64,000 nucleotides of DNA from positions 5,381 through 69,380 of the forward strand of contig CAVYYR010000005.1 in NCBI GenBank assembly GCA_963772785.1, given 5' to 3'. The number at the start of each line of letters is the position of its first letter. Positions within the stretch are counted from its first letter, which is position 1. Below the pieces are notes generated by a model. That model was not told the DNA's origin. It saw nothing but the letters and a program-made list of their open reading frames with translations, and did no database searches. Position numbers and translations under genes: made by a program. This document shows positions 1 to 64,000 of this stretch, piece after piece. This DNA is from an uncultured Bacillaceae bacterium. Its GTDB lineage: Bacteria > Bacillota > Bacilli > Bacillales > Halobacillaceae.

Positions 1-314
1 TGCGTCCTGATTCGCGTCATAGTAGAGTTTGGCTTTTTCTTTGCCGAACGTTCGAATAAGGTGGTCATAAATGAGTCCGTGCTGAGAACTGATTTTCGCC
101 GTAGTATAGCCGGTGGTACCTTCCACAATCTCCCTGCTTCAAGGATGACCACGCTGTATCCTTTTTTCACCAGAAGATAAGCGGTCAAAATTCCAGTGAT
201 TCCGGCTCCGATGACCGTCACATCTGCTTCCGTATTCTCGGTTAGGACGGGAAAGGATTCAATTGACTGGTCTCTCCATAAGGGAAAAGATCTTTCAGGG
301 AGCTGATGCGCCAT
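1..314 (-). pseudogene. YhfW-like FAD-dependent oxidoreductase, 5' part only (runs off window), with apparent 1-nt frameshift at ~121-134
   Basis: ATG 314 with GGAG SD reads MAHQLPERSF...VIGAGITG (GxGxxG)...ILEAG; the conserved [19 protein letters not shown] motif (120-64) is in a different frame. Could be a sequencing indel. Confidence 0.7.
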
Positions 315-328
315 ATTTTTTCTCCTTC

Positions 329-1468
329 CTAGGTAGTTTGATAAGAAACTAAAATCTCTTCTTGTGTAAGAATAGACTCGATTGCGAGACGTGCTTCTTC
401 CAGTACCGATTGCCGCCATTTTTCTTCATGGGGGTAGAACATATTCTTGAATTCCTCAAGAATCCATTGCCGATCCTGCTCCTTTTCTGCTCCTTCCCAG
501 TAAAGCTGGTTTTCAAGGATGATCGTTGTAAATTCCCGCAGCTCCGCTTTTCGGCTTGTGCCGAATGTACCAAACTCAAATAAAGCCGAAAATAGATAGG
601 TATCTGGATTTTCTTCATTTTTTAATTTATGAAAATAGTTGGTAGAGTCTCCTTTTACCTTTTTAGGAGTGAACTTCTGGATATTATCCATACCATACTC
701 TTCTTTCAGATGGTCTTCTTCCCGTTCATCATGTTCGGAGACGACCATTGTCACCTCGTTGGTTGGTCCAAGAGCTGTATGCCAATCCATATGGATCACA
801 CGTGGATAGGTAGAAAGGAGTTTTCTCTGCCAAGCTTTTAAAAAGCTGGCTGATTCCTCTTCGCTGGATCCTCCGTAATATACGCCGCGTGGGAATTCAA
901 ATTGTCCCATGCCTTTTGCTTTCTTAATTCCACTGTATCCTTCTCTCATCATTCCTTTACTCAATTGTTCGTATAGCTCTGTTTTTTCTTTGGCTACATC
1001 CTTAACGGGACCGTTGGGCTGAAAAATATGACTCTCTTCCGAGTAATTCTCGTTTACATTCTCAGGAATTGAACCTGGGTCGAATAAATAATGACGGTTC
1101 AAATCCACGTTATTTTCAGTTACACGTCTGAAATTCCGCATTCCCCAGGGGTTAATTGCGTGCACGAGACAGATGCCAGTAGTTTGTGGATCAATTTGAT
1201 TGAGGTACTCCTCGACAAACAGGTGAGTCACTGCTGCACCGGCATAACCCTCAATTCCGTGCTCTCCTGTAGTGAAGAAGACGACTTGTTCGTTCGAGGT
1301 AAGCGCCTCGGAATAAATAACATCAATGGTATTGTCCGGATCCTGTCCGATGGTTTCGGTGGATAAAACAGCCTGAGGCCACTTTTCTTTGATGGTGGAT
1401 AAAAGTTCTTGGAAAGTTTCTCTGGATTGTTCATAATCTCTCTTAAAATATTTTTCTGTTGCTGTCAT
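329..1468 (-). CDS. M14-family metallopeptidase (DUF2817-like)
   Basis: ORF 329..1510; HGIE zinc motif, NENNVDLNR, DWHT. ATG 1468 preferred because it has an AAAGGT SD and GTG 1510 has none. Confidence 0.75.
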   Translation of the reverse strand: MTATEKYFKRDYEQSRETFQELLSTIKEKWPQAVLSTETIGQDPDNTIDVIYSEALTSNEQVVFFTTGEHGIEGYAGAAVTHLFVEEYLNQIDPQTTGICLVHAINPWGMRNFRRVTENNVDLNRHYLFDPGSIPENVNENYSEESHIFQPNGPVKDVAKEKTELYEQLSKGMMREGYSGIKKAKGMGQFEFPRGVYYGGSSEEESASFLKAWQRKLLSTYPRVIHMDWHTALGPTNEVTMVVSEHDEREEDHLKEEYGMDNIQKFTPKKVKGDSTNYFHKLKNEENPDTYLFSALFEFGTFGTSRKAELREFTTIILENQLYWEGAEKEQDRQWILEEFKNMFYPHEEKWRQSVLEEARLAIESILTQEEILVSYQTT

Positions 1469-1840
1469 AGGACTCACTACCTTTCGAATGCTTTTTGTAA
1501 TAAATTCCACAAATACGAAATGCTAAACAGTAATTTCTTATATTGAAATAATATAATGGATAGTGTGGAGTGACTTGAATGCTTTTGAAGTGTTAGAAAT
1601 ATTGGGATTAAGGGTTTTTGTTTAAGGTATAAGTGAATTTTAAAAGGTGGCAGATTGAATTGTTTTCTTAAAAAAATAAATTCAGTTTCATTTCCGAAGA
1701 AAGAATCCAATCTAGGGGGAGGTTTTCATTAGGAATACGGTAAAGGTCAATAAAGTAAGGGGGGCTGAATCCTCTATCCAACGCCAAACTATAGGCATGG
1801 TACACAACCGAGGAGTGTTTTTTTAGTTCAGGACAAGAAA

Positions 1841-1873
1841 AGACCGGATCAAGGTTTCCCTTTGATCCGGTCT
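1841..1873 (-). terminator. Intrinsic terminator after the YjzC-like gene
   Basis: AGACCGGATCAA...TTGATCCGGTCT hairpin; the upstream A-run gives a U-tract on the minus strand. Confidence 0.7.
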
Positions 1874-1889
1874 ATCTTACATTTGGTGA

Positions 1890-2069
1890 TTACGAAGTTT
1901 TTACCCAGTGGGCAGCTTCATTACTTGAAGGAGAAGGGGGGAACTGTTCACCTTTTTCCACTTTCACTTCAGTATTGTCCTGATTTGAACCTCCACTGAC
2001 TAAGCTTTGTACCTTGTAAGTGCCTGATTCTGGCGCTTTTTCGCCTGTCTTATAAGTGTTTTGTGCCAT
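1890..2069 (-). CDS. YjzC-family small protein (59 aa), not in ORF track
   Basis: GGAGGTGG SD; MAQNTYKTGEKAPESGTYKV...VEKGEQFPPSPSSNEAAHWVKTS resembles the YjzC pattern GxKAPxxGxY...GxxFP...W. Confidence 0.75.
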   Translation of the reverse strand: MAQNTYKTGEKAPESGTYKVQSLVSGGSNQDNTEVKVEKGEQFPPSPSSNEAAHWVKTS

Positions 2070-2292
2070 GTTGCTCCACCTCCTGAATAAATTAGAAAAG
2101 GAAAAAAATAGGTTGTCCTTTTCTTATATAACGTATTTACCATAAAAGTAATGGGTTAAAACGTAATTATTTGATAAAAATGGAAAATAGGAGATTCGGC
2201 AGAGCTGGTCCATTGGAAAAGTGGGAAGAATTGAGGGAGTATAGTTCGAACAGCATATAGCGAATATTAAAACTTGATGAAATCCTTTAAAA

Positions 2293-2340
2293 TTGACATT
2301 TAATTGTATTCATATTATATTTATCTTGAAATTGAGATAA
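2293..2340 (+). promoter_or_regulatory. SigA promoter with MhqR-type operator
   Basis: TTGACA 2293-2298, 17 nt, TATATT 2316-2321; palindrome TTATCTTGAAATTGAGATAA 2321-2340 resembles the B. subtilis MhqR box. Confidence 0.7.
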
Positions 2341-2369
2341 ATTATTTTTAAGTCAACGGAGGGTATGAA

Positions 2370-3353
2370 ATGAACGAATTGAAGGGCTTGCACCATGTGA
2401 CCGCGATTACCAGCAGTGCGGAAAAGAATTATGAATTTTTCACATACGTACTGGGAATGCGGCTGGTGAAGAAAACGGTCAATCAGGATGATATTCAGAC
2501 ATACCACTTGTTTTTTGCAGATGATAAAGGGAGTCCGGGAACAGATATGACATTTTTTGATTTTCCGGGAATCCCCAAAGGTCAACACGGAACGAACGAA
2601 ATATCTAAAACTTCCTTCCGGGTTCCCAGTGATGAAGCGCTCGAGTACTGGGTGAAGCGATTCGACCGATTAGAAGTTCAACACGAGGGAATCAAAGAGA
2701 CATTCGGAAAGAGAGTACTGCCGTTTACAGACTTTGACGAACAAGCATACGAACTCGTCTCCGACGAAAATAATACTGGGGTACCTGCGGGGACTCCTTG
2801 GCAGAATGGTCCGATTCCACTGGAGTATGGCATAACTGGTCTTGGACCGCTGCACGTAAGGATTGCAGACTTTGATTATTTTAAAGAAGTACTGGAAAAA
2901 GTTCTCCTGTTCAGAGAGATTTCCAATGAAGGTCCTTTTCATCTATTTGAAGCAGGGGAAGGTGGAAATGGAGCTCAGGTGGTGGTAGAGCATAATGATC
3001 AAATGCCTTCCTCTCGCCAAGGGTACGGTACGGTTCACCATGCGGCTTTCCGTGTAGAGGATCGAGATGCACTGAATGAATGGATTGATCGTATGCCGCG
3101 GTACGGGTTCAGGACGTCTGGTTACGTAAACCGCCATTATTTCGAATCCTTATATGCCGGTGTAGCACCACAAATCTTATTTGAGTTTGCGACCGATGGC
3201 CCAGGGTTTATGGGAGATGAACCTTATGAAACACTGGGTGAAATGTTGTCGCTGCCTCCAATGCTTGAGCCTAAACGAGAAGAGATTGAACAAGCGGTAC
3301 GCCCAATTGATACGGTAAGAAGTACAAAGGATATGAAGAAAGAATATAACTAA
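2370..3353 (+). CDS. Ring-cleaving dioxygenase (MhqA/MhqO/MhqE glyoxalase family)
   Basis: GLHHVTA, LVKKTVNQDD, YHLFF, GTVHHAAF, FEFATDGPGF motifs. Confidence 0.9.
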   Translation: MNELKGLHHVTAITSSAEKNYEFFTYVLGMRLVKKTVNQDDIQTYHLFFADDKGSPGTDMTFFDFPGIPKGQHGTNEISKTSFRVPSDEALEYWVKRFDRLEVQHEGIKETFGKRVLPFTDFDEQAYELVSDENNTGVPAGTPWQNGPIPLEYGITGLGPLHVRIADFDYFKEVLEKVLLFREISNEGPFHLFEAGEGGNGAQVVVEHNDQMPSSRQGYGTVHHAAFRVEDRDALNEWIDRMPRYGFRTSGYVNRHYFESLYAGVAPQILFEFATDGPGFMGDEPYETLGEMLSLPPMLEPKREEIEQAVRPIDTVRSTKDMKKEYN

Positions 3354-3360
3354 AACGGTA

Positions 3361-3400
3361 AGCCCTCTCCGAGTTGATGAAACTCGGAGAGGGCTTTTTT
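3361..3400 (+). terminator. Intrinsic terminator
   Basis: AGCCCTCTCCGAGTT...AACTCGGAGAGGGCT plus T-run. Confidence 0.85.
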
Positions 3401-3410
3401 TCTTGAAGAT

Positions 3411-3469
3411 TCATACAAATACTTCCACCTCAGGTCATCCATATTTTAGTACCTCAGGTCATACAAATA
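3411..3469. repeat. Tandem 24-bp-period repeat with ACCTCAGGTCAT core; a 23/24 identical copy lies at 10771-10794
   Basis: Units 3411-3434, 3435-3458 and partial 3459-3469, read directly. Confidence 0.75.
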
Positions 3470-3563
3470 TTGTAAATAAAATATCTGTTTAGGTGCGTTC
3501 ATCATATTTTCACAGAAGTGAGCTATGATGGAATTCAATTCAATAAAAGTAGAGGTATGTAAG

Positions 3564-4178
3564 ATGACTATTCAACCCTTAACAATTATTCGAGTTGCTT
3601 CATTAGTAATTGCTGCCCTGGTGATGTGGCTGGCTGTATCGCAGGAAGCGGGGCACAAGAAAAAGGCATTGGAGCAGTTTAGTTCTGTGCTCGTGACGTG
3701 GGCTTTATGGTTTATTGGGGTGAAACTTCTGACGACATGGCCCCTTGTGCTGGAGTATCCACTTTCCGTATTAGCTTACCCAAGCGGGACCCTGGAATTT
3801 TACTTAGCTTCGCTGCTTACGATCAGCACAGAGATTCGCCGGAAAGAGAAGCATCAGACTTTCGTGTACGAGTATATTCTTCTGCTCGCTTGCAGTTTCT
3901 TCTTTTTTACTTTACTTTCCCAACTGCTGCTCGAGCGAGAGGGATTGGTCGCACTGGTCCTGTTCTTTCTATATTTTGCAGCCGTGCTGCTATTCAGGCA
4001 GGTTCTTATCATAAGCGCTCTATTTTCTATTAGTGCTGCAGCTTCTGCGTGGGTAGGCGGACCACCGGCGATCATGGGCTATCGTATGGATCTGTGGTTT
4101 TATGTAGTGATCAGCCTCGCGATGTTTTTGTTATGGAATTTAGAGAAGAGGAGAGAGGTATCATGTCGGTCGATGTAA
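3564..4178 (+). CDS. Multi-pass membrane protein upstream of ccdA
   Basis: Hydrophobic ORF (3525..4178 in track); ATG 3564 follows AGAGGT; overlaps the ccdA start. Confidence 0.7.
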   Translation: MTIQPLTIIRVASLVIAALVMWLAVSQEAGHKKKALEQFSSVLVTWALWFIGVKLLTTWPLVLEYPLSVLAYPSGTLEFYLASLLTISTEIRRKEKHQTFVYEYILLLACSFFFFTLLSQLLLEREGLVALVLFFLYFAAVLLFRQVLIISALFSISAAASAWVGGPPAIMGYRMDLWFYVVISLAMFLLWNLEKRREVSCRSM

Positions 4179-4912
4179 CGATATGGCTTGCTTTCGGAGC
4201 CGGAGTCATTTCATTTTTATCTCCATGTACACTTCCTTTGTTTCCGGCGTATTTGTCCTACATAACCGGAATGAGTGTAAAAGAGATTAAAGAGGATCAG
4301 AGTGCCAAGGTAAAAAGGAAGCTGCTTCTGCATTCGGTGTTCTTTCTATTAGGGGTATCTACCGTATTTTTGACGCTGGGCATTGGAGCATCCTACTTAG
4401 GAAACCTGATTCAAGGGTTTCTGTCAGGTGAATCAGGCCTTTTACTGCAGCGGATTGCGGGTGTATTTATTATTCTGATGGGCTTTTTTGTAGCTGGCTG
4501 GCTTAAAATTAATTGGTTTATGGGCGAAAAACGAATGAGCTTTAAACCGCGCCGTTCGTTTAGTTATGCAGGAACCTGGTTTGCGGGGGTGGGATTTGCG
4601 GCAGGGTGGACACCGTGTATCGGACCAATTTTTGCCTCTATTCTAATGCTTGCCGCAAGCCAGCCCGCACAGGGGGTGCTGTACACAGTTGTATACGTCC
4701 TTGGGTTTATTCTTCCTTTTCTTGCCTTTTCCTTTTTCCTGGGATCTACACGAATTATTCTGAAATACAGCGGTCAGATTATGAAAGGTGGAGGGGCCAT
4801 GATGATTGTGGCAGGAGCACTTTTATATACCGGGTATATGACGAGGATTTCGACCTTTCTGTTGAACCTCGTTCAAGATACCTGGCTTTCCAATTTAGGG
4901 ATTATTTTTTAA
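4163..4912 (+). CDS. ccdA: Cytochrome c biogenesis protein CcdA (DsbD-type transmembrane thiol transporter)
   Basis: SFLSPCTLPLFPAYLSYI and GWTPCIGP motifs; ATG 4163 after GAGG. Confidence 0.9.
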   Translation: MSVDVTIWLAFGAGVISFLSPCTLPLFPAYLSYITGMSVKEIKEDQSAKVKRKLLLHSVFFLLGVSTVFLTLGIGASYLGNLIQGFLSGESGLLLQRIAGVFIILMGFFVAGWLKINWFMGEKRMSFKPRRSFSYAGTWFAGVGFAAGWTPCIGPIFASILMLAASQPAQGVLYTVVYVLGFILPFLAFSFFLGSTRIILKYSGQIMKGGGAMMIVAGALLYTGYMTRISTFLLNLVQDTWLSNLGIIF

Positions 4913-4930
4913 TATGAAAGGAGACAAGTC

Positions 4931-5512
4931 ATGAAACGCTGGATCATTATATTGGTTGTGACAGCTTTGTTTGGCTGGGCGGTCTATGATTTTGTTTATC
5001 AGGGTAAAGCGAGTTCTGACCCTGAAGAAGAGGGGACGACGGTTACCACAGGAGAAACTGAGGAACTTTCGTCGGGACCGGAGAACGGGAAGACGGGACT
5101 TGAAAAAGGTCAGCAGGCCCCTGACTTTACACTTCAGACGCTTGAGGGAGAAGAGGTGTCTTTATCCGATTATCGGGGTAAGAAAGTGATGATTAACTTT
5201 TGGGCTACCTGGTGTCCTCCTTGCCGGGCGGAAATGCCTGATATGGAGAAATTTTATCAGAACGAAGATATTGTCATCTTAGCTGTAAATCTGACGGAAA
5301 CCGAATCCGGTTTACAAGAGGTGCAGCAGTTCAGAGATGAATTTAATTTGTCTTTTCCTATCTTATTAGATAAAAAAGTGGAAGTAGCCAATAAGTATGA
5401 GATTAATCCTGTTCCTACTTCGGTGTTCGTAGGCGAAGATGGAAAAATTGATTCCGTGATGCTCGGAGCGATGAACTATGACATGATGCTTCAGCGACTG
5501 GAGGAATTATAG
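4931..5512 (+). CDS. Membrane-anchored TlpA/ResA-like thiol-disulfide oxidoreductase
   Basis: N-terminal TM helix, NFWATWCPPC, cis-Pro VPT. Confidence 0.9.
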   Translation: MKRWIIILVVTALFGWAVYDFVYQGKASSDPEEEGTTVTTGETEELSSGPENGKTGLEKGQQAPDFTLQTLEGEEVSLSDYRGKKVMINFWATWCPPCRAEMPDMEKFYQNEDIVILAVNLTETESGLQEVQQFRDEFNLSFPILLDKKVEVANKYEINPVPTSVFVGEDGKIDSVMLGAMNYDMMLQRLEEL

Positions 5513-5527
5513 GAGAGAGTACGTTAT

Positions 5528-6211
5528 ATGAAACCGGAAATTTTAATTGTAGAAGATGATCCGAAAATTTCAAATCTCGTTGCTTTATATGTGAAAAACA
5601 GTGGTTATGAGGCACTTCAAGCTTATGATGGCGAAGAAGCAATGCGTCTGTATTCCGAGCGGAAACCATGCTTGATTATTCTCGATCTGATGCTTCCCAA
5701 AATCAGTGGGGAAGAATTCTGTGAATGGGTGAAGGAAGGACGGGAAGATGATCCCGGGGTTATTATGCTCTCGGCAAAAGCCAAAACGGATGATAAGATC
5801 AGCGGCTTGAAGCTGGGGGCGGATGATTACGTGACGAAACCGTTCAGCCCTGAAGAATTAATGGCTCATGTGGAAGCCGTACTTCGTCGAACGGGGCGCC
5901 TCTGTCAAAAGATTGTTTCGAATGGCCTTGTGATCAAACCTCGAAAAGGAGAGGTGTGGCTGAACGATCAACTGCTCGAATTAACCCATTATGAGTTCAA
6001 CTTGCTTTATTTTCTAATGGAAAATGCCGAACATGTATTTACAAGAGAACAACTGGTTCAGCAAATCCATCCTTATGGAGAAGCAGAGATTATGGGGCGT
6101 ACGATTGATGCGCATATAAAGAAACTGCGCAGAAAAATCGAGCGGGACCCAGCTAAGCCTGAACGGATTCTTACCGTGAGAGGAATGGGGTATAAATTTG
6201 TTCAAAATTAG
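5528..6211 (+). CDS. OmpR-family response regulator
   Basis: VEDD, LDLMLP, GADDYVTKPF, IDAHIKKLR, TVRGMGY. Confidence 0.92.
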   Translation: MKPEILIVEDDPKISNLVALYVKNSGYEALQAYDGEEAMRLYSERKPCLIILDLMLPKISGEEFCEWVKEGREDDPGVIMLSAKAKTDDKISGLKLGADDYVTKPFSPEELMAHVEAVLRRTGRLCQKIVSNGLVIKPRKGEVWLNDQLLELTHYEFNLLYFLMENAEHVFTREQLVQQIHPYGEAEIMGRTIDAHIKKLRRKIERDPAKPERILTVRGMGYKFVQN

Positions 6212-7277
6212 AAGAAGCTTAACTCAGAAGCTGTGGGTGAAACTCACTATGGCCAATATAGCTATGCTTGCTGCGGTTGTTATCCTTACAGGCTTCACCC
6301 TCTATCGAACCGCTTGTTTCTTGGCTTCTAACGTAGCGGGCGTCGAGGGGCAGACCCAGACGTCCTTTAATTCCACCCTGTCTTCTTATGTGTGGATCAT
6401 AACGCTGCTTCTTATTATAATAGGTGCCTTCTTCTATTCTGTCATAACGAAGCGAATGCTTGAGCCTGTGAATGAACTCTCGCGCGCCATTCAAACGATG
6501 AAAAAAGGGGAGTATCCTACGGAGTTGACGGCTAGGTCCCAGGATGAAATCGGAGAACTGGTGCACCATGTGAATCATTTAAATTCTCTGCTTGAACAGC
6601 AGGAGAGCAGTAGAAACCAAATGCTTCATGATCTCTCTCACGAGCTCAGAACTCCGCTTTCAAATTTACAAGGTTATCTGGAAGCACTTAATAAAGGCGT
6701 AATCCAGGGAGATAAGGATATTTATAAGTCTCTGGCAGAAGAAACAGAGCGGGTTAATCAGCTGGTTCAAGGCCTGGATGAAGTGAAAAAATGGGGCAGA
6801 ACTGATGGAGAAAGTAACATGGTCAAGCAGTACACTGCCATGGATACGTTTATCCAGCAAGTGGTTCAGCTGTTCGAGATCGAATATGAGCGAAGGGGGA
6901 TTGATTTAATCGTTCATGCTTCTCCTGAAGTGATCATGATTAATCAGCAGGGTATCCAGCAAGTGGTAACCAACCTATTAAATAACGCTTTGCATTATTA
7001 TCAAGGCCACTCCTCTGTAGAAGTAAAAGGAGAGCCAGGAGATTCATTCTATACGGTAACCGTTTCAGGTCCCGGGCAACCTATTCCTACTAGTGATCAG
7101 AATAAAATTTTTGAACGATTTTATCAGGTTGACCCTTCCCGAACACGTAACGACGGGGGATCTGGTCTTGGATTAGCGATCAGTAAGGAAATTGTGGAGA
7201 AGCACGGTGGGGAGGTATGGCTCGAGACAGACGGCACACGTCATTCGTTTCATGTACAACTGCCTCTAAACACATAG
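6198..7277 (+). CDS. HAMP-domain sensor histidine kinase
   Basis: Two TM helices, SHELRTPL H-box, NLLNNA, GSGLGLAI. Confidence 0.92.
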   Translation: MFKIRRSLTQKLWVKLTMANIAMLAAVVILTGFTLYRTACFLASNVAGVEGQTQTSFNSTLSSYVWIITLLLIIIGAFFYSVITKRMLEPVNELSRAIQTMKKGEYPTELTARSQDEIGELVHHVNHLNSLLEQQESSRNQMLHDLSHELRTPLSNLQGYLEALNKGVIQGDKDIYKSLAEETERVNQLVQGLDEVKKWGRTDGESNMVKQYTAMDTFIQQVVQLFEIEYERRGIDLIVHASPEVIMINQQGIQQVVTNLLNNALHYYQGHSSVEVKGEPGDSFYTVTVSGPGQPIPTSDQNKIFERFYQVDPSRTRNDGGSGLGLAISKEIVEKHGGEVWLETDGTRHSFHVQLPLNT

Positions 7278-7297
7278 GAGAATAAAAGCAATAAGTA

Positions 7298-7320
7298 AAG
7301 CCCCTGGATGCCAGGGGCTT
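7298..7320. terminator. Hairpin between convergent kinase and sodC genes
   Basis: AAGCCCCTGG-ATG-CCAGGGGCTT. Confidence 0.65.
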
Positions 7321-7335
7321 AATAATGGCCGAAAC

Positions 7336-8013
7336 TTATTTGCTGATTTCACCGCACGCAATTCTTGCGCCTGCCTCACCGGAAGGCTGAGATTCTTGGT
7401 CATCAGCTCCTGCATGAATAACGAGAGCCGTTCCGCCTTCCTTCAGGAGGGAGTTCTCCTGGCCTTCTTCCAAAGTAACCCGATCCGCCGTCATTTCCTT
7501 CTGAATAGAACCTTCTTCGGATACTTCAAGATTAGGAAGGTCTCCTGCATGGGGGCCGTCCTCCGATTCTGTTCCATGACTCGCGTTGGTCGGGTTAAAA
7601 TGACCGCCTGCTGATTTAAAATCTGGTCCTTCACACATGCCTTTTTCATGGATGTGAATTCCGTGGGTACCCGGCGGAATATCTGATGCGCTGAAATCAA
7701 TTTTTACAGCGTCATCAGCTTGTGTGAGTTCAGCTTTGCCCATCTCTCTGCCTTCCGTATTCATCATCTGTACAGAGATGGTTTTACTAGAGTCGTTCTC
7801 TGACTGAGAGTCGCTGTTACCTTCAGATTCACTATTTTCACTAGATTCTTTTCCCTCTGAAGTTTCCTCACTTTCTCCATTGGAGTCCGCATTCGTTTCT
7901 ACGGATTCCTCTCCATCGTTTCCAGAATCTCTGGCACTATCTTCATTTTCTGTGCATGCGGACAGAGCAAGTACGGCTATACAAATAATTAGTAAGGGAA
8001 ATAGACGCCTCAT
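7336..8013 (-). CDS. sodC: Lipoprotein Cu/Zn superoxide dismutase
   Basis: Lipobox LSAC, HGIHIH, GGHFNP, HAGDL, VIHA, GARIACG. Confidence 0.9.
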   Translation of the reverse strand: MRRLFPLLIICIAVLALSACTENEDSARDSGNDGEESVETNADSNGESEETSEGKESSENSESEGNSDSQSENDSSKTISVQMMNTEGREMGKAELTQADDAVKIDFSASDIPPGTHGIHIHEKGMCEGPDFKSAGGHFNPTNASHGTESEDGPHAGDLPNLEVSEEGSIQKEMTADRVTLEEGQENSLLKEGGTALVIHAGADDQESQPSGEAGARIACGEISK

Positions 8014-8102
8014 AAAATCTCTCCTTTAGGTATCAATTGATGAGTCGGTTAGTTTTGGTAAGCTGGGGAGAAGCTGAGCTGGAAAACTTACTAAAACAAG
8101 GT

Positions 8103-8138
8103 ATGAAAGCAGCAAGTGCTGGACTTGCTGCTTTTCAT
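8103..8138 (-). terminator. Terminator after the alcohol dehydrogenase gene
   Basis: ATGAAAGCAGCAAGT...ACTTGCTGCTTTTCAT hairpin. Confidence 0.7.
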
Positions 8139-8139
8139 A

Positions 8140-9261
8140 TTATGGTTTAAGCACGACCTTAATGTTGTTGTCTGATTTTTTATCAAAAATATCATAAGCT
8201 TCAGGTGCATCTTTGAGATCCATTTTGTGCGTAATGATGTCAGTAGGATCAAATTCGTTGTTTTCAATCATGTTATAAAGTTCTGGCATCAGGTGAATGA
8301 CGGGAGCCTGTCCCATTTTCAAGGAGACGTTACGGCCGAACAAGTCCCCGATTGGGAAGTTATCCGCATTAATGCCATATACACCGGTCAATTGAATGGT
8401 TCCAAATTTCCGGACGGACTCGGAAGCGGTAATAATCGGGCTTATATTCTGATCATCACTGGGACCATGGTCGCTTGAAGCCACGGTGCCGTCCATTCCT
8501 ACACAGTCAATGACCACATCAGCTCCCCCTTGTGTTGATTGATGGAGGAAACCACCGATTTCGTCGTGTTCTTTAAAGTTGTACGTTTCAACATTGTTGG
8601 TACGCTTCGCATGTTCAAGCCGGTGCGGAACATGATCGATGGAAATCACTCGCTTGGCTCCTTTTATCCAGGCGAATTTCTGAGCCATCAGACCGATGGG
8701 TCCAGCACCAAGAATAACTACCGTATCGTCCTGCTTCACACCGCTGTGTTCCACGCTCCAATAGGCGGTCGGTACAACGTCCGACAAGAAGAGCACACTC
8801 TCATCTTCCAGTTCACTTGATTCTGGAACGACAAAGGAAGTGAAATCAGCATAGGGAACACGGAGATACTCGGCCTGGCCGCCGGGATAGTTTCCGAATT
8901 GCTCGGAGTAACCAAATAGAGACCCGTTATCGCTGTGCGGGTTAGAATTGTCACACTGACTTTCCATCTGATTATTACAGTAGAAGCAGTCGCCGCATCC
9001 GACGTTAAATGGGATCACTACACGGTCTCCCTTTTTAACATTTTTTACTTCAGGTCCTACTTCTTCTACGATACCCATGGGTTCGTGTCCGATAATATAG
9101 TCTTCGGACAGAGGAATTCCGTTTTTATAAAGGTGTAAATCTGAACCGCATATACCTGTTGCGGTTATACGGACGATCATATCATCGCCTCTTTGAATTT
9201 TAGGGGCTTCAACGTTTTTTACTTCAACATGGTCTTTTCCTTGATAGGTCAGTGCTTGCAT
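8140..9261 (-). CDS. Zinc-dependent alcohol/formaldehyde dehydrogenase (MDR family)
   Basis: GICGSDLH, GHEPMG, CGDCFYC...C, GAGPIG. Confidence 0.9.
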   Translation of the reverse strand: MQALTYQGKDHVEVKNVEAPKIQRGDDMIVRITATGICGSDLHLYKNGIPLSEDYIIGHEPMGIVEEVGPEVKNVKKGDRVVIPFNVGCGDCFYCNNQMESQCDNSNPHSDNGSLFGYSEQFGNYPGGQAEYLRVPYADFTSFVVPESSELEDESVLFLSDVVPTAYWSVEHSGVKQDDTVVILGAGPIGLMAQKFAWIKGAKRVISIDHVPHRLEHAKRTNNVETYNFKEHDEIGGFLHQSTQGGADVVIDCVGMDGTVASSDHGPSDDQNISPIITASESVRKFGTIQLTGVYGINADNFPIGDLFGRNVSLKMGQAPVIHLMPELYNMIENNEFDPTDIITHKMDLKDAPEAYDIFDKKSDNNIKVVLKP

Positions 9262-9534
9262 GTAAAGTCACGCCTTTCTATGGAATAGATTTCTTCTTAT
9301 ATACGTTCACTCTGATAAAGAGATTGAAACTATAATAAGGATGATATGGTATATTTTACCTAACGTTTATTTCTTCTATGACCAGGTTGTATTTAGGGTT
9401 AATAAGGTGAAAATGACTCATGACAAATGATTGTTTACCTGTTTCATTCCTTAAAACTTTTTTGAAAAAAGGGCAGGCAGACAAGCGTCGCGTTATAGTA
9501 TAAACACAGGTTGTAGAGAAAAGAGGAGGAAACG

Positions 9535-10293
9535 ATGGTGACAAAAGAAATTCTAAAACAAAATAAGGTAAGCTGGGATATCGTTGCGCCACATTTTAAC
9601 GGCGTGGATGCTTTGCCAAACTATGGACCAATCGCTCAAACCGAAGAAGAATTACAGCTTTTCGAAGAACTTCAAGGTAAAAATGTGCTTGAAATTGGTT
9701 ATGGAAGCGGTCATTCCTTGCGTTATATGGATTCTAAAGGTGCGAGTGAACTGTGGGGAGTCGATTTATCCAATGCGCAAAAGAAAGCGGCCACTCAACT
9801 TCTTCAAGGGTTAAAGCCTCATTTATTCTGCGGAGCGATGGAAACAGATGTCGGACTGCCGAAGGAGTATTTTGATTATGTGTACTCGGTTTATGCGATC
9901 GGGTGGACGACAGATTTACAGGCAACCTTTGATCTCATTTATTCCTACTTAAAAAAAGGAGGAATCTTTATATTCAGCTGGGACCATCCTTTATATGCCC
10001 ATGTGACTAGTGAAGATGGAACATTGCGCTTGGAGGGGAGCTACCAGGAAGAAGGGGCTACAGTCATGGAAAATTTTAAAGGGGAAGAGGTGGATATGAT
10101 GATCTATAAGCGGAAAATGTCTACTTATATGAATCAGTTAATTCAATCGGGATTCCAAATAGAGAAAGTTATAGAGAGTGAGCCTGGACAGAGCTACGAT
10201 GGAATAGAAGCAGAAGTGTCCGATCGCTATTATTCATTGTACAAAGTCCGTAAGTTTCCAGCGACTATGATTATAAAAGCATGTAAACGCTAG
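9535..10293 (+). CDS. Class I SAM-dependent methyltransferase
   Basis: VLEIGYGSG motif I, GVDLS, LKKGGIF. Confidence 0.88.
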
Positions 10294-10330
10294 GTTAAAA
10301 GCTGCTGATAACATAGAAGGAGTTGAATTT

Positions 10331-10759
10331 ATGTCCATTCAAGGATTAAATCATTTTCTGTTTTCCGTATCCGATTTACATAAATCGATTCAGTTTTACC
10401 GTGAAGTGTTTGAGGCAGAGTTATTGGTGAAAGGCGAGAACACGGCTTATTTTGATTGGAATGGGATGTGGCTTGCACTTAATGTGGAGAAGAATATTCC
10501 CCGCAATGAAATCAGTCAGTCTTATACTCATATCGCCTTTTCTATTGAACCTTCTGAATATGAAGCGGTTTATAACAAACTTGAGGCGTTGAATGTAAAT
10601 ATCCTTTCTGGACGGCCGCGCAGTGAACATGATAAACAATCCATCTATTTCACCGACCCGGATGGTCACAAGTTTGAGTTTCATACAGGTACTTTGGAAG
10701 ACAGGCTCAATTATTATAAACAAGAAAAACCACATATGGAATTCTATGACCGGTCATAA
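10331..10759 (+). CDS. fosB: FosB/FosM-type metallothiol transferase (fosfomycin resistance)
   Basis: [38 protein letters not shown]. Confidence 0.88.
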
Positions 10760-10770
10760 ACCTCACCCTA

Positions 10771-10794
10771 ATATTTCCACCTCAGGTCATCCAT
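10771..10794. repeat. Second copy of the 24-bp repeat at 3419-3442
   Basis: ATATTTCCACCTCAGGTCATCCAT vs ATACTTCCACCTCAGGTCATCCAT. Confidence 0.75.
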
Positions 10795-10861
10795 TTAATG
10801 TAATTTAATCCATATACTATAATTTGATGTAGGTTCTAATTTAATTAAAGTAATATAAAAT

Positions 10862-10888
10862 AAAAAACCCGTCCAATGACGGGTTTTT
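10862..10888. terminator. Bidirectional terminator
   Basis: AAAAAACCCGTC-CAAT-GACGGGTTTTT. Confidence 0.8.
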
Positions 10889-10892
10889 GGAT

Positions 10893-12104
10893 TTAGAAAA
10901 TACCAAACGACATAAGGGATAAGGTTACAGTAATGATAAAGATCAGCCAGCCCACTATATTGATCCAGATTGGATTGACGTATTGGTGAAGTGTTTTTCG
11001 ATTATTCATGGCAAACATTAAGAATAAAACGATAATCGGCAGAATCAATCCATTCGCATATTGAGAAAAAACAATCAGTTGAATAGGATCATATCCCAGG
11101 CTTGAAAAGATTACACCTACGAGCAGAACGATAATCCAAACGAAACGGAATGTCGCTGAACGAAGATTCTTTTCCCATCCGAGCGCTCCGGCTGTGGCAT
11201 AGGCAGCAGCCAGAGGAGCTGTCATGGCGGAAGAAATTCCAGCAGCAAAAATCCCTATGGCAAAGACGTATTTAGCCCATGAGCCAAGCAGCGGCTGTAA
11301 CTGCTCTGCCATTAAGGAAGGATCCTGAATGGAAGTTCCTAAAGGAAAAGCTGCTGCAGCTGTAATGATAATGGAAACGGATATAATTCCGCATATTGCC
11401 ATAGTCAAAAGAACATCGAAGCGGCTGTCGCTCAGTTGTTCTTCCCCTTCAAATCGTTCCTGGACGGTAGAGGATTGCAAGAACAGCGTGTAGGGGACAA
11501 TGGTGGTCCCTATTAAAGAAATGACATACAATGTATTCCCGGAAGAAACCTTAGGAACGAATCCTTTTGTGAAGATGGCAGAGAGGTCAGGCTGGACTAC
11601 GATAGCCGTGATTACAAAGCTTAGGGTCATGATTAAAATAAGTCCTACAAAGACTCGTTCAATCACCTTATATTGGCCAATCCATAAAAGAATTCCGGCG
11701 AGTACTCCAATTAAAACAGCAACCAATTTAGTAGGAAGTCCGGTGATGGCTACCATCCCGAGGGCTCCCCCCACGATATTACCAGCTTCATAGGCTGCAC
11801 TTCCAATCACGATGGCAGAAATAATTAATAGAATCGTGAGCCATTTTAAAACAGGATTGGAAAACTGTTCTCTTAAAATAGTACTTAAATCCTTACGAGT
11901 AATTACTCCAAGTCTTGTTACCATTTCCTGAAGAAACATGGTTGCTATGACGGAAAAAACGAGCGCCCAGATAAGAGCGTAACCAAATTCTGCTCCAACA
12001 TTACTGGCTGTCGTGACCGTTCCTGGCCCAATGATGGCCGCAGCCACAATAGCTCCTGGTCCGACATTTTTCAGCCGTCTTTTAAAGGTGCTGTCTTTAG
12101 GCAT
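10893..12104 (-). CDS. NRAMP-family (YcsG/MntH-like) transporter
   Basis: GPGAIVAAAIIGPGTVTT, QEMVTRLG, IGTTIVPY; many TM helices; canonical DPGN motif absent. Confidence 0.8.
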   Translation of the reverse strand: MPKDSTFKRRLKNVGPGAIVAAAIIGPGTVTTASNVGAEFGYALIWALVFSVIATMFLQEMVTRLGVITRKDLSTILREQFSNPVLKWLTILLIISAIVIGSAAYEAGNIVGGALGMVAITGLPTKLVAVLIGVLAGILLWIGQYKVIERVFVGLILIMTLSFVITAIVVQPDLSAIFTKGFVPKVSSGNTLYVISLIGTTIVPYTLFLQSSTVQERFEGEEQLSDSRFDVLLTMAICGIISVSIIITAAAAFPLGTSIQDPSLMAEQLQPLLGSWAKYVFAIGIFAAGISSAMTAPLAAAYATAGALGWEKNLRSATFRFVWIIVLLVGVIFSSLGYDPIQLIVFSQYANGLILPIIVLFLMFAMNNRKTLHQYVNPIWINIVGWLIFIITVTLSLMSFGIF

Positions 12105-12275
12105 AACGTTCCCTCTCTTTCTATTTTTTAAATAGGAAGTGGCGAAGCTTGAAAGACTGCTTCGGCTAGGTCAGAGAATATGTACATGGCATACATAACA
12201 TTAACAGGAAAATATTTTAATTTTTTAACAATTCCCTTTATCAGCTTGCGTTAATCGTTTTATTTGTAATGCCAA

Positions 12276-13757
12276 TCAGTTGTTATAGGTACCCTGAAGA
12301 CTAGGATAAAGCTTGAGGTAACGCTCGTATTGTGACCTATAAGTCTCCTGGTTTTCTTGGGCAGGTGTGAAGACCTCGGCACCCTGGGGATCGATATATT
12401 TTTCAGTAAATTCCGCGTAATCTTCGACCCAGCCCATCGAGATAAAAGCTGTCGAGGCAGCTCCAAGTACAGTGGAGTATTCGCTTTCATTTGGAACTCT
12501 GATCGTTCTATTTAAAATAGTAGCGAGTGTTTGAGTCCAGACGCGGCTTCTGGTTCCACCTCCTATGACCGTCATGATCCCCTCGTGTTTTTCAGAGAGG
12601 GATTCAATCACCTGACAGCAGGAAAAGCATAATCCTTCTACTACCGCACGTGCGAAATCGGATTTCTGAACAGCAGGGTGAAGCCCGACGAAGGCGCCTG
12701 TAGCTTCCGGGTCCATAACCGGAAACCGTTCTCCGTGCAGATAAGGCAAAAAGAGAACGCCATTTGCACCCGCTGGCGAGGCAGCGGCCAATTTTTCAAA
12801 ATTCGCGTAAGGTGATTTAGTCTGGTCACCCCAGGTATGGACAGCCCACTGATGAACGTTTCCGGCGTTCAACAGCGGGGCGATGGAAATGTTGGTTCCT
12901 TCCGGCAGGTGCGAAAGGGTAAATACTCCGTCTATCTTATTCGCACTCTTTTCTGTTGGAGCAGCTGCCCAGCCCGTAGTTCCCAAGTATAAATACAAAT
13001 CACCTTCGTGAAGAGCGCCTGCACCGAGTGTGGCGGCACCTGCATCCCCGCTGCCGCACAAGACAGGAGTGTCCACGGAAAATCCTGTCCATTGAGAGAC
13101 TTTATCCGTTATCTTTCCTGCTTCTTGTTCAGGTTCAAGGAGACGCGGCATCTTATTAACATCTATTGAAAAATCGGAAAGGAGTTCCTCGCTCCACCTT
13201 CGCTCATGTAGATCCATTAGACCTGAAGTTGCTGCGGTTACAGGGTCGGTTACTGCTTCATTTGTCAACTTATAGATGAGATAATCCTTCGCGCTGAATA
13301 CGAAGGCTTTCGCATATTGGTATGGAGATGGCTGATGCTTCTTCATCCATAATAATTTCGCGAGAGGAGTAGAAGAGCGGATCGAATTCCCTGTTATATT
13401 TGAAAGGAAAGGTTTCTTTGATTGGATAAACCGTGCTTCTTGATCAGCTCTTGTGTCTGAATAAAGAATGGCTGTAGAAGCTGTTCCAGAAGAATCTAGT
13501 GGAATCACATCTTCCATTTGGCCGCTAAACGTAACTGTCCTGATGGCCTTTACACGTTCGGGAGTGGTACTCTGCCAAATTGAAAGGATAGTTTGAAGTG
13601 CCTGCCACCATTGTTCCGGCTGTTGTTCAACTTCCCCGTTCGGGCCATAATTCGTTTCAATTTCTAACGACTGTTCACTCGTCCGGTGACCCTGTCTATC
13701 TAAAAGAATGCCTTTTAGAGCAGATGTTCCCAGGTCGAATGCGGCTATGTAAGTCAT
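12276..13757 (-). CDS. FGGY-family carbohydrate kinase (xylulokinase-like)
   Basis: FDLGTSALK, SGQME, GDAGAA, YLGTTG, LPYLHGER, GGGTRS. Confidence 0.88.
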   Translation of the reverse strand: MTYIAAFDLGTSALKGILLDRQGHRTSEQSLEIETNYGPNGEVEQQPEQWWQALQTILSIWQSTTPERVKAIRTVTFSGQMEDVIPLDSSGTASTAILYSDTRADQEARFIQSKKPFLSNITGNSIRSSTPLAKLLWMKKHQPSPYQYAKAFVFSAKDYLIYKLTNEAVTDPVTAATSGLMDLHERRWSEELLSDFSIDVNKMPRLLEPEQEAGKITDKVSQWTGFSVDTPVLCGSGDAGAATLGAGALHEGDLYLYLGTTGWAAAPTEKSANKIDGVFTLSHLPEGTNISIAPLLNAGNVHQWAVHTWGDQTKSPYANFEKLAAASPAGANGVLFLPYLHGERFPVMDPEATGAFVGLHPAVQKSDFARAVVEGLCFSCCQVIESLSEKHEGIMTVIGGGTRSRVWTQTLATILNRTIRVPNESEYSTVLGAASTAFISMGWVEDYAEFTEKYIDPQGAEVFTPAQENQETYRSQYERYLKLYPSLQGTYNN

Positions 13758-13932
13758 TCTGATCCCTCCAGCTTGAATAGTGAATCCTTATTTCTTCAAA
13801 TTGTACATGATTCTATCCATATATTGAACGTGTAAGATTAAGAGATGATAGAAATGATCAGCTCGTTTATTCCGGCATTTTATTATGAGAAAAACCAGCT
13901 TAAAAACAGGGTGGAAAAAGATCTGTATTTAT

Positions 13933-14138
13933 TTGTAAAATGATAGGCATAGAAGTATATTTATGTTATCTTTAATTCAAGCCATCTTAATTAAAGAGAA
14001 ATTATAAAAAAGAGACGATGGTTTGTATAGGTATAGGATTAGATGGTGTAGCTCTGGTCCATTAGCCGGGGCATCCAGTGGCAGTAAGTCATATGGAGTA
14101 AAAAAGTGGGGATCCTCATCATGGATTTCCACTTTTTT
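13933..14138 (+). ncRNA. Candidate ~170-nt small RNA (promoter, hairpin, terminator, no convincing ORF)
   Basis: TTGTAA 13933-38, 17 nt, TATATT 13956-61; CAAGCCATC/GATGGTTTG stem; terminator 14101-14138. Confidence 0.4.
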
Positions 14139-14194
14139 ATTTGTTATTAAGCTTAGTCAACATTAGGCTTATTGCAGATACGCTCCCGTTTGTT

Positions 14195-14767
14195 GAAGAC
14201 TCAGTTTCGAGATACTGGTTGAAGAGGATGGTCCTTCTGGGGACGATTTCGCTTTCCTTGGGAATGCGCGGAGCCTCCTCAGGCTTCGCCTTCCGGGGTC
14301 TCCCCTGTCATTTTCATCCCACAGGAGTCTTCATCGTCCCCCTACGGACCTTGCGAAATAGGTGGTTGGAAACCCTCTACGAAGATGTCTGCTAAATGAA
14401 GATCGTTAACCTAAGAGCGACGCTGAATTTCTAGTGATTTCAAGGGTATACCCCCTGCTATAAAAGCGTTTATGGTTACTTGAGGATGTTACCTTCTCTT
14501 ATAGAAGGGGCCGTTTTATCCGCTCCTGGCTGGGTGGCGAAGGAAACGACAAGACTCCCGCGGGAGAAGGGCTAGGCGAGACCCCACAGGGAGTGACAGC
14601 GACCGAGGAGGCTTCTGGTAAAAAAGAGGATCGACTAAAATCGCCACGTCCTGTGGGAACGTCGATCGACCCTACATCGTGTAGGGCCGCAGTAAAGCGA
14701 GTTGTTTCCGCAGCCAGCCCTCCTCTATATTAAGTAATGGACCAAAAATATCTCGAAACTTAGTCTT
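14195..14767. repeat. Composite palindromic repeat, copy 1 (hairpin module Y, spacer, module X with insert C)
   Basis: Inverted ends GAAGACTCAGTTTCGAGATA / TATCTCGAAACTTAGTCTT; modules homologous to copies 2-4. Confidence 0.8.
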
Positions 14768-14995
14768 ACAGTAACCAGCCCTATAGTTTAATGATCTGCT
14801 TTGATGAAAATTGGATAGCCGGTTTAATAGATCCTTATTTTTACAAATTCTTAATGTTACTGAAATCCTGATAAGCCGGGAATTTTAATAGATAGGAACA
14901 ACTACATATTTTGTCCCGAGTCTCTGGATGTAGTATAGTTAGAATGAGCGTGAGAATTCTGACAATAGTGTAATAGGAAGAGAGGGGTACACCTA

Positions 14996-15961
14996 ATGAA
15001 TCAGCAAACATTTTTATATCAGCCAAAGATTTCTGATGTGATGAAAAATATTAATAAGGTGATGATTGGGAAAGAAGAAGCGACTTTACTAAGCATTGTG
15101 GCTTTGCTCGCTAAAGGGCACGTACTGCTTGAAGACGTCCCGGGCGTAGGAAAGACGATGCTTGTAAAAACCCTTGCCAAATCCTTAGATTGTGAGTTTA
15201 AACGAATTCAATTCACCCCAGATTTGCTGCCATCTGACGTTACAGGTGTTTCTATATATAATCCAAAAGAAATGGAATTCGAATTTAAGCCTGGTCCTAT
15301 TTTGGGAAATATTGTGCTGGCAGATGAGATTAACCGTACTTCTCCGAAAACACAATCCGCTTTACTTGAAGGTATGGAAGAAACGAGTATTACGGTGGAT
15401 GGAAACGCCGTGCCTCTTAAAGACCCTTTCTTTGTCATGGCGACCCAGAACCCCATTGAATATGAAGGAACGTACCCGCTGCCTGAAGCTCAGCTGGACC
15501 GTTTTTTGTTAAAAATGAAAATGGGATACCCTACTGCAAGTCAGGAAATGGAGATGCTGAGCCGGACCTCAGGTGGACATCCGATCAATGAGATTTCGTC
15601 TGTAATCACCCGCGATGAGCTGGTGGCTTTACAGAAAGAAGTCGAAGAAGTGTATGTGGACACAACCGTAAACCGCTACATTATTGACTTAGTTACAGGC
15701 ACTCGGAAGCACGAAGGTGTCTATCTGGGTGTGAGCCCTCGTGGATCGATTTCCCTCATGAAAGCTGCTAAAGCCTATGCATTTGTTCACGACCGTGATT
15801 ATGTCGTGCCCGATGATGTCCAGTACCTTGCCCCTTATGTTTTGTCACACCGTATGATTCTCACTTCTGAAGCGAACTTTGAAGGAGCAACGCCTGAAAG
15901 TATTATCCAAGAGCTGCTCTCCGCCACCTCCATTCCTGTAAAGAGGAATATTAGTGAATGA
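14996..15961 (+). CDS. moxR: MoxR-family AAA+ ATPase (YeaC-like)
   Basis: EDVPGVGKT, RIQFTPDLLPSD, ADEINR, NPIEYEGTYPLPEAQLDRF. Confidence 0.95.
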   Translation: MNQQTFLYQPKISDVMKNINKVMIGKEEATLLSIVALLAKGHVLLEDVPGVGKTMLVKTLAKSLDCEFKRIQFTPDLLPSDVTGVSIYNPKEMEFEFKPGPILGNIVLADEINRTSPKTQSALLEGMEETSITVDGNAVPLKDPFFVMATQNPIEYEGTYPLPEAQLDRFLLKMKMGYPTASQEMEMLSRTSGGHPINEISSVITRDELVALQKEVEEVYVDTTVNRYIIDLVTGTRKHEGVYLGVSPRGSISLMKAAKAYAFVHDRDYVVPDDVQYLAPYVLSHRMILTSEANFEGATPESIIQELLSATSIPVKRNISE

Positions 15962-17223
15962 GACAGACTCTTCAATTCACGGCTAAACTCCTCGTTGTAT
16001 TGACATTGTTTGCTGTTTTATTTTCTTATGCAATGTTTCAGGGAGGCTTTGTCAGCTGGTTTCTCTTCTACGCATTTCTTCCTTTTCTCGTCTACATGAC
16101 AGGGGTGCTGTTGTATCCAATAAACGACTGGAAGGTAGAACGTAAACTCTCAAAAAGGGTGGCGACAGGAGGCGAAAGTGTTGAGGTTGATGTGACACTG
16201 ACAAGAAGAATCCCTTTTCCAATTTATTATTGCGTCATTGAAGAATATCTCCCGGATTCCCTCAAAAAACAGGACCGTCATCTAGAGAAATTCAGAGATA
16301 TGGGGAAGGCGAGTGAATTTCAGCAGGACAGAATGGTGAAGAAAGTCATGTTCCCCTGGTTCAAGAGACATTTACGCTACCATTATGAGCTTGAGAAGCT
16401 TCCGCGGGGAGAGCACCAGTTCAAGGCTTTCCGCATCAAAACCGGGGACTTTTTTGGGTTTGTTAAAAAAGAGCACGTGTATCGGGAAGAGGATAAACTT
16501 CTTGTCTTTCCTTATAAGCGTCCAGTGAAGCTCCGTGAACGTGTGTACAGCTTTGAACAGGGAGCGAGTCCCTCTTTTAAACTCAATGAAAAAAACACGA
16601 ACGTCGTCACAGGTGTTCGTGAATATATGCAAGGTGACCGTTTTGCCTGGGTAGATTGGAAGACTACTGCCAAAAAGAATCAAATGATGACGAAAGAATT
16701 TGAGCAGGAAAAAAGCGTCGATATGCTCATCATTTTGAATGCGGTCTATCACCCTGCTATGAACCCTTTGAGTTTTGAAGGCTCCGTTGAATTCACGGCC
16801 TCTTTATTAGAAGAACTTCATAAAAAATCTTCGCAGCTTGCTTTCATGACACTTGGAGATGGACGAGCATATTTTCCTTTTCATCAGAACCATTCACAGA
16901 CACATAAGATTCACGGCCACTTAGCCAAGATAAAGCCACTTGGCCGTGTACCATTTTCGCAGCAGCTGGACCGTGAACGGGCTCAGATTCCTTCTGGGAC
17001 GATCGCTTTAGTGATTAGTCATCACTTAGATGAAAATACGGAACAATCCCTCGTTAAATTAGCAAAAAAGAGTAAGCGTCTCGTCTTTTTTTATGTGCGC
17101 CCCAGAGAGCAGATGAGCTTTCAGGACCATCAGCACATTAAGCTGTTAAAAAATCAGGGAATCGTTGTGCAAGTATTATCAGAAGAGCAATTGACCCGAC
17201 AAGAATTTGAGGTGAGTACCTGA
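15958..17223 (+). CDS. DUF58 domain protein (YeaD-like)
   Basis: GVREYMQGD, VDWKTTAK, KEFE; follows moxR. Confidence 0.9.
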   Translation: MRQTLQFTAKLLVVLTLFAVLFSYAMFQGGFVSWFLFYAFLPFLVYMTGVLLYPINDWKVERKLSKRVATGGESVEVDVTLTRRIPFPIYYCVIEEYLPDSLKKQDRHLEKFRDMGKASEFQQDRMVKKVMFPWFKRHLRYHYELEKLPRGEHQFKAFRIKTGDFFGFVKKEHVYREEDKLLVFPYKRPVKLRERVYSFEQGASPSFKLNEKNTNVVTGVREYMQGDRFAWVDWKTTAKKNQMMTKEFEQEKSVDMLIILNAVYHPAMNPLSFEGSVEFTASLLEELHKKSSQLAFMTLGDGRAYFPFHQNHSQTHKIHGHLAKIKPLGRVPFSQQLDRERAQIPSGTIALVISHHLDENTEQSLVKLAKKSKRLVFFYVRPREQMSFQDHQHIKLLKNQGIVVQVLSEEQLTRQEFEVST

Positions 17224-19427
17224 TGCCTAATACAATGAATGACCACCGCTCTGCTGTATTTAAACTTATGATTTATGTAATTGGTTTTCTATTATTCTGT
17301 GAATGGCTACTGCCTCTGGAATCTATTACGGAAACGAAAAATGTGACGATCTTTTTTATTTATGCAACGTTTTGTTTTTTCGTATCTTTTATTCAGGTTC
17401 CATGGTATTTATCTATGCCCCTCAAACTGTTGGGATTAGCCTTTATATTGGACGGACTCTATATTGCAGAAACAATTTTCAGCCGCAATTGGTTTTCTGT
17501 CCTATATGATCAAATTATCTTTAATATACAGGTGATCCAGGCGCAGGAATGGTGGCAGATGACTCCTTTGTTCCGGAGTCTTCTTTTTCTCATCCTGTTA
17601 TGGCTGATGAGTTACTTGCTGTTCTACTGGATTGTAGTGGCTAACCGTATGTTCGTGTTCGTACTGCTTACACTTATTTACGTTACGGTAGTCGATACGT
17701 TTACTGTCTACGATGGAAAATGGGCGATCATCCGCACGTTCGTTCTGGCAATGGCTGCTCTTGGTGTTACCAGCTTCCACAAAGAGATGGATAAAGAATC
17801 GATTGCTTTGGGCGGGTTTAAAAAAGGTCACTTATGGGTGCTGCCTTTACTTGCGATCATCCTGTTTTCAACAGTTGCGGCTTATGCTTCTCCCAAACTT
17901 TCTCCGCAGTGGCCGGACCCCGTTCCCTTTATCCAGAGTGCTGCCGAAGGCGCTGGTCCAGGAGGGGGCGGTGTCGTCCAAAAGGTCGGATATGGTGAAA
18001 ACGATAGTCGTCTCGGAGGATCCTTTATTCAGGACGATACCCGTGTCTTTACGGCCATGGCCGATGGGGAAAGGTACTGGAGGATTGAATCGAAAGATAC
18101 GTACACCGGAAAAGGCTGGGAAGATACATTGGAAGATCCGGTCCAAACGGTTTCTCCTGACAATATTCCTTTTCAAACCTTTACGGATGAAGTCGAAGTA
18201 GAAGAACAACAGTCCTTTGTCGAGTTAACTAGTGAAGCTGATTTTCGAAAACTGGTGTATCCATATGGCGCCACTTCACTTGACTCTTACCCCGAAGATT
18301 ATAGGCTTCAGATTCATGAAAATACTGGTGAAATGGATACACTTAAAGGAGATTCCCCAGCTAAGCTGAACAGATACGTCATCAACTATGATTTTCCTTC
18401 TTTTGAATATGATCAGCTGCGTGAATCGAGTACCGAAGACCCGGAAGAGATCAAAGAGAACTACTTGCAGCTTCCAGATTCCCTGCCGGGGCGAGTGCGC
18501 AACCTCGCCAGTCAAATCATAGAAGACGAGGACAATCGGTATGATAAAGCGAAAGCTGTAGAGTCGTATTTTTCATCGAATGGATTCGAATATTCAACGA
18601 CCGATGTACCGGTGCCTGATGAAAATGAGGACTATGTGAACCAGTTTTTATTCGAATCTCAAATTGGGTACTGCGATAACTTCTCGACCTCGATGGTGGT
18701 TATGCTTAGGTCTGAAGGCATTCCAGCGCGATGGGTAAAAGGGTTCACAGGTGGAGAGCGGATTGATGCGACTGAATCACCTTATACAGACGGACTCCAG
18801 AATAAATATGAAATCACAAGCGGCAATGCGCATTCGTGGGTGGAAGTTTATTTCCCAGATGTGGGCTGGGTTCCATTTGAACCAACGAAAGGGTTCACAA
18901 ACAACGCGGATTTCTATACAGATATAGAGACCGATGACAGTGACTCGGCAGCTTCAGGTTCAGATACGGAAACCCCCGAAGATAATATGGGCAACCCGCA
19001 GCAAATGGAAGATCAGGAAGCAGCGTCTGATTCTGAGTCCGTTAACATCAATTCAGAACAGAGCTATGTATGGGTCTATGTTCTGGCTGTATTTCTACTC
19101 CTTGCTCTACTCGTTCTGTATGTGACTCGTTACAAGTGGATCTCCGCTTTTCTCATTCGACGCTATCGAAAAAGAGAGGACGAGGAAACGTATGAAAAAG
19201 CCTACCAATATTTACTAAAAGTATTGGATCATAAAGGATTTAAGCGTAAACCCGAACAGACGCTCAGAGACTATGCCTTCGTCGTCGACCGCCACTTCCA
19301 GTCCAATGACATGCGGCGTTTGACGAATAATTATGAGCGGGTTCTGTACAGAAATGAGAGTCGCCGTTCCCATTGGCCAAAAGTCACTGAATTATGGGAA
19401 AATTTAATTAAAAAAGCATTGTCTTGA
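17223..19427 (+). CDS. Membrane transglutaminase-like protein (YebA/TgpA)
   Basis: N-terminal TM helices, GYCDNFS, AHSWVEVYFPDVGWVPFEPT, acidic linker and C-terminal TM helix. Confidence 0.9.
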   Translation: MPNTMNDHRSAVFKLMIYVIGFLLFCEWLLPLESITETKNVTIFFIYATFCFFVSFIQVPWYLSMPLKLLGLAFILDGLYIAETIFSRNWFSVLYDQIIFNIQVIQAQEWWQMTPLFRSLLFLILLWLMSYLLFYWIVVANRMFVFVLLTLIYVTVVDTFTVYDGKWAIIRTFVLAMAALGVTSFHKEMDKESIALGGFKKGHLWVLPLLAIILFSTVAAYASPKLSPQWPDPVPFIQSAAEGAGPGGGGVVQKVGYGENDSRLGGSFIQDDTRVFTAMADGERYWRIESKDTYTGKGWEDTLEDPVQTVSPDNIPFQTFTDEVEVEEQQSFVELTSEADFRKLVYPYGATSLDSYPEDYRLQIHENTGEMDTLKGDSPAKLNRYVINYDFPSFEYDQLRESSTEDPEEIKENYLQLPDSLPGRVRNLASQIIEDEDNRYDKAKAVESYFSSNGFEYSTTDVPVPDENEDYVNQFLFESQIGYCDNFSTSMVVMLRSEGIPARWVKGFTGGERIDATESPYTDGLQNKYEITSGNAHSWVEVYFPDVGWVPFEPTKGFTNNADFYTDIETDDSDSAASGSDTETPEDNMGNPQQMEDQEAASDSESVNINSEQSYVWVYVLAVFLLLALLVLYVTRYKWISAFLIRRYRKREDEETYEKAYQYLLKVLDHKGFKRKPEQTLRDYAFVVDRHFQSNDMRRLTNNYERVLYRNESRRSHWPKVTELWENLIKKALS

Positions 19428-19452
19428 TTCCTGTCAGAACCGTTGATAGAAT
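19424..19452 (+). promoter_or_regulatory. SigA promoter of guaA
   Basis: TTGATT, 17 nt, TAGAAT. Confidence 0.65.
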
Positions 19453-19475
19453 GAATGGAAATTAGACGCATTCTT

Positions 19476-19630
19476 CCTTCGTATATCCTCGAGAATATGG
19501 CTCGAGAGTCTCTACCGGGGCACCGTAAATGTCCTGACTATGAAGGTGGGGATCACGTGACGAGATATGCACGGATGGATTTCTGCCTTCGCCTGAATTA
19601 TTTTAACGGGAAGGTGGGAATCCTTTTTTT
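19476..19630 (+). ncRNA. Guanine riboswitch with terminator upstream of guaA
   Basis: CCTTCGTA...ATATGG...GTCTCTACC...CCGTAAA...GACTATGAAGG (C74); terminator 19577-19630. Confidence 0.92.
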
Positions 19631-19678
19631 ATAGGCCCCTGGTCGTGCGTTTTTTCTAATGAAAAGGAGTGGAAAGAT

Positions 19679-21217
19679 ATGGAGCAGGTCCAAGGTATGA
19701 TCCTGGTACTGGATTTCGGAAGTCAATATAACCAATTAATAACCCGCCGTATACGTGAGTTCGGGGTTTATAGTGAACTTCACTCTCATAAAATGACGGT
19801 TGAAGAGATCAAGGAACTGAACCCAAGCGGAATTATTCTTTCTGGCGGACCTAACAGCGTCTACGGAGAACATAGCTTCCGTTGTGACGAAGGTCTGTTT
19901 GATCTGGGGATTCCGGTGCTTGGCATTTGCTATGGCATGCAGCTGATGACTCACCATTTCAAAGGAAAAGTGGAGCGTGCGAATGAACGTGAGTACGGAA
20001 AAGCAGAGATTAACATAGCCGAAGACCCGGCTATATTTAAGAAAACTCCTCGTAATCAGACGGTCTGGATGAGCCATAGTGACAAAGTTATTGATCCGCC
20101 TCAAGGCTTTGTCGTGGATGCGACTAGTCCTTCCTGCCCGGTAGCTGCGATGAGCAACGGAGAAATTAATATGTACGGTGTTCAGTTTCACCCGGAAGTG
20201 CGTCATTCCGAATATGGCAATGACATCCTGCGCAGCTTCGTATTTGATGTATGTGATGCGAAGGACGACTGGACAATGGAGCACGTGGTGGAAATGGAAG
20301 TAGAGAAAATCCGCGATCAAGTCGGGGACCGTAAAGTATTGTGCGCGCTAAGTGGCGGGGTAGATTCCTCTGTTGTTGCAGCGCTGATTCACCGTGCCAT
20401 CGGAGACCAGCTGACTTGTATTTTCGTGGATCACGGACTGCTTCGAAAAAATGAAGCAGACGATGTCATGCGCACGCTTGGCGACGGTTTCAATATGAAC
20501 ATTATTAAAGTAAATGCCAAAGACCGATTCCTAAGCAAGCTTGAAGGCGTATCCGATCCTGAACAGAAGCGGAAAATCATCGGTAATGAGTTTATTTACG
20601 TGTTTGATGATGAGGCTGAAAAACTGAAGGAAATTGATTATCTCGCTCAGGGGACTCTTTATACCGATATTATTGAGAGTGGTACAGAAACGGCTCAAAC
20701 GATTAAATCCCACCACAATGTCGGGGGTCTTCCTGAGGAAATGGAACTGCAGCTGATTGAGCCTTTGAACACACTCTTCAAAGACGAAGTGCGTGCGCTT
20801 GGAACTGAGCTTGGTGTACCAGAACATATTGTTTGGCGCCAGCCATTCCCAGGACCTGGACTTGCGATTCGTGTATTAGGTGCGATTACAGAAGAGAAGC
20901 TGAAAATCGTTCGTGAATCTGATGCTATCTTGCGTGAAGAAATCAAGGAAGCCGGACTTGACCGCGATATTTGGCAGTACTTCACCGTCCTTCCAGATAT
21001 TCGATCCGTAGGAGTTATGGGTGATGAGCGGACGTATGACTATACAATCGGCATTCGTGCGGTTACATCCATTGATGGGATGACGTCCGACTGGGCTCGC
21101 ATTCCCTGGGACGTTCTTGAGAAAATCTCCACCCGCATAGTGAATCAGGTCGATCACATCAACCGAGTGGTTTATGACGTAACGAGTAAGCCGCCGGCTA
21201 CGATTGAATGGGAATAA
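19679..21217 (+). CDS. guaA: GMP synthase (glutamine-hydrolysing)
   Basis: [42 protein letters not shown]. Confidence 0.98.
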
Positions 21218-21292
21218 ACGAACATTAAAGTTATTTTTAACAAATAATGTTCGGGAATAGGGTTGACGAACTACAGTCTTCCCTAGTAAGAT
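21216..21292 (+). promoter_or_regulatory. PurR PurBox pair and SigA promoter of pbuG
   Basis: AAACGAACATTA 21216-27 and inverted TAATGTTCGGG 21245-55; TTGACG 21263-68 and TAAGAT ~21287-92. Confidence 0.75.
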
Positions 21293-21315
21293 AGAGAAAA
21301 ATTAAGAATTAGTAA

Positions 21316-21482
21316 CACCGCCGTATAATTTTGGGGATAAGGCCCATGAGTTTCTACCGGACCGCCGTAAACTGGTCTGACTACGTTGGTGAATAGTTGA
21401 CGCCTTGCACGTGGTTTGTGCCTGGCTCATCTATTACATCCGTAGATAGGTAGACACTCTTGAGCATTCAAGAGTGTTTTTT
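21316..21482 (+). ncRNA. Guanine riboswitch with terminator upstream of pbuG
   Basis: CGTATAA...GG...GTTTCTACC...CCGTAAA...GACTACG (C74); terminator ACACTCTTGA-GCAT-TCAAGAGTGT plus T-run 21454-21482. Confidence 0.92.
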
Positions 21483-21550
21483 ATTTGGGTTTTAACATAG
21501 AGAGAACTCTCCGGATGGAGCGGATGGTGACAGTGAGGGAGGAAATAAGA

Positions 21551-22885
21551 ATGAGAAAATTTTTTAATTTTAAGGAACTGGGCACGAATTATCGTACGGA
21601 ATTCATGGCGGGTCTTACAACATTTCTAGCGATGGCCTACATTCTGTTCGTTAATCCGTCTACGCTTGCTCTTGATGGGATTGAGCAGCTTCCTGAAGGA
21701 ATCACGCGTATTGATAAAGGGGCTGTATTTACTGCGACGGCGATTGCTGCTGCGGTTGGTACATTAATTATGGGGGTATTTGCTAAATATCCAATTGCCC
21801 TTGCACCTGGTATGGGATTGAATGCATTTTTTGCTTATACAGTAGTTCTTGGGTACGGTATTCCTTGGGAAACGGCACTGGCAGGTGTATTAGCATCCGG
21901 ACTTATTTTTATTGTATTAACGGTAACCGGCCTGCGCCAAATGATCATTGATGCAATACCTGGGAACTTGAAACTTGCCGTCGGAGCTGGGATTGGCTTG
22001 TTTATTGCTTTTATCGGGTTTCAAAACGCGGGTATCGTTCAGAACAGTGATGCGACGCTTGTACAGCTTGGAGATTTAACGGCTGGACCAACGATGCTTG
22101 CGATTTTTGGGATTATTGTATCGGTCGTATTCCTTTCTCTAGGTATTAAAGGCGGTATTTTCTACGGTATGGTCCTGACTTCGATTGCCGGAATGGTGAC
22201 AGGGCTGATTGCACCGCCTACTGCAGTCAATGACGTCGTAGGTTCTGCGCCAAGCGTGGCACCAACTTTTGGGGCGGCATTAACCCACTTTGGTGATATC
22301 TTTACAATTGAAATGCTGGTCGTTATTCTAACCTTCTTGTTTGTCGACTTCTTCGACACGGCGGGAACGCTTGTAGCGGTGGCTACACAGGCAGGATTCA
22401 TGAAGGATAATAAATTACCTCGTGCCGGACGCGCGCTGTTTGCGGATTCCGCAGCGACAGTTGTAGGATCCGTTGTAGGTACATCAACGACTACTTCTTA
22501 CATCGAATCCACGGCAGGCGTAGGAGCCGGGGGACGAACAGGCTTTGCCTCTGTTGTAACGGCTGGCTTTTTCTTACTGGCGCTATTCTTTTCGCCATTA
22601 TTATCAGTTATAACCGCACAGGTCACTGCACCTGCCTTAATTATTGTCGGTGTGCTGATGGCATCCACTTTGAAAAATATCGACTGGGATCAATTTGAAA
22701 TTGGTGTTCCGGCCTTCTTTACGATTGCCGCTATGCCGCTTACGTACAGTATTGCTACGGGAATCGCAATCGGATTCATCTTTTATCCGATTACGATGCT
22801 GTTAAAAGGACGTTCTAAAGAAATTCACCCAATTATGTACTTCTTGTTCGTCATCTTTATTCTTTACTTTGTATTCTTAGCTTAA
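21551..22885 (+). CDS. pbuG: NCS2-family guanine/hypoxanthine permease
   Basis: AGLTTFLAMAYILFVNP, APGMGLNAFF, DFFDTAGT, YIESTAG; preceded by riboswitch. Confidence 0.93.
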   Translation: MRKFFNFKELGTNYRTEFMAGLTTFLAMAYILFVNPSTLALDGIEQLPEGITRIDKGAVFTATAIAAAVGTLIMGVFAKYPIALAPGMGLNAFFAYTVVLGYGIPWETALAGVLASGLIFIVLTVTGLRQMIIDAIPGNLKLAVGAGIGLFIAFIGFQNAGIVQNSDATLVQLGDLTAGPTMLAIFGIIVSVVFLSLGIKGGIFYGMVLTSIAGMVTGLIAPPTAVNDVVGSAPSVAPTFGAALTHFGDIFTIEMLVVILTFLFVDFFDTAGTLVAVATQAGFMKDNKLPRAGRALFADSAATVVGSVVGTSTTTSYIESTAGVGAGGRTGFASVVTAGFFLLALFFSPLLSVITAQVTAPALIIVGVLMASTLKNIDWDQFEIGVPAFFTIAAMPLTYSIATGIAIGFIFYPITMLLKGRSKEIHPIMYFLFVIFILYFVFLA

Positions 22886-22933
22886 TGGAGGTATCTCGGG
22901 GTGCAGCTTATTCCATATAAGTTTCCGTTTGTT

Positions 22934-23649
22934 GAAGGCTCAGTTTCGAGATAAATGGGTCCGTTACGTTAGATGGATAAGGGTTGGTGGGGAAATAACT
23001 CGCTTTCCTATGGGGGAACGGTGAGCTTCCTCGCTCGTTTCACTCCCTGCGGGATCTCACCTAGTTCCTTCTCCCATGGGAGTCTCGCCATTTCCCCACC
23101 AACCCAGCCATTTCATGTAAACGGACCCTTCTAGAGGAGAAAGATTCTCCTGCTTAATCTGGGTTAAATGCTTATATGACAGGCTATTGCGGATAGTTAC
23201 CTCCTGAAAATAGGTAGAAAAACACATGGTCTAATTCCTGATAACACATGTGATGTTTTAAGTGGTTTCGAGCTTCTGATTTGGCAAGGTCCGGAGGGGG
23301 ACGATGAAGACTCCTAGGTTAAAAGCGGAAGCACCTTGGTCAGCGACGTATGGACTGGACTGAGCTGGCGGAGATAAAGAAAACACGAAGAGCGGAGCGA
23401 TTCGATGTTGCCTTATCGTACAGAAGTGAGGGAAGTCTCACTAGACGCTAGGTGCTGGAGCTGGATAACTCTCCTTGTCGTTTATGTTCTGATTTTCGAG
23501 AAAGAATAAAAAAAGTGTAAGAATGGGATAAACATGATCGGTGAGACCCCGGAAGGCTTTAGCCTGAGGAGGTTCAGCACATGCCCACGGAAAGCGAATC
23601 GTCCCCCGGAGGATCTCCCTCCTAAACCAATATATCGAAACTGAGTTTT
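22934..23649. repeat. Composite palindromic repeat, copy 2 (module X, spacer, module Y with insert B at 23316-23524)
   Basis: Inverted ends GAAGGCTCAGTTTCGAGATA / TATATCGAAACTGAGTTTT; 71 bp identical to copy 3. Confidence 0.85.
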
Positions 23650-23752
23650 TAATAATCCAGCCCTATAACGGAATAAGTCTCTTATAAAAAATCAACAATA
23701 ATCTTTTCCTGAGCTCTTATAATAAACACGGCAGTCGTGGTGACTGCCGTGT

Positions 23753-24178
23753 TTATTCATCTTCAAGATGGCGGATGCTGAGTGGTTTTTGACGCGTTTG
23801 GTCCGTAACGTGTCGATAAAGCTGGATAACGAGCAGGCCGTGCTTATAGCTGGCTTCCATTTTGTCGCTTCGAACAGGAAAAGGCAGGTCGATGCTACGT
23901 TCGAAAGTTCCGTCCGCAATTTCAGACATAAGCTGATGACCGCCTCGATGGTTAATCTCAATTTTTCCTTTTATCGTGAGGGTGGTGTGATCGACGAGTA
24001 CTTCTACATTTTTCGGATGGCTCATTCCAGGGATACTCACATAGCATAAAAGTTCGTTATCATACTGATACATATTGATATAAGGAATAGAAGGCTTCAT
24101 CATTCCCTCAAAGTCACCCCAGAATTCATTACCGAAAAACCGGTCTAAATTGGATTTCCAGTCTTTAAATTGATTCAT
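23753..24178 (-). CDS. Hsp20/alpha-crystallin family protein
   Basis: GTFERSIDLPFPV, ASYKHGLL; ATG 24178 after GGAGG. Confidence 0.85.
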   Translation of the reverse strand: MNQFKDWKSNLDRFFGNEFWGDFEGMMKPSIPYINMYQYDNELLCYVSIPGMSHPKNVEVLVDHTTLTIKGKIEINHRGGHQLMSEIADGTFERSIDLPFPVRSDKMEASYKHGLLVIQLYRHVTDQTRQKPLSIRHLEDE

Positions 24179-24320
24179 GTCATCACCCTCCATAATTTGT
24201 CAGTAATTGCGGTGAAAAATGATTGTGTCACAGACTTCTCATAGTTTATAGTGTATGCAAGAAAGAGCCCATGGGTGAATATCCTGAATAGTAAGAGGGG
24301 CAGAGGCAGGAGGGTGCTGG

Positions 24321-24893
24321 ATGTTTGAAAATCCGTTATTGCTGATCGGGATTATTTTAGTGGTCAACATCGTATATGTATCGTTTTTAACGTTGCGAAT
24401 GATTTTTACATTAAAAGGCAGGCGCTATATGGCGGCGTTTGTAAGTATGTTTGAGATTGTTACCTATATATATGGTCTTGGGATTGTACTTGAGCGTTTG
24501 GGTCAGATTGAAAATGTTATTGCTTACGCCATCGGTTACGGTCTTGGTGTGATCGTCGGGATGAAGATTGAAGAGAAGCTTGCTTTAGGGTATATTACGG
24601 TTAACGTTATTTCTTCAGACCCGGATATTGATTTTACCCGCAGGCTTCGTGAGAAAGGATACGGAGTTACGAGCTGGTATGCTTATGGTATGGAAGGTGA
24701 TCGGTTGGCGATGCAGATTTTAACTCCACGAAAATATGAGCTCGCTTTGTATGAAACCATTCGCACGATTGATCCTAAAGCATTTATCATAGCTTATGAA
24801 CCTAAGCAGATTCATGGCGGATTCTGGGTTAAATCCGTTAAGAAAGGAAAGATCCGCGAAGATGCCGAAAAACAACAACAAGAAGCGCTTTGA
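24321..24893 (+). CDS. DUF2179 membrane protein (YebE-like)
   Basis: [33 protein letters not shown]. Confidence 0.88.
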
Positions 24894-25062
24894 AGTGCAA
24901 GAGCATGAAACAATTGGCCAATGCCTTGACCGTATGAAGAAGGAAGGTTATCTTCCTGTACGCCGGGCGGAAGAACCGATATTTCGTGAAGAGACTAAAA
25001 ATGGTGAGAAAGTCATGGAACCCGTGAGTAAACGAATCGTTTTTCACGCGGTAAAGGGATGA
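24862..25062 (+). CDS. NETI-motif protein (YebG-like, 66 aa)
   Basis: [29 protein letters not shown]; ATG 24862 after AAAGGA. Confidence 0.85.
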
Positions 25063-25140
25063 AACCCGAACAATCATCAGTTTTTATTTTTTAAATGTTC
25101 GTCATTTACGTTGACATTTCTTTGCGGCTATTGATATGAT
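25062..25140 (+). promoter_or_regulatory. PurBox pair and SigA promoter of the pur operon
   Basis: AAACCCGAACAAT 25062-74, AATGTTCGTCATT 25094-106, TTGACA 25111-16, TG-n-TATGAT 25132-40. Confidence 0.82.
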
Positions 25141-25165
25141 GGAAGCAGAAATTGCATAAAAGGAA

Positions 25166-25323
25166 CCTCATATAGGACGGGAATACGGCCCGTTCGTCTC
25201 TACCTGGGAACCATGAATTCCCGGACTATGAGGGGAGTCCAAGCATTCTATATCAATCAACAGTCGACACGTATGCCTGTTCAACTCCTCTCATGATTTG
25301 AGGGAGCTTGAGCAGGTTTTTTT
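25166..25323 (+). ncRNA. Guanine riboswitch with terminator upstream of purE
   Basis: P1 CCTCATA/TATGAGG, GTCTCTACC, GACTATG (C74); terminator 25275-25323. Confidence 0.9.
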
Positions 25324-25342
25324 AATGAAAGAAGGGATAAAC

Positions 25343-25834
25343 ATGGCTGAAGTAGGTGTTATCATGGGTAGTATCTCCGATTGGGAGACGATGAAGAATG
25401 CCTGTGATGTATTAGATGAGTTACAAATCTCGTATGAAAAAGAAATCATTTCTGCCCATCGCACCCCGGAGGATATGTTTACCTATGCGGAACAGGCGAG
25501 GGAAAAAGGATTGAAAGTCATTATTGCAGGAGCCGGTGGAGCGGCTCACTTGCCAGGAATGGTGGCTGCAAAAACCACACTGCCTGTCATTGGAGTCCCA
25601 GTAGAATCGAAATCACTCCAGGGACTCGATTCGCTGTTGTCTATTGTGCAAATGCCAGGCGGCGTGCCTGTTGCGACAGTGGCTATTGGAAAGGCCGGAG
25701 CGAAAAATGCAGGGATTCTGGCGGCGGAAATGATCGGAGCTTTTGATACGGATACCGCGGAGCGTCTGGATGCGTACCGCAAGCAAATGAAAGATAAGGT
25801 CGAAGATATGAGGAGAGATTTAAATGAATCCTAA
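25343..25834 (+). CDS. purE: N5-CAIR mutase
   Basis: [37 protein letters not shown]. Confidence 0.97.
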
Positions 25835-26951
25835 TGTAGTTAGACCGGGTCAGACAATTGGCATACTAGGCGGAGGTCAGCTCGGAAGAATGATGGCCGT
25901 AGCTGCCAAACATATGGGCTATCGGGTTGCTGTTCTTGACCCTGCCGAAGACTGCCCATGCGCCCAGGTGGCTGATGAACACATCGTGGGTGCTTATGAT
26001 GATGTGGAAGCCGCTGAACAGCTGAGCGAGCGGAGCGATGTCATTACGTATGAATTTGAAAATGTAGATCTTGAAGTGGCCCGTCTGTTTGAAAGTAACG
26101 GAAAATTACCTCAAGGTGCTTACTCTTTGGAAGTAACTCAAAACCGCGCCAAGGAAAAGCAGGAAGCCGTAGCAGCTGGTCTTTCGGTTCCTTTTTACGA
26201 CATTATCGATAGTTATGATCAGTTTCTAGAGGCTCTTGATAAGACTGGTTATCCGGCGGTGATTAAAACGACCAGTGGTGGATATGACGGAAAAGGTCAG
26301 TTGAAGATCGAACATGAAGATGAAGCAGCGAAGGCGCGTCAATTTATTAAAGAAGGACGCACGTATATCGTGGAGCAGTGGGTCGAATTCGATATGGAAA
26401 TCTCACAAGTGTTTACGCGAGCAGCCGATGGTGAGATTACGTATTTCCCTATCCCAGAAAATATTCACAAGAATCATATTTTACATGAATCGAGAGTGCC
26501 GGCGGAATTGGGCGAAACTCTGGTAGATAAGGTGCAAGAAGCGGTGAAACGCCTGTCGGAGCAGATGGGAATTGTAGGTACATTTGCCGTCGAAATGTTT
26601 GTGAGCGGAGAAAATATTTATATTAATGAAATGGCCCCGCGGCCGCATAACTCTGGTCATTTTACTATCGAAGCCTGCAATGTTTCCCAGTTTGAACAGC
26701 ATGTACGAGCGATTTGCGGACTTCCGCTGCTGCCGGTCCATTCCTTTCCATCAGCCGTTATGGTGAATGTTCTGGGTAAACACCGGCACATTCTGATTGA
26801 TAAGCTGGAATACTACCGGGGTGTTCATTTTCATGATTATGGAAAGAAGGATGCCCGCACGAATCGCAAGATGGGTCATCTCACTTTCATAGGGACGAGC
26901 CTGGAAGAAATTGATGAGAGAATTCAAGAAAATCAAATACATTTATGGTAG
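25824..26951 (+). CDS. purK: N5-CAIR synthetase
   Basis: [34 protein letters not shown]. Confidence 0.97.
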
Positions 26952-26969
26952 AGACCGAGGAGGAAGACG

Positions 26970-28262
26970 ATGATTGAACGATATACAAGGCCTGAAATGG
27001 GGGCTATCTGGACAGAAGAAAACCGTTACGCAGCATGGCTTGAGGTAGAATTGCTGGCTTGTGAAGCGTGGAGTGAGCTTGGAAATATTCCAAAGGATGA
27101 CGTCAAGAAATTGAGAGAGAAAGCTTCTTTTGACGTGGAGCGTATTCATGAAATTGAAGCAGAAACTCGTCATGATGTTGTAGCCTTTACCCGCGCCGTT
27201 TCCGAAACAGTCGGTGAAGAGAGGAAATGGGTCCATTACGGACTTACATCTACAGATGTCGTGGACACAGCGCTTTCTTATCAATTAAAGCAGGCAAACG
27301 CTATTATCCGTAAAGATCTCGTAAACTTTATTGATATTTTAGGAGATAAGGCGCGCGAACATAAACATACCGTGATGATGGGTCGTACGCACGGTGTACA
27401 TGCAGAACCCACCACGTTCGGATTGAAGCTGGCTCTTTATTACGAAGAGATGAAGCGTAATCTGGAACGCCTGGATCTTGCGATTAAGCATATTGAAGTT
27501 GGGAAGCTTTCCGGAGCCGTTGGAACGTACGCGAATATTGATCCTTTTGTTGAAGAGTATGTATGCGAAAAGCTGGGCATTGCACCGGCACCGGTATCCA
27601 CACAGACGCTGCAGCGTGACCGTCATGCTCATTACGTTTCTACATTGGCGTTGATTGCGACGTCTATCGAGAAAATTGCGGTGGAAATCCGCGGCCTGCA
27701 AAAGACAGAAACGCGGGAGGTAGAAGAATTCTTCGCGAAAGGCCAGAAAGGGTCGTCTGCTATGCCGCATAAACGTAACCCGATTGGATCGGAGAATATG
27801 ACGGGCATGGCTCGCGTACTGCGTGGAGAAATGGTAACTGCTTTTGAAAATGTGCCTCTTTGGCATGAGCGGGATATCTCTCATTCATCTGCCGAGCGCG
27901 TGATTCTGCCGGATGCGACGATTGCGCTTAACTACATGCTCAATCGTTTCGCTTCAATCGTTAAGAATTTGACGGTCTTCCCGGAACGTATGCAAGAGAA
28001 CATGGAGAAAACGTACGGATTGATCTTCTCTCAAAGAGTTCTGCTGACGCTGATTGATGAAGGCATGGTCCGAGAAGAAGCTTATGATCTGGTTCAGCCT
28101 AAAGCCATGGATGCATGGGAACGTGGTATTCCATTCCGTGAACTGGTAGAAGCGGATGAGCAGATCACGGCGACGCTGTCAGAAGAACAGCTGGACGCCT
28201 GCTTCGATTACAAACACCACCTGAAAAACGTCGACCGCATCTTCAGCCGCATCGGCCTGTAA
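26970..28262 (+). CDS. purB: Adenylosuccinate lyase
   Basis: [23 protein letters not shown]. Confidence 0.98.
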
Positions 28263-28275
28263 ATTACCAATAACT

Positions 28276-28316
28276 GTATGACCTGGTCCTCCAATCATTT
28301 ACAGACCAGGTCATAC
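28276..28316. repeat. 13-bp inverted repeat between purB and purC
   Basis: GTATGACCTGGTC...GACCAGGTCATAC; shares the CAGGTCAT core with the 3411 and 10771 repeats. Confidence 0.65.
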
Positions 28317-28371
28317 ATAAATTACCAGATCTCCACATCCATCTAATACTATTTAAGTGAGGTGTCTATTG

Positions 28372-29094
28372 ATGAAGGGTTCGCTGTTATATGAAGGAAA
28401 AGCCAAGAAAGTTTATCACGTGACGGACCAGCCGGAACGATTAATTTTATCTTATAAGAACGACGCCACCGCCTTTAACGGCAAGAAAAAAGATCAATTT
28501 GAAGGCAAAGGCCGGCTGAACAATTTGATTACCTCCCGAGTATTTGACTATTTAAAGCTGCATCACATTCCATCCCACTTTATTGAAGCGTTGAACGATA
28601 CGGAACAACTAGTTGAAAAAACGACCATTATTCCTTTAGAAGTGGTTGTACGTAATGTCGCTGCCGGCAGTATAACACGCAGGCTCGGTATCGAAGAAAA
28701 AACAACCTTCACCCCGCCTATTGTCGAATTATTTTATAAAAAAGATGAACTGGATGATCCTATCATTAACGACGTTCATGCTTATCACCTGACAGATGTC
28801 AGCGAACAGGAATTAACCCACATCAAAGAAATGGCCCTTACGATCAATGAACATTTAATCGAACTATTTAAACAGGCTGGACTGCAGCTTGTTGATTTCA
28901 AACTGGAATTCGGACGCTTAAAAAACGGAACGATTGTCCTGGCTGACGAAATTTCACCAGATACATGCCGTCTTTGGGATTTAGAGAGCGGACAGAAACT
29001 GGACAAGGATGTCTTCCGCGAGGGTATTGGAAACTTGATCGAGACGTACGAACTAATATTACAACGACTGGAGGAAAACACATGCGCAAAGTAA
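28372..29094 (+). CDS. purC: SAICAR synthetase
   Basis: LYEGKAK, EVVVRN, LVDFKLEFG, ADEISPDTCRLW. Confidence 0.97.
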   Translation: MKGSLLYEGKAKKVYHVTDQPERLILSYKNDATAFNGKKKDQFEGKGRLNNLITSRVFDYLKLHHIPSHFIEALNDTEQLVEKTTIIPLEVVVRNVAAGSITRRLGIEEKTTFTPPIVELFYKKDELDDPIINDVHAYHLTDVSEQELTHIKEMALTINEHLIELFKQAGLQLVDFKLEFGRLKNGTIVLADEISPDTCRLWDLESGQKLDKDVFREGIGNLIETYELILQRLEENTCAK

Positions 29095-29327
29095 AGATCT
29101 ACATCACATTAAAAGAAGGGGTTCTTGATCCCCAGGGTAAAGCAGTACAGAACTCCCTTCATTCCCTGGAGTATAAAAACGTCAACGAGGTACGCGTTGG
29201 CAAGTATATGGAAGTTATGATGGAAGACACGAACGATATTGAAGAGCAGGTAGATAAGATGTGCGATCAATTGCTTGCGAACCCAGTCATTGAAAATTAC
29301 ACCTACACGATCGAGGAGGTTGTCTAA
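29082..29327 (+). CDS. purS: FGAM synthase subunit PurS
   Basis: VLDPQG, VRVGKY, LLANPVIE. Confidence 0.96.
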   Translation: MRKVKIYITLKEGVLDPQGKAVQNSLHSLEYKNVNEVRVGKYMEVMMEDTNDIEEQVDKMCDQLLANPVIENYTYTIEEVV

Positions 29328-30011
29328 GTGAGATTTGCTGTTGTCGTATTTCCAGGCTCCAATTGTGATCGTGATATGTACTTCGCTGTCAAAGACGCCC
29401 TCGGAGAAGAAGCCGATCTTGTCTGGTATCAGGAAGCGGATTTGAGCTCGTATGATGCCGTACTTCTACCGGGCGGATTCTCTTATGGAGATTATTTGCG
29501 CTCAGGAGCCATCGCTTCTACTTCCAATGTGATCGGTCAGATCCGTGAAGCAGCGGAAGCGGGCAAACCGGTACTTGGTGTCTGTAACGGATTCCAGATT
29601 CTGCTTGAGATGGGGCTTTTGCCAGGCGCTATGTTATCCAATAAGCATCTGAAATTCATGTGTCATTTTGAAACATTAAACGTAGAAAATGCGGAAACCA
29701 TGTTCACCCGTAATTATGAACCACAGGAAAAAATCAGCATCCCGATTGCTCACGGCGACGGAAACTATTATTGTGATGAAGCCACTTATCAGGAACTGAA
29801 AGATAATCGCCAGATTGCTTTCACATATGAGAACAATCCCAACGGATCCGTAGGGAACATCGCCGGGATTACGAACAAAGCAGGTAATGTGCTTGGCATG
29901 ATGCCTCACCCGGAACGAGCGGTGGAAGCTATAGTTGGAAATGAAGACGGACTGCGTTTGTTCCAGTCTATTTTGACACATTGGAGGAATAACCATGCCA
30001 TCAAAGCTTGA
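29328..30011 (+). CDS. purQ: FGAM synthase glutaminase subunit
   Basis: [31 protein letters not shown]. Confidence 0.97.
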
Positions 30012-32223
30012 AATCAGCCCGGAACAGATCGAACAGCAAAAGCTTTACAGTGAAATGGGACTGCGGGACGAAGAATATGCCTCCATTAAAGATATTCTCG
30101 GCCGCCGTCCGAATTATACAGAAACCGGTCTATTCTCTGTTATGTGGTCGGAACATTGCAGTTACAAAAACTCCAAACCGCTTCTAAGGAAGTTTCCAAC
30201 AGAAGGGCCGCAAGTCCTTCAAGGTCCAGGAGAGGGAGCTGGCATCATCGATATTGGCGATGACCAGGCAGTTGTTTTCAAAATTGAAAGTCATAATCAC
30301 CCTTCTGCTGTGGAGCCTTACCAGGGAGCAGCGACCGGTGTTGGCGGTATTTTACGTGACGTCTTCTCCATGGGTGCACGCCCGATTGCTTTACTCAATT
30401 CCCTTCGATTTGGATCGCTGAAACAGCCTCGCGTTAAGTATTTGTTCGAAGAAGTAGTCCGCGGGATCGCAGGCTACGGCAACTGTGTCGGCGTCCCGAC
30501 AGTAGGTGGCGAGGTCCAGTTCGACAATGCCTACAACGGTAACCCGCTTGTCAACGCTATGTGTGTCGGGTTGATCGAGCACAAGGATATTCAAAAAGGA
30601 ATTGCTGCCGGGATCGGCAATACAGTTATGTACGTTGGAGCTAAAACCGGGCGTGATGGTATTCACGGGGCAACGTTTGCCTCCGAAGAGCTCTCCGAAG
30701 AATCTGAAGAGAAGCGTCCTTCGGTGCAGGTTGGTGACCCATTCATGGAAAAACTCCTCATTGAAGCTTGTCTGGATGTCATTCAGCACGAAGCACTTGT
30801 AGGTATTCAGGATATGGGCGCTGCCGGTCTCACTTCTTCAGCCAGTGAAATGGCCAGTAAAGCAGGGACGGGCATGACGATGAACCTTGATTTAATCCCT
30901 CAGCGCGAACTGGACATGACACCTTATGAAATGATGTTGTCTGAGTCTCAGGAACGCATGCTGCTTGTTGTGGAAAAAGGACGCGAAGAAGAAATCGCAC
31001 AAGTATTCCGTAAATATGATCTGGAAGCTGTGGCAGTAGGAGAAGTTACGGATACGAAGCACTTCCGGCTGGAGCATCGAGGAGAGATGGTGGCGGATGT
31101 ACCGGTGGATAGCCTGGCGGAGGACGCTCCTGTCTATCATCAGCCTTCTGCGATTCCGGCTTACTATAACGATTTCCAGGCAATGGAGCCTTACGTCCCA
31201 ACCGTAACGGACCATAGGTACACCCTTCACAATCTTTTAGGTCAGCCGACCATTGCCAGTAAAGAATGGGTCTATGACCAGTATGATTCCATGGTCCAGA
31301 CGAACACCGTCGTATCTCCAGGTTCAGATGCAGCCGTATTACGGGTTCGAGGCACGGATAAAGCTCTTGCGATGACGACCGACTGTAACTCCCGCTATAT
31401 CTATGTGGACCCGGAAGTCGGAGGCAAAATTGCTGTTGCGGAAGCAGCCCGGAACATTGTCTGCTCCGGCGGACGACCTCTAGGACTGACGGACGGTTTG
31501 AACTTCGGATCTCCGGAAAATCCTGAAATTTTCTGGCAAATGGAAAAGAGTGTGGACGGAATGAGCGCTGCCTGCAATGAACTGGGTACACCGGTCATCA
31601 GCGGCAATGTTTCCTTATATAACGAATCATTTGGAGGTCAGGCCGTTTACCCTACTCCCGTTGTCGGAATGGTTGGATTAATTGAGCATACTCAACAGAT
31701 TACCACTTCCCATATGAAACAAGCCGGTGATTTGATCTATCTTATCGGAGAAACGAAAGCTGAATTCGGTGGAAGCGAGCTTCAGGGACTGCTGGAAGAC
31801 CGCCACTTCGGACCGGCTCCGGCCATTGATTTACAAATAGAAGCCCAGCGTCAGAACCAGGTGCTGACGGCGATTCGTACCGGACTCGTTCAGTCGGCCC
31901 ACGATCTTGCAGAAGGCGGACTTGGAGTCGCTTTAGCTGAGAGCCTATTTGAGCAGGAATTAGGCTGTGAAGTGACCATTGATGGTGACCCAACCACTGC
32001 TTTATTCTCAGAAACCCAATCCCGTTTCCTTCTCTCGGTCAAACCGGAAGATCGGGAAGCTTTTGAAAAATTGGTCCCTGAAGGCCGTGTTATCGGAAAT
32101 GTTAAAGGGGACGGGGTATATCGTATCCTGTCGAACGATCAAGTCATTTTGGAAGATCAGACAACTAAGCTTAAACATACGTGGAAAGGAGCGATCCCAT
32201 GCCTGGTGAAATCAAAGGTTTAA
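29995..32223 (+). CDS. purL: FGAM synthase large subunit
   Basis: [29 protein letters not shown]. Confidence 0.98.
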
Positions 32224-33611
32224 ACGAAGAATGTGGTATTTTCGGCGTGTGGGGGCATCCAGATTCTGCCCAGCTGACGTATTATGGGCTGCATGCTTTG
32301 CAGCACCGCGGTCAGGAAGGTGCAGGGATTGTCACAACAGACGGGAAACAAATGAAGCTCCATAAAGGACACGGGTTGATCAATGAGGTCTTCTCCCAGA
32401 ATCAGCTCCAGGAATTAAAAGGTCACGCATCTGCTGGACATGTCCGTTATGCGACAGCAGGCGACGGCGGCTACGAAAATATTCAGCCGCTGGTTTTCCG
32501 GTCTCAGACGGGCAGTCTTGCTCTTGCTCATAACGGTAATTTGGTGAACGCTCATGCTCTTAAAAGCCAACTGGAAGGTCAGGGAAGTATTCTCACAACC
32601 ACCTCTGACACAGAGGTCGTGGCCCACTTAATTAAACGAGCACGCCATTTGCCTCTCGATGAAGCCATTATGGAGGCTCTATCCATGATTAAGGGAGCTT
32701 ATGCATTCTTATTAATGACAGAAGATCAAATGTTTGTCGCGAATGATCCGCGGGGTCTCCGCCCGATCAGTCTTGGTCAAATGGGTGACGCCTGGGTGGT
32801 TTCTTCTGAAACATGCGGATTCGATGTGATCGGTGCGACACACGAACGCGAAGTGAAGCCTGGCGAACTTGTGGTCATCTCAAATGAGGGAGTAGAAGCG
32901 AAACGCTACGCTTCACCGATCCAGCGAACACTTTGCTCGATGGAATATGTTTACTTTTCAAGACCGGACAGCAACCTGGACGGAAAAAACGTGCACGCTT
33001 CACGGAAGCGAATGGGTAAAGCGCTCGCCAAAGAAGCACCAGTGGAAGCGGATGTAGTCACGGGTGTACCGGATTCAAGCATCTCAGCGGCTATTGGCTA
33101 TGCGGAGGAATCAGGAATTCCTTATGAGCTTGGACTCATTAAGAACCGTTACGTAGGCCGTACATTCATCCAGCCATCTCAGGAACTCCGGGAGCAAGGG
33201 GTGAAAATGAAGCTTTCAGCTGTCCGAGGTATTGTCGAAGGGAAACGAGTGGTTATGGTCGATGACTCCATCGTGCGCGGAACAACCAGCCGACGTATTG
33301 TCCAAATGCTCAAGGATGCGGGTGCCAGTGAGGTTCATGTGCGCATCGCTTCTCCGCCGATTAAAAACCCGTGCTATTATGGCATTGATACAGCGAACAG
33401 CGGCGAACTGATTGCCTCTAACCGCTCGGTGGAAGAAATCGAAGAGCAGATCGGCGCCGATAGTCTGACTTTCCTTAGTCCTGATGGTCTGAACGAAGCG
33501 ATCTATCAAGGAGAAGAATCAATCGAACACGGAGGATGCATGGCCTGCTTCACGGGCAATTATCCGACAGAGATTTATCCGAATACCGCACATCCATATG
33601 AAAAGCTGTAG
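32199..33611 (+). CDS. purF: Amidophosphoribosyltransferase
   Basis: [28 protein letters not shown]. Confidence 0.98.
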
Positions 33612-33629
33612 AGAAATGGGGGAACCTCG

Positions 33630-34652
33630 ATGAGTGAATCGTATAAACAGGCCGGTGTAGACGTGGAAGCTGGCTATGAATCCGTCGAACGCATGAAAAA
33701 ACATGTGCAGCGAACGATGCGTAAAGAAGTGATGGGAGGCCTTGGCGCTTTTGCCGGGCTGTTCGATATTAGTGAAATGAAGTATGAGCAACCGGTTCTC
33801 GTCACTGGTACGGATGGCGTAGGCACGAAGCTGAAACTCGCTTTTGAAATGAATAAACATGATACGATCGGGGTGGACGTGGTTGCAATGTGTGTGAACG
33901 ATATTGCGGCACAGGGAGCAGATCCCCTTTTATTCTTAGATTATATCGCCTGTGGAAAAAATGAACCGGCTCGTATCGAACAGATCGTCAAAGGAATTGC
34001 GGATGGCTGTGAACAGTCGGGAGCGGCTCTTATCGGCGGAGAAACGGCCGAAATGCCAGGGATGTATGAGCTTGAAGAATATGACTTGGCCGGTTTTGTC
34101 GTAGGTATGGCCGATAAGAAACAGCTGGTGACCGGGGAATCGATTCAAGCAGGAGACGTGCTTATTGGTCTTTCGTCATCTGGTGTGCACTCTAACGGCT
34201 TTTCTCTGGTTCGAAAAATTATAGAATCTAATGAGCTCGATCTGGACGAAGTTTATTCTGAATTTCAGCGCCCGCTTGGAGAGGAGCTTCTCACTCCGAC
34301 GCGAATTTACGTCCCGGCCCTTCAGCGGTTGAAACAGGCTGTCACCATTAAGGGCGTGGCTCATATTACAGGCGGCGGTTTTTATGAGAATATTCCGCGC
34401 GCGCTGCCTGAAGGGCTCGGGGCTCAAGTAGACCGGACAAGCTGGTCAGCTCCTTCCATTTTCTCTTTCTTACAGCATCACGGAAACCTATCCGAAGAGG
34501 ACATGTTCGGTGTGTTTAACATGGGTATAGGAATGGTTGCGGTTGTGTCGAAAGCAGATAAGGAAGCGGCACTTACTGCTTTACAGGAAGCTGGGGAGAC
34601 ACCGGTGGTTATCGGGCAGGTTACAGATGAGGAAGGAATTCACTGGATATGA
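33630..34652 (+). CDS. purM: AIR synthetase
   Basis: [30 protein letters not shown]. Confidence 0.97.
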
Positions 34653-35227
34653 GAAATATAGCGATTTTTGCCTCAGGCGCAGGCTCGAATTTTGATGCCA
34701 TCGTTCAAGCCGTTGAAAGAGGAGATCTTGAAGCAAACATTTCTCTTTTGATCTGTGATCGTGTCGGGGCTCCCGTGATTGAAAAAGCCCAGCGTCATGA
34801 TATTGATACCGTCGTTTTTACACCGAAAGTGTATGACAATAAAGCGGCCTACGAAGCAGCTCTTCTTGAAGACTGCCGCTCAAGAAATATCGATTACATC
34901 GTACTGGCTGGATACATGAGGCTGCTTGGGCCGACGCTGCTTAAACCTTATCAGAACCGAATCGTAAACATTCACCCCTCTCTGCTGCCGGCCTTTCCAG
35001 GTAAAGATGCGATTGGTCAGGCACTTGATAAAAAAGTGAAAGTTACCGGAGTGACCGTGCATTTTGTAGATGACGGCATGGACACCGGACCGATTATCGA
35101 TCAAGAAGCTATCCGCATTAATGAGGACGATACCGAAGAAGATGTGAAACAAAAAATTCAGGCGGTCGAACATCGCCTGTACCCGGAAGTTATTCAGTCT
35201 TTACTGGTCAAGGAGGAATCGAAATGA
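34649..35227 (+). CDS. purN: GAR transformylase
   Basis: [33 protein letters not shown]. Confidence 0.97.
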
Positions 35228-36753
35228 AGAAACGCGCCTTACTCAGCGTATCAAATAAACAAGGATTAACAGAATTTGCGAAGCAGCTGCACGAACTAGA
35301 CTACGAACTAATCTCGACCGGAGGGACGAAGCGAACGATTGAAGAAGCAGGTATTCCGGTGCTGTCGATTTCTGAAATTACCGATTTCCCTGAAATTATG
35401 GATGGGCGTGTCAAAACCCTTCACCCGGCCGTACATGGCGGTCTCTTAGCCAAGCGCGGCAATGAAGACCACATGCAGCAGCTGGATGAACTGAATATCC
35501 AGACGATTGATCTGGTGGCCGTTAATTTATATCCATTTAAAGATACAATCGCGAAGCCTGGAGTAACAGAAGCGGACGCTATTGAAAACGTGGATATCGG
35601 CGGACCGACGATGCTTCGGGCAGCGGCAAAGAGTTTTGAAGATGTAGCGGTAGTCGTGGATCCGGCTGACTATGATGAAGTAATCGCCGGGTTACAAGAT
35701 GAACTAACCTATGAAAAACGCCGGAACCTTGCGGCGAAGGTTTTCCGTCATACGGCTAACTACGATGCTATGATTGCGGAGTACTTTACCACTAAGACGG
35801 AAGAAGCTTATCCGGAAACGTACACAGCTACGTATGAAAAAGTTCAATCCTTACGATATGGAGAGAACCCTCATCAATCAGCAAGCTTTTATAAAAAAGC
35901 GAATTATGAAGGCGCATCTCTTGCGCAGGCCGAGCAGCTGAACGGCAAAGAGCTATCTTATAACAATATTCAGGATGCTAATGCAGCGCTTGAAGTCGTA
36001 CTTGAATTTGAACAGCCGGCAGCGGTTGCCGTGAAACATATGAACCCATGCGGCGTAGGCGTTGGGGAAAATATATACGACGCGTATGTTAAGGCCTACG
36101 AAGGAGATCCAGTCTCTATTTTCGGTGGTATTGTAGCATTGAACCGGGAAGTGGACGAAGCAACAGCCGCTAAGTTAAAAGAGATCTTCCTCGAAATCAT
36201 CATTGCACCTTCCTTCAGTCAGGAAGCTCTCGATCTTCTGACGAAAAAGAAAAACCTGCGCCTGCTTACCGTTGAAATGAAAAAGGCAGAGCAGCAGACG
36301 CACAAGCTGACAAGTGTAAGCGGAGGTCTGCTTGTTCAGGATACTGATGAAGGTTCTGTTGATGTGACGGAACTTGAAGTAGCGACCAGCCGGAAGCCAA
36401 CCGATCAGGAGCTTCATGATTTGAAGCTTGGCTGGAAAGTGGTGAAGCATGTGAAATCGAACGCAATTGTTATTGCTAAAGGCGACCGTACACTTGGTGT
36501 CGGTGCGGGTCAAATGAACCGTGTAGGTGCTGCGAAAATTGCTCTGGAGCAGGCGGATGAGCAAGCGAAAGGAAGCATTATGGCTTCTGACGCCTTTTTC
36601 CCAATGCCGGATACGGTCGAAGAAGCGGCTGAAGCAGGTGTTACAGCGATCATCCAGCCGGGTGGTTCGAAGCGTGACCAGGATTCGATTGATGCCTGCG
36701 ATAAGCACGGCATCGCCATGGTATTTACTAGAATGCGTCATTTCAAACATTAG
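35224..36753 (+). CDS. purH: AICAR transformylase / IMP cyclohydrolase
   Basis: [35 protein letters not shown]. Confidence 0.98.
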
Positions 36754-36771
36754 AGGAAGAGGTGGACAGGC

Positions 36772-38037
36772 ATGAAAATCATGGTCATCGGACGCGGTGG
36801 AAGAGAACACAGCCTGATTCAGAAGTTTGCCGAAAGTGAACAGGCAACGATGCTTTATGCCGTACCTGGAAATGCTGGTATGGAAGAATTGGCTGAGCGT
36901 GTAGCTATACCGGAAACCGATCAGGAGGGGTTAGTGCGTTTTGCTAAAGAAAACGAAGTTGACCTGACGGTGGTCGGTCCTGAAAATCCGCTGCTTGAAG
37001 GGGTCGTCGATGCCTTTCAGGAAGCAGGCTTAAAGGTTTTCGGACCTAATCAACAAGCCGCATTAATCGAAGGAAGCAAACATTTCGCGAAACAGATCAT
37101 GGAGCAGTATGAGATTCCTACCGCTTCCTATCAGGCCTTCACGGAAGCTGAGCCTGCTGTTGCATATATTAAAGAAAAAGGCGCACCGATTGTCGTAAAA
37201 GCAGATGGTCTCGCTGCTGGCAAAGGGGTAGTCGTGGCAGAAACGGAAGAGCAGGCGATCGAAGCGGTAGAAGAGATGCTAGACGGTCAGTTTGGCGAAG
37301 CCAGTGAAGAGATTGTCGTAGAGGAATTCTTGCAGGGGAAAGAGTTTTCCTTAATGGCTTTCGTCCAGGGTGAACATGTGTACCCAATGATTCCTGCAAG
37401 AGATCATAAGCGGGCGTTCGATGGTGATCAAGGTCCGAATACAGGTGGAATGGGGGCTTATGCACCTGTACCTGAATTAGAAGAAGGAGCCTATCAGACG
37501 GCGGTTTCTTCTATCCTCGAGCCGGCGGCGCGGGCTCTTGTCAAAGAGGGTCGTTCCTTTACCGGCATTTTATATGCAGGCCTAATTGAAAGTCCCGAGG
37601 GGCCAAAAGTGATTGAGTTCAACGCGCGCTTTGGAGATCCCGAGACGCAGGTCGTTCTTCCGCTGCTTGAAAATGATCTTGTGCAAGTGATGCTGGATGT
37701 TCTGGAAGGCAAGGACCCTGAACTTACCTGGTCGAAAGAGGTTTGTGCAGGGGTGGTCGTCGCTTCGAGCGGATATCCGGGGGGATATGAGAAAGGACGG
37801 CCGTTACCTGTATTAAAAGCACACGATCAGGCGTTTACGGTTCACGCCGGTACGGAAAAGGACGAGGAAGGCTATGTATCCAGTGGCGGGCGTGTCCTGC
37901 TTGCAGGTGCTAAAGATAAGAATCTTTCCCGGGCACTGGATGGCGTTTATAATTACTTGAACTGTTTTGAAGGGTTCTCTGACTTTTTCTATCGTCGTGA
38001 CATCGGACACTCATCGATTTCTTCGACGGACACCTAA
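36772..38037 (+). CDS. purD: GAR synthetase
   Basis: GGREH, VKADGLAAGKGV, DGDQGPNTGGMGAY, EFNARFGDPETQ. Confidence 0.98.
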   Translation: MKIMVIGRGGREHSLIQKFAESEQATMLYAVPGNAGMEELAERVAIPETDQEGLVRFAKENEVDLTVVGPENPLLEGVVDAFQEAGLKVFGPNQQAALIEGSKHFAKQIMEQYEIPTASYQAFTEAEPAVAYIKEKGAPIVVKADGLAAGKGVVVAETEEQAIEAVEEMLDGQFGEASEEIVVEEFLQGKEFSLMAFVQGEHVYPMIPARDHKRAFDGDQGPNTGGMGAYAPVPELEEGAYQTAVSSILEPAARALVKEGRSFTGILYAGLIESPEGPKVIEFNARFGDPETQVVLPLLENDLVQVMLDVLEGKDPELTWSKEVCAGVVVASSGYPGGYEKGRPLPVLKAHDQAFTVHAGTEKDEEGYVSSGGRVLLAGAKDKNLSRALDGVYNYLNCFEGFSDFFYRRDIGHSSISSTDT

Positions 38038-38115
38038 ATAAAATAGGGCGGCGATCGAACCGATGATCGTGATGACCACGAATCCGACGTCTGTTAAATA
38101 TTCCATAAAGTCCAT
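38011..38115 (-). CDS. EYxxD-motif small membrane protein (34 aa), not in ORF track
   Basis: AAGGA SD; MDFMEYLTDVGFVVITIIGSIAALFYLGVRRRNR: EYxxD, one TM helix, basic tail. Confidence 0.75.
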   Translation of the reverse strand: MDFMEYLTDVGFVVITIIGSIAALFYLGVRRRNR

Positions 38116-38134
38116 TGATTTCATCCTTTATAAG

Positions 38135-38165
38135 AAGGACGGGGAGTGCCCCGTCCTTTTTTATT
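38135..38165 (+). terminator. Terminator of the pur operon (possibly bidirectional)
   Basis: AAGGACGGGG-AGTG-CCCCGTCCTT plus T-run. Confidence 0.8.
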
Positions 38166-38188
38166 TCGGGATCAACCCGATTTCTTCA

Positions 38189-38443
38189 TCATTTACTGCT
38201 GAACTGGTTTAAATTCTGCTGCCATCCTTGTTCAATACCGTCTGTTTCCTCAGCCATTTCTTCAAAAGCTGCCGTTAACGGGCAGTAGCGGACAATCCCT
38301 TCAGCTACTTTCATTGATGCGAGGACAACAAGCATAGGATGGACTTCTCTTGTCTTATTTGCTCGAATGGTCAGTAACGTCAGCATGCTTAATCCAGCTG
38401 TAATACGAACCATTGAGTTGATGATGCCAATATTTGGCTTCAT
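38189..38443 (-). CDS. YgaP/DUF2892-family membrane protein
   Basis: MKPNIGIINSMVRITAG...EGIVRYCP; GGAGG SD. Confidence 0.85.
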   Translation of the reverse strand: MKPNIGIINSMVRITAGLSMLTLLTIRANKTREVHPMLVVLASMKVAEGIVRYCPLTAAFEEMAEETDGIEQGWQQNLNQFSSK

Positions 38444-38518
38444 GGTCGGCTTCCTCCTTACCACATAAAGACTTCCTGTGTTACCATAGTACATATTGAC
38501 TCGATAGGAGGACGCTCC

Positions 38519-40264
38519 ATGAATGAAACACGATTCCGTTGGCGTAACCGGCAGCTGCGTGAACACGCAAGCGTCATGGATGGTACGCATGCGCCAACCA
38601 AATTAATTAAACATACCACTTATTTAAACGTATATTTAAAACAATGGATGACTGGACATATATGGTTGTACGAAGACCGCATCATTTATACCGGTTCGGA
38701 GCTTCCTGCCAACCTGGAAGGAACAGAAATCATTGATGGAAAGGACAGTTACATTGTCCCGGGGTATATTGAACCCCACGCCCATCCTTTTCAATTATAT
38801 AATCCCCGAAGCTTAGCGGAATATGCAGCGCGCACAGGTACCACATCATTAATCAACGATAACCTCATGTGGCTTTTTTTAACAAAAAAAGAGAAAGCGT
38901 TTTCGCTGCTTGAAGAATTCATGGATTTACCGGCTACGATGTACTGGTGGGCGCGCTTCGATCCCCAGTCTGTCTTAAGAGACGAAGAACGTGAAGCCTT
39001 TGACGAGCAGGTTGTTTCCTGGATTGAACACGATGCTGTCATTCAGGGCGGGGAACTCACGGCCTGGACGGATGTCTTGTATAATGGTGACGAACAAATC
39101 CTGCACTGGATGCAGGAGACGAAACGCGCCCGCAAGCCGCTTGAAGCCCACTTACCCGGAGCCAGCGAAAAAACGCTTGTGAAAATGCGTCTCTTAGGTA
39201 TGGATTCAGAACACGAATCCATGACCGCCGATGATGTGATTAAGCGGCTTTCGGTCGGTTATCAGACAGGAATCCGCTATTCGTCTATACGACCGGATCT
39301 TCCGGAGATTTTTAAAGGTCTGAAGGAAAAGAATCATACGCACTATGATCACCTGATGTACACCACAGATGGATCAACGCCTGGTTTTTATCGTGAAGGA
39401 CTGATCAATATGTGCATACGGCTTGCCATAGAGGCTGGAGTCCCCGTCATTGATGCTTATATGATGGCCACCTATCAGCCGGCACGTCACTTTAATATTG
39501 AAAACCGGGTAGGAAGTATTAATTCCGGACGCGTGGCTCACTTGAACTTTTTAAAAGATCCCAAGGATCCGACTCCGCATTCCGTGATCGCTAAAGGGGA
39601 GTGGGTAAAGCGCGATGGAGAAGACATCAAACCGGAGAATTCCATCCAGTGGAAGAAGAATGGCATTGATCATTTAAATCTTGATTGGGAAATGAACGAG
39701 CACGATATGCAGTTCTCCATGCCGATTGGAATGGAGATGATTAATGACGTTATTATGAAACCTTATGCGATTGATCTAGATGCATCTGCGTCACAGCTTC
39801 CAGACGATACAGATGAAGCTTTTCTCATGCTCATGGACCGAGAAGGTAAATGGACCGTAAACACCCTGCTCAAAGGGTTTACGGATTCCCTTGGGGCTCT
39901 TGCAAGCTCATACTCCAACACGGGAGACCTTATTCTGATTGGAAAATCGCGGTCAGATATTGAAAAAGCGTTTGCTCGAATGAAAGAAATCGGCGGTGGA
40001 ATCGTTCTCGTGGATCAAGGAAAGATTCTCTTTGAATTGCCTCTTCCGCTTGGCGGGATCATGTCTGATTTGCCGCTTGAGGATTTAATGCAGGAAGAAA
40101 GCAAACTGAAAGAGTATTTGAAGGAGTACGGTTTTTCATTTTCCGATCCAGTGTACACACTGCTTTTCTTATCTTCCATGCATTTACCTTATATACGAAT
40201 CACACCGCTTGGTATCATGGATGTGAAAAAGAAAGAAGTACTCTATCCTTCCATCATGAGATAG
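38519..40264 (+). CDS. yerA: Adenine deaminase-like amidohydrolase (YerA)
   Basis: PGYIEPHAHP, TTDGS, SSMHLPYIRIT; synteny after purD. Confidence 0.88.
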   Translation: MNETRFRWRNRQLREHASVMDGTHAPTKLIKHTTYLNVYLKQWMTGHIWLYEDRIIYTGSELPANLEGTEIIDGKDSYIVPGYIEPHAHPFQLYNPRSLAEYAARTGTTSLINDNLMWLFLTKKEKAFSLLEEFMDLPATMYWWARFDPQSVLRDEEREAFDEQVVSWIEHDAVIQGGELTAWTDVLYNGDEQILHWMQETKRARKPLEAHLPGASEKTLVKMRLLGMDSEHESMTADDVIKRLSVGYQTGIRYSSIRPDLPEIFKGLKEKNHTHYDHLMYTTDGSTPGFYREGLINMCIRLAIEAGVPVIDAYMMATYQPARHFNIENRVGSINSGRVAHLNFLKDPKDPTPHSVIAKGEWVKRDGEDIKPENSIQWKKNGIDHLNLDWEMNEHDMQFSMPIGMEMINDVIMKPYAIDLDASASQLPDDTDEAFLMLMDREGKWTVNTLLKGFTDSLGALASSYSNTGDLILIGKSRSDIEKAFARMKEIGGGIVLVDQGKILFELPLPLGGIMSDLPLEDLMQEESKLKEYLKEYGFSFSDPVYTLLFLSSMHLPYIRITPLGIMDVKKKEVLYPSIMR

Positions 40265-40303
40265 TATAGAATGATATGAAAAAAATGATGAGGGAAGTGC
40301 GAG

Positions 40304-41350
40304 ATGAGAAGGTTAACCTGGATGCTGCTGTTTGGTTGTGTGCTTATGCCTCTTCAGGCCTGTGCGGGCGGAGCCCCTCAGGCGCCGTCCCCTTCACCAG
40401 AAGCCCCTGATGGAGTTTCTACCGAAAATGAGACGATTGAAGATGACGAGGATGTTTTTCCATTAACCGGAGAACCTGCGCAGGGCGGGGTGGATCATCG
40501 GGTGGTTTCTGTGATGATTAATAATCATACAAAAGCCCGGCCTCAATCCGGCTTAAGTCAGGCAGATATCGTCTTCGAAGTGTTGGCAGAGGGTCAGATC
40601 ACCCGTTTTTTAGCTTTATTTCATAGTCAACTACCTGATACAATAGGACCAGTGAGAAGTGCCAGACCGTATTTTAATGAGCTGGCTTCTGGATTCGATG
40701 CACTGTATGTGTACCACGGAGCTTCTACAGCGATCAACCGTCACGTCGCTGAAAGCGGTATCCCTTACCTGGACGCAGCAGGCTATGATAACAACGGCTG
40801 GCTGTTTGAGCGGTCCACTGAGAGAAAACCTCCCCACAATTCCTATTTGCTGACACAGGGTATAGAGCGATTTATGAGAGAAAAGGAATATACAAACCCG
40901 GGTAGCATCGAGGCGTTACCTTTTGAAAAAGAAAACGGGGAAAGCACAGAAGGTACGCCCATTGATAAAGTAAAAGTTATTTACTCCGAGCGACCCGAAG
41001 AAACCGTTACTTATTCATTTCGTGAGGCAGACGGAAACTTCGAGCGTTCCAGCGACGGAAAGCCATCAGTCGATCACGAGAACGGCGAGCGGTTAGCTGT
41101 AGATAACGTTTGGATTGTTGAAACAAGGCATACCATTATAGATTCACAAGGCCGGAGGGCGATAGATTTAACTTCCGGCGGAAACGGGTATCTATTACGA
41201 AAAGGGAAAATAATAGAGGCAGAATGGAAAAACGTGAACGGGCGGATCCTGCCTTACCGAGATGGACGTCCCATTCGCTTCACCCCTGGCAAAACCTGGG
41301 TGAATATTATCCCGGAACAAGCTAGAATTGAAACCAGTTATAGAAAGTAA
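40304..41350 (+). CDS. yerB: DUF3048 lipoprotein (YerB)
   Basis: Lipobox LQAC, INNHTKARPQSGL, EGQITRF, GPVRSAR. Confidence 0.9.
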   Translation: MRRLTWMLLFGCVLMPLQACAGGAPQAPSPSPEAPDGVSTENETIEDDEDVFPLTGEPAQGGVDHRVVSVMINNHTKARPQSGLSQADIVFEVLAEGQITRFLALFHSQLPDTIGPVRSARPYFNELASGFDALYVYHGASTAINRHVAESGIPYLDAAGYDNNGWLFERSTERKPPHNSYLLTQGIERFMREKEYTNPGSIEALPFEKENGESTEGTPIDKVKVIYSERPEETVTYSFREADGNFERSSDGKPSVDHENGERLAVDNVWIVETRHTIIDSQGRRAIDLTSGGNGYLLRKGKIIEAEWKNVNGRILPYRDGRPIRFTPGKTWVNIIPEQARIETSYRK

Positions 41351-41370
41351 CCAAGGAGGAATCTTGACAC

Positions 41371-41673
41371 ATGCAGATTGATAAATTACGCGGGAAGACG
41401 CTGGATCAATTGTTCGAAGCGATTCTTTCTCTGCAGAATGTGGAAGAATGTTACGAGTTTTTTGATGACCTGGCGACAATGAATGAAGTTCAATCCCTGG
41501 CTCAGCGCCTGGAAGTTGCCCGTATGCTTAGAGATGGATATACGTATCATAAAATTGAAACGGAAACAGGTGCTTCCACGGCGACGATTTCACGTGTGAA
41601 GCGTTGTTTGAACTATGGAAATGACGCCTATACCCAGGCGCTTGATCGTGTTCAGGAGAAGAAAACGGAATAA
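41371..41673 (+). CDS. yerC: YerC/YecD TrpR-related protein
   Basis: ECYEFFDDL, GASTATISRVKRCL. Confidence 0.93.
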   Translation: MQIDKLRGKTLDQLFEAILSLQNVEECYEFFDDLATMNEVQSLAQRLEVARMLRDGYTYHKIETETGASTATISRVKRCLNYGNDAYTQALDRVQEKKTE

Positions 41674-41682
41674 ATCAGCAGG

Positions 41683-41720
41683 AGCAGTCCAATTCGTGTA
41701 TTAAGTTGGGCTGTTTTTTT
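41683..41720 (+). terminator. Terminator after yerC
   Basis: GCAGTCCAAT...GTTGGGCTGT plus T-run. Confidence 0.7.
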
Positions 41721-41788
41721 GTATGGATGGTTTTAAAACTCTTGTTAAATTTCATAAAAGGCTTATTAAGCAATAGGGCCGGATGGTG

Positions 41789-42293
41789 TAAGACTCAGTT
41801 TCGAGGTTGAGAGGAAAGGTCCTGCGGGGGATGATTCGCTTTCCGCGGGCATGTGCTGAGCCTCCTCAGCTCAACTCTCCGGGGTCTCACCGATCATGTT
41901 TATCCCACAGGAGTCTACATCGTCCCCCCTCCGGACCTTGCCAAATCAGAAGCTCGAAACCATTTAAACCATCACCTGCGTGATGAGGAATTAGACCATG
42001 TAGTTTTGTACCTATCCCCAGGATCTAAAGGCCCGCAAAGCCTTTCATAAAAGCATATAATTCAGATTAAGCAGGAGAATCTTTCTCTTCTAGTAGGGTC
42101 CGTTCGCAGTATTATAGTTGGGTTGGTGGGGAAATGGCGAGACTCCCGTGGGAGAAGGATCTAGGTGAGACCCCACAAGGAGTGAAAACGACTGAGGAGG
42201 CTCACCAGTTCCCCCACAGGAAAGCGAGTTATTTCCCCACCAACCCTTATCCATCTAACGTAACGGACCCATTTATCTCGAAACTGAGTCTTC
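41789..42293. repeat. Composite palindromic repeat, copy 3 (uninterrupted; reverse orientation of copy 2)
   Basis: Inverted ends TAAGACTCAGTTTCGAG / TATCTCGAAACTGAGTCTTC; empty site TATCCC-AC-AGGAGTCT at 41901-41916. Confidence 0.85.
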
Positions 42294-42372
42294 AACGAAA
42301 GGGAGCTTTACTGGAAGTTCAGCGGGGAGATTTTTAACAGAGTGGAACTTATATATAAAGATAGGAGTGTAG

Positions 42373-43479
42373 ATGGTGAAGGCTGTGTTTGTAGACAAGT
42401 GGAACAACGCATATACCCCGAATCGAACAGACTGGAAGCCGGAAGAAGGTATATTCCGTATGAAGCCGTATCCGGTGAAATTTCCAATGAAGCAGATAAA
42501 AGAGAGGCAGGCAACTATGTGGCGCTATCAGGAAGCTTTGCCTTTTGAGAACACAGATACATATACCTCTATAACCATGGGAGAAGGGATGACCCCGCTC
42601 GTCCCTCTCGACGCTGATCATCCAAACCTTTTGATGAAAATGGACTACCTCATGCCGACTGGTTCTTTTAAAGACCGCGGAGCTGCCGTGTTAATCGCAA
42701 AAGCGAAAGAACTCGGCGTATCCTCTGTCATTGCCGACAGCAGCGGGAATGCCGGGACAGCTATTGCAGCGTACAGCGCTAGAGCCGGTATGAGCTGCCA
42801 TATCTATGTGCCAGATTCCACTTCTGAGAAAAAACTTGCTCAAATCGAAGCGCACGGGGCTCATATCCATAAAATTCCCGGGTCACGTGAGGATACGGCT
42901 GAGGCCGCAAAGCAAGCAGTGGAGAAAGAAAAACTCTATTACGCAAGTCACGTGTACAATCCATTTTTCTATGAAGGTACGAAAACATTTGCTTTTGAAG
43001 TCTGGGAGCAGCTGGGGGAACAGGTGCCGGATTCCCTCATTATTCCGGTCGGGAATGGGACACTTCTGCTCGGAGCCTATATTGGATTTCAGGATTTAAA
43101 AGAGGCCGGCGTCATCAACCGGATGCCAAGAATAATGGGTGTCCAGTCTGAGGCCTGTGCGCCGATTGCCCGTGCTTTTACAAACGGCGATCCCGTGAGT
43201 CCGGCAGAAAACAGTGGCACGCTAGCCGAAGGGATTGCCATTGCTGATCCCATGCGCGGGCCAGAGATTATAAAAGCGGTTAAAGATACGAAGGGCAAAA
43301 TAGTGACCGCGCCTGAGGAGGGCATAAAGTCTGCAGGAGAGGAACTTGCCGGGAAAGGTTTCTATGTAGAGCCGACAACCGCCGCTACGTACGCGGCTTA
43401 TCAGCAGCATAAAGCAGAAATTGTCCATCCCGATGAGACGGTTGTGATGGTGCTGTGCGGATCAGGGTTGAAGAAATAG
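42373..43479 (+). CDS. Threonine synthase-like PLP enzyme (stand-alone)
   Basis: ITMGEGMTPL, PTGSFKDRG, SSGNAG, PVGNG, VEPTTA, CGSGLK. Confidence 0.85.
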   Translation: MVKAVFVDKWNNAYTPNRTDWKPEEGIFRMKPYPVKFPMKQIKERQATMWRYQEALPFENTDTYTSITMGEGMTPLVPLDADHPNLLMKMDYLMPTGSFKDRGAAVLIAKAKELGVSSVIADSSGNAGTAIAAYSARAGMSCHIYVPDSTSEKKLAQIEAHGAHIHKIPGSREDTAEAAKQAVEKEKLYYASHVYNPFFYEGTKTFAFEVWEQLGEQVPDSLIIPVGNGTLLLGAYIGFQDLKEAGVINRMPRIMGVQSEACAPIARAFTNGDPVSPAENSGTLAEGIAIADPMRGPEIIKAVKDTKGKIVTAPEEGIKSAGEELAGKGFYVEPTTAATYAAYQQHKAEIVHPDETVVMVLCGSGLKK

Positions 43480-43539
43480 CTTCTAAGCAGGGCGGGACAG
43501 GCATAGGCTAGAAGAAACCTGTCCAAAAAGGGGATTTTT

Positions 43540-44145
43540 ATGATGAAATCCTTATTGAAAAAAGGCCTGATGATCTTGTTAGGAAGCTTATTTATTTCGC
43601 TTGGTATTAACTTTTTCCTCATGCCGGATCATGTGCTTGATGGGGGGATGATCGGACTTGGACTGATTGCTAATTATGTATGGGGGTTGAAAGTCGGTTT
43701 CACCATCATATTGTGCAGTATCCCGATTTTTACTATAGCCTGGTTCAGGTACCGCGCTTATTTCTATAACAGTCTCCATGGACTGCTCATCTCCTCCTTT
43801 TTCATTGATTTTCTTCATGGGATCAGAGCCTACCACTTGCCGCTTGACCCGGCGCTCAGTTCCATCGTTGGCGGTGCGTTCGTAGGGGGAGGGATCGGAC
43901 TCATGCTCCGTCATAAGACAAGCACTGGAGGAACTGACCTCCTTGCCCAAATGATTGCGGATATCTCGAGAATGAACGTCGGTTTTGTTATCTTCTTCAT
44001 CGATCTTGTGATTATTGGGATAAGCGGCTATGTTTTCTCCATGGAAACGCTGCTGCTATCCACCATTACTATATTAAGCGTGGGTCTGGTGACGATGCTG
44101 TGCACCTCGTCGCGGTTCTTCCCAAGTCGTTCAATTTTAGATTGA
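43540..44145 (+). CDS. YitT-family membrane protein
   Basis: DGGMIGL, STGGTDL, hydrophobic. Confidence 0.88.
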   Translation: MMKSLLKKGLMILLGSLFISLGINFFLMPDHVLDGGMIGLGLIANYVWGLKVGFTIILCSIPIFTIAWFRYRAYFYNSLHGLLISSFFIDFLHGIRAYHLPLDPALSSIVGGAFVGGGIGLMLRHKTSTGGTDLLAQMIADISRMNVGFVIFFIDLVIIGISGYVFSMETLLLSTITILSVGLVTMLCTSSRFFPSRSILD

Positions 44146-44308
44146 ACGGCTTTTTTGTTTGGGTTAAAAAGTCCTTGAATACGGAGGTCTGTCCTCTTAA
44201 GCCGGCAGACATAAAACATTCGCTAATTTCTCTCCCTTATCCATTCAACCCAGTAAGCAAAGTTTGCTATAATAAGTGAATGGACAAAAGTTTTTTTGGA
44301 GGACGGAA

Positions 44309-45001
44309 ATGAACAAACTGAGCGAGTGGAAGCATGTCTTCAAACTGGATCCGCAAAAGACGTTATCGGATCATGACCTGCAATTGATCTTGGAATCAGG
44401 TACGGACGCTGTGATCATCGGAGGCACGGACGGTGTAACCTTTGAAAATGTGAGTGATTTGTTTGACCGTGTCCAGCCCTATGATGTGCCGTGTCTGTTG
44501 GAAGTTTCAGATATAGAAGTGATTGCTCCTGAGTTTGATGGGTATCTCATTCCGATGGTGCTGAACAGCCGTGAGAAAAAATGGATGCTCGATATTCATC
44601 ATCAAGCGGTGAAGGAGTATGGCGACATAATGGATTGGGATCAGATGGTGGTTGAAGGCTATTGCGTCTTAAATGAGGAAGCTAAAGTTTTCAAACACGC
44701 CGAATGTTATCTCCCTGATGAAGAGGATGTTCTCGCCTATGCAAGGATGGCTGAACATATGTTTCATTTGCCGGTTTTTTACTTAGAATACAGCGGCACT
44801 TACGGAGATCCTGAGCTTGTTAAAAAGATAACCAATGAATTACAACATACAACAGTCGTTTACGGCGGCGGTATCAGGTCCAGCGAGCAGGCAGAAGAAA
44901 TGAGTGCTTGTGCAGACGTGATTGTCGTTGGCAACGTGCTGTACGAAGACCTTGACGCTGCCTTAAAGACCGTCAGCGCAGCCAAGAATTCTAATTTTTA
45001 A
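44309..45001 (+). CDS. pcrB: Heptaprenylglyceryl phosphate synthase
   Basis: HVFKLDP, SGTDAVIIGG, FYLEYSG, YGGGI. Confidence 0.95.
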   Translation: MNKLSEWKHVFKLDPQKTLSDHDLQLILESGTDAVIIGGTDGVTFENVSDLFDRVQPYDVPCLLEVSDIEVIAPEFDGYLIPMVLNSREKKWMLDIHHQAVKEYGDIMDWDQMVVEGYCVLNEEAKVFKHAECYLPDEEDVLAYARMAEHMFHLPVFYLEYSGTYGDPELVKKITNELQHTTVVYGGGIRSSEQAEEMSACADVIVVGNVLYEDLDAALKTVSAAKNSNF

Positions 45002-45017
45002 TTAAGGATGGTGTACG

Positions 45018-49279
<4,262 letters not shown>

Positions 49280-49396
49280 AACAGACAGGCGCCACTCCTC
49301 TAATGGAAACGAGTGGAGCTTTGGGGACAGGCAGGAAAGCCCGGCACAATTCACGGAAGATCATCGTTTCACGTAATTACATGGGGAGTGGGATAC

Positions 49397-50542
49397 ATGA
49401 GGAAGTGGCATGCACTGTTGGTTGGTTCATTGCTTTTGGTTAGCGCGTGTACGCCAGTGTTTGATAATAAAGATGAAGTCATTCAGGAAACAAAAGATAA
49501 GGACAGTAATCAGGCGATCATTCCGAATCATAGCATATCGGAAGAAACGTACCGCATGATTTTATCGGAAGACCGTTCCAAAGTTTCAAAAGCCCGGTCG
49601 GTCACGGTAAATCAGATGGGGAACCGGATGGACATCTCCGAGTTTGAGCAAGGCCTCAGGCGGCATTCTAAGGAATACTACGATCCGGAGGAATACTTTT
49701 TTCAGCCTGGACAGTTTCTTAGTGGAGATACAGTGTTTGACTGGCTGGGTAGATACGATGAGAGGCACAATGAAGGAGGTTTGAACCCGGAACTTATCGA
49801 AGACGAAGCAACAGCTGAACAGTTCCGTGAAAACCCTAAATATATATCGAACATTGTGGAGCAGGATTACCTGGTTAAAAAAAATGATGATGTCGTGGAA
49901 TTGGAAGGAATAACCATTGGTATTTCCTTACGAACCGTTTACAACTTCACTGCGGAAGGAAGGAATTATAAAGAAGACCATTCCACAGAAGAGCTTTTGA
50001 AAAAGGGAAAAGAGTATGCTGGAACGATTCTAAAGCGACTGCGAGAACGGGATCAGCTGAAAAACGTACCAGTGGTATTTGCTCTTTATGAAGAGGAAGA
50101 AGCAAGCTCCAAGGTTCCTGGTCAATTTTTAACCAAAACAATGGTGAAAGGCTCTTCTTCATCCATTGGTGACTGGAAAGACATTAATGAAAAACACGTC
50201 CTTTTCCCTTCGAAGGAAGCGGAGAATGACTACTTTGAAGATTCGCAGATATTCTCGGATTTCCGAGAGGAAGTATCTGATTACTTCCCGAACTTCGTAG
50301 GGATGATTGCCAACGGATTTTATGTGGATAATGAACTTCAGCAAGTGTCTATTGATATTCCGATCCAGTTCCGCTCCCAGTCAGAAGTGGTCGGATTCAC
50401 TCAGTATGTGTACGGTCTGGTAGTTGAAATGTTCCCGGACCACTATGATGTAGAAGTAAAAATTAACAGTATGGATCAACAGGAAAGCCTCATTGTCCAG
50501 CAGGCTGGCAAAGAGGAACCTTTCGTTCATATCTATGAATAA
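49397..50542 (+). CDS. camS: CamS-family lipoprotein
   Basis: Lipobox LVSAC; follows ligA as in B. subtilis (yerH). Confidence 0.88.
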   Translation: MRKWHALLVGSLLLVSACTPVFDNKDEVIQETKDKDSNQAIIPNHSISEETYRMILSEDRSKVSKARSVTVNQMGNRMDISEFEQGLRRHSKEYYDPEEYFFQPGQFLSGDTVFDWLGRYDERHNEGGLNPELIEDEATAEQFRENPKYISNIVEQDYLVKKNDDVVELEGITIGISLRTVYNFTAEGRNYKEDHSTEELLKKGKEYAGTILKRLRERDQLKNVPVVFALYEEEEASSKVPGQFLTKTMVKGSSSSIGDWKDINEKHVLFPSKEAENDYFEDSQIFSDFREEVSDYFPNFVGMIANGFYVDNELQQVSIDIPIQFRSQSEVVGFTQYVYGLVVEMFPDHYDVEVKINSMDQQESLIVQQAGKEEPFVHIYE

Positions 50543-50551
50543 ATATCTTGG

Positions 50552-50586
50552 GCCGCGTGGATGCTAAACATCGACGCGGCTTTTTT
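50552..50586 (+). terminator. Terminator of pcrB-camS
   Basis: GCCGCGT...ACGCGGC plus T-run. Confidence 0.75.
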
Positions 50587-50770
50587 GTATTTAGAGATAT
50601 GCAAATTTCGAGCAAATTCGATTTACTATACTTATATGGACGAAAATTTGCTATGTGAAGAGTTGTATTTAGTTTAAGTATTCAAATTAAGCTAAATCAG
50701 ATTATTTGCGGTTATTTGATTTGTGGAAGAGATGAAGTTGCGGTAAAATAAGCTTTGGAAAAGCCGTGGT

Positions 50771-50785
50771 AATTTTCGAAAAATT
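50771..50785. promoter_or_regulatory. Candidate CodY box upstream of pruA
   Basis: AATTTTCGAAAAATT, 13/15 match to AATTTTCWGAAAATT. Confidence 0.5.
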
Positions 50786-50829
50786 ATCCGGCGTCTGTAT
50801 GTATTTATTCCTTTAGGAGGCGGGTAACC

Positions 50830-52380
50830 ATGGTGGTCCCTTACAAACATGAACCATTTACCGATTTCAGTATTGAAGAAAATCGCAGAGCACTTGAATC
50901 TGCTCTTAAGCAGGTGGAAGCAGAGTTAGGAAAGACGTATCCTTTGATTATCGGCGGCGAACGGATTATGACCGATGACAAAATTGAAGTGGTGAATCCA
51001 GCAGATAAGAAAGAAGTAATTGGGTACGTCGCAAAAGCAAACCAGGATCTCGCAGAAAAAGCGCATAGAATTGCCGACGAGACCTTTAGCTGGTGGCGCA
51101 AAACAAAAGCTTCGTTCCGTGCTGACATCCTATTCCGTGCCGCAGCCATTGTCCGCCGGCGTAAGCATGAGTTTACAGCTCATCTTGTTAAAGAAGGCGG
51201 AAAGCCGTGGAAAGAAGCAGACGCCGATACAGCGGAAGCCATCGATTTTATGGAGTTCTACGCTCGTCAGATGCTTGATATTGATAAAGGCGTAGAAATC
51301 AATTCCCGTCCAATTGAAAATAACCGATTCCATTACATCCCGCTTGGTGTAGGCGTGGTTATTTCTCCGTGGAACTTTTTGTTTGCGATCATGTGCGGTA
51401 CCACCGTCGCAGCTATGGTATCCGGAAACACGGTTTTACTCAAACCCGCAAGCTCCACACCTATTATTGCTTATAAAATGATGGAGGTCCTTGAGGAAGC
51501 CGGTCTTCCTGCCGGAGTCATTAATTATATTCCGGGGAGCGGAAAAGAAGTGGGGGATTACCTTGTAGACCACCCTCGGACTCGATTTATCAGTTTCACT
51601 GGATCCCGTGAAGTTGGTACCCGAATCTTCGAACGCGCGGCTAAAGTCCATGAAGGTCAAAAGTGGCTGAAGCGCACCATCATTGAAATGGGCGGTAAAG
51701 ATACGATCATCGTTGATGAAGATTCCGACCTCGAACTGGCCGCTGACGCCATTACCTATTCTGCTTTTGGCTTCTCCGGCCAAAAGTGTTCGGCATGCTC
51801 CCGCGTGGTCGCCCATAAAGCTGTGTACGATGAGCTGCTCGAGCGTGTCGTCCAGAAAACAAAGAATGAAGTCAGTCATGGCAATCCTGCTGATAACCGC
51901 TCGTACATGGGGCCGGTCATTGATCAGGGGGCGTATGACAAGATTCTTAATTACATTGAAATTGGCAAGAAAGAAGGGAAGCTGATGGCGGGAGGAAAAG
52001 GCGATAACAGCAAAGGCTGGTTTATTGAGCCAACCGTCTTCGCAGATCTGGATCCTGACAGTACGATTATGCAGGAAGAAATCTTTGGTCCTGTGTTAGG
52101 GTTTATGAAAGCTTCTTCTTTTGATGAAGCATTGGAAATTGCCAACAACACAGATTATGGGCTTACCGGTGCTGTTATTACCAATAACCGTCAGCACATT
52201 GAGAAGGCCAGAGAAGATTTCCATGTTGGAAACTTATACTTTAACCGCGGATGTACGGCTGCGATTGTCGGCTACCATCCATTTGGAGGCTTTAATATGT
52301 CCGGTACCGACTCCAAAGCCGGTGGCCCTGACTATTTGTATCATCATATGCAAGGTAAGACCACCTCTGAAATGCTGTAA
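50830..52380 (+). CDS. pruA: 1-pyrroline-5-carboxylate dehydrogenase
   Basis: [36 protein letters not shown]. Confidence 0.96.
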
Positions 52381-52389
52381 ATCATGATT

Positions 52390-52433
52390 AAACCCATTCT
52401 CTGCGATAAAAAAAGCGGAGAATGGGTTTTTTT
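52390..52433 (+). terminator. Terminator after pruA
   Basis: AAACCCATTCTC...GAGAATGGGTTT plus T-run. Confidence 0.8.
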
Positions 52434-52741
52434 TAGAAAATGGAGCATACTACATGTAGCAGCAAAAGAGAAGAAATAGATAAAAAATGGTAAACACACC
52501 AATAAAATTAAAAAAATTTAATGAATGTTTATAGTTATTTCAGCGAATATGTGTATATAAATACAATATTTGCGCATAAAAATTCACAATCGAGAATATG
52601 TCTCAATTTTTGCAATGTTCTTGTAATTATACTATGATATAGTTGTACTTGTGTTTGACTTTTGAGACTTCTATGACTTATGTATCACAAGTAAAAACTA
52701 TTGCATAGGAGTGCATATTACGACATACAGGAGGTGAAAAT

Positions 52742-52870
52742 GTGTTTGAACTAGCGACTGCAGCTGCTTCATATTCCATTTCAGGGGCAACCTGGTTCTG
52801 GTTGTTTGTCCCTATGCCTATCTTAATTATTTTATCCATTATTACACTATTTACTGAGAGGAGCGACTAA
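52742..52870 (+). CDS. 42-aa single-TM small protein upstream of putP, not in ORF track
   Basis: GGAGGTG SD 52730-36, GTG 52742; MFELATAAASYSISGATWFWLFVPMPILIILSIITLFTERSD; stop 6 nt before putP. Confidence 0.7.
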   Translation: MFELATAAASYSISGATWFWLFVPMPILIILSIITLFTERSD

Positions 52871-52876
52871 AAAAAC

Positions 52877-54388
52877 ATGAGTACAGCAACGTTAATAACG
52901 TTTATTATTTATCTAATTGGTATGCTTGGTATCGGTTTTGCCGCATATCGTTTAACAAGTGATTTATCTGACTATGTATTAGGCGGCCGCCGTCTCGGTC
53001 CAGGAGTAGCCGCACTTAGTGCCGGTGCCTCTGATATGAGTGGCTGGTTGCTATTAGGTCTTCCAGGTGCTATTTACGCATCCGGTTTATCCGAGGCGTG
53101 GATTGGTGTAGGTCTCGCTATTGGTGCTTACCTAAACTGGCAGTTTGTTGCCCGCCGTCTGCGTGTCTTTACAGAAGTGGCGAACGATTCCATTACGGTA
53201 CCGGACTATCTTGAAAACCGTTTCCGTGATAAATCCCACATTCTGCGTGTAATTTCCGCAGCTGTTATTTTACTATTCTTCACATTCTACACCTCTTCCG
53301 GTATGGTTGCCGGCGCGAAGCTGTTCGAAGCTTCCTTTGCATTAAGCTATACACAAGCTCTTTGGCTTGGAGCTATTGTAACGATATCATATACCTTCCT
53401 TGGAGGATTCCTGGCTGTAAGCTGGACAGACTTTGTTCAGGGTATCCTTATGTTCCTGGCTCTAATTGCCGTGCCAATTGTAGCTATTTCTGAAATGGGA
53501 GGCTGGAATAACGCCGTCGACGCTGTTGGTCAAATCGACCCGGCTCACTTGAACATGGTACAGGGAGTAGGCGCATTAGCTATTATTTCATCTCTAGCCT
53601 GGGGTCTTGGTTATTTCGGGCAGCCCCACATTCTTGTACGTTTCATGGCCCTTCGTTCACCTAAAGATGTTCCGAAAGCCCGTTTTATCGGTGTAGGCTG
53701 GATGGTTCTAGGTCTTTACGGTGCGATCTTCACAGGTCTTGTTGGACTTGCTTACATTAACACAGCTGATGTTGGTGAGTTGAGCACGTTTAATGCAGAA
53801 GTTATGAGTGAAGGCGGCGTGCAGATGCTTGCCGATGCTGAGAAGATCTTTATTACCTTCTCACAAATTCTGTTCCACCCTGTCATCGCAGGTATCCTGC
53901 TTGCAGCGATTCTGTCTGCAATCATGAGTACGATTGACTCTCAGCTGCTTGTATCTTCTTCTGCTCTTGCAGAGGACTTCTATAAAGCGCTGTTCCGTCC
54001 AAACGCAACTGAGCGTGAGCTTGTATGGGTTGGACGTGTAGCGGTTGCCGGTATCGCCTTAATTGCCGTATTGATTGCCGGAAACCCGGACAGTTCTGTA
54101 CTTGATCTTGTATCTTATGCCTGGGCAGGATTCGGTGCCGCATTCGGTCCGATCATCATCTTGTCCTTGTTCTGGAAAGGCATTACCCGTAACGGTGCGC
54201 TTGCCGGTATTATTGTCGGTGCGGTAACTGTTGTTGTATGGGGTGACTTCCTGAGCGGTGGTATCTTTGATCTTTATGAAATCGTACCTGGTTTCATCTT
54301 GAACTTAATTGTAGCTATTGCGGTCAGTGCTGCAGGTGACCCGCCGAAAGAAATTATTGAAGAATTTGATGAAGCAGCCCGTCGTTAA
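52877..54388 (+). CDS. putP: Sodium/proline symporter (PutP/OpuE)
   Basis: DYVLGGR, SAGASDMSGWLLLG, GQPHIL, AIMSTIDSQLL. Confidence 0.95.
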   Translation: MSTATLITFIIYLIGMLGIGFAAYRLTSDLSDYVLGGRRLGPGVAALSAGASDMSGWLLLGLPGAIYASGLSEAWIGVGLAIGAYLNWQFVARRLRVFTEVANDSITVPDYLENRFRDKSHILRVISAAVILLFFTFYTSSGMVAGAKLFEASFALSYTQALWLGAIVTISYTFLGGFLAVSWTDFVQGILMFLALIAVPIVAISEMGGWNNAVDAVGQIDPAHLNMVQGVGALAIISSLAWGLGYFGQPHILVRFMALRSPKDVPKARFIGVGWMVLGLYGAIFTGLVGLAYINTADVGELSTFNAEVMSEGGVQMLADAEKIFITFSQILFHPVIAGILLAAILSAIMSTIDSQLLVSSSALAEDFYKALFRPNATERELVWVGRVAVAGIALIAVLIAGNPDSSVLDLVSYAWAGFGAAFGPIIILSLFWKGITRNGALAGIIVGAVTVVVWGDFLSGGIFDLYEIVPGFILNLIVAIAVSAAGDPPKEIIEEFDEAARR

Positions 54389-54403
54389 TTCGATGAGCCT
54401 GCT

Positions 54404-54437
54404 AAAAGGATCTCCGGTCTTCCGGAGATCTTTTTTT
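54404..54437 (+). terminator. Terminator after putP
   Basis: GATCTCCGG...CCGGAGATC plus T-run. Confidence 0.8.
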
Positions 54438-54480
54438 GTTTCATAATGTATGGCTTGTTACACATAAGCTCTTGATTCTG

Positions 54481-55299
54481 TAAGATTTGATTTCGAAACC
54501 CTCGACACGACGTGGCGTTCTTAGTCGAACATCCCTTGTGCTGAGCCTCGAGCTAAAGCTCTCCGGGGTCTCACTGATCATTTATCCCGCTCTTACACTT
54601 TGGGAAGTGGCAAGCGTCAATTATGACCTAAACGACAAGGAGAGCTATCCAGCTCCAGCACCTAGCGTCTAGTGAGACTTCCCTCACTTCTGTACGATAA
54701 GGCAACATCGAATCGCCCCGCTCTTCGTGTTCTCTTTATCTCCGCCAGCTCCAGGCTAGTTTTGGTGCCTAGCCTCTCGAGGTCTTAAGTCCAACCATGA
54801 CAGGAAGAAGGGCGCTTCCTTTCATGGTCGTTCTTAAGCTTGTCGAGGCTGGACAAGGCACCTCCACATTTGAACGTCCAGTCCATACGCCGCTGACCAA
54901 GGTGCTTCCGCTTTTAACCTAGGAGTCTTCAACGTCCCCCTCCGGACCTTGCCGAATCAGAAGCTCAAAACGACTTTATTCTACACACGCATGAAAAGAA
55001 ATAACTGCATTTACGTTAATTAATCTCAGGTTGGAACTATGCGGGATAGCCTGTTATATAAGCATTTTTAGTCAGGATAAGGAAACGGATCATCATTTTT
55101 GAAGGGTCCGTTCCTCTTCATACAATTGGGCTGGTGGGGAAATGGCGAGACTCCCATGGGAGAAGGGACTAGGTGAGATCCCACAGGGAGTGAAACGAGC
55201 GAGGAAGCTCACCGTTCCCCCATAGGAAAGCGAGTTATTTCCCCGACCACCCCTTTTCCATTTAACTCAACGGACCTAATAATCTCGAAATCGAGTCCT
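54481..55299. repeat. Composite palindromic repeat, copy 4 (degenerate left end; insert B 54589-54920 containing insert B2 54752-54875; C fragment ~54500-54535)
   Basis: Module X differs from copy 2 at 2 positions in ~107 bp; insert B collinear with 23316-23524. Confidence 0.82.
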
Positions 55300-55559
55300 C
55301 CCAGTCCATCCGACAACCCAATAGGGTAAGAACTATTCTTATTTAAGTTAATCACAATATCTAACGCCCGCATTTCAAAAGTTAACGTTCACCTGCCTGG
55401 ATCTATGGAAAGGTTTAATATTAGGAAGAGCGGTGCACGCTAAGACAGCCGGAGGCCATTTATGTTAAGATAAGAAGGGTAAAAATAGCGCACGTTGATT
55501 CATAAGCCGTATATTTGGTATGATCATATATTATGTGAGATCGAAATGGAGGTCGCATT

Positions 55560-55850
55560 ATGTCAAGAATTAGTAAAGACGAAGTGAAGCACGTGGCCAA
55601 CCTGGCACGCCTTGCTATCACAGAAGACGAAGCCGATACATTCACAAAACAGCTCGACGATATTATTACGTACGCCGAGCAACTGAATGAACTCGACACA
55701 GAGGGAGTAGCTCCTACTACCCACGTACTGGATCTGAAGAATGTCTTACGTAAAGACGAGCCTAAAGAATGGCTGAACAAAGAAGATGTACTTAATAACG
55801 CACCCGAGCATAAAGATGGACAATTCAAAGTGCCATCGGTACTGGAATAG
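55560..55850 (+). CDS. gatC: Asp/Glu-tRNA amidotransferase subunit C
   Basis: [25 protein letters not shown]. Confidence 0.97.
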
Positions 55851-55861
55851 GAGGTTTGATC

Positions 55862-57334
55862 ATGTCTCTATTTGACTATACATTACGTGAGCTTCAAGAG
55901 AAGCTACATAATCAGGAGATCCGAGTAACGGATCTTGTAGACGAGTCGTATAAACGAATTGAAGAGGTAGACGGGCAAGTGAAGGCTTTCTTAACGCTAA
56001 ATGAAGAAGCCGCCCGCGCCCAGGCTGCAGAACTCGATCAGCAGCGAGGCGACAGCGCCGCTAAACTGTTCGGTCTGCCAATTGGTGTAAAGGACAACAT
56101 CGTAACCAAAGGTCTCCGCACCACAGCCGGAAGCCAGATTCTAAGTAATTTTAACGACCCATTGTACGATGCTACGGTCGTCAAAAAGTTGAATGACGCG
56201 AAGTCCATTACCATTGGTAAACTCAACATGGACGAGTTTGCTATGGGTTCTTCTAATGAAAACTCAAGCTACGACGCGGTCCGTAACCCTTGGAATACCG
56301 ATTACGTTCCAGGCGGATCAAGCGGTGGCTCAGCAGCGGCTGTAGCTGCTGGAGAAGTTCCTTATTCACTCGGTTCCGATACCGGCGGATCGATCCGTCA
56401 GCCCGCCGCTTACTGCGGGGTTGTCGGCTTGAAACCAACGTATGGCCGTGTCTCCCGTTTCGGTTTAGTCGCTTTTGCTTCCTCTTTGGATCAAATCGGT
56501 CCAATTACACGCAACGTGGAAGACAATGCGTTCTTGCTGGAAACCATTGCTGGACACGACAACATGGATTCAACTTCAGCGAACGTTGAGGTTCCAAATT
56601 ACAGTGAAGCTCTTACAGGCGATGTTAAAGGACTGAAAATCGCCGTACCAAAAGAATACCTTAGTGAAGGTGTTTCTTCTGAAGTGAAGGAAGCCGTTCA
56701 GGCCGCCCTTCAGAAATATGAAGAACTTGGAGCCACATGGGAAGAAGTTTCTCTTCCGCACTCTAAATATGCTCTATCCACGTACTACCTGATCGCTTCC
56801 TCTGAAGCTTCTGCCAACCTGGCCCGTTTTGACGGTGTCCGTTACGGCAAGCGCGCACAAGATGCCGAGACGATGCTCGACATGTTCAAGCGCTCCCGTG
56901 CTGAAGGCTTCGGTGACGAAGTGAAACGCCGGATTATGCTTGGAACCTTTGCACTAAGCTCCGGGTACTATGACGCTTACTATAAAAAAGCTCAGCAGGT
57001 ACGTACGCTGATTAAGAACGATTTTGAAAAAGTATTCGCAGATTACGACGTAATTATAGGGCCGACGACGCCTACACCAGCCTTTAAAATAGGGGATAAA
57101 GTCGATGATCCGATGACGATGTATGCGAACGATATCCTGACCATCCCTGTAAACCTGGCAGGTGTTCCAGGTATTTCGATCCCATGCGGCTTCTCCTCTA
57201 ATGGTCTTCCGATCGGTTTGCAAATCATCGGAAACCACTTTGATGAAAGCAGTGTGTATCGTACCGCTCATGCCTTCGAACAGGCTACTGAATTCCATAA
57301 ACAACGCCCGTCCCTTGGAGGTGCGCGCTCATGA
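55862..57334 (+). CDS. gatA: Asp/Glu-tRNA amidotransferase subunit A
   Basis: [28 protein letters not shown]. Confidence 0.98.
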
Positions 57335-58761
57335 ATTTTGAAACGATTATAGGCCTAGAGGTCCACGTTGAATTAAAAACGGCATCTAAAATCTTCAGCC
57401 CGTCCCCGAACATGTTCGGAGATGAGCCGAATACAAACGTAAACCCGATTGATCTCGGGTACCCGGGCGTATTGCCTGTATTGAACGAAGAAGCTGTCAA
57501 CTATGCGATGAAAGCCGCAATGGCTTTGAATTGTGATATCGCGACGGACACGAAGTTCGATCGTAAAAACTATTTCTATCCGGACAACCCGAAAGCGTAT
57601 CAGATTTCCCAATTTGATCAGCCAATCGGAGAAAACGGCTATATTGATATCGAAGTGGACGGCGAGAAAAAACGGATCGGCATTACGCGTCTTCACATGG
57701 AGGAAGACGCCGGTAAGCTGACCCACAGTGATGATGGCTACTCCCTTGTGGACTATAACCGTCAGGGTACACCGCTTGTCGAAATCGTATCCGAGCCGGA
57801 CATCCGTTCACCAAAGGAAGCATATGCGTACCTGGAAGCTTTGAAAAATATCATCCAGTACACTGGTGTTTCTGATTGTAAAATGGAAGAAGGTTCACTT
57901 CGTTGTGACGCCAACCTGTCGATCCGCCCGATCGGTCAGGAAGAGTTCGGTGTGAAAACCGAGCTTAAGAACTTGAACTCCTTCTCTTTCGTACAAAAAG
58001 GACTTGAGTTTGAAGAAGTGCGCCAGCAGAAGGAACTGCTTTCCGGTGGAGAAATCCTTCAGGAAACACGCCGTTATGATGAACAAACGAAAGAGACTAT
58101 TCTTATGCGTGTTAAAGAAGGTTCTGACGATTACCGCTACTTCCCGGAGCCGGATCTTGTGCCTCTGCACATAGATGAAGCCTGGAAACAGCGTATTTTC
58201 GACCAGATCCCAGAGCTTCCGGCTGCCCGTAAGAAGCGTTATATTGAGGAACTTGATCTTCCGGAATACGATGCGATGGTGCTTACCAATAACAAAGAAC
58301 TCTCTGACTTCTTTGAAGAAACCATTGCTGAGGGAGCCGATATCAAGCAGGCATCCAACTGGCTGATGGGTGAAGTTTCCGCTTATATGAACAAAAACTA
58401 TAAAGAACTTCATGAACTCGCCCTTACACCAGCTTCCCTTGCGAAGATGATTAAGCTGATCGAAGATGGCACGATTTCGTCCAAGATTGCGAAGAAAGTG
58501 TTCAGCGAACTGGTTGAAAAAGGCGGCGATCCAGAGAAAATTGTTAAAGATAAAGGACTTGTCCAGATTTCCGATGAAGGTCAGCTGACCGAAATCGTAA
58601 CGACCATTCTGGATAACAATCCGCAATCCATTGAAGACTATAAGAACGGTAAAGACAAAGCGCTCGGATTCCTCGTCGGTCAAGTAATGAAAGAAACCAA
58701 AGGTCAGGCAAACCCGCCGATGGTAAACAAAATTATTTTGGCTGAAATGGAGAAGCGCTAA
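57331..58761 (+). CDS. gatB: Asp/Glu-tRNA amidotransferase subunit B
   Basis: [30 protein letters not shown]. Confidence 0.98.
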
Positions 58762-58779
58762 AGCCTGCCAATAGGTTAA

Positions 58780-58815
58780 ACGAAAGCACGCACGGCGGTT
58801 GGTGCGTGCTTTCGT
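58780..58815 (+). terminator. Hairpin after gatB
   Basis: ACGAAAGCACGCAC...GTGCGTGCTTTCGT. Confidence 0.7.
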
Positions 58816-58917
58816 ATGGATGAGGAAAACCCATCATATACTATAAAAAGTGTTTTCAAATTCAGGAAAAAGAGCTATGATGTTCTATGGAACAAGCCTG
58901 GATGAGGGGGTCATACC

Positions 58918-59832
58918 ATGAAACGTGCTCGAATAATTTATAACCCGACCTCTGGGAGAGAACTCATTCGTAAAGTCCTCCCTGATATTCTGCAGCGGTT
59001 TGAACAAACCGGCTACGAAACATCGACACATGCAACCACCCGTGCCGGAGATGCGATCGAAGCTGCAAAATACGCTGTAGATCGGGAGTTTGATGTAGTC
59101 GTAGCTGCCGGTGGGGATGGAACCATTAATGAAGTGATTAATGGTATTGCCGAACAGGACCACAAACCGAAGCTCGGCATCATTCCAGTCGGGACAACTA
59201 ACGATTTTGCACGTGCGTTAAATATACCAAGAAATATTCATAAGGCCGTCGATATCATTTTGGAAGAGCATACTCAGCCGCTGGATATCGGCCGCGTGAA
59301 CGGTCATTACTTTATGAACATTGCCGGGGGAGGAAAGATCACCGAGATTTCCTATGAAGTTCCTAGCAAGCTGAAAACCATGATCGGACAGCTGGCCTAT
59401 TATCTTAAAGGAATTGAAATGCTGCCTTCGATCCGTCCGACACGCGTCGAAATAGAGTATGACGGCAAATGGTATGAAGGAGAGATCATGTTATTTCTCG
59501 TTTCCAATACCAACTCCGTCGGCGGTCTGGAGAAACTGGCTCCATCGGCCCGCATGGATGATGGATTATTCGACTTAATGATTATTGAAAAAATGAACAT
59601 TGCCGAATTCGTCCGTCTCGCCACACTTGCGATTCAAGGCAACCATTTGAATCATCCGAAGTTCATTCACACCACCGCAAGCCGCGTGAAGGTGAAGACG
59701 GATGAGAAAATGCAGTTGAACATTGATGGTGAGTTCGGCGGCATGATGCCGGGAGAATTTGTGAATCTATACCGCCACCTGGATTTCTTCTTACCGAAGG
59801 ATAAATTTCCAGGCGAATTAGAAGAATCGTGA
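58918..59832 (+). CDS. dagK: Diacylglycerol kinase (YerQ/DagK)
   Basis: NPTSG, GGDGTINEV, PVGTTNDF, NIDGE. Confidence 0.94.
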   Translation: MKRARIIYNPTSGRELIRKVLPDILQRFEQTGYETSTHATTRAGDAIEAAKYAVDREFDVVVAAGGDGTINEVINGIAEQDHKPKLGIIPVGTTNDFARALNIPRNIHKAVDIILEEHTQPLDIGRVNGHYFMNIAGGGKITEISYEVPSKLKTMIGQLAYYLKGIEMLPSIRPTRVEIEYDGKWYEGEIMLFLVSNTNSVGGLEKLAPSARMDDGLFDLMIIEKMNIAEFVRLATLAIQGNHLNHPKFIHTTASRVKVKTDEKMQLNIDGEFGGMMPGEFVNLYRHLDFFLPKDKFPGELEES

Positions 59833-59833
59833 A

Positions 59834-59867
59834 GCGCTGCTGTCCTATCCGGGGCAGCGGCGTTTTC
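59834..59867 (+). terminator. Terminator after dagK
   Basis: GCGCTGCTG...GGCAGCGGC plus T-run. Confidence 0.65.
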
Positions 59868-59939
59868 TAATGGTTTCATGAAACACTAGAATTTGTGATA
59901 AACTACGAACACAGAGTCTAACTAGAAAAGGACGGATAA

Positions 59940-61325
59940 ATGATGGCAAAACCAAAGCCGCCCGTACAGAAAAACCAAACCATACATCTGACGTTTGAGG
60001 ATTTAACCCATGAAGGCAATGGGGTAGGGAAAGTGGATGGCTATCCGCTCTTCGTACCGTATGGTCTTCCCGGGGAAGAAGCCGAAGTAAAAGTCGTCAA
60101 AGTGAAAAAGAACTTTGGCTTCGGTAAGCTCTTGAAGGTAAAAGAAGAAAGCGAAGACCGTGTCGAGCCGCCATGTGATGTGTATTACCAGTGCGGCGGC
60201 TGCCAGCTGCAGCACATGAGCTATAGCATGCAGCTTGAGATGAAGCACAATCAGGTGAAAAACGCGATGAAGAAAATCGGACACCTCGAACACGTTCCTG
60301 TCCACGAAACGATCGGAATGGCCGACCCGTGGCGCTACCGTAATAAAATTCAAATTCCCGTCGGACAAAAAGAAGACGGAAAGCTCAAGACCGGCTTTTA
60401 CCAGAAGCGCAGCCACAACATTATTGATATGGATACGTGTATTATCCAGGATGAGCTGAACGACCGCATGGTGGAAACCGTAAGGCACATCGCCACGGAA
60501 CTCAGCATCTCAGCTTATGATGAAGACACCCATCGCGGCACGCTGCGTCATATTATGGTCCGCACCGGGCAGACAACGAAAGATATTATGATTGTGCTCG
60601 TAACCAAAACGAAGAACCTGCCTGAACAGGACAAGCTGATTGATGAAATCCGTGACGCTTTTCCAAGTGTGAAGTCAATTGTTCATAACGTGAATAATCA
60701 GAAGACCAATGTGATTCTCGGCAAAGAAACCAAAGTCATCTGGGGCGACGAATACATCTACGATATGATCGGCGATATTAAATTCATGATCTCACCAAAA
60801 TCGTTCTATCAGGTCAACCCGACCCAGACGAAGAATCTATATGACAAAGCGCTCGAATACGCTGACCTTCGCGGCGGCGAAACCGTCATTGACGCCTACT
60901 GCGGCATTGGCACGATCTCCCTTTTCCTCGCCCAGCAAGCGAAAAAAGTGTACGGCGTCGAAGTCGTTCCCGAAGCCGTTACCGATGCGAAGAAAAACGC
61001 CCGTCTGAATAAAATGGACAACGCTGAATTTTATGTCGGACAAGCCGAAGAGCTGATGCCATGGTGGCGCAACCAAGGGCTCCGCCCGGACGTGATCGTG
61101 GTCGATCCACCACGTAAGGGCTGCGATGAAGAGCTACTTAAAGCCATGCTTGATATGGAACCGGAGCGTATCGTCTATGTATCGTGTAACCCTTCAACGC
61201 TCGCACGTGATTTGCGTGTTCTTGAGGATGGGGGATATGCGACACAGGAGGTTCAGCCGGTGGATATGTTCCCGCAGACGAGTCATGTGGAGTGTGTGAC
61301 TTGGCTTGAGAAGAAAGAGAAGTAA
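59940..61325 (+). CDS. rlmD: 23S rRNA (uracil-5)-methyltransferase RlmD/RlmCD
   Basis: TRAM domain, [40 protein letters not shown]. Confidence 0.96.
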
Positions 61326-61361
61326 GGTTTTAATAAGAAATAGGTTTGTGGAGGTGCTAGA

Positions 61362-61565
61362 ATGGAAGCGAATAAAAAGTGGTTAGCCATACCTGAAAAT
61401 GAAAGAAAGCAACTTATAGCAAACGTTTTTTGCCGCTCCTGTAAGGATGAAGTGACCATCAAAGATTTTATTATCGTTGATCATCCTATGGGTGTGATGT
61501 TAGAGGGTAAATGCAAAAACTGTGGAAGTAAGGCAGTAAGAGTAGTGGAGATGGATGAAGAATAG
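61362..61565 (+). CDS. Small zinc-ribbon-like hypothetical protein
   Basis: GGAGG SD; CRSC and CKNC pairs. Confidence 0.75.
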   Translation: MEANKKWLAIPENERKQLIANVFCRSCKDEVTIKDFIIVDHPMGVMLEGKCKNCGSKAVRVVEMDEE

Positions 61566-61636
61566 AGATGCAGGGATGGATTATCCTTGCTTTTGTACTT
61601 GGCTTTAATAAGGTACGCGGTGTACGGGGGGATTAA

Positions 61637-62278
61637 ATGAATCGAGTAATCAAAGGGCTAGGTATCGGATTCTTATCTATAGGTCTATTAAGTGGCTGTA
61701 TGGAAGAGAGACAAGGAAATATAACCAAAGAAGCCCCTATTAAAGCCGATACACAAATGGAAAAATCTAAAGAAACAGAAACGAAAGAGAAGGACCAATA
61801 TTATACCTTTCAAGATGTGGAAAAGTGGAAAGAAGCGCATTCATTCGAATTTGCCTTCGATAAAGTTTTCGGCCATGATAGACATTTTGGAATGGTTAAT
61901 GACGGTGAAATTAAATTAAATGAGAGAGATGATATAGTAAATACCGAGAATGGATTCGAGAAACGGAAAGTCATAAGTTCGGTCGCGTTATATATTGAAA
62001 TGGATGTAAATAAAGATACAAGACAAGAAATGATCGATTACCTTCATTATTTGAAATATAGCGGATTATTGGAACAAAAAGAACATGGATTTACAATTTT
62101 TATGTTTGTGTATCAACCGACCGAACCTGGTATGAATACTCCACAACCTCATCAGGAATGGCGCTTAAAATCCGATAAGGTTCACCAGATGAAGTTTGAA
62201 GGGAATAAGAAGAATATTTTAGGTGACATCAAGCGGTATGGAAGATTTAAAGGAATGAATAAAAATAATGCGATGTAG
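61637..62278 (+). CDS. Hypothetical lipoprotein
   Basis: GGGGG SD; lipobox LLSGC. Confidence 0.75.
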   Translation: MNRVIKGLGIGFLSIGLLSGCMEERQGNITKEAPIKADTQMEKSKETETKEKDQYYTFQDVEKWKEAHSFEFAFDKVFGHDRHFGMVNDGEIKLNERDDIVNTENGFEKRKVISSVALYIEMDVNKDTRQEMIDYLHYLKYSGLLEQKEHGFTIFMFVYQPTEPGMNTPQPHQEWRLKSDKVHQMKFEGNKKNILGDIKRYGRFKGMNKNNAM

Positions 62279-62424
62279 GATTTTTATTTCAAATTTTGTA
62301 TAAGCATGGTGGCTCCTAAGGGAAGCAACACATCAACGTCTGAACGGCCATGCAGGTTGGGCTGGTTTTTTGTTTTGAATTAATTAAGGATACATGCTTT
62401 TAGGTAATCGGGTTATTGACTATG

Positions 62425-62805
62425 AAAAATACCCCCCCTGTCTCTAGAAATAAAAACACTTTCTAGGACAGAGGAAGTGGTGTTGTTGGATAAAGTACTT
62501 TAGTGCAAACTGGGAACCCGGATTACGCTGCTGTTTAACACCTGAATTTCTTCAACTTGTCATGTGCTTAAATATAGCGTATATAGTTTCGCCCACATAC
62601 ATCATCACAAGTACCATTGACCGTAATCAATCGAAACTCCACCGAACTGTTACTAGCAAGAAGTCGTTCCCACTTCTTTGAGGCTAACAATCCGTTCTGA
62701 AAACAGCAGAAAAGACCTTGACTAATGAACGCTACGCTGATTTTCTGCATCGGCTCAGCTAACCTTACCTGTTTAGTTACAGTCGCTTTCAGGGCGACCA
62801 CGACT
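62425..62805 (-). ncRNA. Candidate ~380-nt structured non-coding RNA
   Basis: TTGACA (62841-36), 18 nt, TATAAA (62817-12); several hairpins, a 9-bp long-range helix, strand-specific terminator 62474-62424. Confidence 0.6.
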
Positions 62806-63049
62806 TGTTGCTTTATACTTTTTATAGTTTTTTATTGTCAAACTTTAAAACGACAGCGTTTTTACAGAGGTAGCGGCTCTGATCTTGTTGTGGTTACTTA
62901 TGCATTTAATAAAACCTTTTAAGTAGGATAAAGCAACTTTGAACTTTAGGTACTATCTACACAGAATGAATATTAGTAAAGGAAAGACCTGAGACTGTAT
63001 TTGATTTTATAAAGAGTAGCGGAATTTCAAGGCAAAAGTGATTAGCAGT

Positions 63050-63096
63050 AAAAAAGCAACCCTCTTCCCTCTTTTAAGGAACAGGGTTGCTTTTTT
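63050..63096. terminator. Orphan bidirectional terminator
   Basis: AAAAAAGCAACCCT...AGGGTTGCTTTTTT. Confidence 0.7.
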
Positions 63097-63296
63097 ATTT
63101 TGAAAAAATAGTAGTACAAAAATTATAAATAGAAAATGGTTAAACATATAATTAATGGTATGATCTAGCCAGTATTAATCATCAGAACTAAATATGTTAA
63201 AAATTACCTTACAACCACATATAGTGTGGTAAAATAACGATAATAAAATATAAAGATATAAAGTTCTTAATACAAATTTATAGGGAGGTTAATATA

Positions 63297-63620
63297 ATGA
63301 ATAATGAAATAAAAATTTATGAAGAATATCCTCAACGTATAATAATTGAATCGCCTCAAGAAAGCGGTGATAGAATAGTTTCATTGCTTTTAAAAGAAAA
63401 TTATTCTTTGATAGATTTCATTCCCAGTGGAATAGGAAGATCAAAAAATAATGCATTCAATATTAACGATGCTGAAATGAAATATTTTAGCATAATGAAA
63501 CTTGCCCAAACTATTAATACGGATGTTGAGATAATTGCTAATTTACTTAATAAAGAGTTTGGTGGATATTTACACAAATTCAATGATTACTATTTGGTGT
63601 CCGATAACCCCGGCTGTTGA
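63297..63620 (+). CDS. AT-rich hypothetical protein (107 aa)
   Basis: GGGAGG SD; no recognised motif. Confidence 0.65.
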   Translation: MNNEIKIYEEYPQRIIIESPQESGDRIVSLLLKENYSLIDFIPSGIGRSKNNAFNINDAEMKYFSIMKLAQTINTDVEIIANLLNKEFGGYLHKFNDYYLVSDNPGC

Positions 63621-64000
63621 CTTAATTCGTAGCTCTGTTTTTGCAAATTGATTAGATGAGTACTCTGATTTAAAATTCACATGCTAGTATTAACTTATTA
63701 AAAAAGTAAAATGGATTCACAAATTTATATTGGAGTGGATGCAAATGTTTTCATCCAATCGAGCAGAATTAGAAATTTATTTTGATTCAATCTTAGATGT
63801 GAGCGAATGAAGATGATCTACGACACGGCGGATTCCACTACGTAACAAATAATGTCTTATAGGGTTTAAATTTTGATTTCTCCAACTAAAGTCATCATAA
63901 ATCTCACCATATACTTCCATTTTCAACCTAGATATGGTTCAATAAAAGTGCCGTTACACTAAAACAGTGGTCTTTTAATTATCTAGTTATTACACTATGC

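Follow-up and report, generated by a model that had tools for sequence, protein, structure and literature searches.

On sequence grounds, the four composite palindromic repeats of the window, a 64,000-nucleotide stretch of the genome of a Halobacillus near H. halophilus, are best read as copies of a non-autonomous, DDE-type MITE with ends like those of the ISL3 or IS6 families. They probably belong to a two-layer, high-copy family of such non-autonomous DNA transposons (MITEs) of Halobacillus and Thalassobacillus, in which an outer shell holds interiors that are swapped. The preliminary description of the window suggested a genome-wide count, and this count gave approximately 209 loci, which occupy 107 kb, or 2.8% of the genome, with element lengths of 0.5–1 kb; 316 core matches and 111 clean core pairs were counted across the entire genome, and the core-to-core sizes have modes near 500 and 562 bp. 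As to plasmid carriage of the family, a single weak, partial match was seen. No published description of the family was found in the literature, nor was any report on Halobacillus repeats or on an ISL3-type MITE in Bacillus.

All four repeats were present at the places given in the preliminary description, which had set their limits too narrowly: the elements extend 55–70 bp further on each side. The features, in window coordinates, are as follows.

14145..14834, unstranded: copy 1, full element, with a degenerate F1-type end, X, spacer, Y plus Bacillaceae-1, and an F2-type end.
14199-14212 (+) and 14751-14764 (-): cores of copy 1 (core search).
14137-14144 (TTATTTGT) and 14835-14842 (TTATTTTT): target duplication of copy 1 with a 7/8 match, only probable because the left terminus is degenerate.
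14230..14350, minus strand: hairpin module X of copy 1 (H module, X type).
14529..14719, plus strand: hairpin module Y of copy 1 (H module, Y type), interrupted by Bacillaceae-1.
14619..14685, plus strand: Bacillaceae-1 (RF01690) of copy 1, nested in module Y between GAGGAGGCT.. and GCCGCAG.AAAGCGA.
22886..23715, unstranded: copy 2, full element, with a degenerate F1-type end, Y (reverse), spacer, X (reverse) plus insert B, and an F2-type end.
22938-22951 (+) and 23633-23646 (-): cores of copy 2 (core search).
23316..23524, plus strand: insert B of copy 2, ~209 bp, in the X-type module between GAAGACTCCT and GGGATAAACATG.
41725..42346, unstranded: copy 3, the canonical ~620-bp form, with F2-type end, core, X, spacer, Y, core and F1-type end.
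41793-41806 (+) and 42276-42289 (-): cores of copy 3 (core search).
41820-41935, 41936-42095 and 42096-42270: module X, spacer and module Y of copy 3.
54440..55368, unstranded: copy 4, a degenerate element, with a decayed left core (TTTGATTTCGAAAC) and the right core at 55283-55296.
~54589-54920 and 55104-55270: insert B within the truncated X module of copy 4, and module Y of copy 4.
54752..54875, plus strand: third-level nested hairpin of copy 4, 124 bp, inside insert B.

When the core ACTCAGTTTCGAGA was searched with up to two mismatches, the window yielded seven matches where shuffles would give 0.46, and all seven lie at copy ends, which bears out the inverted ends described earlier; the left end of copy 4, which is too degenerate, is the sole copy end without a match. 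The other parts of that description stood as well with regard to the X and Y modules, which are homologous long hairpins in opposite orientation, to the spacer, which is the least conserved part of the element, and to the absence of coding capacity, as the open reading frames inside the copies have no Pfam match. Contrary to that description, the architecture is not fixed: the inserts differ between the copies (Bacillaceae-1 in copy 1, insert B in copies 2 and 4, and the 124-bp hairpin in copy 4) and the orientation of the interior varies relative to the outer ends.

The shell consists of long imperfect terminal inverted repeats of ~75–90 bp, which start with GGCTCTGTTAAA..TGTTGATTTT (the MITE ends are also written GGCTCTGTTAAA..TGTTGATT) and exist in two versions, F1 and F2, with 129 ends of each in the genome. 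Alignment of the outer termini showed that both ends continue past the core, by ~53 bp for the F1 end and ~68 bp for the F2 end, up to the GGCTCTGTTAAA terminus. An F1 end was paired with an F2 end in 87 of the 88 classifiable elements, so the shell is asymmetric. The target is an AT-rich 8-bp sequence with a T-rich first position, an A-rich last position and A/T between, and it is duplicated: with small offsets allowed, 17 of the 34 pairs had duplications that match at 7/8 positions or better, where shuffles predict 4.3, and 5 had perfect ones against 0.7 expected, while in a fixed register the 7/8 level was reached in 9 of the 34 pairs against 0.6 expected. A clear duplication was missing in half of these 34 pairs. 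A two-version shell inserted in AT-rich 8-bp targets that are duplicated is the footprint of a DDE transposase working in trans. The placement just after gene ends that had been noted in the window extends to the whole genome, where 108 of the 109 paired elements lie between genes, the 3′ end of the neighbouring gene is 45 bp away in the median, and convergent gene pairs make up 31% of element flanks against a background of 11%; in copy 2, the F1-type end abuts the stop codon of the upstream permease gene.

The preliminary description had left the choice between a REP/BIME-like and a MITE-like family. REP, BIME and REPIN elements are short (20–40 nt) palindromes linked to RAYT genes and have no target duplication. 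The view that the present repeats are REP/BIME- or REPIN-like and are moved by a Y1 transposase (RAYT or IS200-type) draws on the palindromic hairpin modules, on the Bacillaceae-1 loops (RUCCU), for which binding to a dimeric protein was once suggested, and on the Y1_Tnp-family genes carried by 22 of 26 Halobacillus genomes. We regard it as highly improbable, because 8-bp duplications and 75–90-bp terminal repeats are not made by Y1 systems, elements of 0.5–1 kb are too long in comparison with REP palindromes, and the RAYT-like gene of this genome (G000:C7; G000 denotes the genome carrying the window and other G numbers the relatives compared) is flanked on both sides by another palindrome, CACCTCAGGTCATCCA..TGGATGACCTGAGGTG. 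Size, duplications and the dissimilar RAYT-flanking palindrome thus largely rule out a REP/BIME/REPIN identity, and with it the suggested REP/RAYT partner, whereas the non-autonomous MITE-like part of the earlier proposal is borne out by the long terminal inverted repeats, the 8-bp duplications, the number of loci and the differences in occupancy.

The interior of the MITE is bounded by a 20-bp inverted core, GAAGACTCAGTTTCGAGATA, which is almost invariant and represents the most conserved 20 bp of the element, and it is composed of two homologous ~110-nt hairpin modules that flank the spacer in opposite orientation. Folded as RNA, the X and Y modules of the window have energies between -41 and -71 kcal/mol, their z-scores being -3 to -8, and the entire copy 3 folds as DNA into one giant hairpin (-105.7 kcal/mol, z = -7). 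The two module types were analysed separately for pairing throughout the genome: the 35 pairs of the X type are 97.7% canonical, with compensatory changes in 11 pairs against 0–2 in shifted controls, and the 40 pairs of the Y type are 93.3% canonical, with compensatory changes in 10 pairs against 1–6 in shifted controls. Stems kept paired by compensatory changes indicate that the hairpin structure is under constraint, be it as single-stranded DNA or as RNA.

This strong covariation, together with the compensatory changes that distinguish two Bacillaceae-1 subtypes, might suggest that the elements are chiefly structured-RNA genes or regulatory parts (a Bacillaceae-1 small RNA, 3′-UTR stabilisers or terminators) spread by selection for RNA function. 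An RNA role would also suit the Rfam match and the location directly after gene 3′ ends, and the consensus spacer, as read by eye, has a TTGAAC-N17-TATAAA motif facing into module Y. Single-stranded DNA hairpins, however, explain compensatory change equally well, scans for promoters and terminators in copies 1 and 3 gave nothing consistent, the interior is found in both orientations relative to its neighbours, and terminal repeats, target duplications and presence/absence polymorphism denote transposition. As the main account of the elements this explanation is unlikely; it is compatible with the MITE reading and does not exclude it.

Within the MITE modules, smaller hairpin inserts (Bacillaceae-1, Z, B and the hairpin within B) occupy fixed positions. 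Insert B has 21 genomic copies, all within elements, where they occupy the corresponding site of an X- or Y-type module, and the 124-bp hairpin has eight, with a constant position inside insert B. The Bacillaceae-1 RNA was published as a free-standing, trans-acting small RNA in many gene contexts (Weinberg et al. 2010, PMC2864571 and supplement). Here the 67-nt motif, two hairpins with RUCCU-type loops, attains its full score, with 79 matches above threshold in this genome, but 79 of the 80 genomic matches lie inside elements, plugged into a MITE module at one fixed site. In copy 1 the motif scored 63.6 bits, where the gathering score is 35, a match that applies to the nested sub-module and not to the whole element; module X of the same copy is weakly similar to Rfam tsr24 (E = 0.045). 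It had been said earlier that no curated family could be named, which is correct for the element as a whole, since it matches none, but not for this sub-module, which is Rfam RF01690. Of 121 Bacillales genomes sampled, 59 had Bacillaceae-1 in more than one copy, the copy number of at least 15 of these being a lower bound.

Comparison with related species separated the behaviour of the two layers. Filled and empty sites differ between species, so that occupancy is not identical, in agreement with the mobility proposed earlier: the sites of copies 2 and 4 are unoccupied in G017 and in G011, occupancy differs at ~10% of sites between G000 and G009, and at C14:246149 and C19:4190 filled sites with target duplications correspond to short empty sites; several seemingly empty sites are partial deletions or replaced DNA. 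At 19 orthologous sites of the nearest species, the flanks had a median identity of 0.93, the two shell ends reached 0.89 and 0.84 and the interiors 0.66, against 0.67 for shells and 0.72 for interiors in random pairs, and the orthologous interior was the top match at only 2 of the 19 sites. One G009 interior is ~99% identical to the G000 interior of another locus, this identity ending at the cores, and the shell of the same element matches the orthologous site. At the site of copy 3, G001 and G041 have the interior in the opposite orientation to that of G000 and G009. Within the genome, the copies contain mosaic tracts of 96–99.7% identity. Shells that are conserved at orthologous sites around interiors that resemble random copies and are often flipped point to frequent replacement; in these alignments the shells evidently stayed at their loci, and the interiors were replaced by those of other copies, facing either way.

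It is most likely that this exchange proceeds by gene conversion. As judged from the patterns in the alignments, ectopic homologous repair primed in the conserved cores would be the likeliest route, with breaks at the long palindromes as a plausible trigger, and a donor interior could be copied either way, since the two cores are the same sequence in inverted orientation. Alternatively, the interior might be a site-specific invertible or exchangeable cassette, which a dedicated recombinase acting at the 20-bp cores flips and swaps between shells. Cassette inversion would fit the ratio of interior orientations relative to F1→F2 (31:28) in an asymmetric shell and the exchange tracts that stop at the highly conserved cores; furthermore, solo 60-bp "inside-out" core hairpins are present in 21 of 26 species, and in G009 and G007 such a hairpin lies ~107 bp downstream of a 280-aa tyrosine recombinase gene. 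But flipped orthologous interiors are 75–81% identical and were therefore replaced, not simply inverted, this recombinase adjoins the solo hairpin in 2 of about 5 carrier genomes, and the genome carrying the window lacks both the solo core hairpin and the 280-aa recombinase, having only two XerC/XerD-like paralogues that are universal across species. We consider the cassette quite improbable.

The mobilising enzyme of the MITE is probably a member of the ISL3 or IS6 family, which would act in trans, because both families have GG(C/T)TCT.. termini and 8-bp duplications. The ends of ISL3 elements begin with GGCTCT.. and their 8-bp duplication is AT-rich (ISfinder); the first 9 nt of the MITE presumably fit IS6-type ends (GGTTCTGTT..) at least as well. 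The ISL3 copies of G009 share with the MITE only GGCTCT and a TTGTTG motif, which are spaced differently, and Halobacillus ISL3 makes ATTTTTTT duplications, so the hexamer and the 8-bp size are as in the MITE and the internal spacing of the ends is unlike it. The MITE terminus was absent from all 30 ISL3 loci sampled across Bacillales, where near matches were due to chance and lay inside other sequence, and the IS6 family was not found anywhere in the genus Halobacillus. ISL3 and IS6 Pfam models had no match in this genome, which therefore offers no such DDE partner of the kind the preliminary description had listed, and its copies are probably stranded. The sole core pair enclosing an open reading frame in this genome, C13:492226-493968, was rejected as an autonomous parent, as it represents an IS4-like gene inside module X; no pairs of outer termini 1–4 kb apart were found in the genome, and none of the other repeats detected by self-BLAST (a group II intron, two IS110-family elements, a TnpB-type element and IS3) has MITE ends. 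The IS110 family, named earlier as another possible partner, was also rejected as a mobiliser: its elements at or inside copies are invaders, the two of them entering at fixed points, one after TTTAACAGAG, 2 nt from the tip, and the other in module X at CCCGCAGGAG^TCTTCGCC. REP-targeting insertion sequences exist, and IS4321/IS5075 (IS1111/IS110 family) target inverted repeats of the Tn21 type; the targeting of repeats or transposon ends is thus common to these cases, whereas the targets within the MITE are new.

Among known systems, the closest parallels are bacterial MITEs derived from DDE insertion sequences, e.g., Correia/nemis, RUP and MITEAba12 (PMC3184786). They are likewise non-coding, have inverted repeats, a fixed-length AT-rich duplication, hundreds of intergenic copies and long hairpins, and lack their own transposase. 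The Halobacillus family differs from them in its longer termini (75–90 bp) with paired F1 and F2 versions, in its composite interior with nested hairpin modules that is exchanged in either orientation while the shell is fixed, and in having no co-resident parent insertion sequence. The bcr1–bcr18 repeats of the Bacillus cereus group are also intergenic repeats of Bacillales with properties of mobile elements (PMC3184786; Okstad 2004; Kristoffersen 2011), and their cruciform-like fold is likewise maintained by compensatory changes. By description, bcr1 is set apart from the Halobacillus family by its length of ~155 bp, its 5-bp duplications and its restriction to the B. cereus group, and the Rfam scan gave no match to a bcr-related family. 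The 190-bp repeat of B. subtilis, associated with Kunst et al. 1997, reportedly occurs in about ten intergenic copies, which are structured, show compensatory changes and may or may not contain an inserted hairpin. It is unlike a MITE in its low copy number, and terminal repeats or target duplications are not known to have been reported for it; this repeat presumably houses the Bacillaceae-1 matches of B. subtilis. Eight such matches are recorded in that species (PMC8208703).

The core and shell of the MITE may serve, as a more tentative proposal, as a docking frame for exchangeable hairpin cassettes: breaks at the palindromes would be repaired from other copies via the inverted cores, and the interiors, with their Bacillaceae-1 units, would thereby be continually reshuffled and re-oriented over ~200 intergenic sites; the modules would then be functional protein-binding RNA or single-stranded DNA, and the Bacillaceae-1 "small RNA" of Bacillales would be the cargo of a mobile, self-homogenising system. 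Bacillaceae-1 occurs in this genome almost only as a part plugged into a transposon hairpin, and about half of the Bacillales sampled carry it in multiple copies, so the annotation of its hits and the search for its function should change. IS110-family recombinases find their targets via a guide RNA, and the family supplies defined targets for two IS110-family elements. A single family, absent as far as was found from the literature and databases, accounts for 2.8% of this genome and for most of the long intergenic regions in the H. halophilus clade. Its stable shells, set against swapped and flipped interiors, offer a clear natural case of what would be ectopic repair among dispersed palindromes in a cultivable, tractable halophile.

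All four composite repeats claimed for the window in the preliminary description were present as described (copies 1 to 4, whose full extents proved to be about 14145-14834, 22886-23715, 41725-42346 and 54440-55368), and a repeat finder connected them through matches of 100-133 nt, some direct and others inverted. The shared inverted-end core ACTCAGTTTCGAGA (14 nt, two mismatches at most) occurred seven times in the window versus 0.46 expected and marked seven of the eight copy ends, the left end of copy 4 being decayed. The suggested kinship of modules X and Y was borne out, both being one hairpin of ~110 nt in opposite orientations. Rfam scanning of the copies gave no matches but Bacillaceae-1 (RF01690, 63.6 bits), which lies within module Y in copy 1, and a weak resemblance to tsr24 in module X.

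The window is C5:5381-69380 of a 3.76-Mb draft genome (42.1% GC) of a Halobacillus, G000, in which BLAST with the four copies as queries, the genome-wide count proposed earlier, gave ~209 loci spanning 107 kb, copy counts being slightly raised by the contig pairs C6/C10, C4/C9 and C11/C16. These pairs have 11-14 kb in common (C6:1-14418 and C10:1-14422, for instance) that are 98.8-99.7% identical, which is either assembly redundancy or recent large duplication. The core occurred 316 times, with 111 clean inward-facing pairs, and the size modes of the paired-core elements were near 500 and 562 bp; comparison of the classes showed that the 67-nt Bacillaceae-1 motif sits in the longer one and makes up most of the ~62-bp difference. 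Three purine riboswitches (19459-19560, 21301-21403 and 25148-25248) precede genes for purine transport and salvage as well as the pur operon, which is ordinary and locates the window in the pur region.

The full composite, at 83-87% identity, was confined to G000 and the relatives G001, G009 and G021, whose PurL is 99% identical to that of G000; three further species carried it at 67-68% identity, and the rest of the genus gave only ~200-bp unit matches (one module and its end). Sequence records found to contain the exact 20-mer GAAGACTCAGTTTCGAGATA came only from Halobacillus, Thalassobacillus, a few other Bacillales and two genome bins of uncultured Bacillaceae. A literature search found no paper on these elements.

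Alignment outward of the core separated the ends into an F1 type (..AAGCTCCCGTTTGTTGAAGA-core) and an F2 type (..GCTTATTAAACAATAGGGCCGGATAGTGGAAGA-core), equal in number in G000 (129 each), joined with one another in 87 of 88 classifiable pairs and sharing the terminus GGCTCTGTTAAA..TGTTGATTTT. An 8-bp target duplication with at least 7 of 8 matches was found in 9 of 34 pairs in fixed register (0.6 expected) and in 17 of 34 when small offsets were permitted (4.3 expected), and it was not clearly recognisable in half of the analysed pairs; the target is AT-rich, with a T-rich first and an A-rich last position. The filled site at C14:246149 has the sequence TTAATTTA-element-TTAACTTA, its empty G009 counterpart has TTAATTCA, and C19:4190 gives the same pattern. 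Other seemingly empty sites were, on inspection, partial deletions or replaced DNA.

ISL3 transposases (PF01610) were absent from G000 and present in 4 of 26 species. The three identical ISL3 copies of G009 (ends GGCTCTAGAATATTTGTTGGGGTAG, duplication ATTTTTTT) have a hexamer and a TTGTTG motif in common with the miniature element (MITE), at different spacing, and none of 30 ISL3 loci drawn from 200 Bacillales genomes carried the MITE terminus. The first nine bases of the MITE also resemble IS6-type ends, and no IS6 transposase was found in the genus. From these comparisons it follows that the MITE bears a DDE-type footprint, that its copies in G000 appear to be stranded, and that an assignment of its transposase to a family, ISL3 or IS6, would stand at about even odds.

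The REP/BIME reading with a RAYT partner did not hold, the RAYT-like gene on contig C7 being bracketed by a different palindrome. The window also has a second repeat, ACCTCAGGTCATCCA, unrelated to the first, at 3427-3475, 10779-10803 and 48952-48976; its palindrome form CACCTCAGGTCATCCATAATCTGGATGACCTGAGGTG brackets the 189-aa Y1_Tnp gene (G000:C7:47736-48410), and the two have the look of a classical REP/RAYT pair. Of 26 Halobacillus genomes, 22 carry similar Y1_Tnp genes.

IS110, also proposed as a partner to be checked, is an invader of the MITE and not its mobiliser, with family members inserted into the MITE tip and module X. The first such element (C10:30546-32142 and C13:472611-474207; 99.9% identical, 428-aa open frame) follows TTTAACAGAG directly in both copies, at a distance of 2 nt from the MITE's outer tip, once at an F1 and once at an F2 end. 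This resembles the behaviour of IS4321/IS5075, which target transposon inverted repeats. Both copies of the second (C1:139366-141184 and C13:4125-5946; 93% identical, 440-aa open frame) lie within module X at CCCGCAGGAG^TCTTCGCC. A group II intron, whose 412-aa open frame encodes its reverse transcriptase/maturase, is present in three near-identical copies (C13:805588-807472, C13:254696-256569 and C17:68320-70198), of which the C17 copy adjoins a MITE.

Solo hairpins of ~60 bp, in which two MITE cores face "inside-out" over a ~20-nt loop similar to the inner flank of F2, occur in 21 of 26 Halobacillus species, with one to five in each genome; G000 has none. Examples are as follows:
L120:4082-4139 (G009:C1:670082-670137), solo core hairpin
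L044:456-513, solo core hairpin
L015:6035-6092, solo core hairpin
In G009 and G007, a gene for a 280-aa tyrosine recombinase is followed ~107 bp downstream by one solo hairpin. This recombinase was rejected as a partner, since it adjoins a solo hairpin in two species only and is lacking from G000.

The closest species had an element at each of the four window sites whose two flanks could be located, with copy 2 measuring 785 bp in G000 and 564-592 bp in relatives, and copy 4 measuring 878 bp versus 624 and 305 bp. The empty sites sought in relatives were found for copies 2 and 4 in G017 and G011 (PurL 84-87% identical). Across 860 kb of G009, the single relative on which the between-species comparisons mainly rest, ~10% of 54 placed G000 loci differed in presence or absence, in both directions.

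Within the interiors, the X-type modules (93 distinct sequences) form 35 base pairs, 97.7% canonical, with 11 pairs changed on both sides versus 0-2 in shifted controls; the Y-type modules (61 sequences) form 40 pairs, 93.3% canonical, with 10 compensated pairs versus 1-6. Nested units occupy fixed sites:
Bacillaceae-1, 80 copies, 79 in elements, between GAGGAGGCTCAG and GCCGGAAAGCGA
Z hairpin (~125 bp), 46 copies, 45 in elements, within GGAAAG^CGAGTT
Insert B (~209 bp), 21 copies, 21 in elements, after GA(A/G)ACTCC(T/C)
Hairpin of 121-124 bp, 8 copies, 8 in elements, inside insert B
X-linked and Y-linked Bacillaceae-1 subtypes are set apart by compensatory pairs (GTTCGAC/GTCGAAC versus GATCGAC/GTCGATC). 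The best-conserved part of the spacer (family consensus ~296-345; window 42040-42095 in copy 3) has the sequence TTGAAC-N17-TATAAA with AAGGAGG and a small hairpin after it, and is directed into module Y; by its motifs it may be an internal promoter, and the window copies did not pass a promoter scan.

Of 121 sampled Bacillales genomes, 59 had Bacillaceae-1 above the threshold, with counts in many of them being at-least values and with the motif sometimes in arrays of ~215-bp units. The sequences that flank it in other genera resemble the H (X and Y) and B modules. Tandem arrays with ~215-490 bp spacing in G101, of another Bacillales genus (C42:197515-198295 and C1:234352-235460), show that BIME-like clusters also exist outside Halobacillus. 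Its discoverers regarded Bacillaceae-1 as an RNA that acts in trans and whose RUCCU loops would suit a protein dimer (PMC2864571).

Shell and interior have evolved differently. At 19 orthologous G009 sites, median identity was 0.93 in the flanks, 0.89 and 0.84 at the two shell ends and 0.66 in the interiors; random pairs gave 0.67 (shells) and 0.72 (interiors). The orthologous interior was the best match at only 2 of the 19 sites, the best match for the rest lying at a different locus with 78-99% identity. The interior of G009 site 533 is ~99% identical to that at C14:46970 of G000, with the identity stopping at the cores, and its shell aligns instead with the true orthologue, C14:51629. Within the same shell at the copy 3 site, the interior is oriented alike in G000 and G009 and the other way round in G001 and G041, and the spacer is replaced between G000 and G009. 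Copies within G000 have mosaic tracts of 96-99.7% identity in common, and interiors lie in either orientation relative to F1→F2 (31:28). Because flipped orthologous interiors are only 75-81% identical, they have been replaced and not simply inverted. We infer that the exchange proceeds by ectopic homologous repair, which would be primed in the invariant inverted cores and would also account for the random orientation of the interiors and the extreme conservation of the core.

What the first reader, a model, noticed from the sequence alone, without database searches (positions are those of the whole stretch)
62425..62841. Candidate ~380-nt ornate non-coding RNA in the post-rlmD island
Seen on the minus strand: a near-consensus SigA promoter (TTGACA-18-TATAAA) and a ~15-bp terminator whose U-tract is on this strand only, with no SD-led ORF between. 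Internal structure: GTCGC/GCGAC hairpin (62782-62798); GCTGA/TCAGC stem; nested GAAC-TGTTA-AAGAAGT/ACTTCTT-TAACA-GTTC arm; ATTGA/TCAAT hairpin; ACTTGT/ACAAGT arm enclosing an 8-bp stem with a GCGAAA loop; TGAA-GAAA-TTCA GNRA hairpin; and a perfect 9-bp long-range helix (62701-62709 with 62528-62536) closing a multi-branch domain. I cannot match it to RNase P, tmRNA, SRP, 6S, OLE, group I/II introns or riboswitches. Inference: an independently transcribed structured RNA in a mobile hotspot, function unknown; no RT or nuclease partner is adjacent.
Basis: partly seen in the sequence, partly recalled or inferred. Interest (0 to 1): 0.8.

Follow-up and report, generated by a model that had tools for sequence, protein, structure and literature searches.

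The report
New structured RNA family in Bacillales
The stretch is a gene for a roughly 385-base, intricately folded non-coding RNA of a family that no database or searchable paper describes; it rides on mobile defence islands and giant phage-plasmids, and in one whole genus it sits next to a small stress-regulator operon.

Summary
I found about 40 homologues in three clades:
- clade 1, on integrative defence islands of Halobacillus, Virgibacillus, Sediminibacillus and others;
- clade 2, on pBtic235-like phage-plasmids of 220-240 kb in Bacillus and Cytobacillus;
- clade 3, chromosomal, with 1-3 copies in all 17 genomes of one genus.

On a structure-blind MAFFT alignment of clade 1, 95.7% of cells pair and 8 pairs change on both sides. 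On a model-fitted alignment of 19 distinct sequences, 38 of 54 pairs change on both sides. The covariation score is 0.474 against 0.189 for shuffles and at most 0.12 for slid controls.

The 77-aa ORF is frameshifted among homologues. Rfam 15 gave no hit for any clade. A 400-genome sample of the phylum gave no hit outside the order.

In clade 3, all 21 mapped copies lie 175-650 nt downstream, on the same strand, of a DUF2922 gene. In the three loci I read this is a DUF1659-DUF2922(-YvrJ) operon, and its S. aureus relatives SroA/SroB control mRNA stability.

My best guess is a trans-acting RNA that partners or decoys these proteins. That guess is inferred, at about 0.3.

The parts
62865..62881 (-). 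Upstream inverted repeat CAGAG-N7-CTCTG, a possible operator or insulator hairpin
   Evidence: Conserved in win, G001, G060, MAG Bacillus, Sediminibacillus, G722, G683, G750, G744, G183 and Cytobacillus pN497. The arms never vary, so pairing is neither supported nor refuted.
62851..62862 (-). Conserved box AAAACGCTGTCG (CTGTC repeated with the 3' arm of the inverted repeat), just upstream of the -35
   Evidence: Near-invariant in clade 1 and Cytobacillus. Function unknown.
62812..62841 (-). Promoter-like TTGACA-18-TATAAA
   Evidence: Sequence. GACA and nAnTAA keep a constant 18-nt spacing in clade 1 and Cytobacillus, read from the sequences printed. In most homologues the second hexamer abuts P1, so the start site is unproven.
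62424..62805 (-). RNA body, about 382 nt, from the presumed start near 62805 to the end of the U-tract
   Evidence: Fold z = -2.7. Homologues align over the full length.
62782..62798 (-). P1 hairpin GUCGC/GCGAC. Its loop CCUG (62793-62790) can pair with CAGG (62771-62768), giving pseudoknot PK1
   Evidence: P1 stem types seen: GUCG/CGAC, CGUG/CACG, GGUCG/CGACC, ACGUG/CACGU. PK1 is CCU/AGG plus a fourth pair that is G-C, U.G or U-A.
62736..62759 (-). P2 hairpin GCUGA/UCAGC with the 14-nt loop GCCGAUGCAGAAAA
   Evidence: C-G changes to U-A in 7 sequences. Clade 3 has one extra A-U pair. The loop is nearly invariant in all three clades.
62528..62709 (-). Core domain closed by the long-range helix P3 (62709-62701 with 62536-62528). 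It holds P4, P5, P6, P7, P8, P9 and P10
   Evidence: 54 pairs tested: MAFFT, clade 1; 19 distinct sequences. P3 has 6 of 9 pairs changed on both sides.
62643..62694 (-). P4 (CGGAUUGUU/AACAGUUCG) and P5 (AAGAAGU/ACUUCUU) arm with loop GGGAACG
   Evidence: P5 is 99% paired, with 4 of 7 pairs changed on both sides. The distal part of P4 is kept only in clade 1 (73% paired overall).
62616..62631 (-). P6 hairpin AUUGAU-UACG-GUCAAU
   Evidence: 5 of 6 pairs changed on both sides. The stem is fully replaced in clade 2 (GUUCU/AGAAC) and clade 3 (CGUAC/GUACG), and most of those stems keep the UACG loop.
62555..62612 (-). P7 (ACUUGUGA/UGACAAGU), enclosing P8 (62600-62579, GCGAAA loop) and P9 (62578-62566)
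   Evidence: P7 has 8 of 8 pairs changed on both sides, P8 has 7 of 8. P8 has 4 of 8 on the structure-blind alignment.
62543..62554 (-). P10 hairpin UGAA-GAAA-UUCA
   Evidence: The loop is GAAA, GAGA, GUAA or GAUA in clade 1, always GNRA. The stem is replaced in clade 2 (AGG/CCU).
62432..62480 (-). P13, a long 3' hairpin (terminator-like), followed by UAUUUUUC at 62431-62424
   Evidence: Compensatory changes in G060 and G744. The U-tract is good in 8 of 11 clade-1 members, weak in G001 and G031, and absent in clades 2 and 3.
62388..62423 (-). Conserved block after the hairpin: AUAGUCAAUAACCCGAUUACCUAAAAGCAUGUAUCC
   Evidence: Conserved in clade 1 and recognisable in clade 2. Homology between genomes ends right after it. 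Role unknown.
62568..62801 (-). 77-aa ORF (GTG start), not a gene
   Evidence: From the shared AUG the frame runs 16 to 100 aa in different homologues. It is frameshifted by 1-nt indels, and the start is CUG in B. velezensis pAD3.

Best explanation
Shown: window 62805-62424 (minus strand) is a member of an undescribed family of structured non-coding RNAs of about 385 nt. The fold has a 5' hairpin with a likely pseudoknot, and a hairpin with an almost invariant 14-nt loop. A multi-branch core is closed by a 9-bp long-range helix and carries a UACG hairpin, a GNRA hairpin and a GCGAAA hairpin. A long 3' hairpin ends the RNA. The structure exists only on this strand, because many pairs are G.U.

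Inferred: it is made from its own promoter as a stable RNA that acts in trans. The copy in this genome is cargo of a defence island at the rlmD hotspot. The working partner is most likely the host's DUF1659/DUF2922 (SroA/SroB-like) small-protein module, with the RNA serving as their scaffold, target or decoy. Mobile elements would then carry an RNA-only copy to tap or blunt that stress circuit.

My odds: a real structured RNA gene about 0.9; acts in trans about 0.7; linked to DUF1659/DUF2922 proteins about 0.3.
For: Structure:
- Fold z = -2.7.
- On the structure-blind MAFFT alignment of 10 clade-1 sequences, 95.7% of cells pair and 8 pairs change on both sides. The covariation score is 0.228 against 0.164 +/- 0.010 for shuffles (0 of 500), and slid controls reach at most 0.073.
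- On 19 distinct sequences of three clades aligned to model R2, 91.8% of cells pair against 74.4% for shuffles, and 38 of 54 pairs change on both sides. The score is 0.474 against 0.189, with slid controls at most 0.122.
- P2 and PK1 covary.
- GNRA loop variants and most of the UACG loops are kept on unrelated stems.

Non-coding: frames differ among homologues.

Not a known family: no Rfam hit for any clade.

Trans-acting rather than a leader: in the clade-1 loci I read, the flanking genes differ or converge.

Mobile carriage:
- Islands with three large serine recombinases sit in the 3' end of rlmD.
- Defence cargo is MmeI or AriA/AriB-like.

Protein link:
- 17 of 17 genomes of genus g28 carry the RNA.
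- In the 13 g28 genomes mapped, all 21 copies lie 175-650 nt downstream, on the same strand, of a DUF2922 gene, and 21 of 23 DUF2922 genes are so followed.
- Pfam identifies DUF1659, DUF2922 and YvrJ.
- All ten genomes that carry an RNA copy away from a DUF2922 gene, eight of them clade-1 hosts, encode DUF2922 elsewhere. The five phage-plasmid or viral records encode none.
- SroA and SroB modulate sigS mRNA stability in S. aureus (bioRxiv 10.1101/2022.10.19.512975).
Against:
- In most homologues the -10-like hexamer touches P1, so the start site may lie elsewhere.
- The U-tract is weak or absent in many members, and a 36-nt block past the hairpin is conserved. The 3' end is therefore unknown.
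- The DUF2922 link holds in one genus only. In clades 1 and 2 no such gene is adjacent. In this genome the DUF1659-DUF2922-YvrJ locus on contig 18 has no RNA of this family.
- Adjacency could reflect shared regulation rather than binding.
- The alignment is fitted to the model and leans towards the structure.
Confidence: 0.4

Rival explanations
1. The RNA works on its own, with no tie to DUF1659/DUF2922 proteins. It could be a ribozyme, a self-assembling ornate RNA in the manner of ROOL or GOLLD, or a decoy used in conflicts between mobile elements and host defence. The neighbourhood in genus g28 would then reflect only shared regulation or co-inheritance.
For: - Clades 1 and 2 have no conserved protein neighbour.
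- They sit among defence genes or in the early and replication region of jumbo phage-plasmids.
- Strongly conserved loops and junctions (A9) fit a catalytic or tertiary-contact role.
Against: The 21 of 21 linkage with DUF2922 genes in g28, through duplications to 1-3 copies per genome, is tighter than co-regulation usually gives. No catalytic motif or oligomer evidence is available.
Confidence: 0.33
2. It is a base-pairing regulatory RNA. A long sRNA would use one of its invariant single-stranded stretches, such as the P2 loop GCCGAUGCAGAAAA, to pair with host or element mRNAs.
For: It has a promoter-like element and a terminator-like hairpin. The 14-nt loop is nearly invariant across three clades, as seed regions are.
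Against: 385 nt with about 13 conserved helices and pseudoknots is far more structure than seed-type sRNAs keep. I did not search for targets.
Confidence: 0.12
3. It acts as DNA or in cis. It could be a single-strand origin, a primer or origin region, or a recombination site of the mobile elements, or a 3'-UTR element of the upstream operon in clade 3.
For: - Conservation continues past the hairpin, and homology ends abruptly after that block.
- In the phage-plasmids the element lies before DnaE and LigA, after an RNase H-like gene, and is followed by repeated GACAGTC motifs.
- In clade 3 it follows an operon on the same strand.
Against: - It is a core chromosomal copy in a whole genus.
- The pairs are rich in G.U.
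- No Rep or relaxase lies next to the island copies.
- In the window it stands alone, between a convergent lipoprotein gene and a divergent ORF.
- A hairpin separates the operon and the RNA in clade 3.
Confidence: 0.08
4. It encodes a small protein: the 77-aa ORF, or the 60-aa frame from the shared AUG.
For: A frame is open in the window, and an AUG is conserved in the P2 loop.
Against: Frame length is 16-100 aa, and homologues are shifted relative to each other by 1-nt indels. One start is CUG, and there is no Shine-Dalgarno sequence. Substitutions follow base-pairing, not codons.
Confidence: 0.02

Closest known systems
ROOL and GOLLD RNAs (large ornate RNAs, often on prophages; Rfam)
   Same: Long, many-helix non-coding RNA with GNRA loops and pseudoknots. 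It is carried by phages, plasmids and islands, has no fixed protein neighbour there, and its function is unknown.
   Different: No covariance-model match at E <= 10 or at gathering score. It is smaller, about 385 nt against roughly 580 and 800 (sizes from my own knowledge). It is confined to one order, and one clade is tied to a DUF1659-DUF2922(-YvrJ) operon.
OLE RNA with OapA/B/C proteins
   Same: A large structured RNA of Bacillota that is genomically tied to genes for small partner proteins, as clade 3 is tied to DUF1659/DUF2922/YvrJ.
   Different: No Rfam match. Different partner genes. OLE is not typically carried by mobile elements (my own knowledge). No membrane or RNP data exist here.
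raiA motif RNA
   Same: An abundant structured RNA of Bacillota of unknown function, with a conserved multi-helix fold and standing as its own gene.
   Different: No Rfam match. raiA is about 200 nt and occurs in thousands of species (PMC12968392 abstract). This family is rare and patchy outside one genus.
SroA/SroB (DUF1659/DUF2922) - sigS mRNA circuit of S. aureus
   Same: The same two protein families are encoded directly upstream of the clade-3 RNA. In S. aureus they act on the stability of an RNA.
   Different: No structured RNA partner has been reported there. Whether these proteins bind RNA directly is not known. The window's copy has no such genes beside it.
ColE1 RNA II and plasmid single-strand origins
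   Same: A few hundred bases of strand-specific structure on extrachromosomal elements. The phage-plasmid copies lie near RNase H-like and polymerase genes.
   Different: Chromosomal core copies exist, no origin function is shown, and no Rep or relaxase is adjacent. This is a resemblance of setting only.

Membership tests
Any Rfam 15 family (ROOL, GOLLD, OLE, HEARO, raiA, RNase P, tmRNA, 6S, SRP, riboswitches) | Covariance-model score at or above the family's gathering score | tested here: not met
   Window 58000-64000 at E <= 10 gave only chance hits of 17-23 bits to miRNA and sRNA models. Clade-2 loci gave none at gathering score. Clade-3 loci gave none at gathering score or at E <= 10. ARAGORN found no tRNA or tmRNA.
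Large ornate bacterial ncRNA (the kind, not a homologous family) | Several hundred nt, many helices kept by covariation, and conserved unpaired nucleotides | tested here: met
   About 13 helices. 38 of 54 core pairs change on both sides. The 14-nt loop is invariant.
Large ornate bacterial ncRNA (the kind, not a homologous family) | No conserved reading frame | tested here: met
Large ornate bacterial ncRNA (the kind, not a homologous family) | Discrete stable transcript | not testable with these tools
Riboswitch / 5' leader | Lies upstream of, and on the same strand as, a conserved class of regulated genes | tested here: not met
   Downstream genes are convergent or unrelated: a lipoprotein in the window, MmeI, AriA/AriB-like genes, type I RM, a 187-aa ORF.
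Transposon guide RNAs (TnpB/IscB omega RNA, IS110 bridge RNA) | Adjacent TnpB, IscB or IS110 recombinase gene, and multi-copy element ends | tested here: not met
   Single copy in the genome. No such gene is adjacent. An IS110 gene lies beside a copy that retains only the 3' part in a Peribacillus plasmid.
Type III toxin-antitoxin RNA antitoxin | Tandem direct repeats next to a toxin gene | tested here: not met
   No tandem repeat in the RNA body. The only array is 2.3 copies of a 9-mer in the promoter spacer.
Retron / RT-associated ncRNA | Adjacent reverse transcriptase | tested here: not met
   No RT in the window flanks. The plasmid genes annotated as 'reverse transcriptase-like' match only Pfam RVT_3, which I take from my own knowledge to be an RNase H-type domain, and they lie two genes away.
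Single-strand origin (sso) of rolling-circle elements | Sits on a rolling-circle replicon or ICE next to rep or relaxase genes and functions as ssDNA | tested here: not met
   Chromosomal core copies in 17 of 17 genomes of one genus. No Rep or relaxase beside the island copies. Function as ssDNA was not testable.

The most novel reading that the evidence does not exclude
The RNA is the missing RNA component of the DUF1659/DUF2922 (SroA/SroB) system. This would be a ribonucleoprotein switch of an ECF-sigma-type stress response in Bacillales. Defence islands and jumbo phage-plasmids would have captured the RNA alone to manipulate that response in their hosts.
Probability: 0.25. Interest if true: 0.85.

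Novelty: new variant of a known kind. Interest (0 to 1): 0.72.

Why it matters
Large, strongly conserved bacterial RNAs without a known job are few (OLE, ROOL, GOLLD, raiA, HEARO), and each has opened new biology.

This family has unusually clean comparative support. It also has three contrasting settings that make function testable:
- a core chromosomal copy welded to a DUF1659-DUF2922(-YvrJ) operon;
- copies on pBtic235-type jumbo phage-plasmids of a widely used B. thuringiensis strain;
- copies inside serine-recombinase defence islands.

It could give a first molecular handle on two widespread domains of unknown function. It would also be an example of mobile elements carrying an RNA-only module.

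Tried and rejected
Searches that found nothing:
- Rfam at permissive thresholds.
- Phage records, by BLAST with all three clades.
- A first collection pattern and a miscounted pattern found nothing. The corrected pattern found 4 genome contigs and 2 viral contigs, and none in metagenomes.
- Earlier notes of this scan held nothing relevant.
- Literature searches by sequence string, yvrJ, DUF2922, pBtic235 and ornate RNAs found no description.

Ideas rejected:
- The coding reading.
- A second pseudoknot, P5 loop GGGAAC with GUUCCC at 62517-62512. It is perfect in most of clade 1, has no covariation, and is absent in clades 2 and 3. I leave it as possible.
- A helix between CGGGUU (just after P3) and the downstream AACCCG. 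G060 and G744 break it without compensation.
- An ECF-type promoter (AAAAC...CGAC). The spacing varies from 13 to 18 nt.
- P4 pairing with the J segment (CGGA/UUCG). This alternative is supported only between clades.

Technical limits:
- A clade-3-like RNA beside the host's own DUF2922 locus was not found.

Full report
**Observation.** I read window 62900-62370 on the minus strand.
- TTGACA-18-TATAAA at 62841-62812;
- the hairpins GUCGC/GCGAC, GCUGA/UCAGC, AUUGAU-UACG-GUCAAU and UGAA-GAAA-UUCA;
- the nested arm CGGAUUGUU...AAGAAGU / ACUUCUU...AACAGUUCG;
- ACUUGUGA/UGACAAGU around the GCGAAA-loop stem;
- the 9-bp long-range helix, 62709-62701 with 62536-62528;
- a 3' hairpin of about 19 bp followed by UAUUUUUC.

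The 388-nt strand folds at -112 kcal/mol against -98.7 +/- 4.9 for dinucleotide shuffles, z = -2.7. The consensus scan did not list the promoter, because it requires a T at the last position of the -10 hexamer. The element is single-copy in its genome.

**Known families.** cmscan against Rfam 15 at E <= 10 gave only chance matches of 17-23 bits. The related loci found later gave nothing either. ARAGORN found no tRNA or tmRNA, and there are no tandem repeats in the body. Full-text searches by conserved sequence strings, pBtic235, yvrJ, DUF2922/DUF1659 and ornate RNAs found no description of this RNA.

**Relatives.** BLAST over relatives found four copies:
- a copy lacking the 5' part in another genus (G031);
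- a 72% copy in another family (G060);
- a 3' fragment (G020).

Only 4 of 56 genomes of the family have it. Plasmid BLAST and a conserved-pattern scan added more:
- the 235-kb B. thuringiensis israelensis plasmid-prophage (pBtic235 type), B. velezensis pAD3 and Cytobacillus pN497;
- two IMG/VR contigs of 164 and 245 kb;
- Virgibacillus halodenitrificans, Sediminibacillus terrae and a Bacillus MAG.

Covariance models built here found further members:
- strong hits in G722, G683, G750, G744 and G183;
- real members in G396 and G553;
- a distant third clade in genus g28.

With a model trained on all clades, 17 of 17 g28 genomes carry 1-3 copies. A sample of 400 genomes from 278 genera of the phylum had none outside the order.

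**Structure.** On a structure-blind MAFFT alignment of ten clade-1 sequences, I wrote down a 54-pair core from the window sequence.
- 95.7% of cells pair.
- 8 pairs change on both sides.
- The covariation score is 0.228 against 0.164 +/- 0.010 for shuffles (0 of 500). Partners slid by 1-3 columns give at most 0.073.

I then aligned 19 distinct sequences of all three clades to model R2, which was built from clade 1 only.
- 91.8% of cells pair, against 74.4% for shuffles.
- 38 of 54 pairs change on both sides.
- The score is 0.474 against 0.189, and slid controls reach at most 0.122.
- This alignment is fitted to the model, so it leans towards the structure. The margin is large all the same.

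Individual helices:
- P6 keeps a UACG loop, in most members, on three unrelated stems (AUUGG/CCAAU, GUUCU/AGAAC, CGUAC/GUACG).
- The P10 loop is GAAA, GAGA, GUAA or GAUA.
- P3 changes from CUGCUGUUU/AAACAGCAG to CCGCUGUUU/AAACAGCGG, CCACUGCUU/AAGCAGUGG and CCCGGUUU/AAAUCGGG.
- P2 switches C-G to U-A in seven sequences and gains an A-U pair in clade 3. Its 14-nt loop GCC(G/A)AUGCA(N)AAAA stays almost invariant.
- P1 occurs as GUCG/CGAC, CGUG/CACG, GGUCG/CGACC and ACGUG/CACGU.
- The P1 loop CCU(G/U) can pair with (C/G/A)AGG downstream. That is a likely pseudoknot with one covarying pair.
- The distal half of P4 is kept only in clade 1.
- Many pairs are G.U, so the fold belongs to this strand.

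**Not coding.** From the shared AUG the frame runs 16 to 100 codons in different homologues. It is shifted by single-base indels, and it starts with CUG in pAD3.

**Extent and ends.** The conserved unit is larger than the RNA body.
- Upstream lie an inverted repeat CAGAG-N7-CTCTG and a box AAAACGCTGTCG, in clade 1 and in Cytobacillus.
- GACA and nAnTAA keep a constant 18-nt spacing. This fits a regulated SigA-type promoter.
- In most homologues the second hexamer touches P1. A start 6-8 nt downstream would then fall inside a helix that covariation supports. The start site is therefore open.
- The 3' hairpin has a good U-tract in most of clade 1, but not in G001 or G031, nor in clades 2 and 3.
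- A 36-nt block after the hairpin (62423-62388) is conserved, and homology between genomes stops right behind it.

**Setting of clades 1 and 2.**
- In G001 and G031 the RNA lies in an island whose homology with the window breaks exactly in the last ten or so codons of rlmD. The order there is rlmD, three large serine recombinases, cargo, RNA.
- The cargo is an MmeI-family enzyme in G001 and an AriA/AriB-like pair in G031.
- G744 has the RNA, then by my reading of the sequences a nucleotidyltransferase-like protein and a membrane protein, then an IS110-type transposase gene and two such recombinases.
- G722 has the RNA, then by my reading a type I restriction system, a broken tyrosine integrase and groEL.
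- The window is the same rlmD locus. Its genome has no such recombinase. The RNA there sits between a convergent lipoprotein gene and a divergent 107-aa ORF. A broken AriA/PtuA-like ATPase lies just past the window end.
- In the phage-plasmids the RNA fills a gap of about 600 nt. The gap follows ThiF, an RNase H-like (RVT_3) gene and a DNA-binding gene, and precedes small unknown genes, DnaE and LigA.
- No protein gene is a constant neighbour in the clade 1 and 2 loci I read.

**Setting of clade 3.**
- In all three g28 loci I read, the RNA follows DUF1659 and DUF2922 genes on the same strand, with a YvrJ gene between them and the RNA in two of the three.
- I compared coordinates over 13 genomes. 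All 21 RNA copies lie 175-650 nt downstream of a DUF2922 gene, and 21 of 23 DUF2922 genes are so followed.
- The conserved sequence starts about 100 nt before P1. It is separated from the operon by hairpins.
- All ten genomes that carry a copy of the RNA away from any DUF2922 gene, eight of them clade-1 hosts, have a DUF2922 gene elsewhere. The five phage-plasmid or viral records have none.
- The host of the window has the operon on contig 18 without this RNA.
- In S. aureus the DUF1659/DUF2922 pair SroA/SroB is induced by the ECF sigma SigS. The two proteins have opposing effects on sigS expression, and SroA stabilises the sigS transcript (bioRxiv 10.1101/2022.10.19.512975).

**Interpretation.**
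- Shown: a structured, non-coding, strand-specific RNA family confined to one order, with mobile and chromosomal clades.
- Inferred: it is a separate, stable, trans-acting RNA.
- Most likely mechanism, at about 0.3: it is the RNA partner, target or decoy of DUF1659/DUF2922 proteins, and mobile elements carry an RNA-only copy.
- Nearly as likely: it works on its own, as a ribozyme, an assembly or a conflict decoy, and the g28 linkage reflects shared regulation.
- Less likely: a seed-type sRNA.
- Unlikely: a DNA-level or cis element. The core chromosomal copies, the G.U pairs and the lack of Rep or relaxase neighbours argue against it.
- Coding is all but excluded.

**Verdict.** This is a new RNA family of the 'large ornate RNA of unknown function' kind, with a concrete, testable lead to two domains of unknown function.

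Noticed in passing
L008:13135-17971 (G001) and L009:13114-17875 (G031); window 61300-61330: An island with three consecutive large serine recombinases (474, 494 and about 496 aa; the third is frameshifted in G001) is integrated into the 3' end of rlmD. It replaces the last ten or so codons (…[13 protein letters not shown] in the window, …HVECVSQLIRRKGN in G001). The arrangement recalls SCC elements at rlmH (my own comparison).
   Followed up: partly
L009:6904-9261 (G031) and L010:9307-11671 (G060): A conserved three-gene set lies beside the RNA in two genera, in different orientation: a 417/435-aa protein, a 187/169-aa protein with CxxC pairs, and a 192/196-aa membrane protein. The G031 set, the only one scanned, has no Pfam or PADLOC family above threshold. 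It may be an undescribed defence system.
   Followed up: partly
L007:9502-10481 (about 120-1100 nt past the window end, same contig): A defence-type ATPase (AAA_15/AAA_23; best PADLOC hits HEC-02A, AriA, PtuA and GajA) is split over three frames, so it is probably a pseudogene. The contig ends inside it.
   Followed up: partly
window 63297-63620 (+): A 107-aa ORF lies divergent from the RNA. It has a good ribosome-binding site (AGGGAGG) and no Pfam or PADLOC match.
   Followed up: partly
window 63046-63101: A strong two-way hairpin (AAAAAAGCAACCC...GGGTTGCTTTTTT) lies between the RNA's upstream region and the 107-aa ORF. It looks like a bidirectional terminator and drew weak chance Rfam hits.
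   Followed up: no
L017:4553-6128 (Peribacillus asahii plasmid): Only the last 125 nt or so of the RNA are present, directly after an IS110-family transposase gene. The RNA gene appears to have been cut by the insertion.
   Followed up: no
L016:6400-6545, L015:6400-6560, L014:6400-6530: Downstream of the phage-plasmid RNA lie repeated GACAGTC/GACTGT motifs and a conserved TTAGGTTAYYGACT box, ahead of the next genes. They could be iterons or operator sites.
   Followed up: no
G000 contig C18, L059:1978-2320 (-): In the window's own genome the DUF2922 and YvrJ genes are separated by a non-coding gap of about 340 nt. It does not match this RNA family and was not examined further.
   Followed up: no
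L060:4001-4154 (Sutcliffiella horikoshii plasmid pBH-BAT-15): A weak, partial match to the 5' part of the family (R3 15.7 bits; BLAST 79% over 68 nt) lies in a 1-kb gap before an ArpU-family regulator gene on a 15-kb plasmid.
   Followed up: partly
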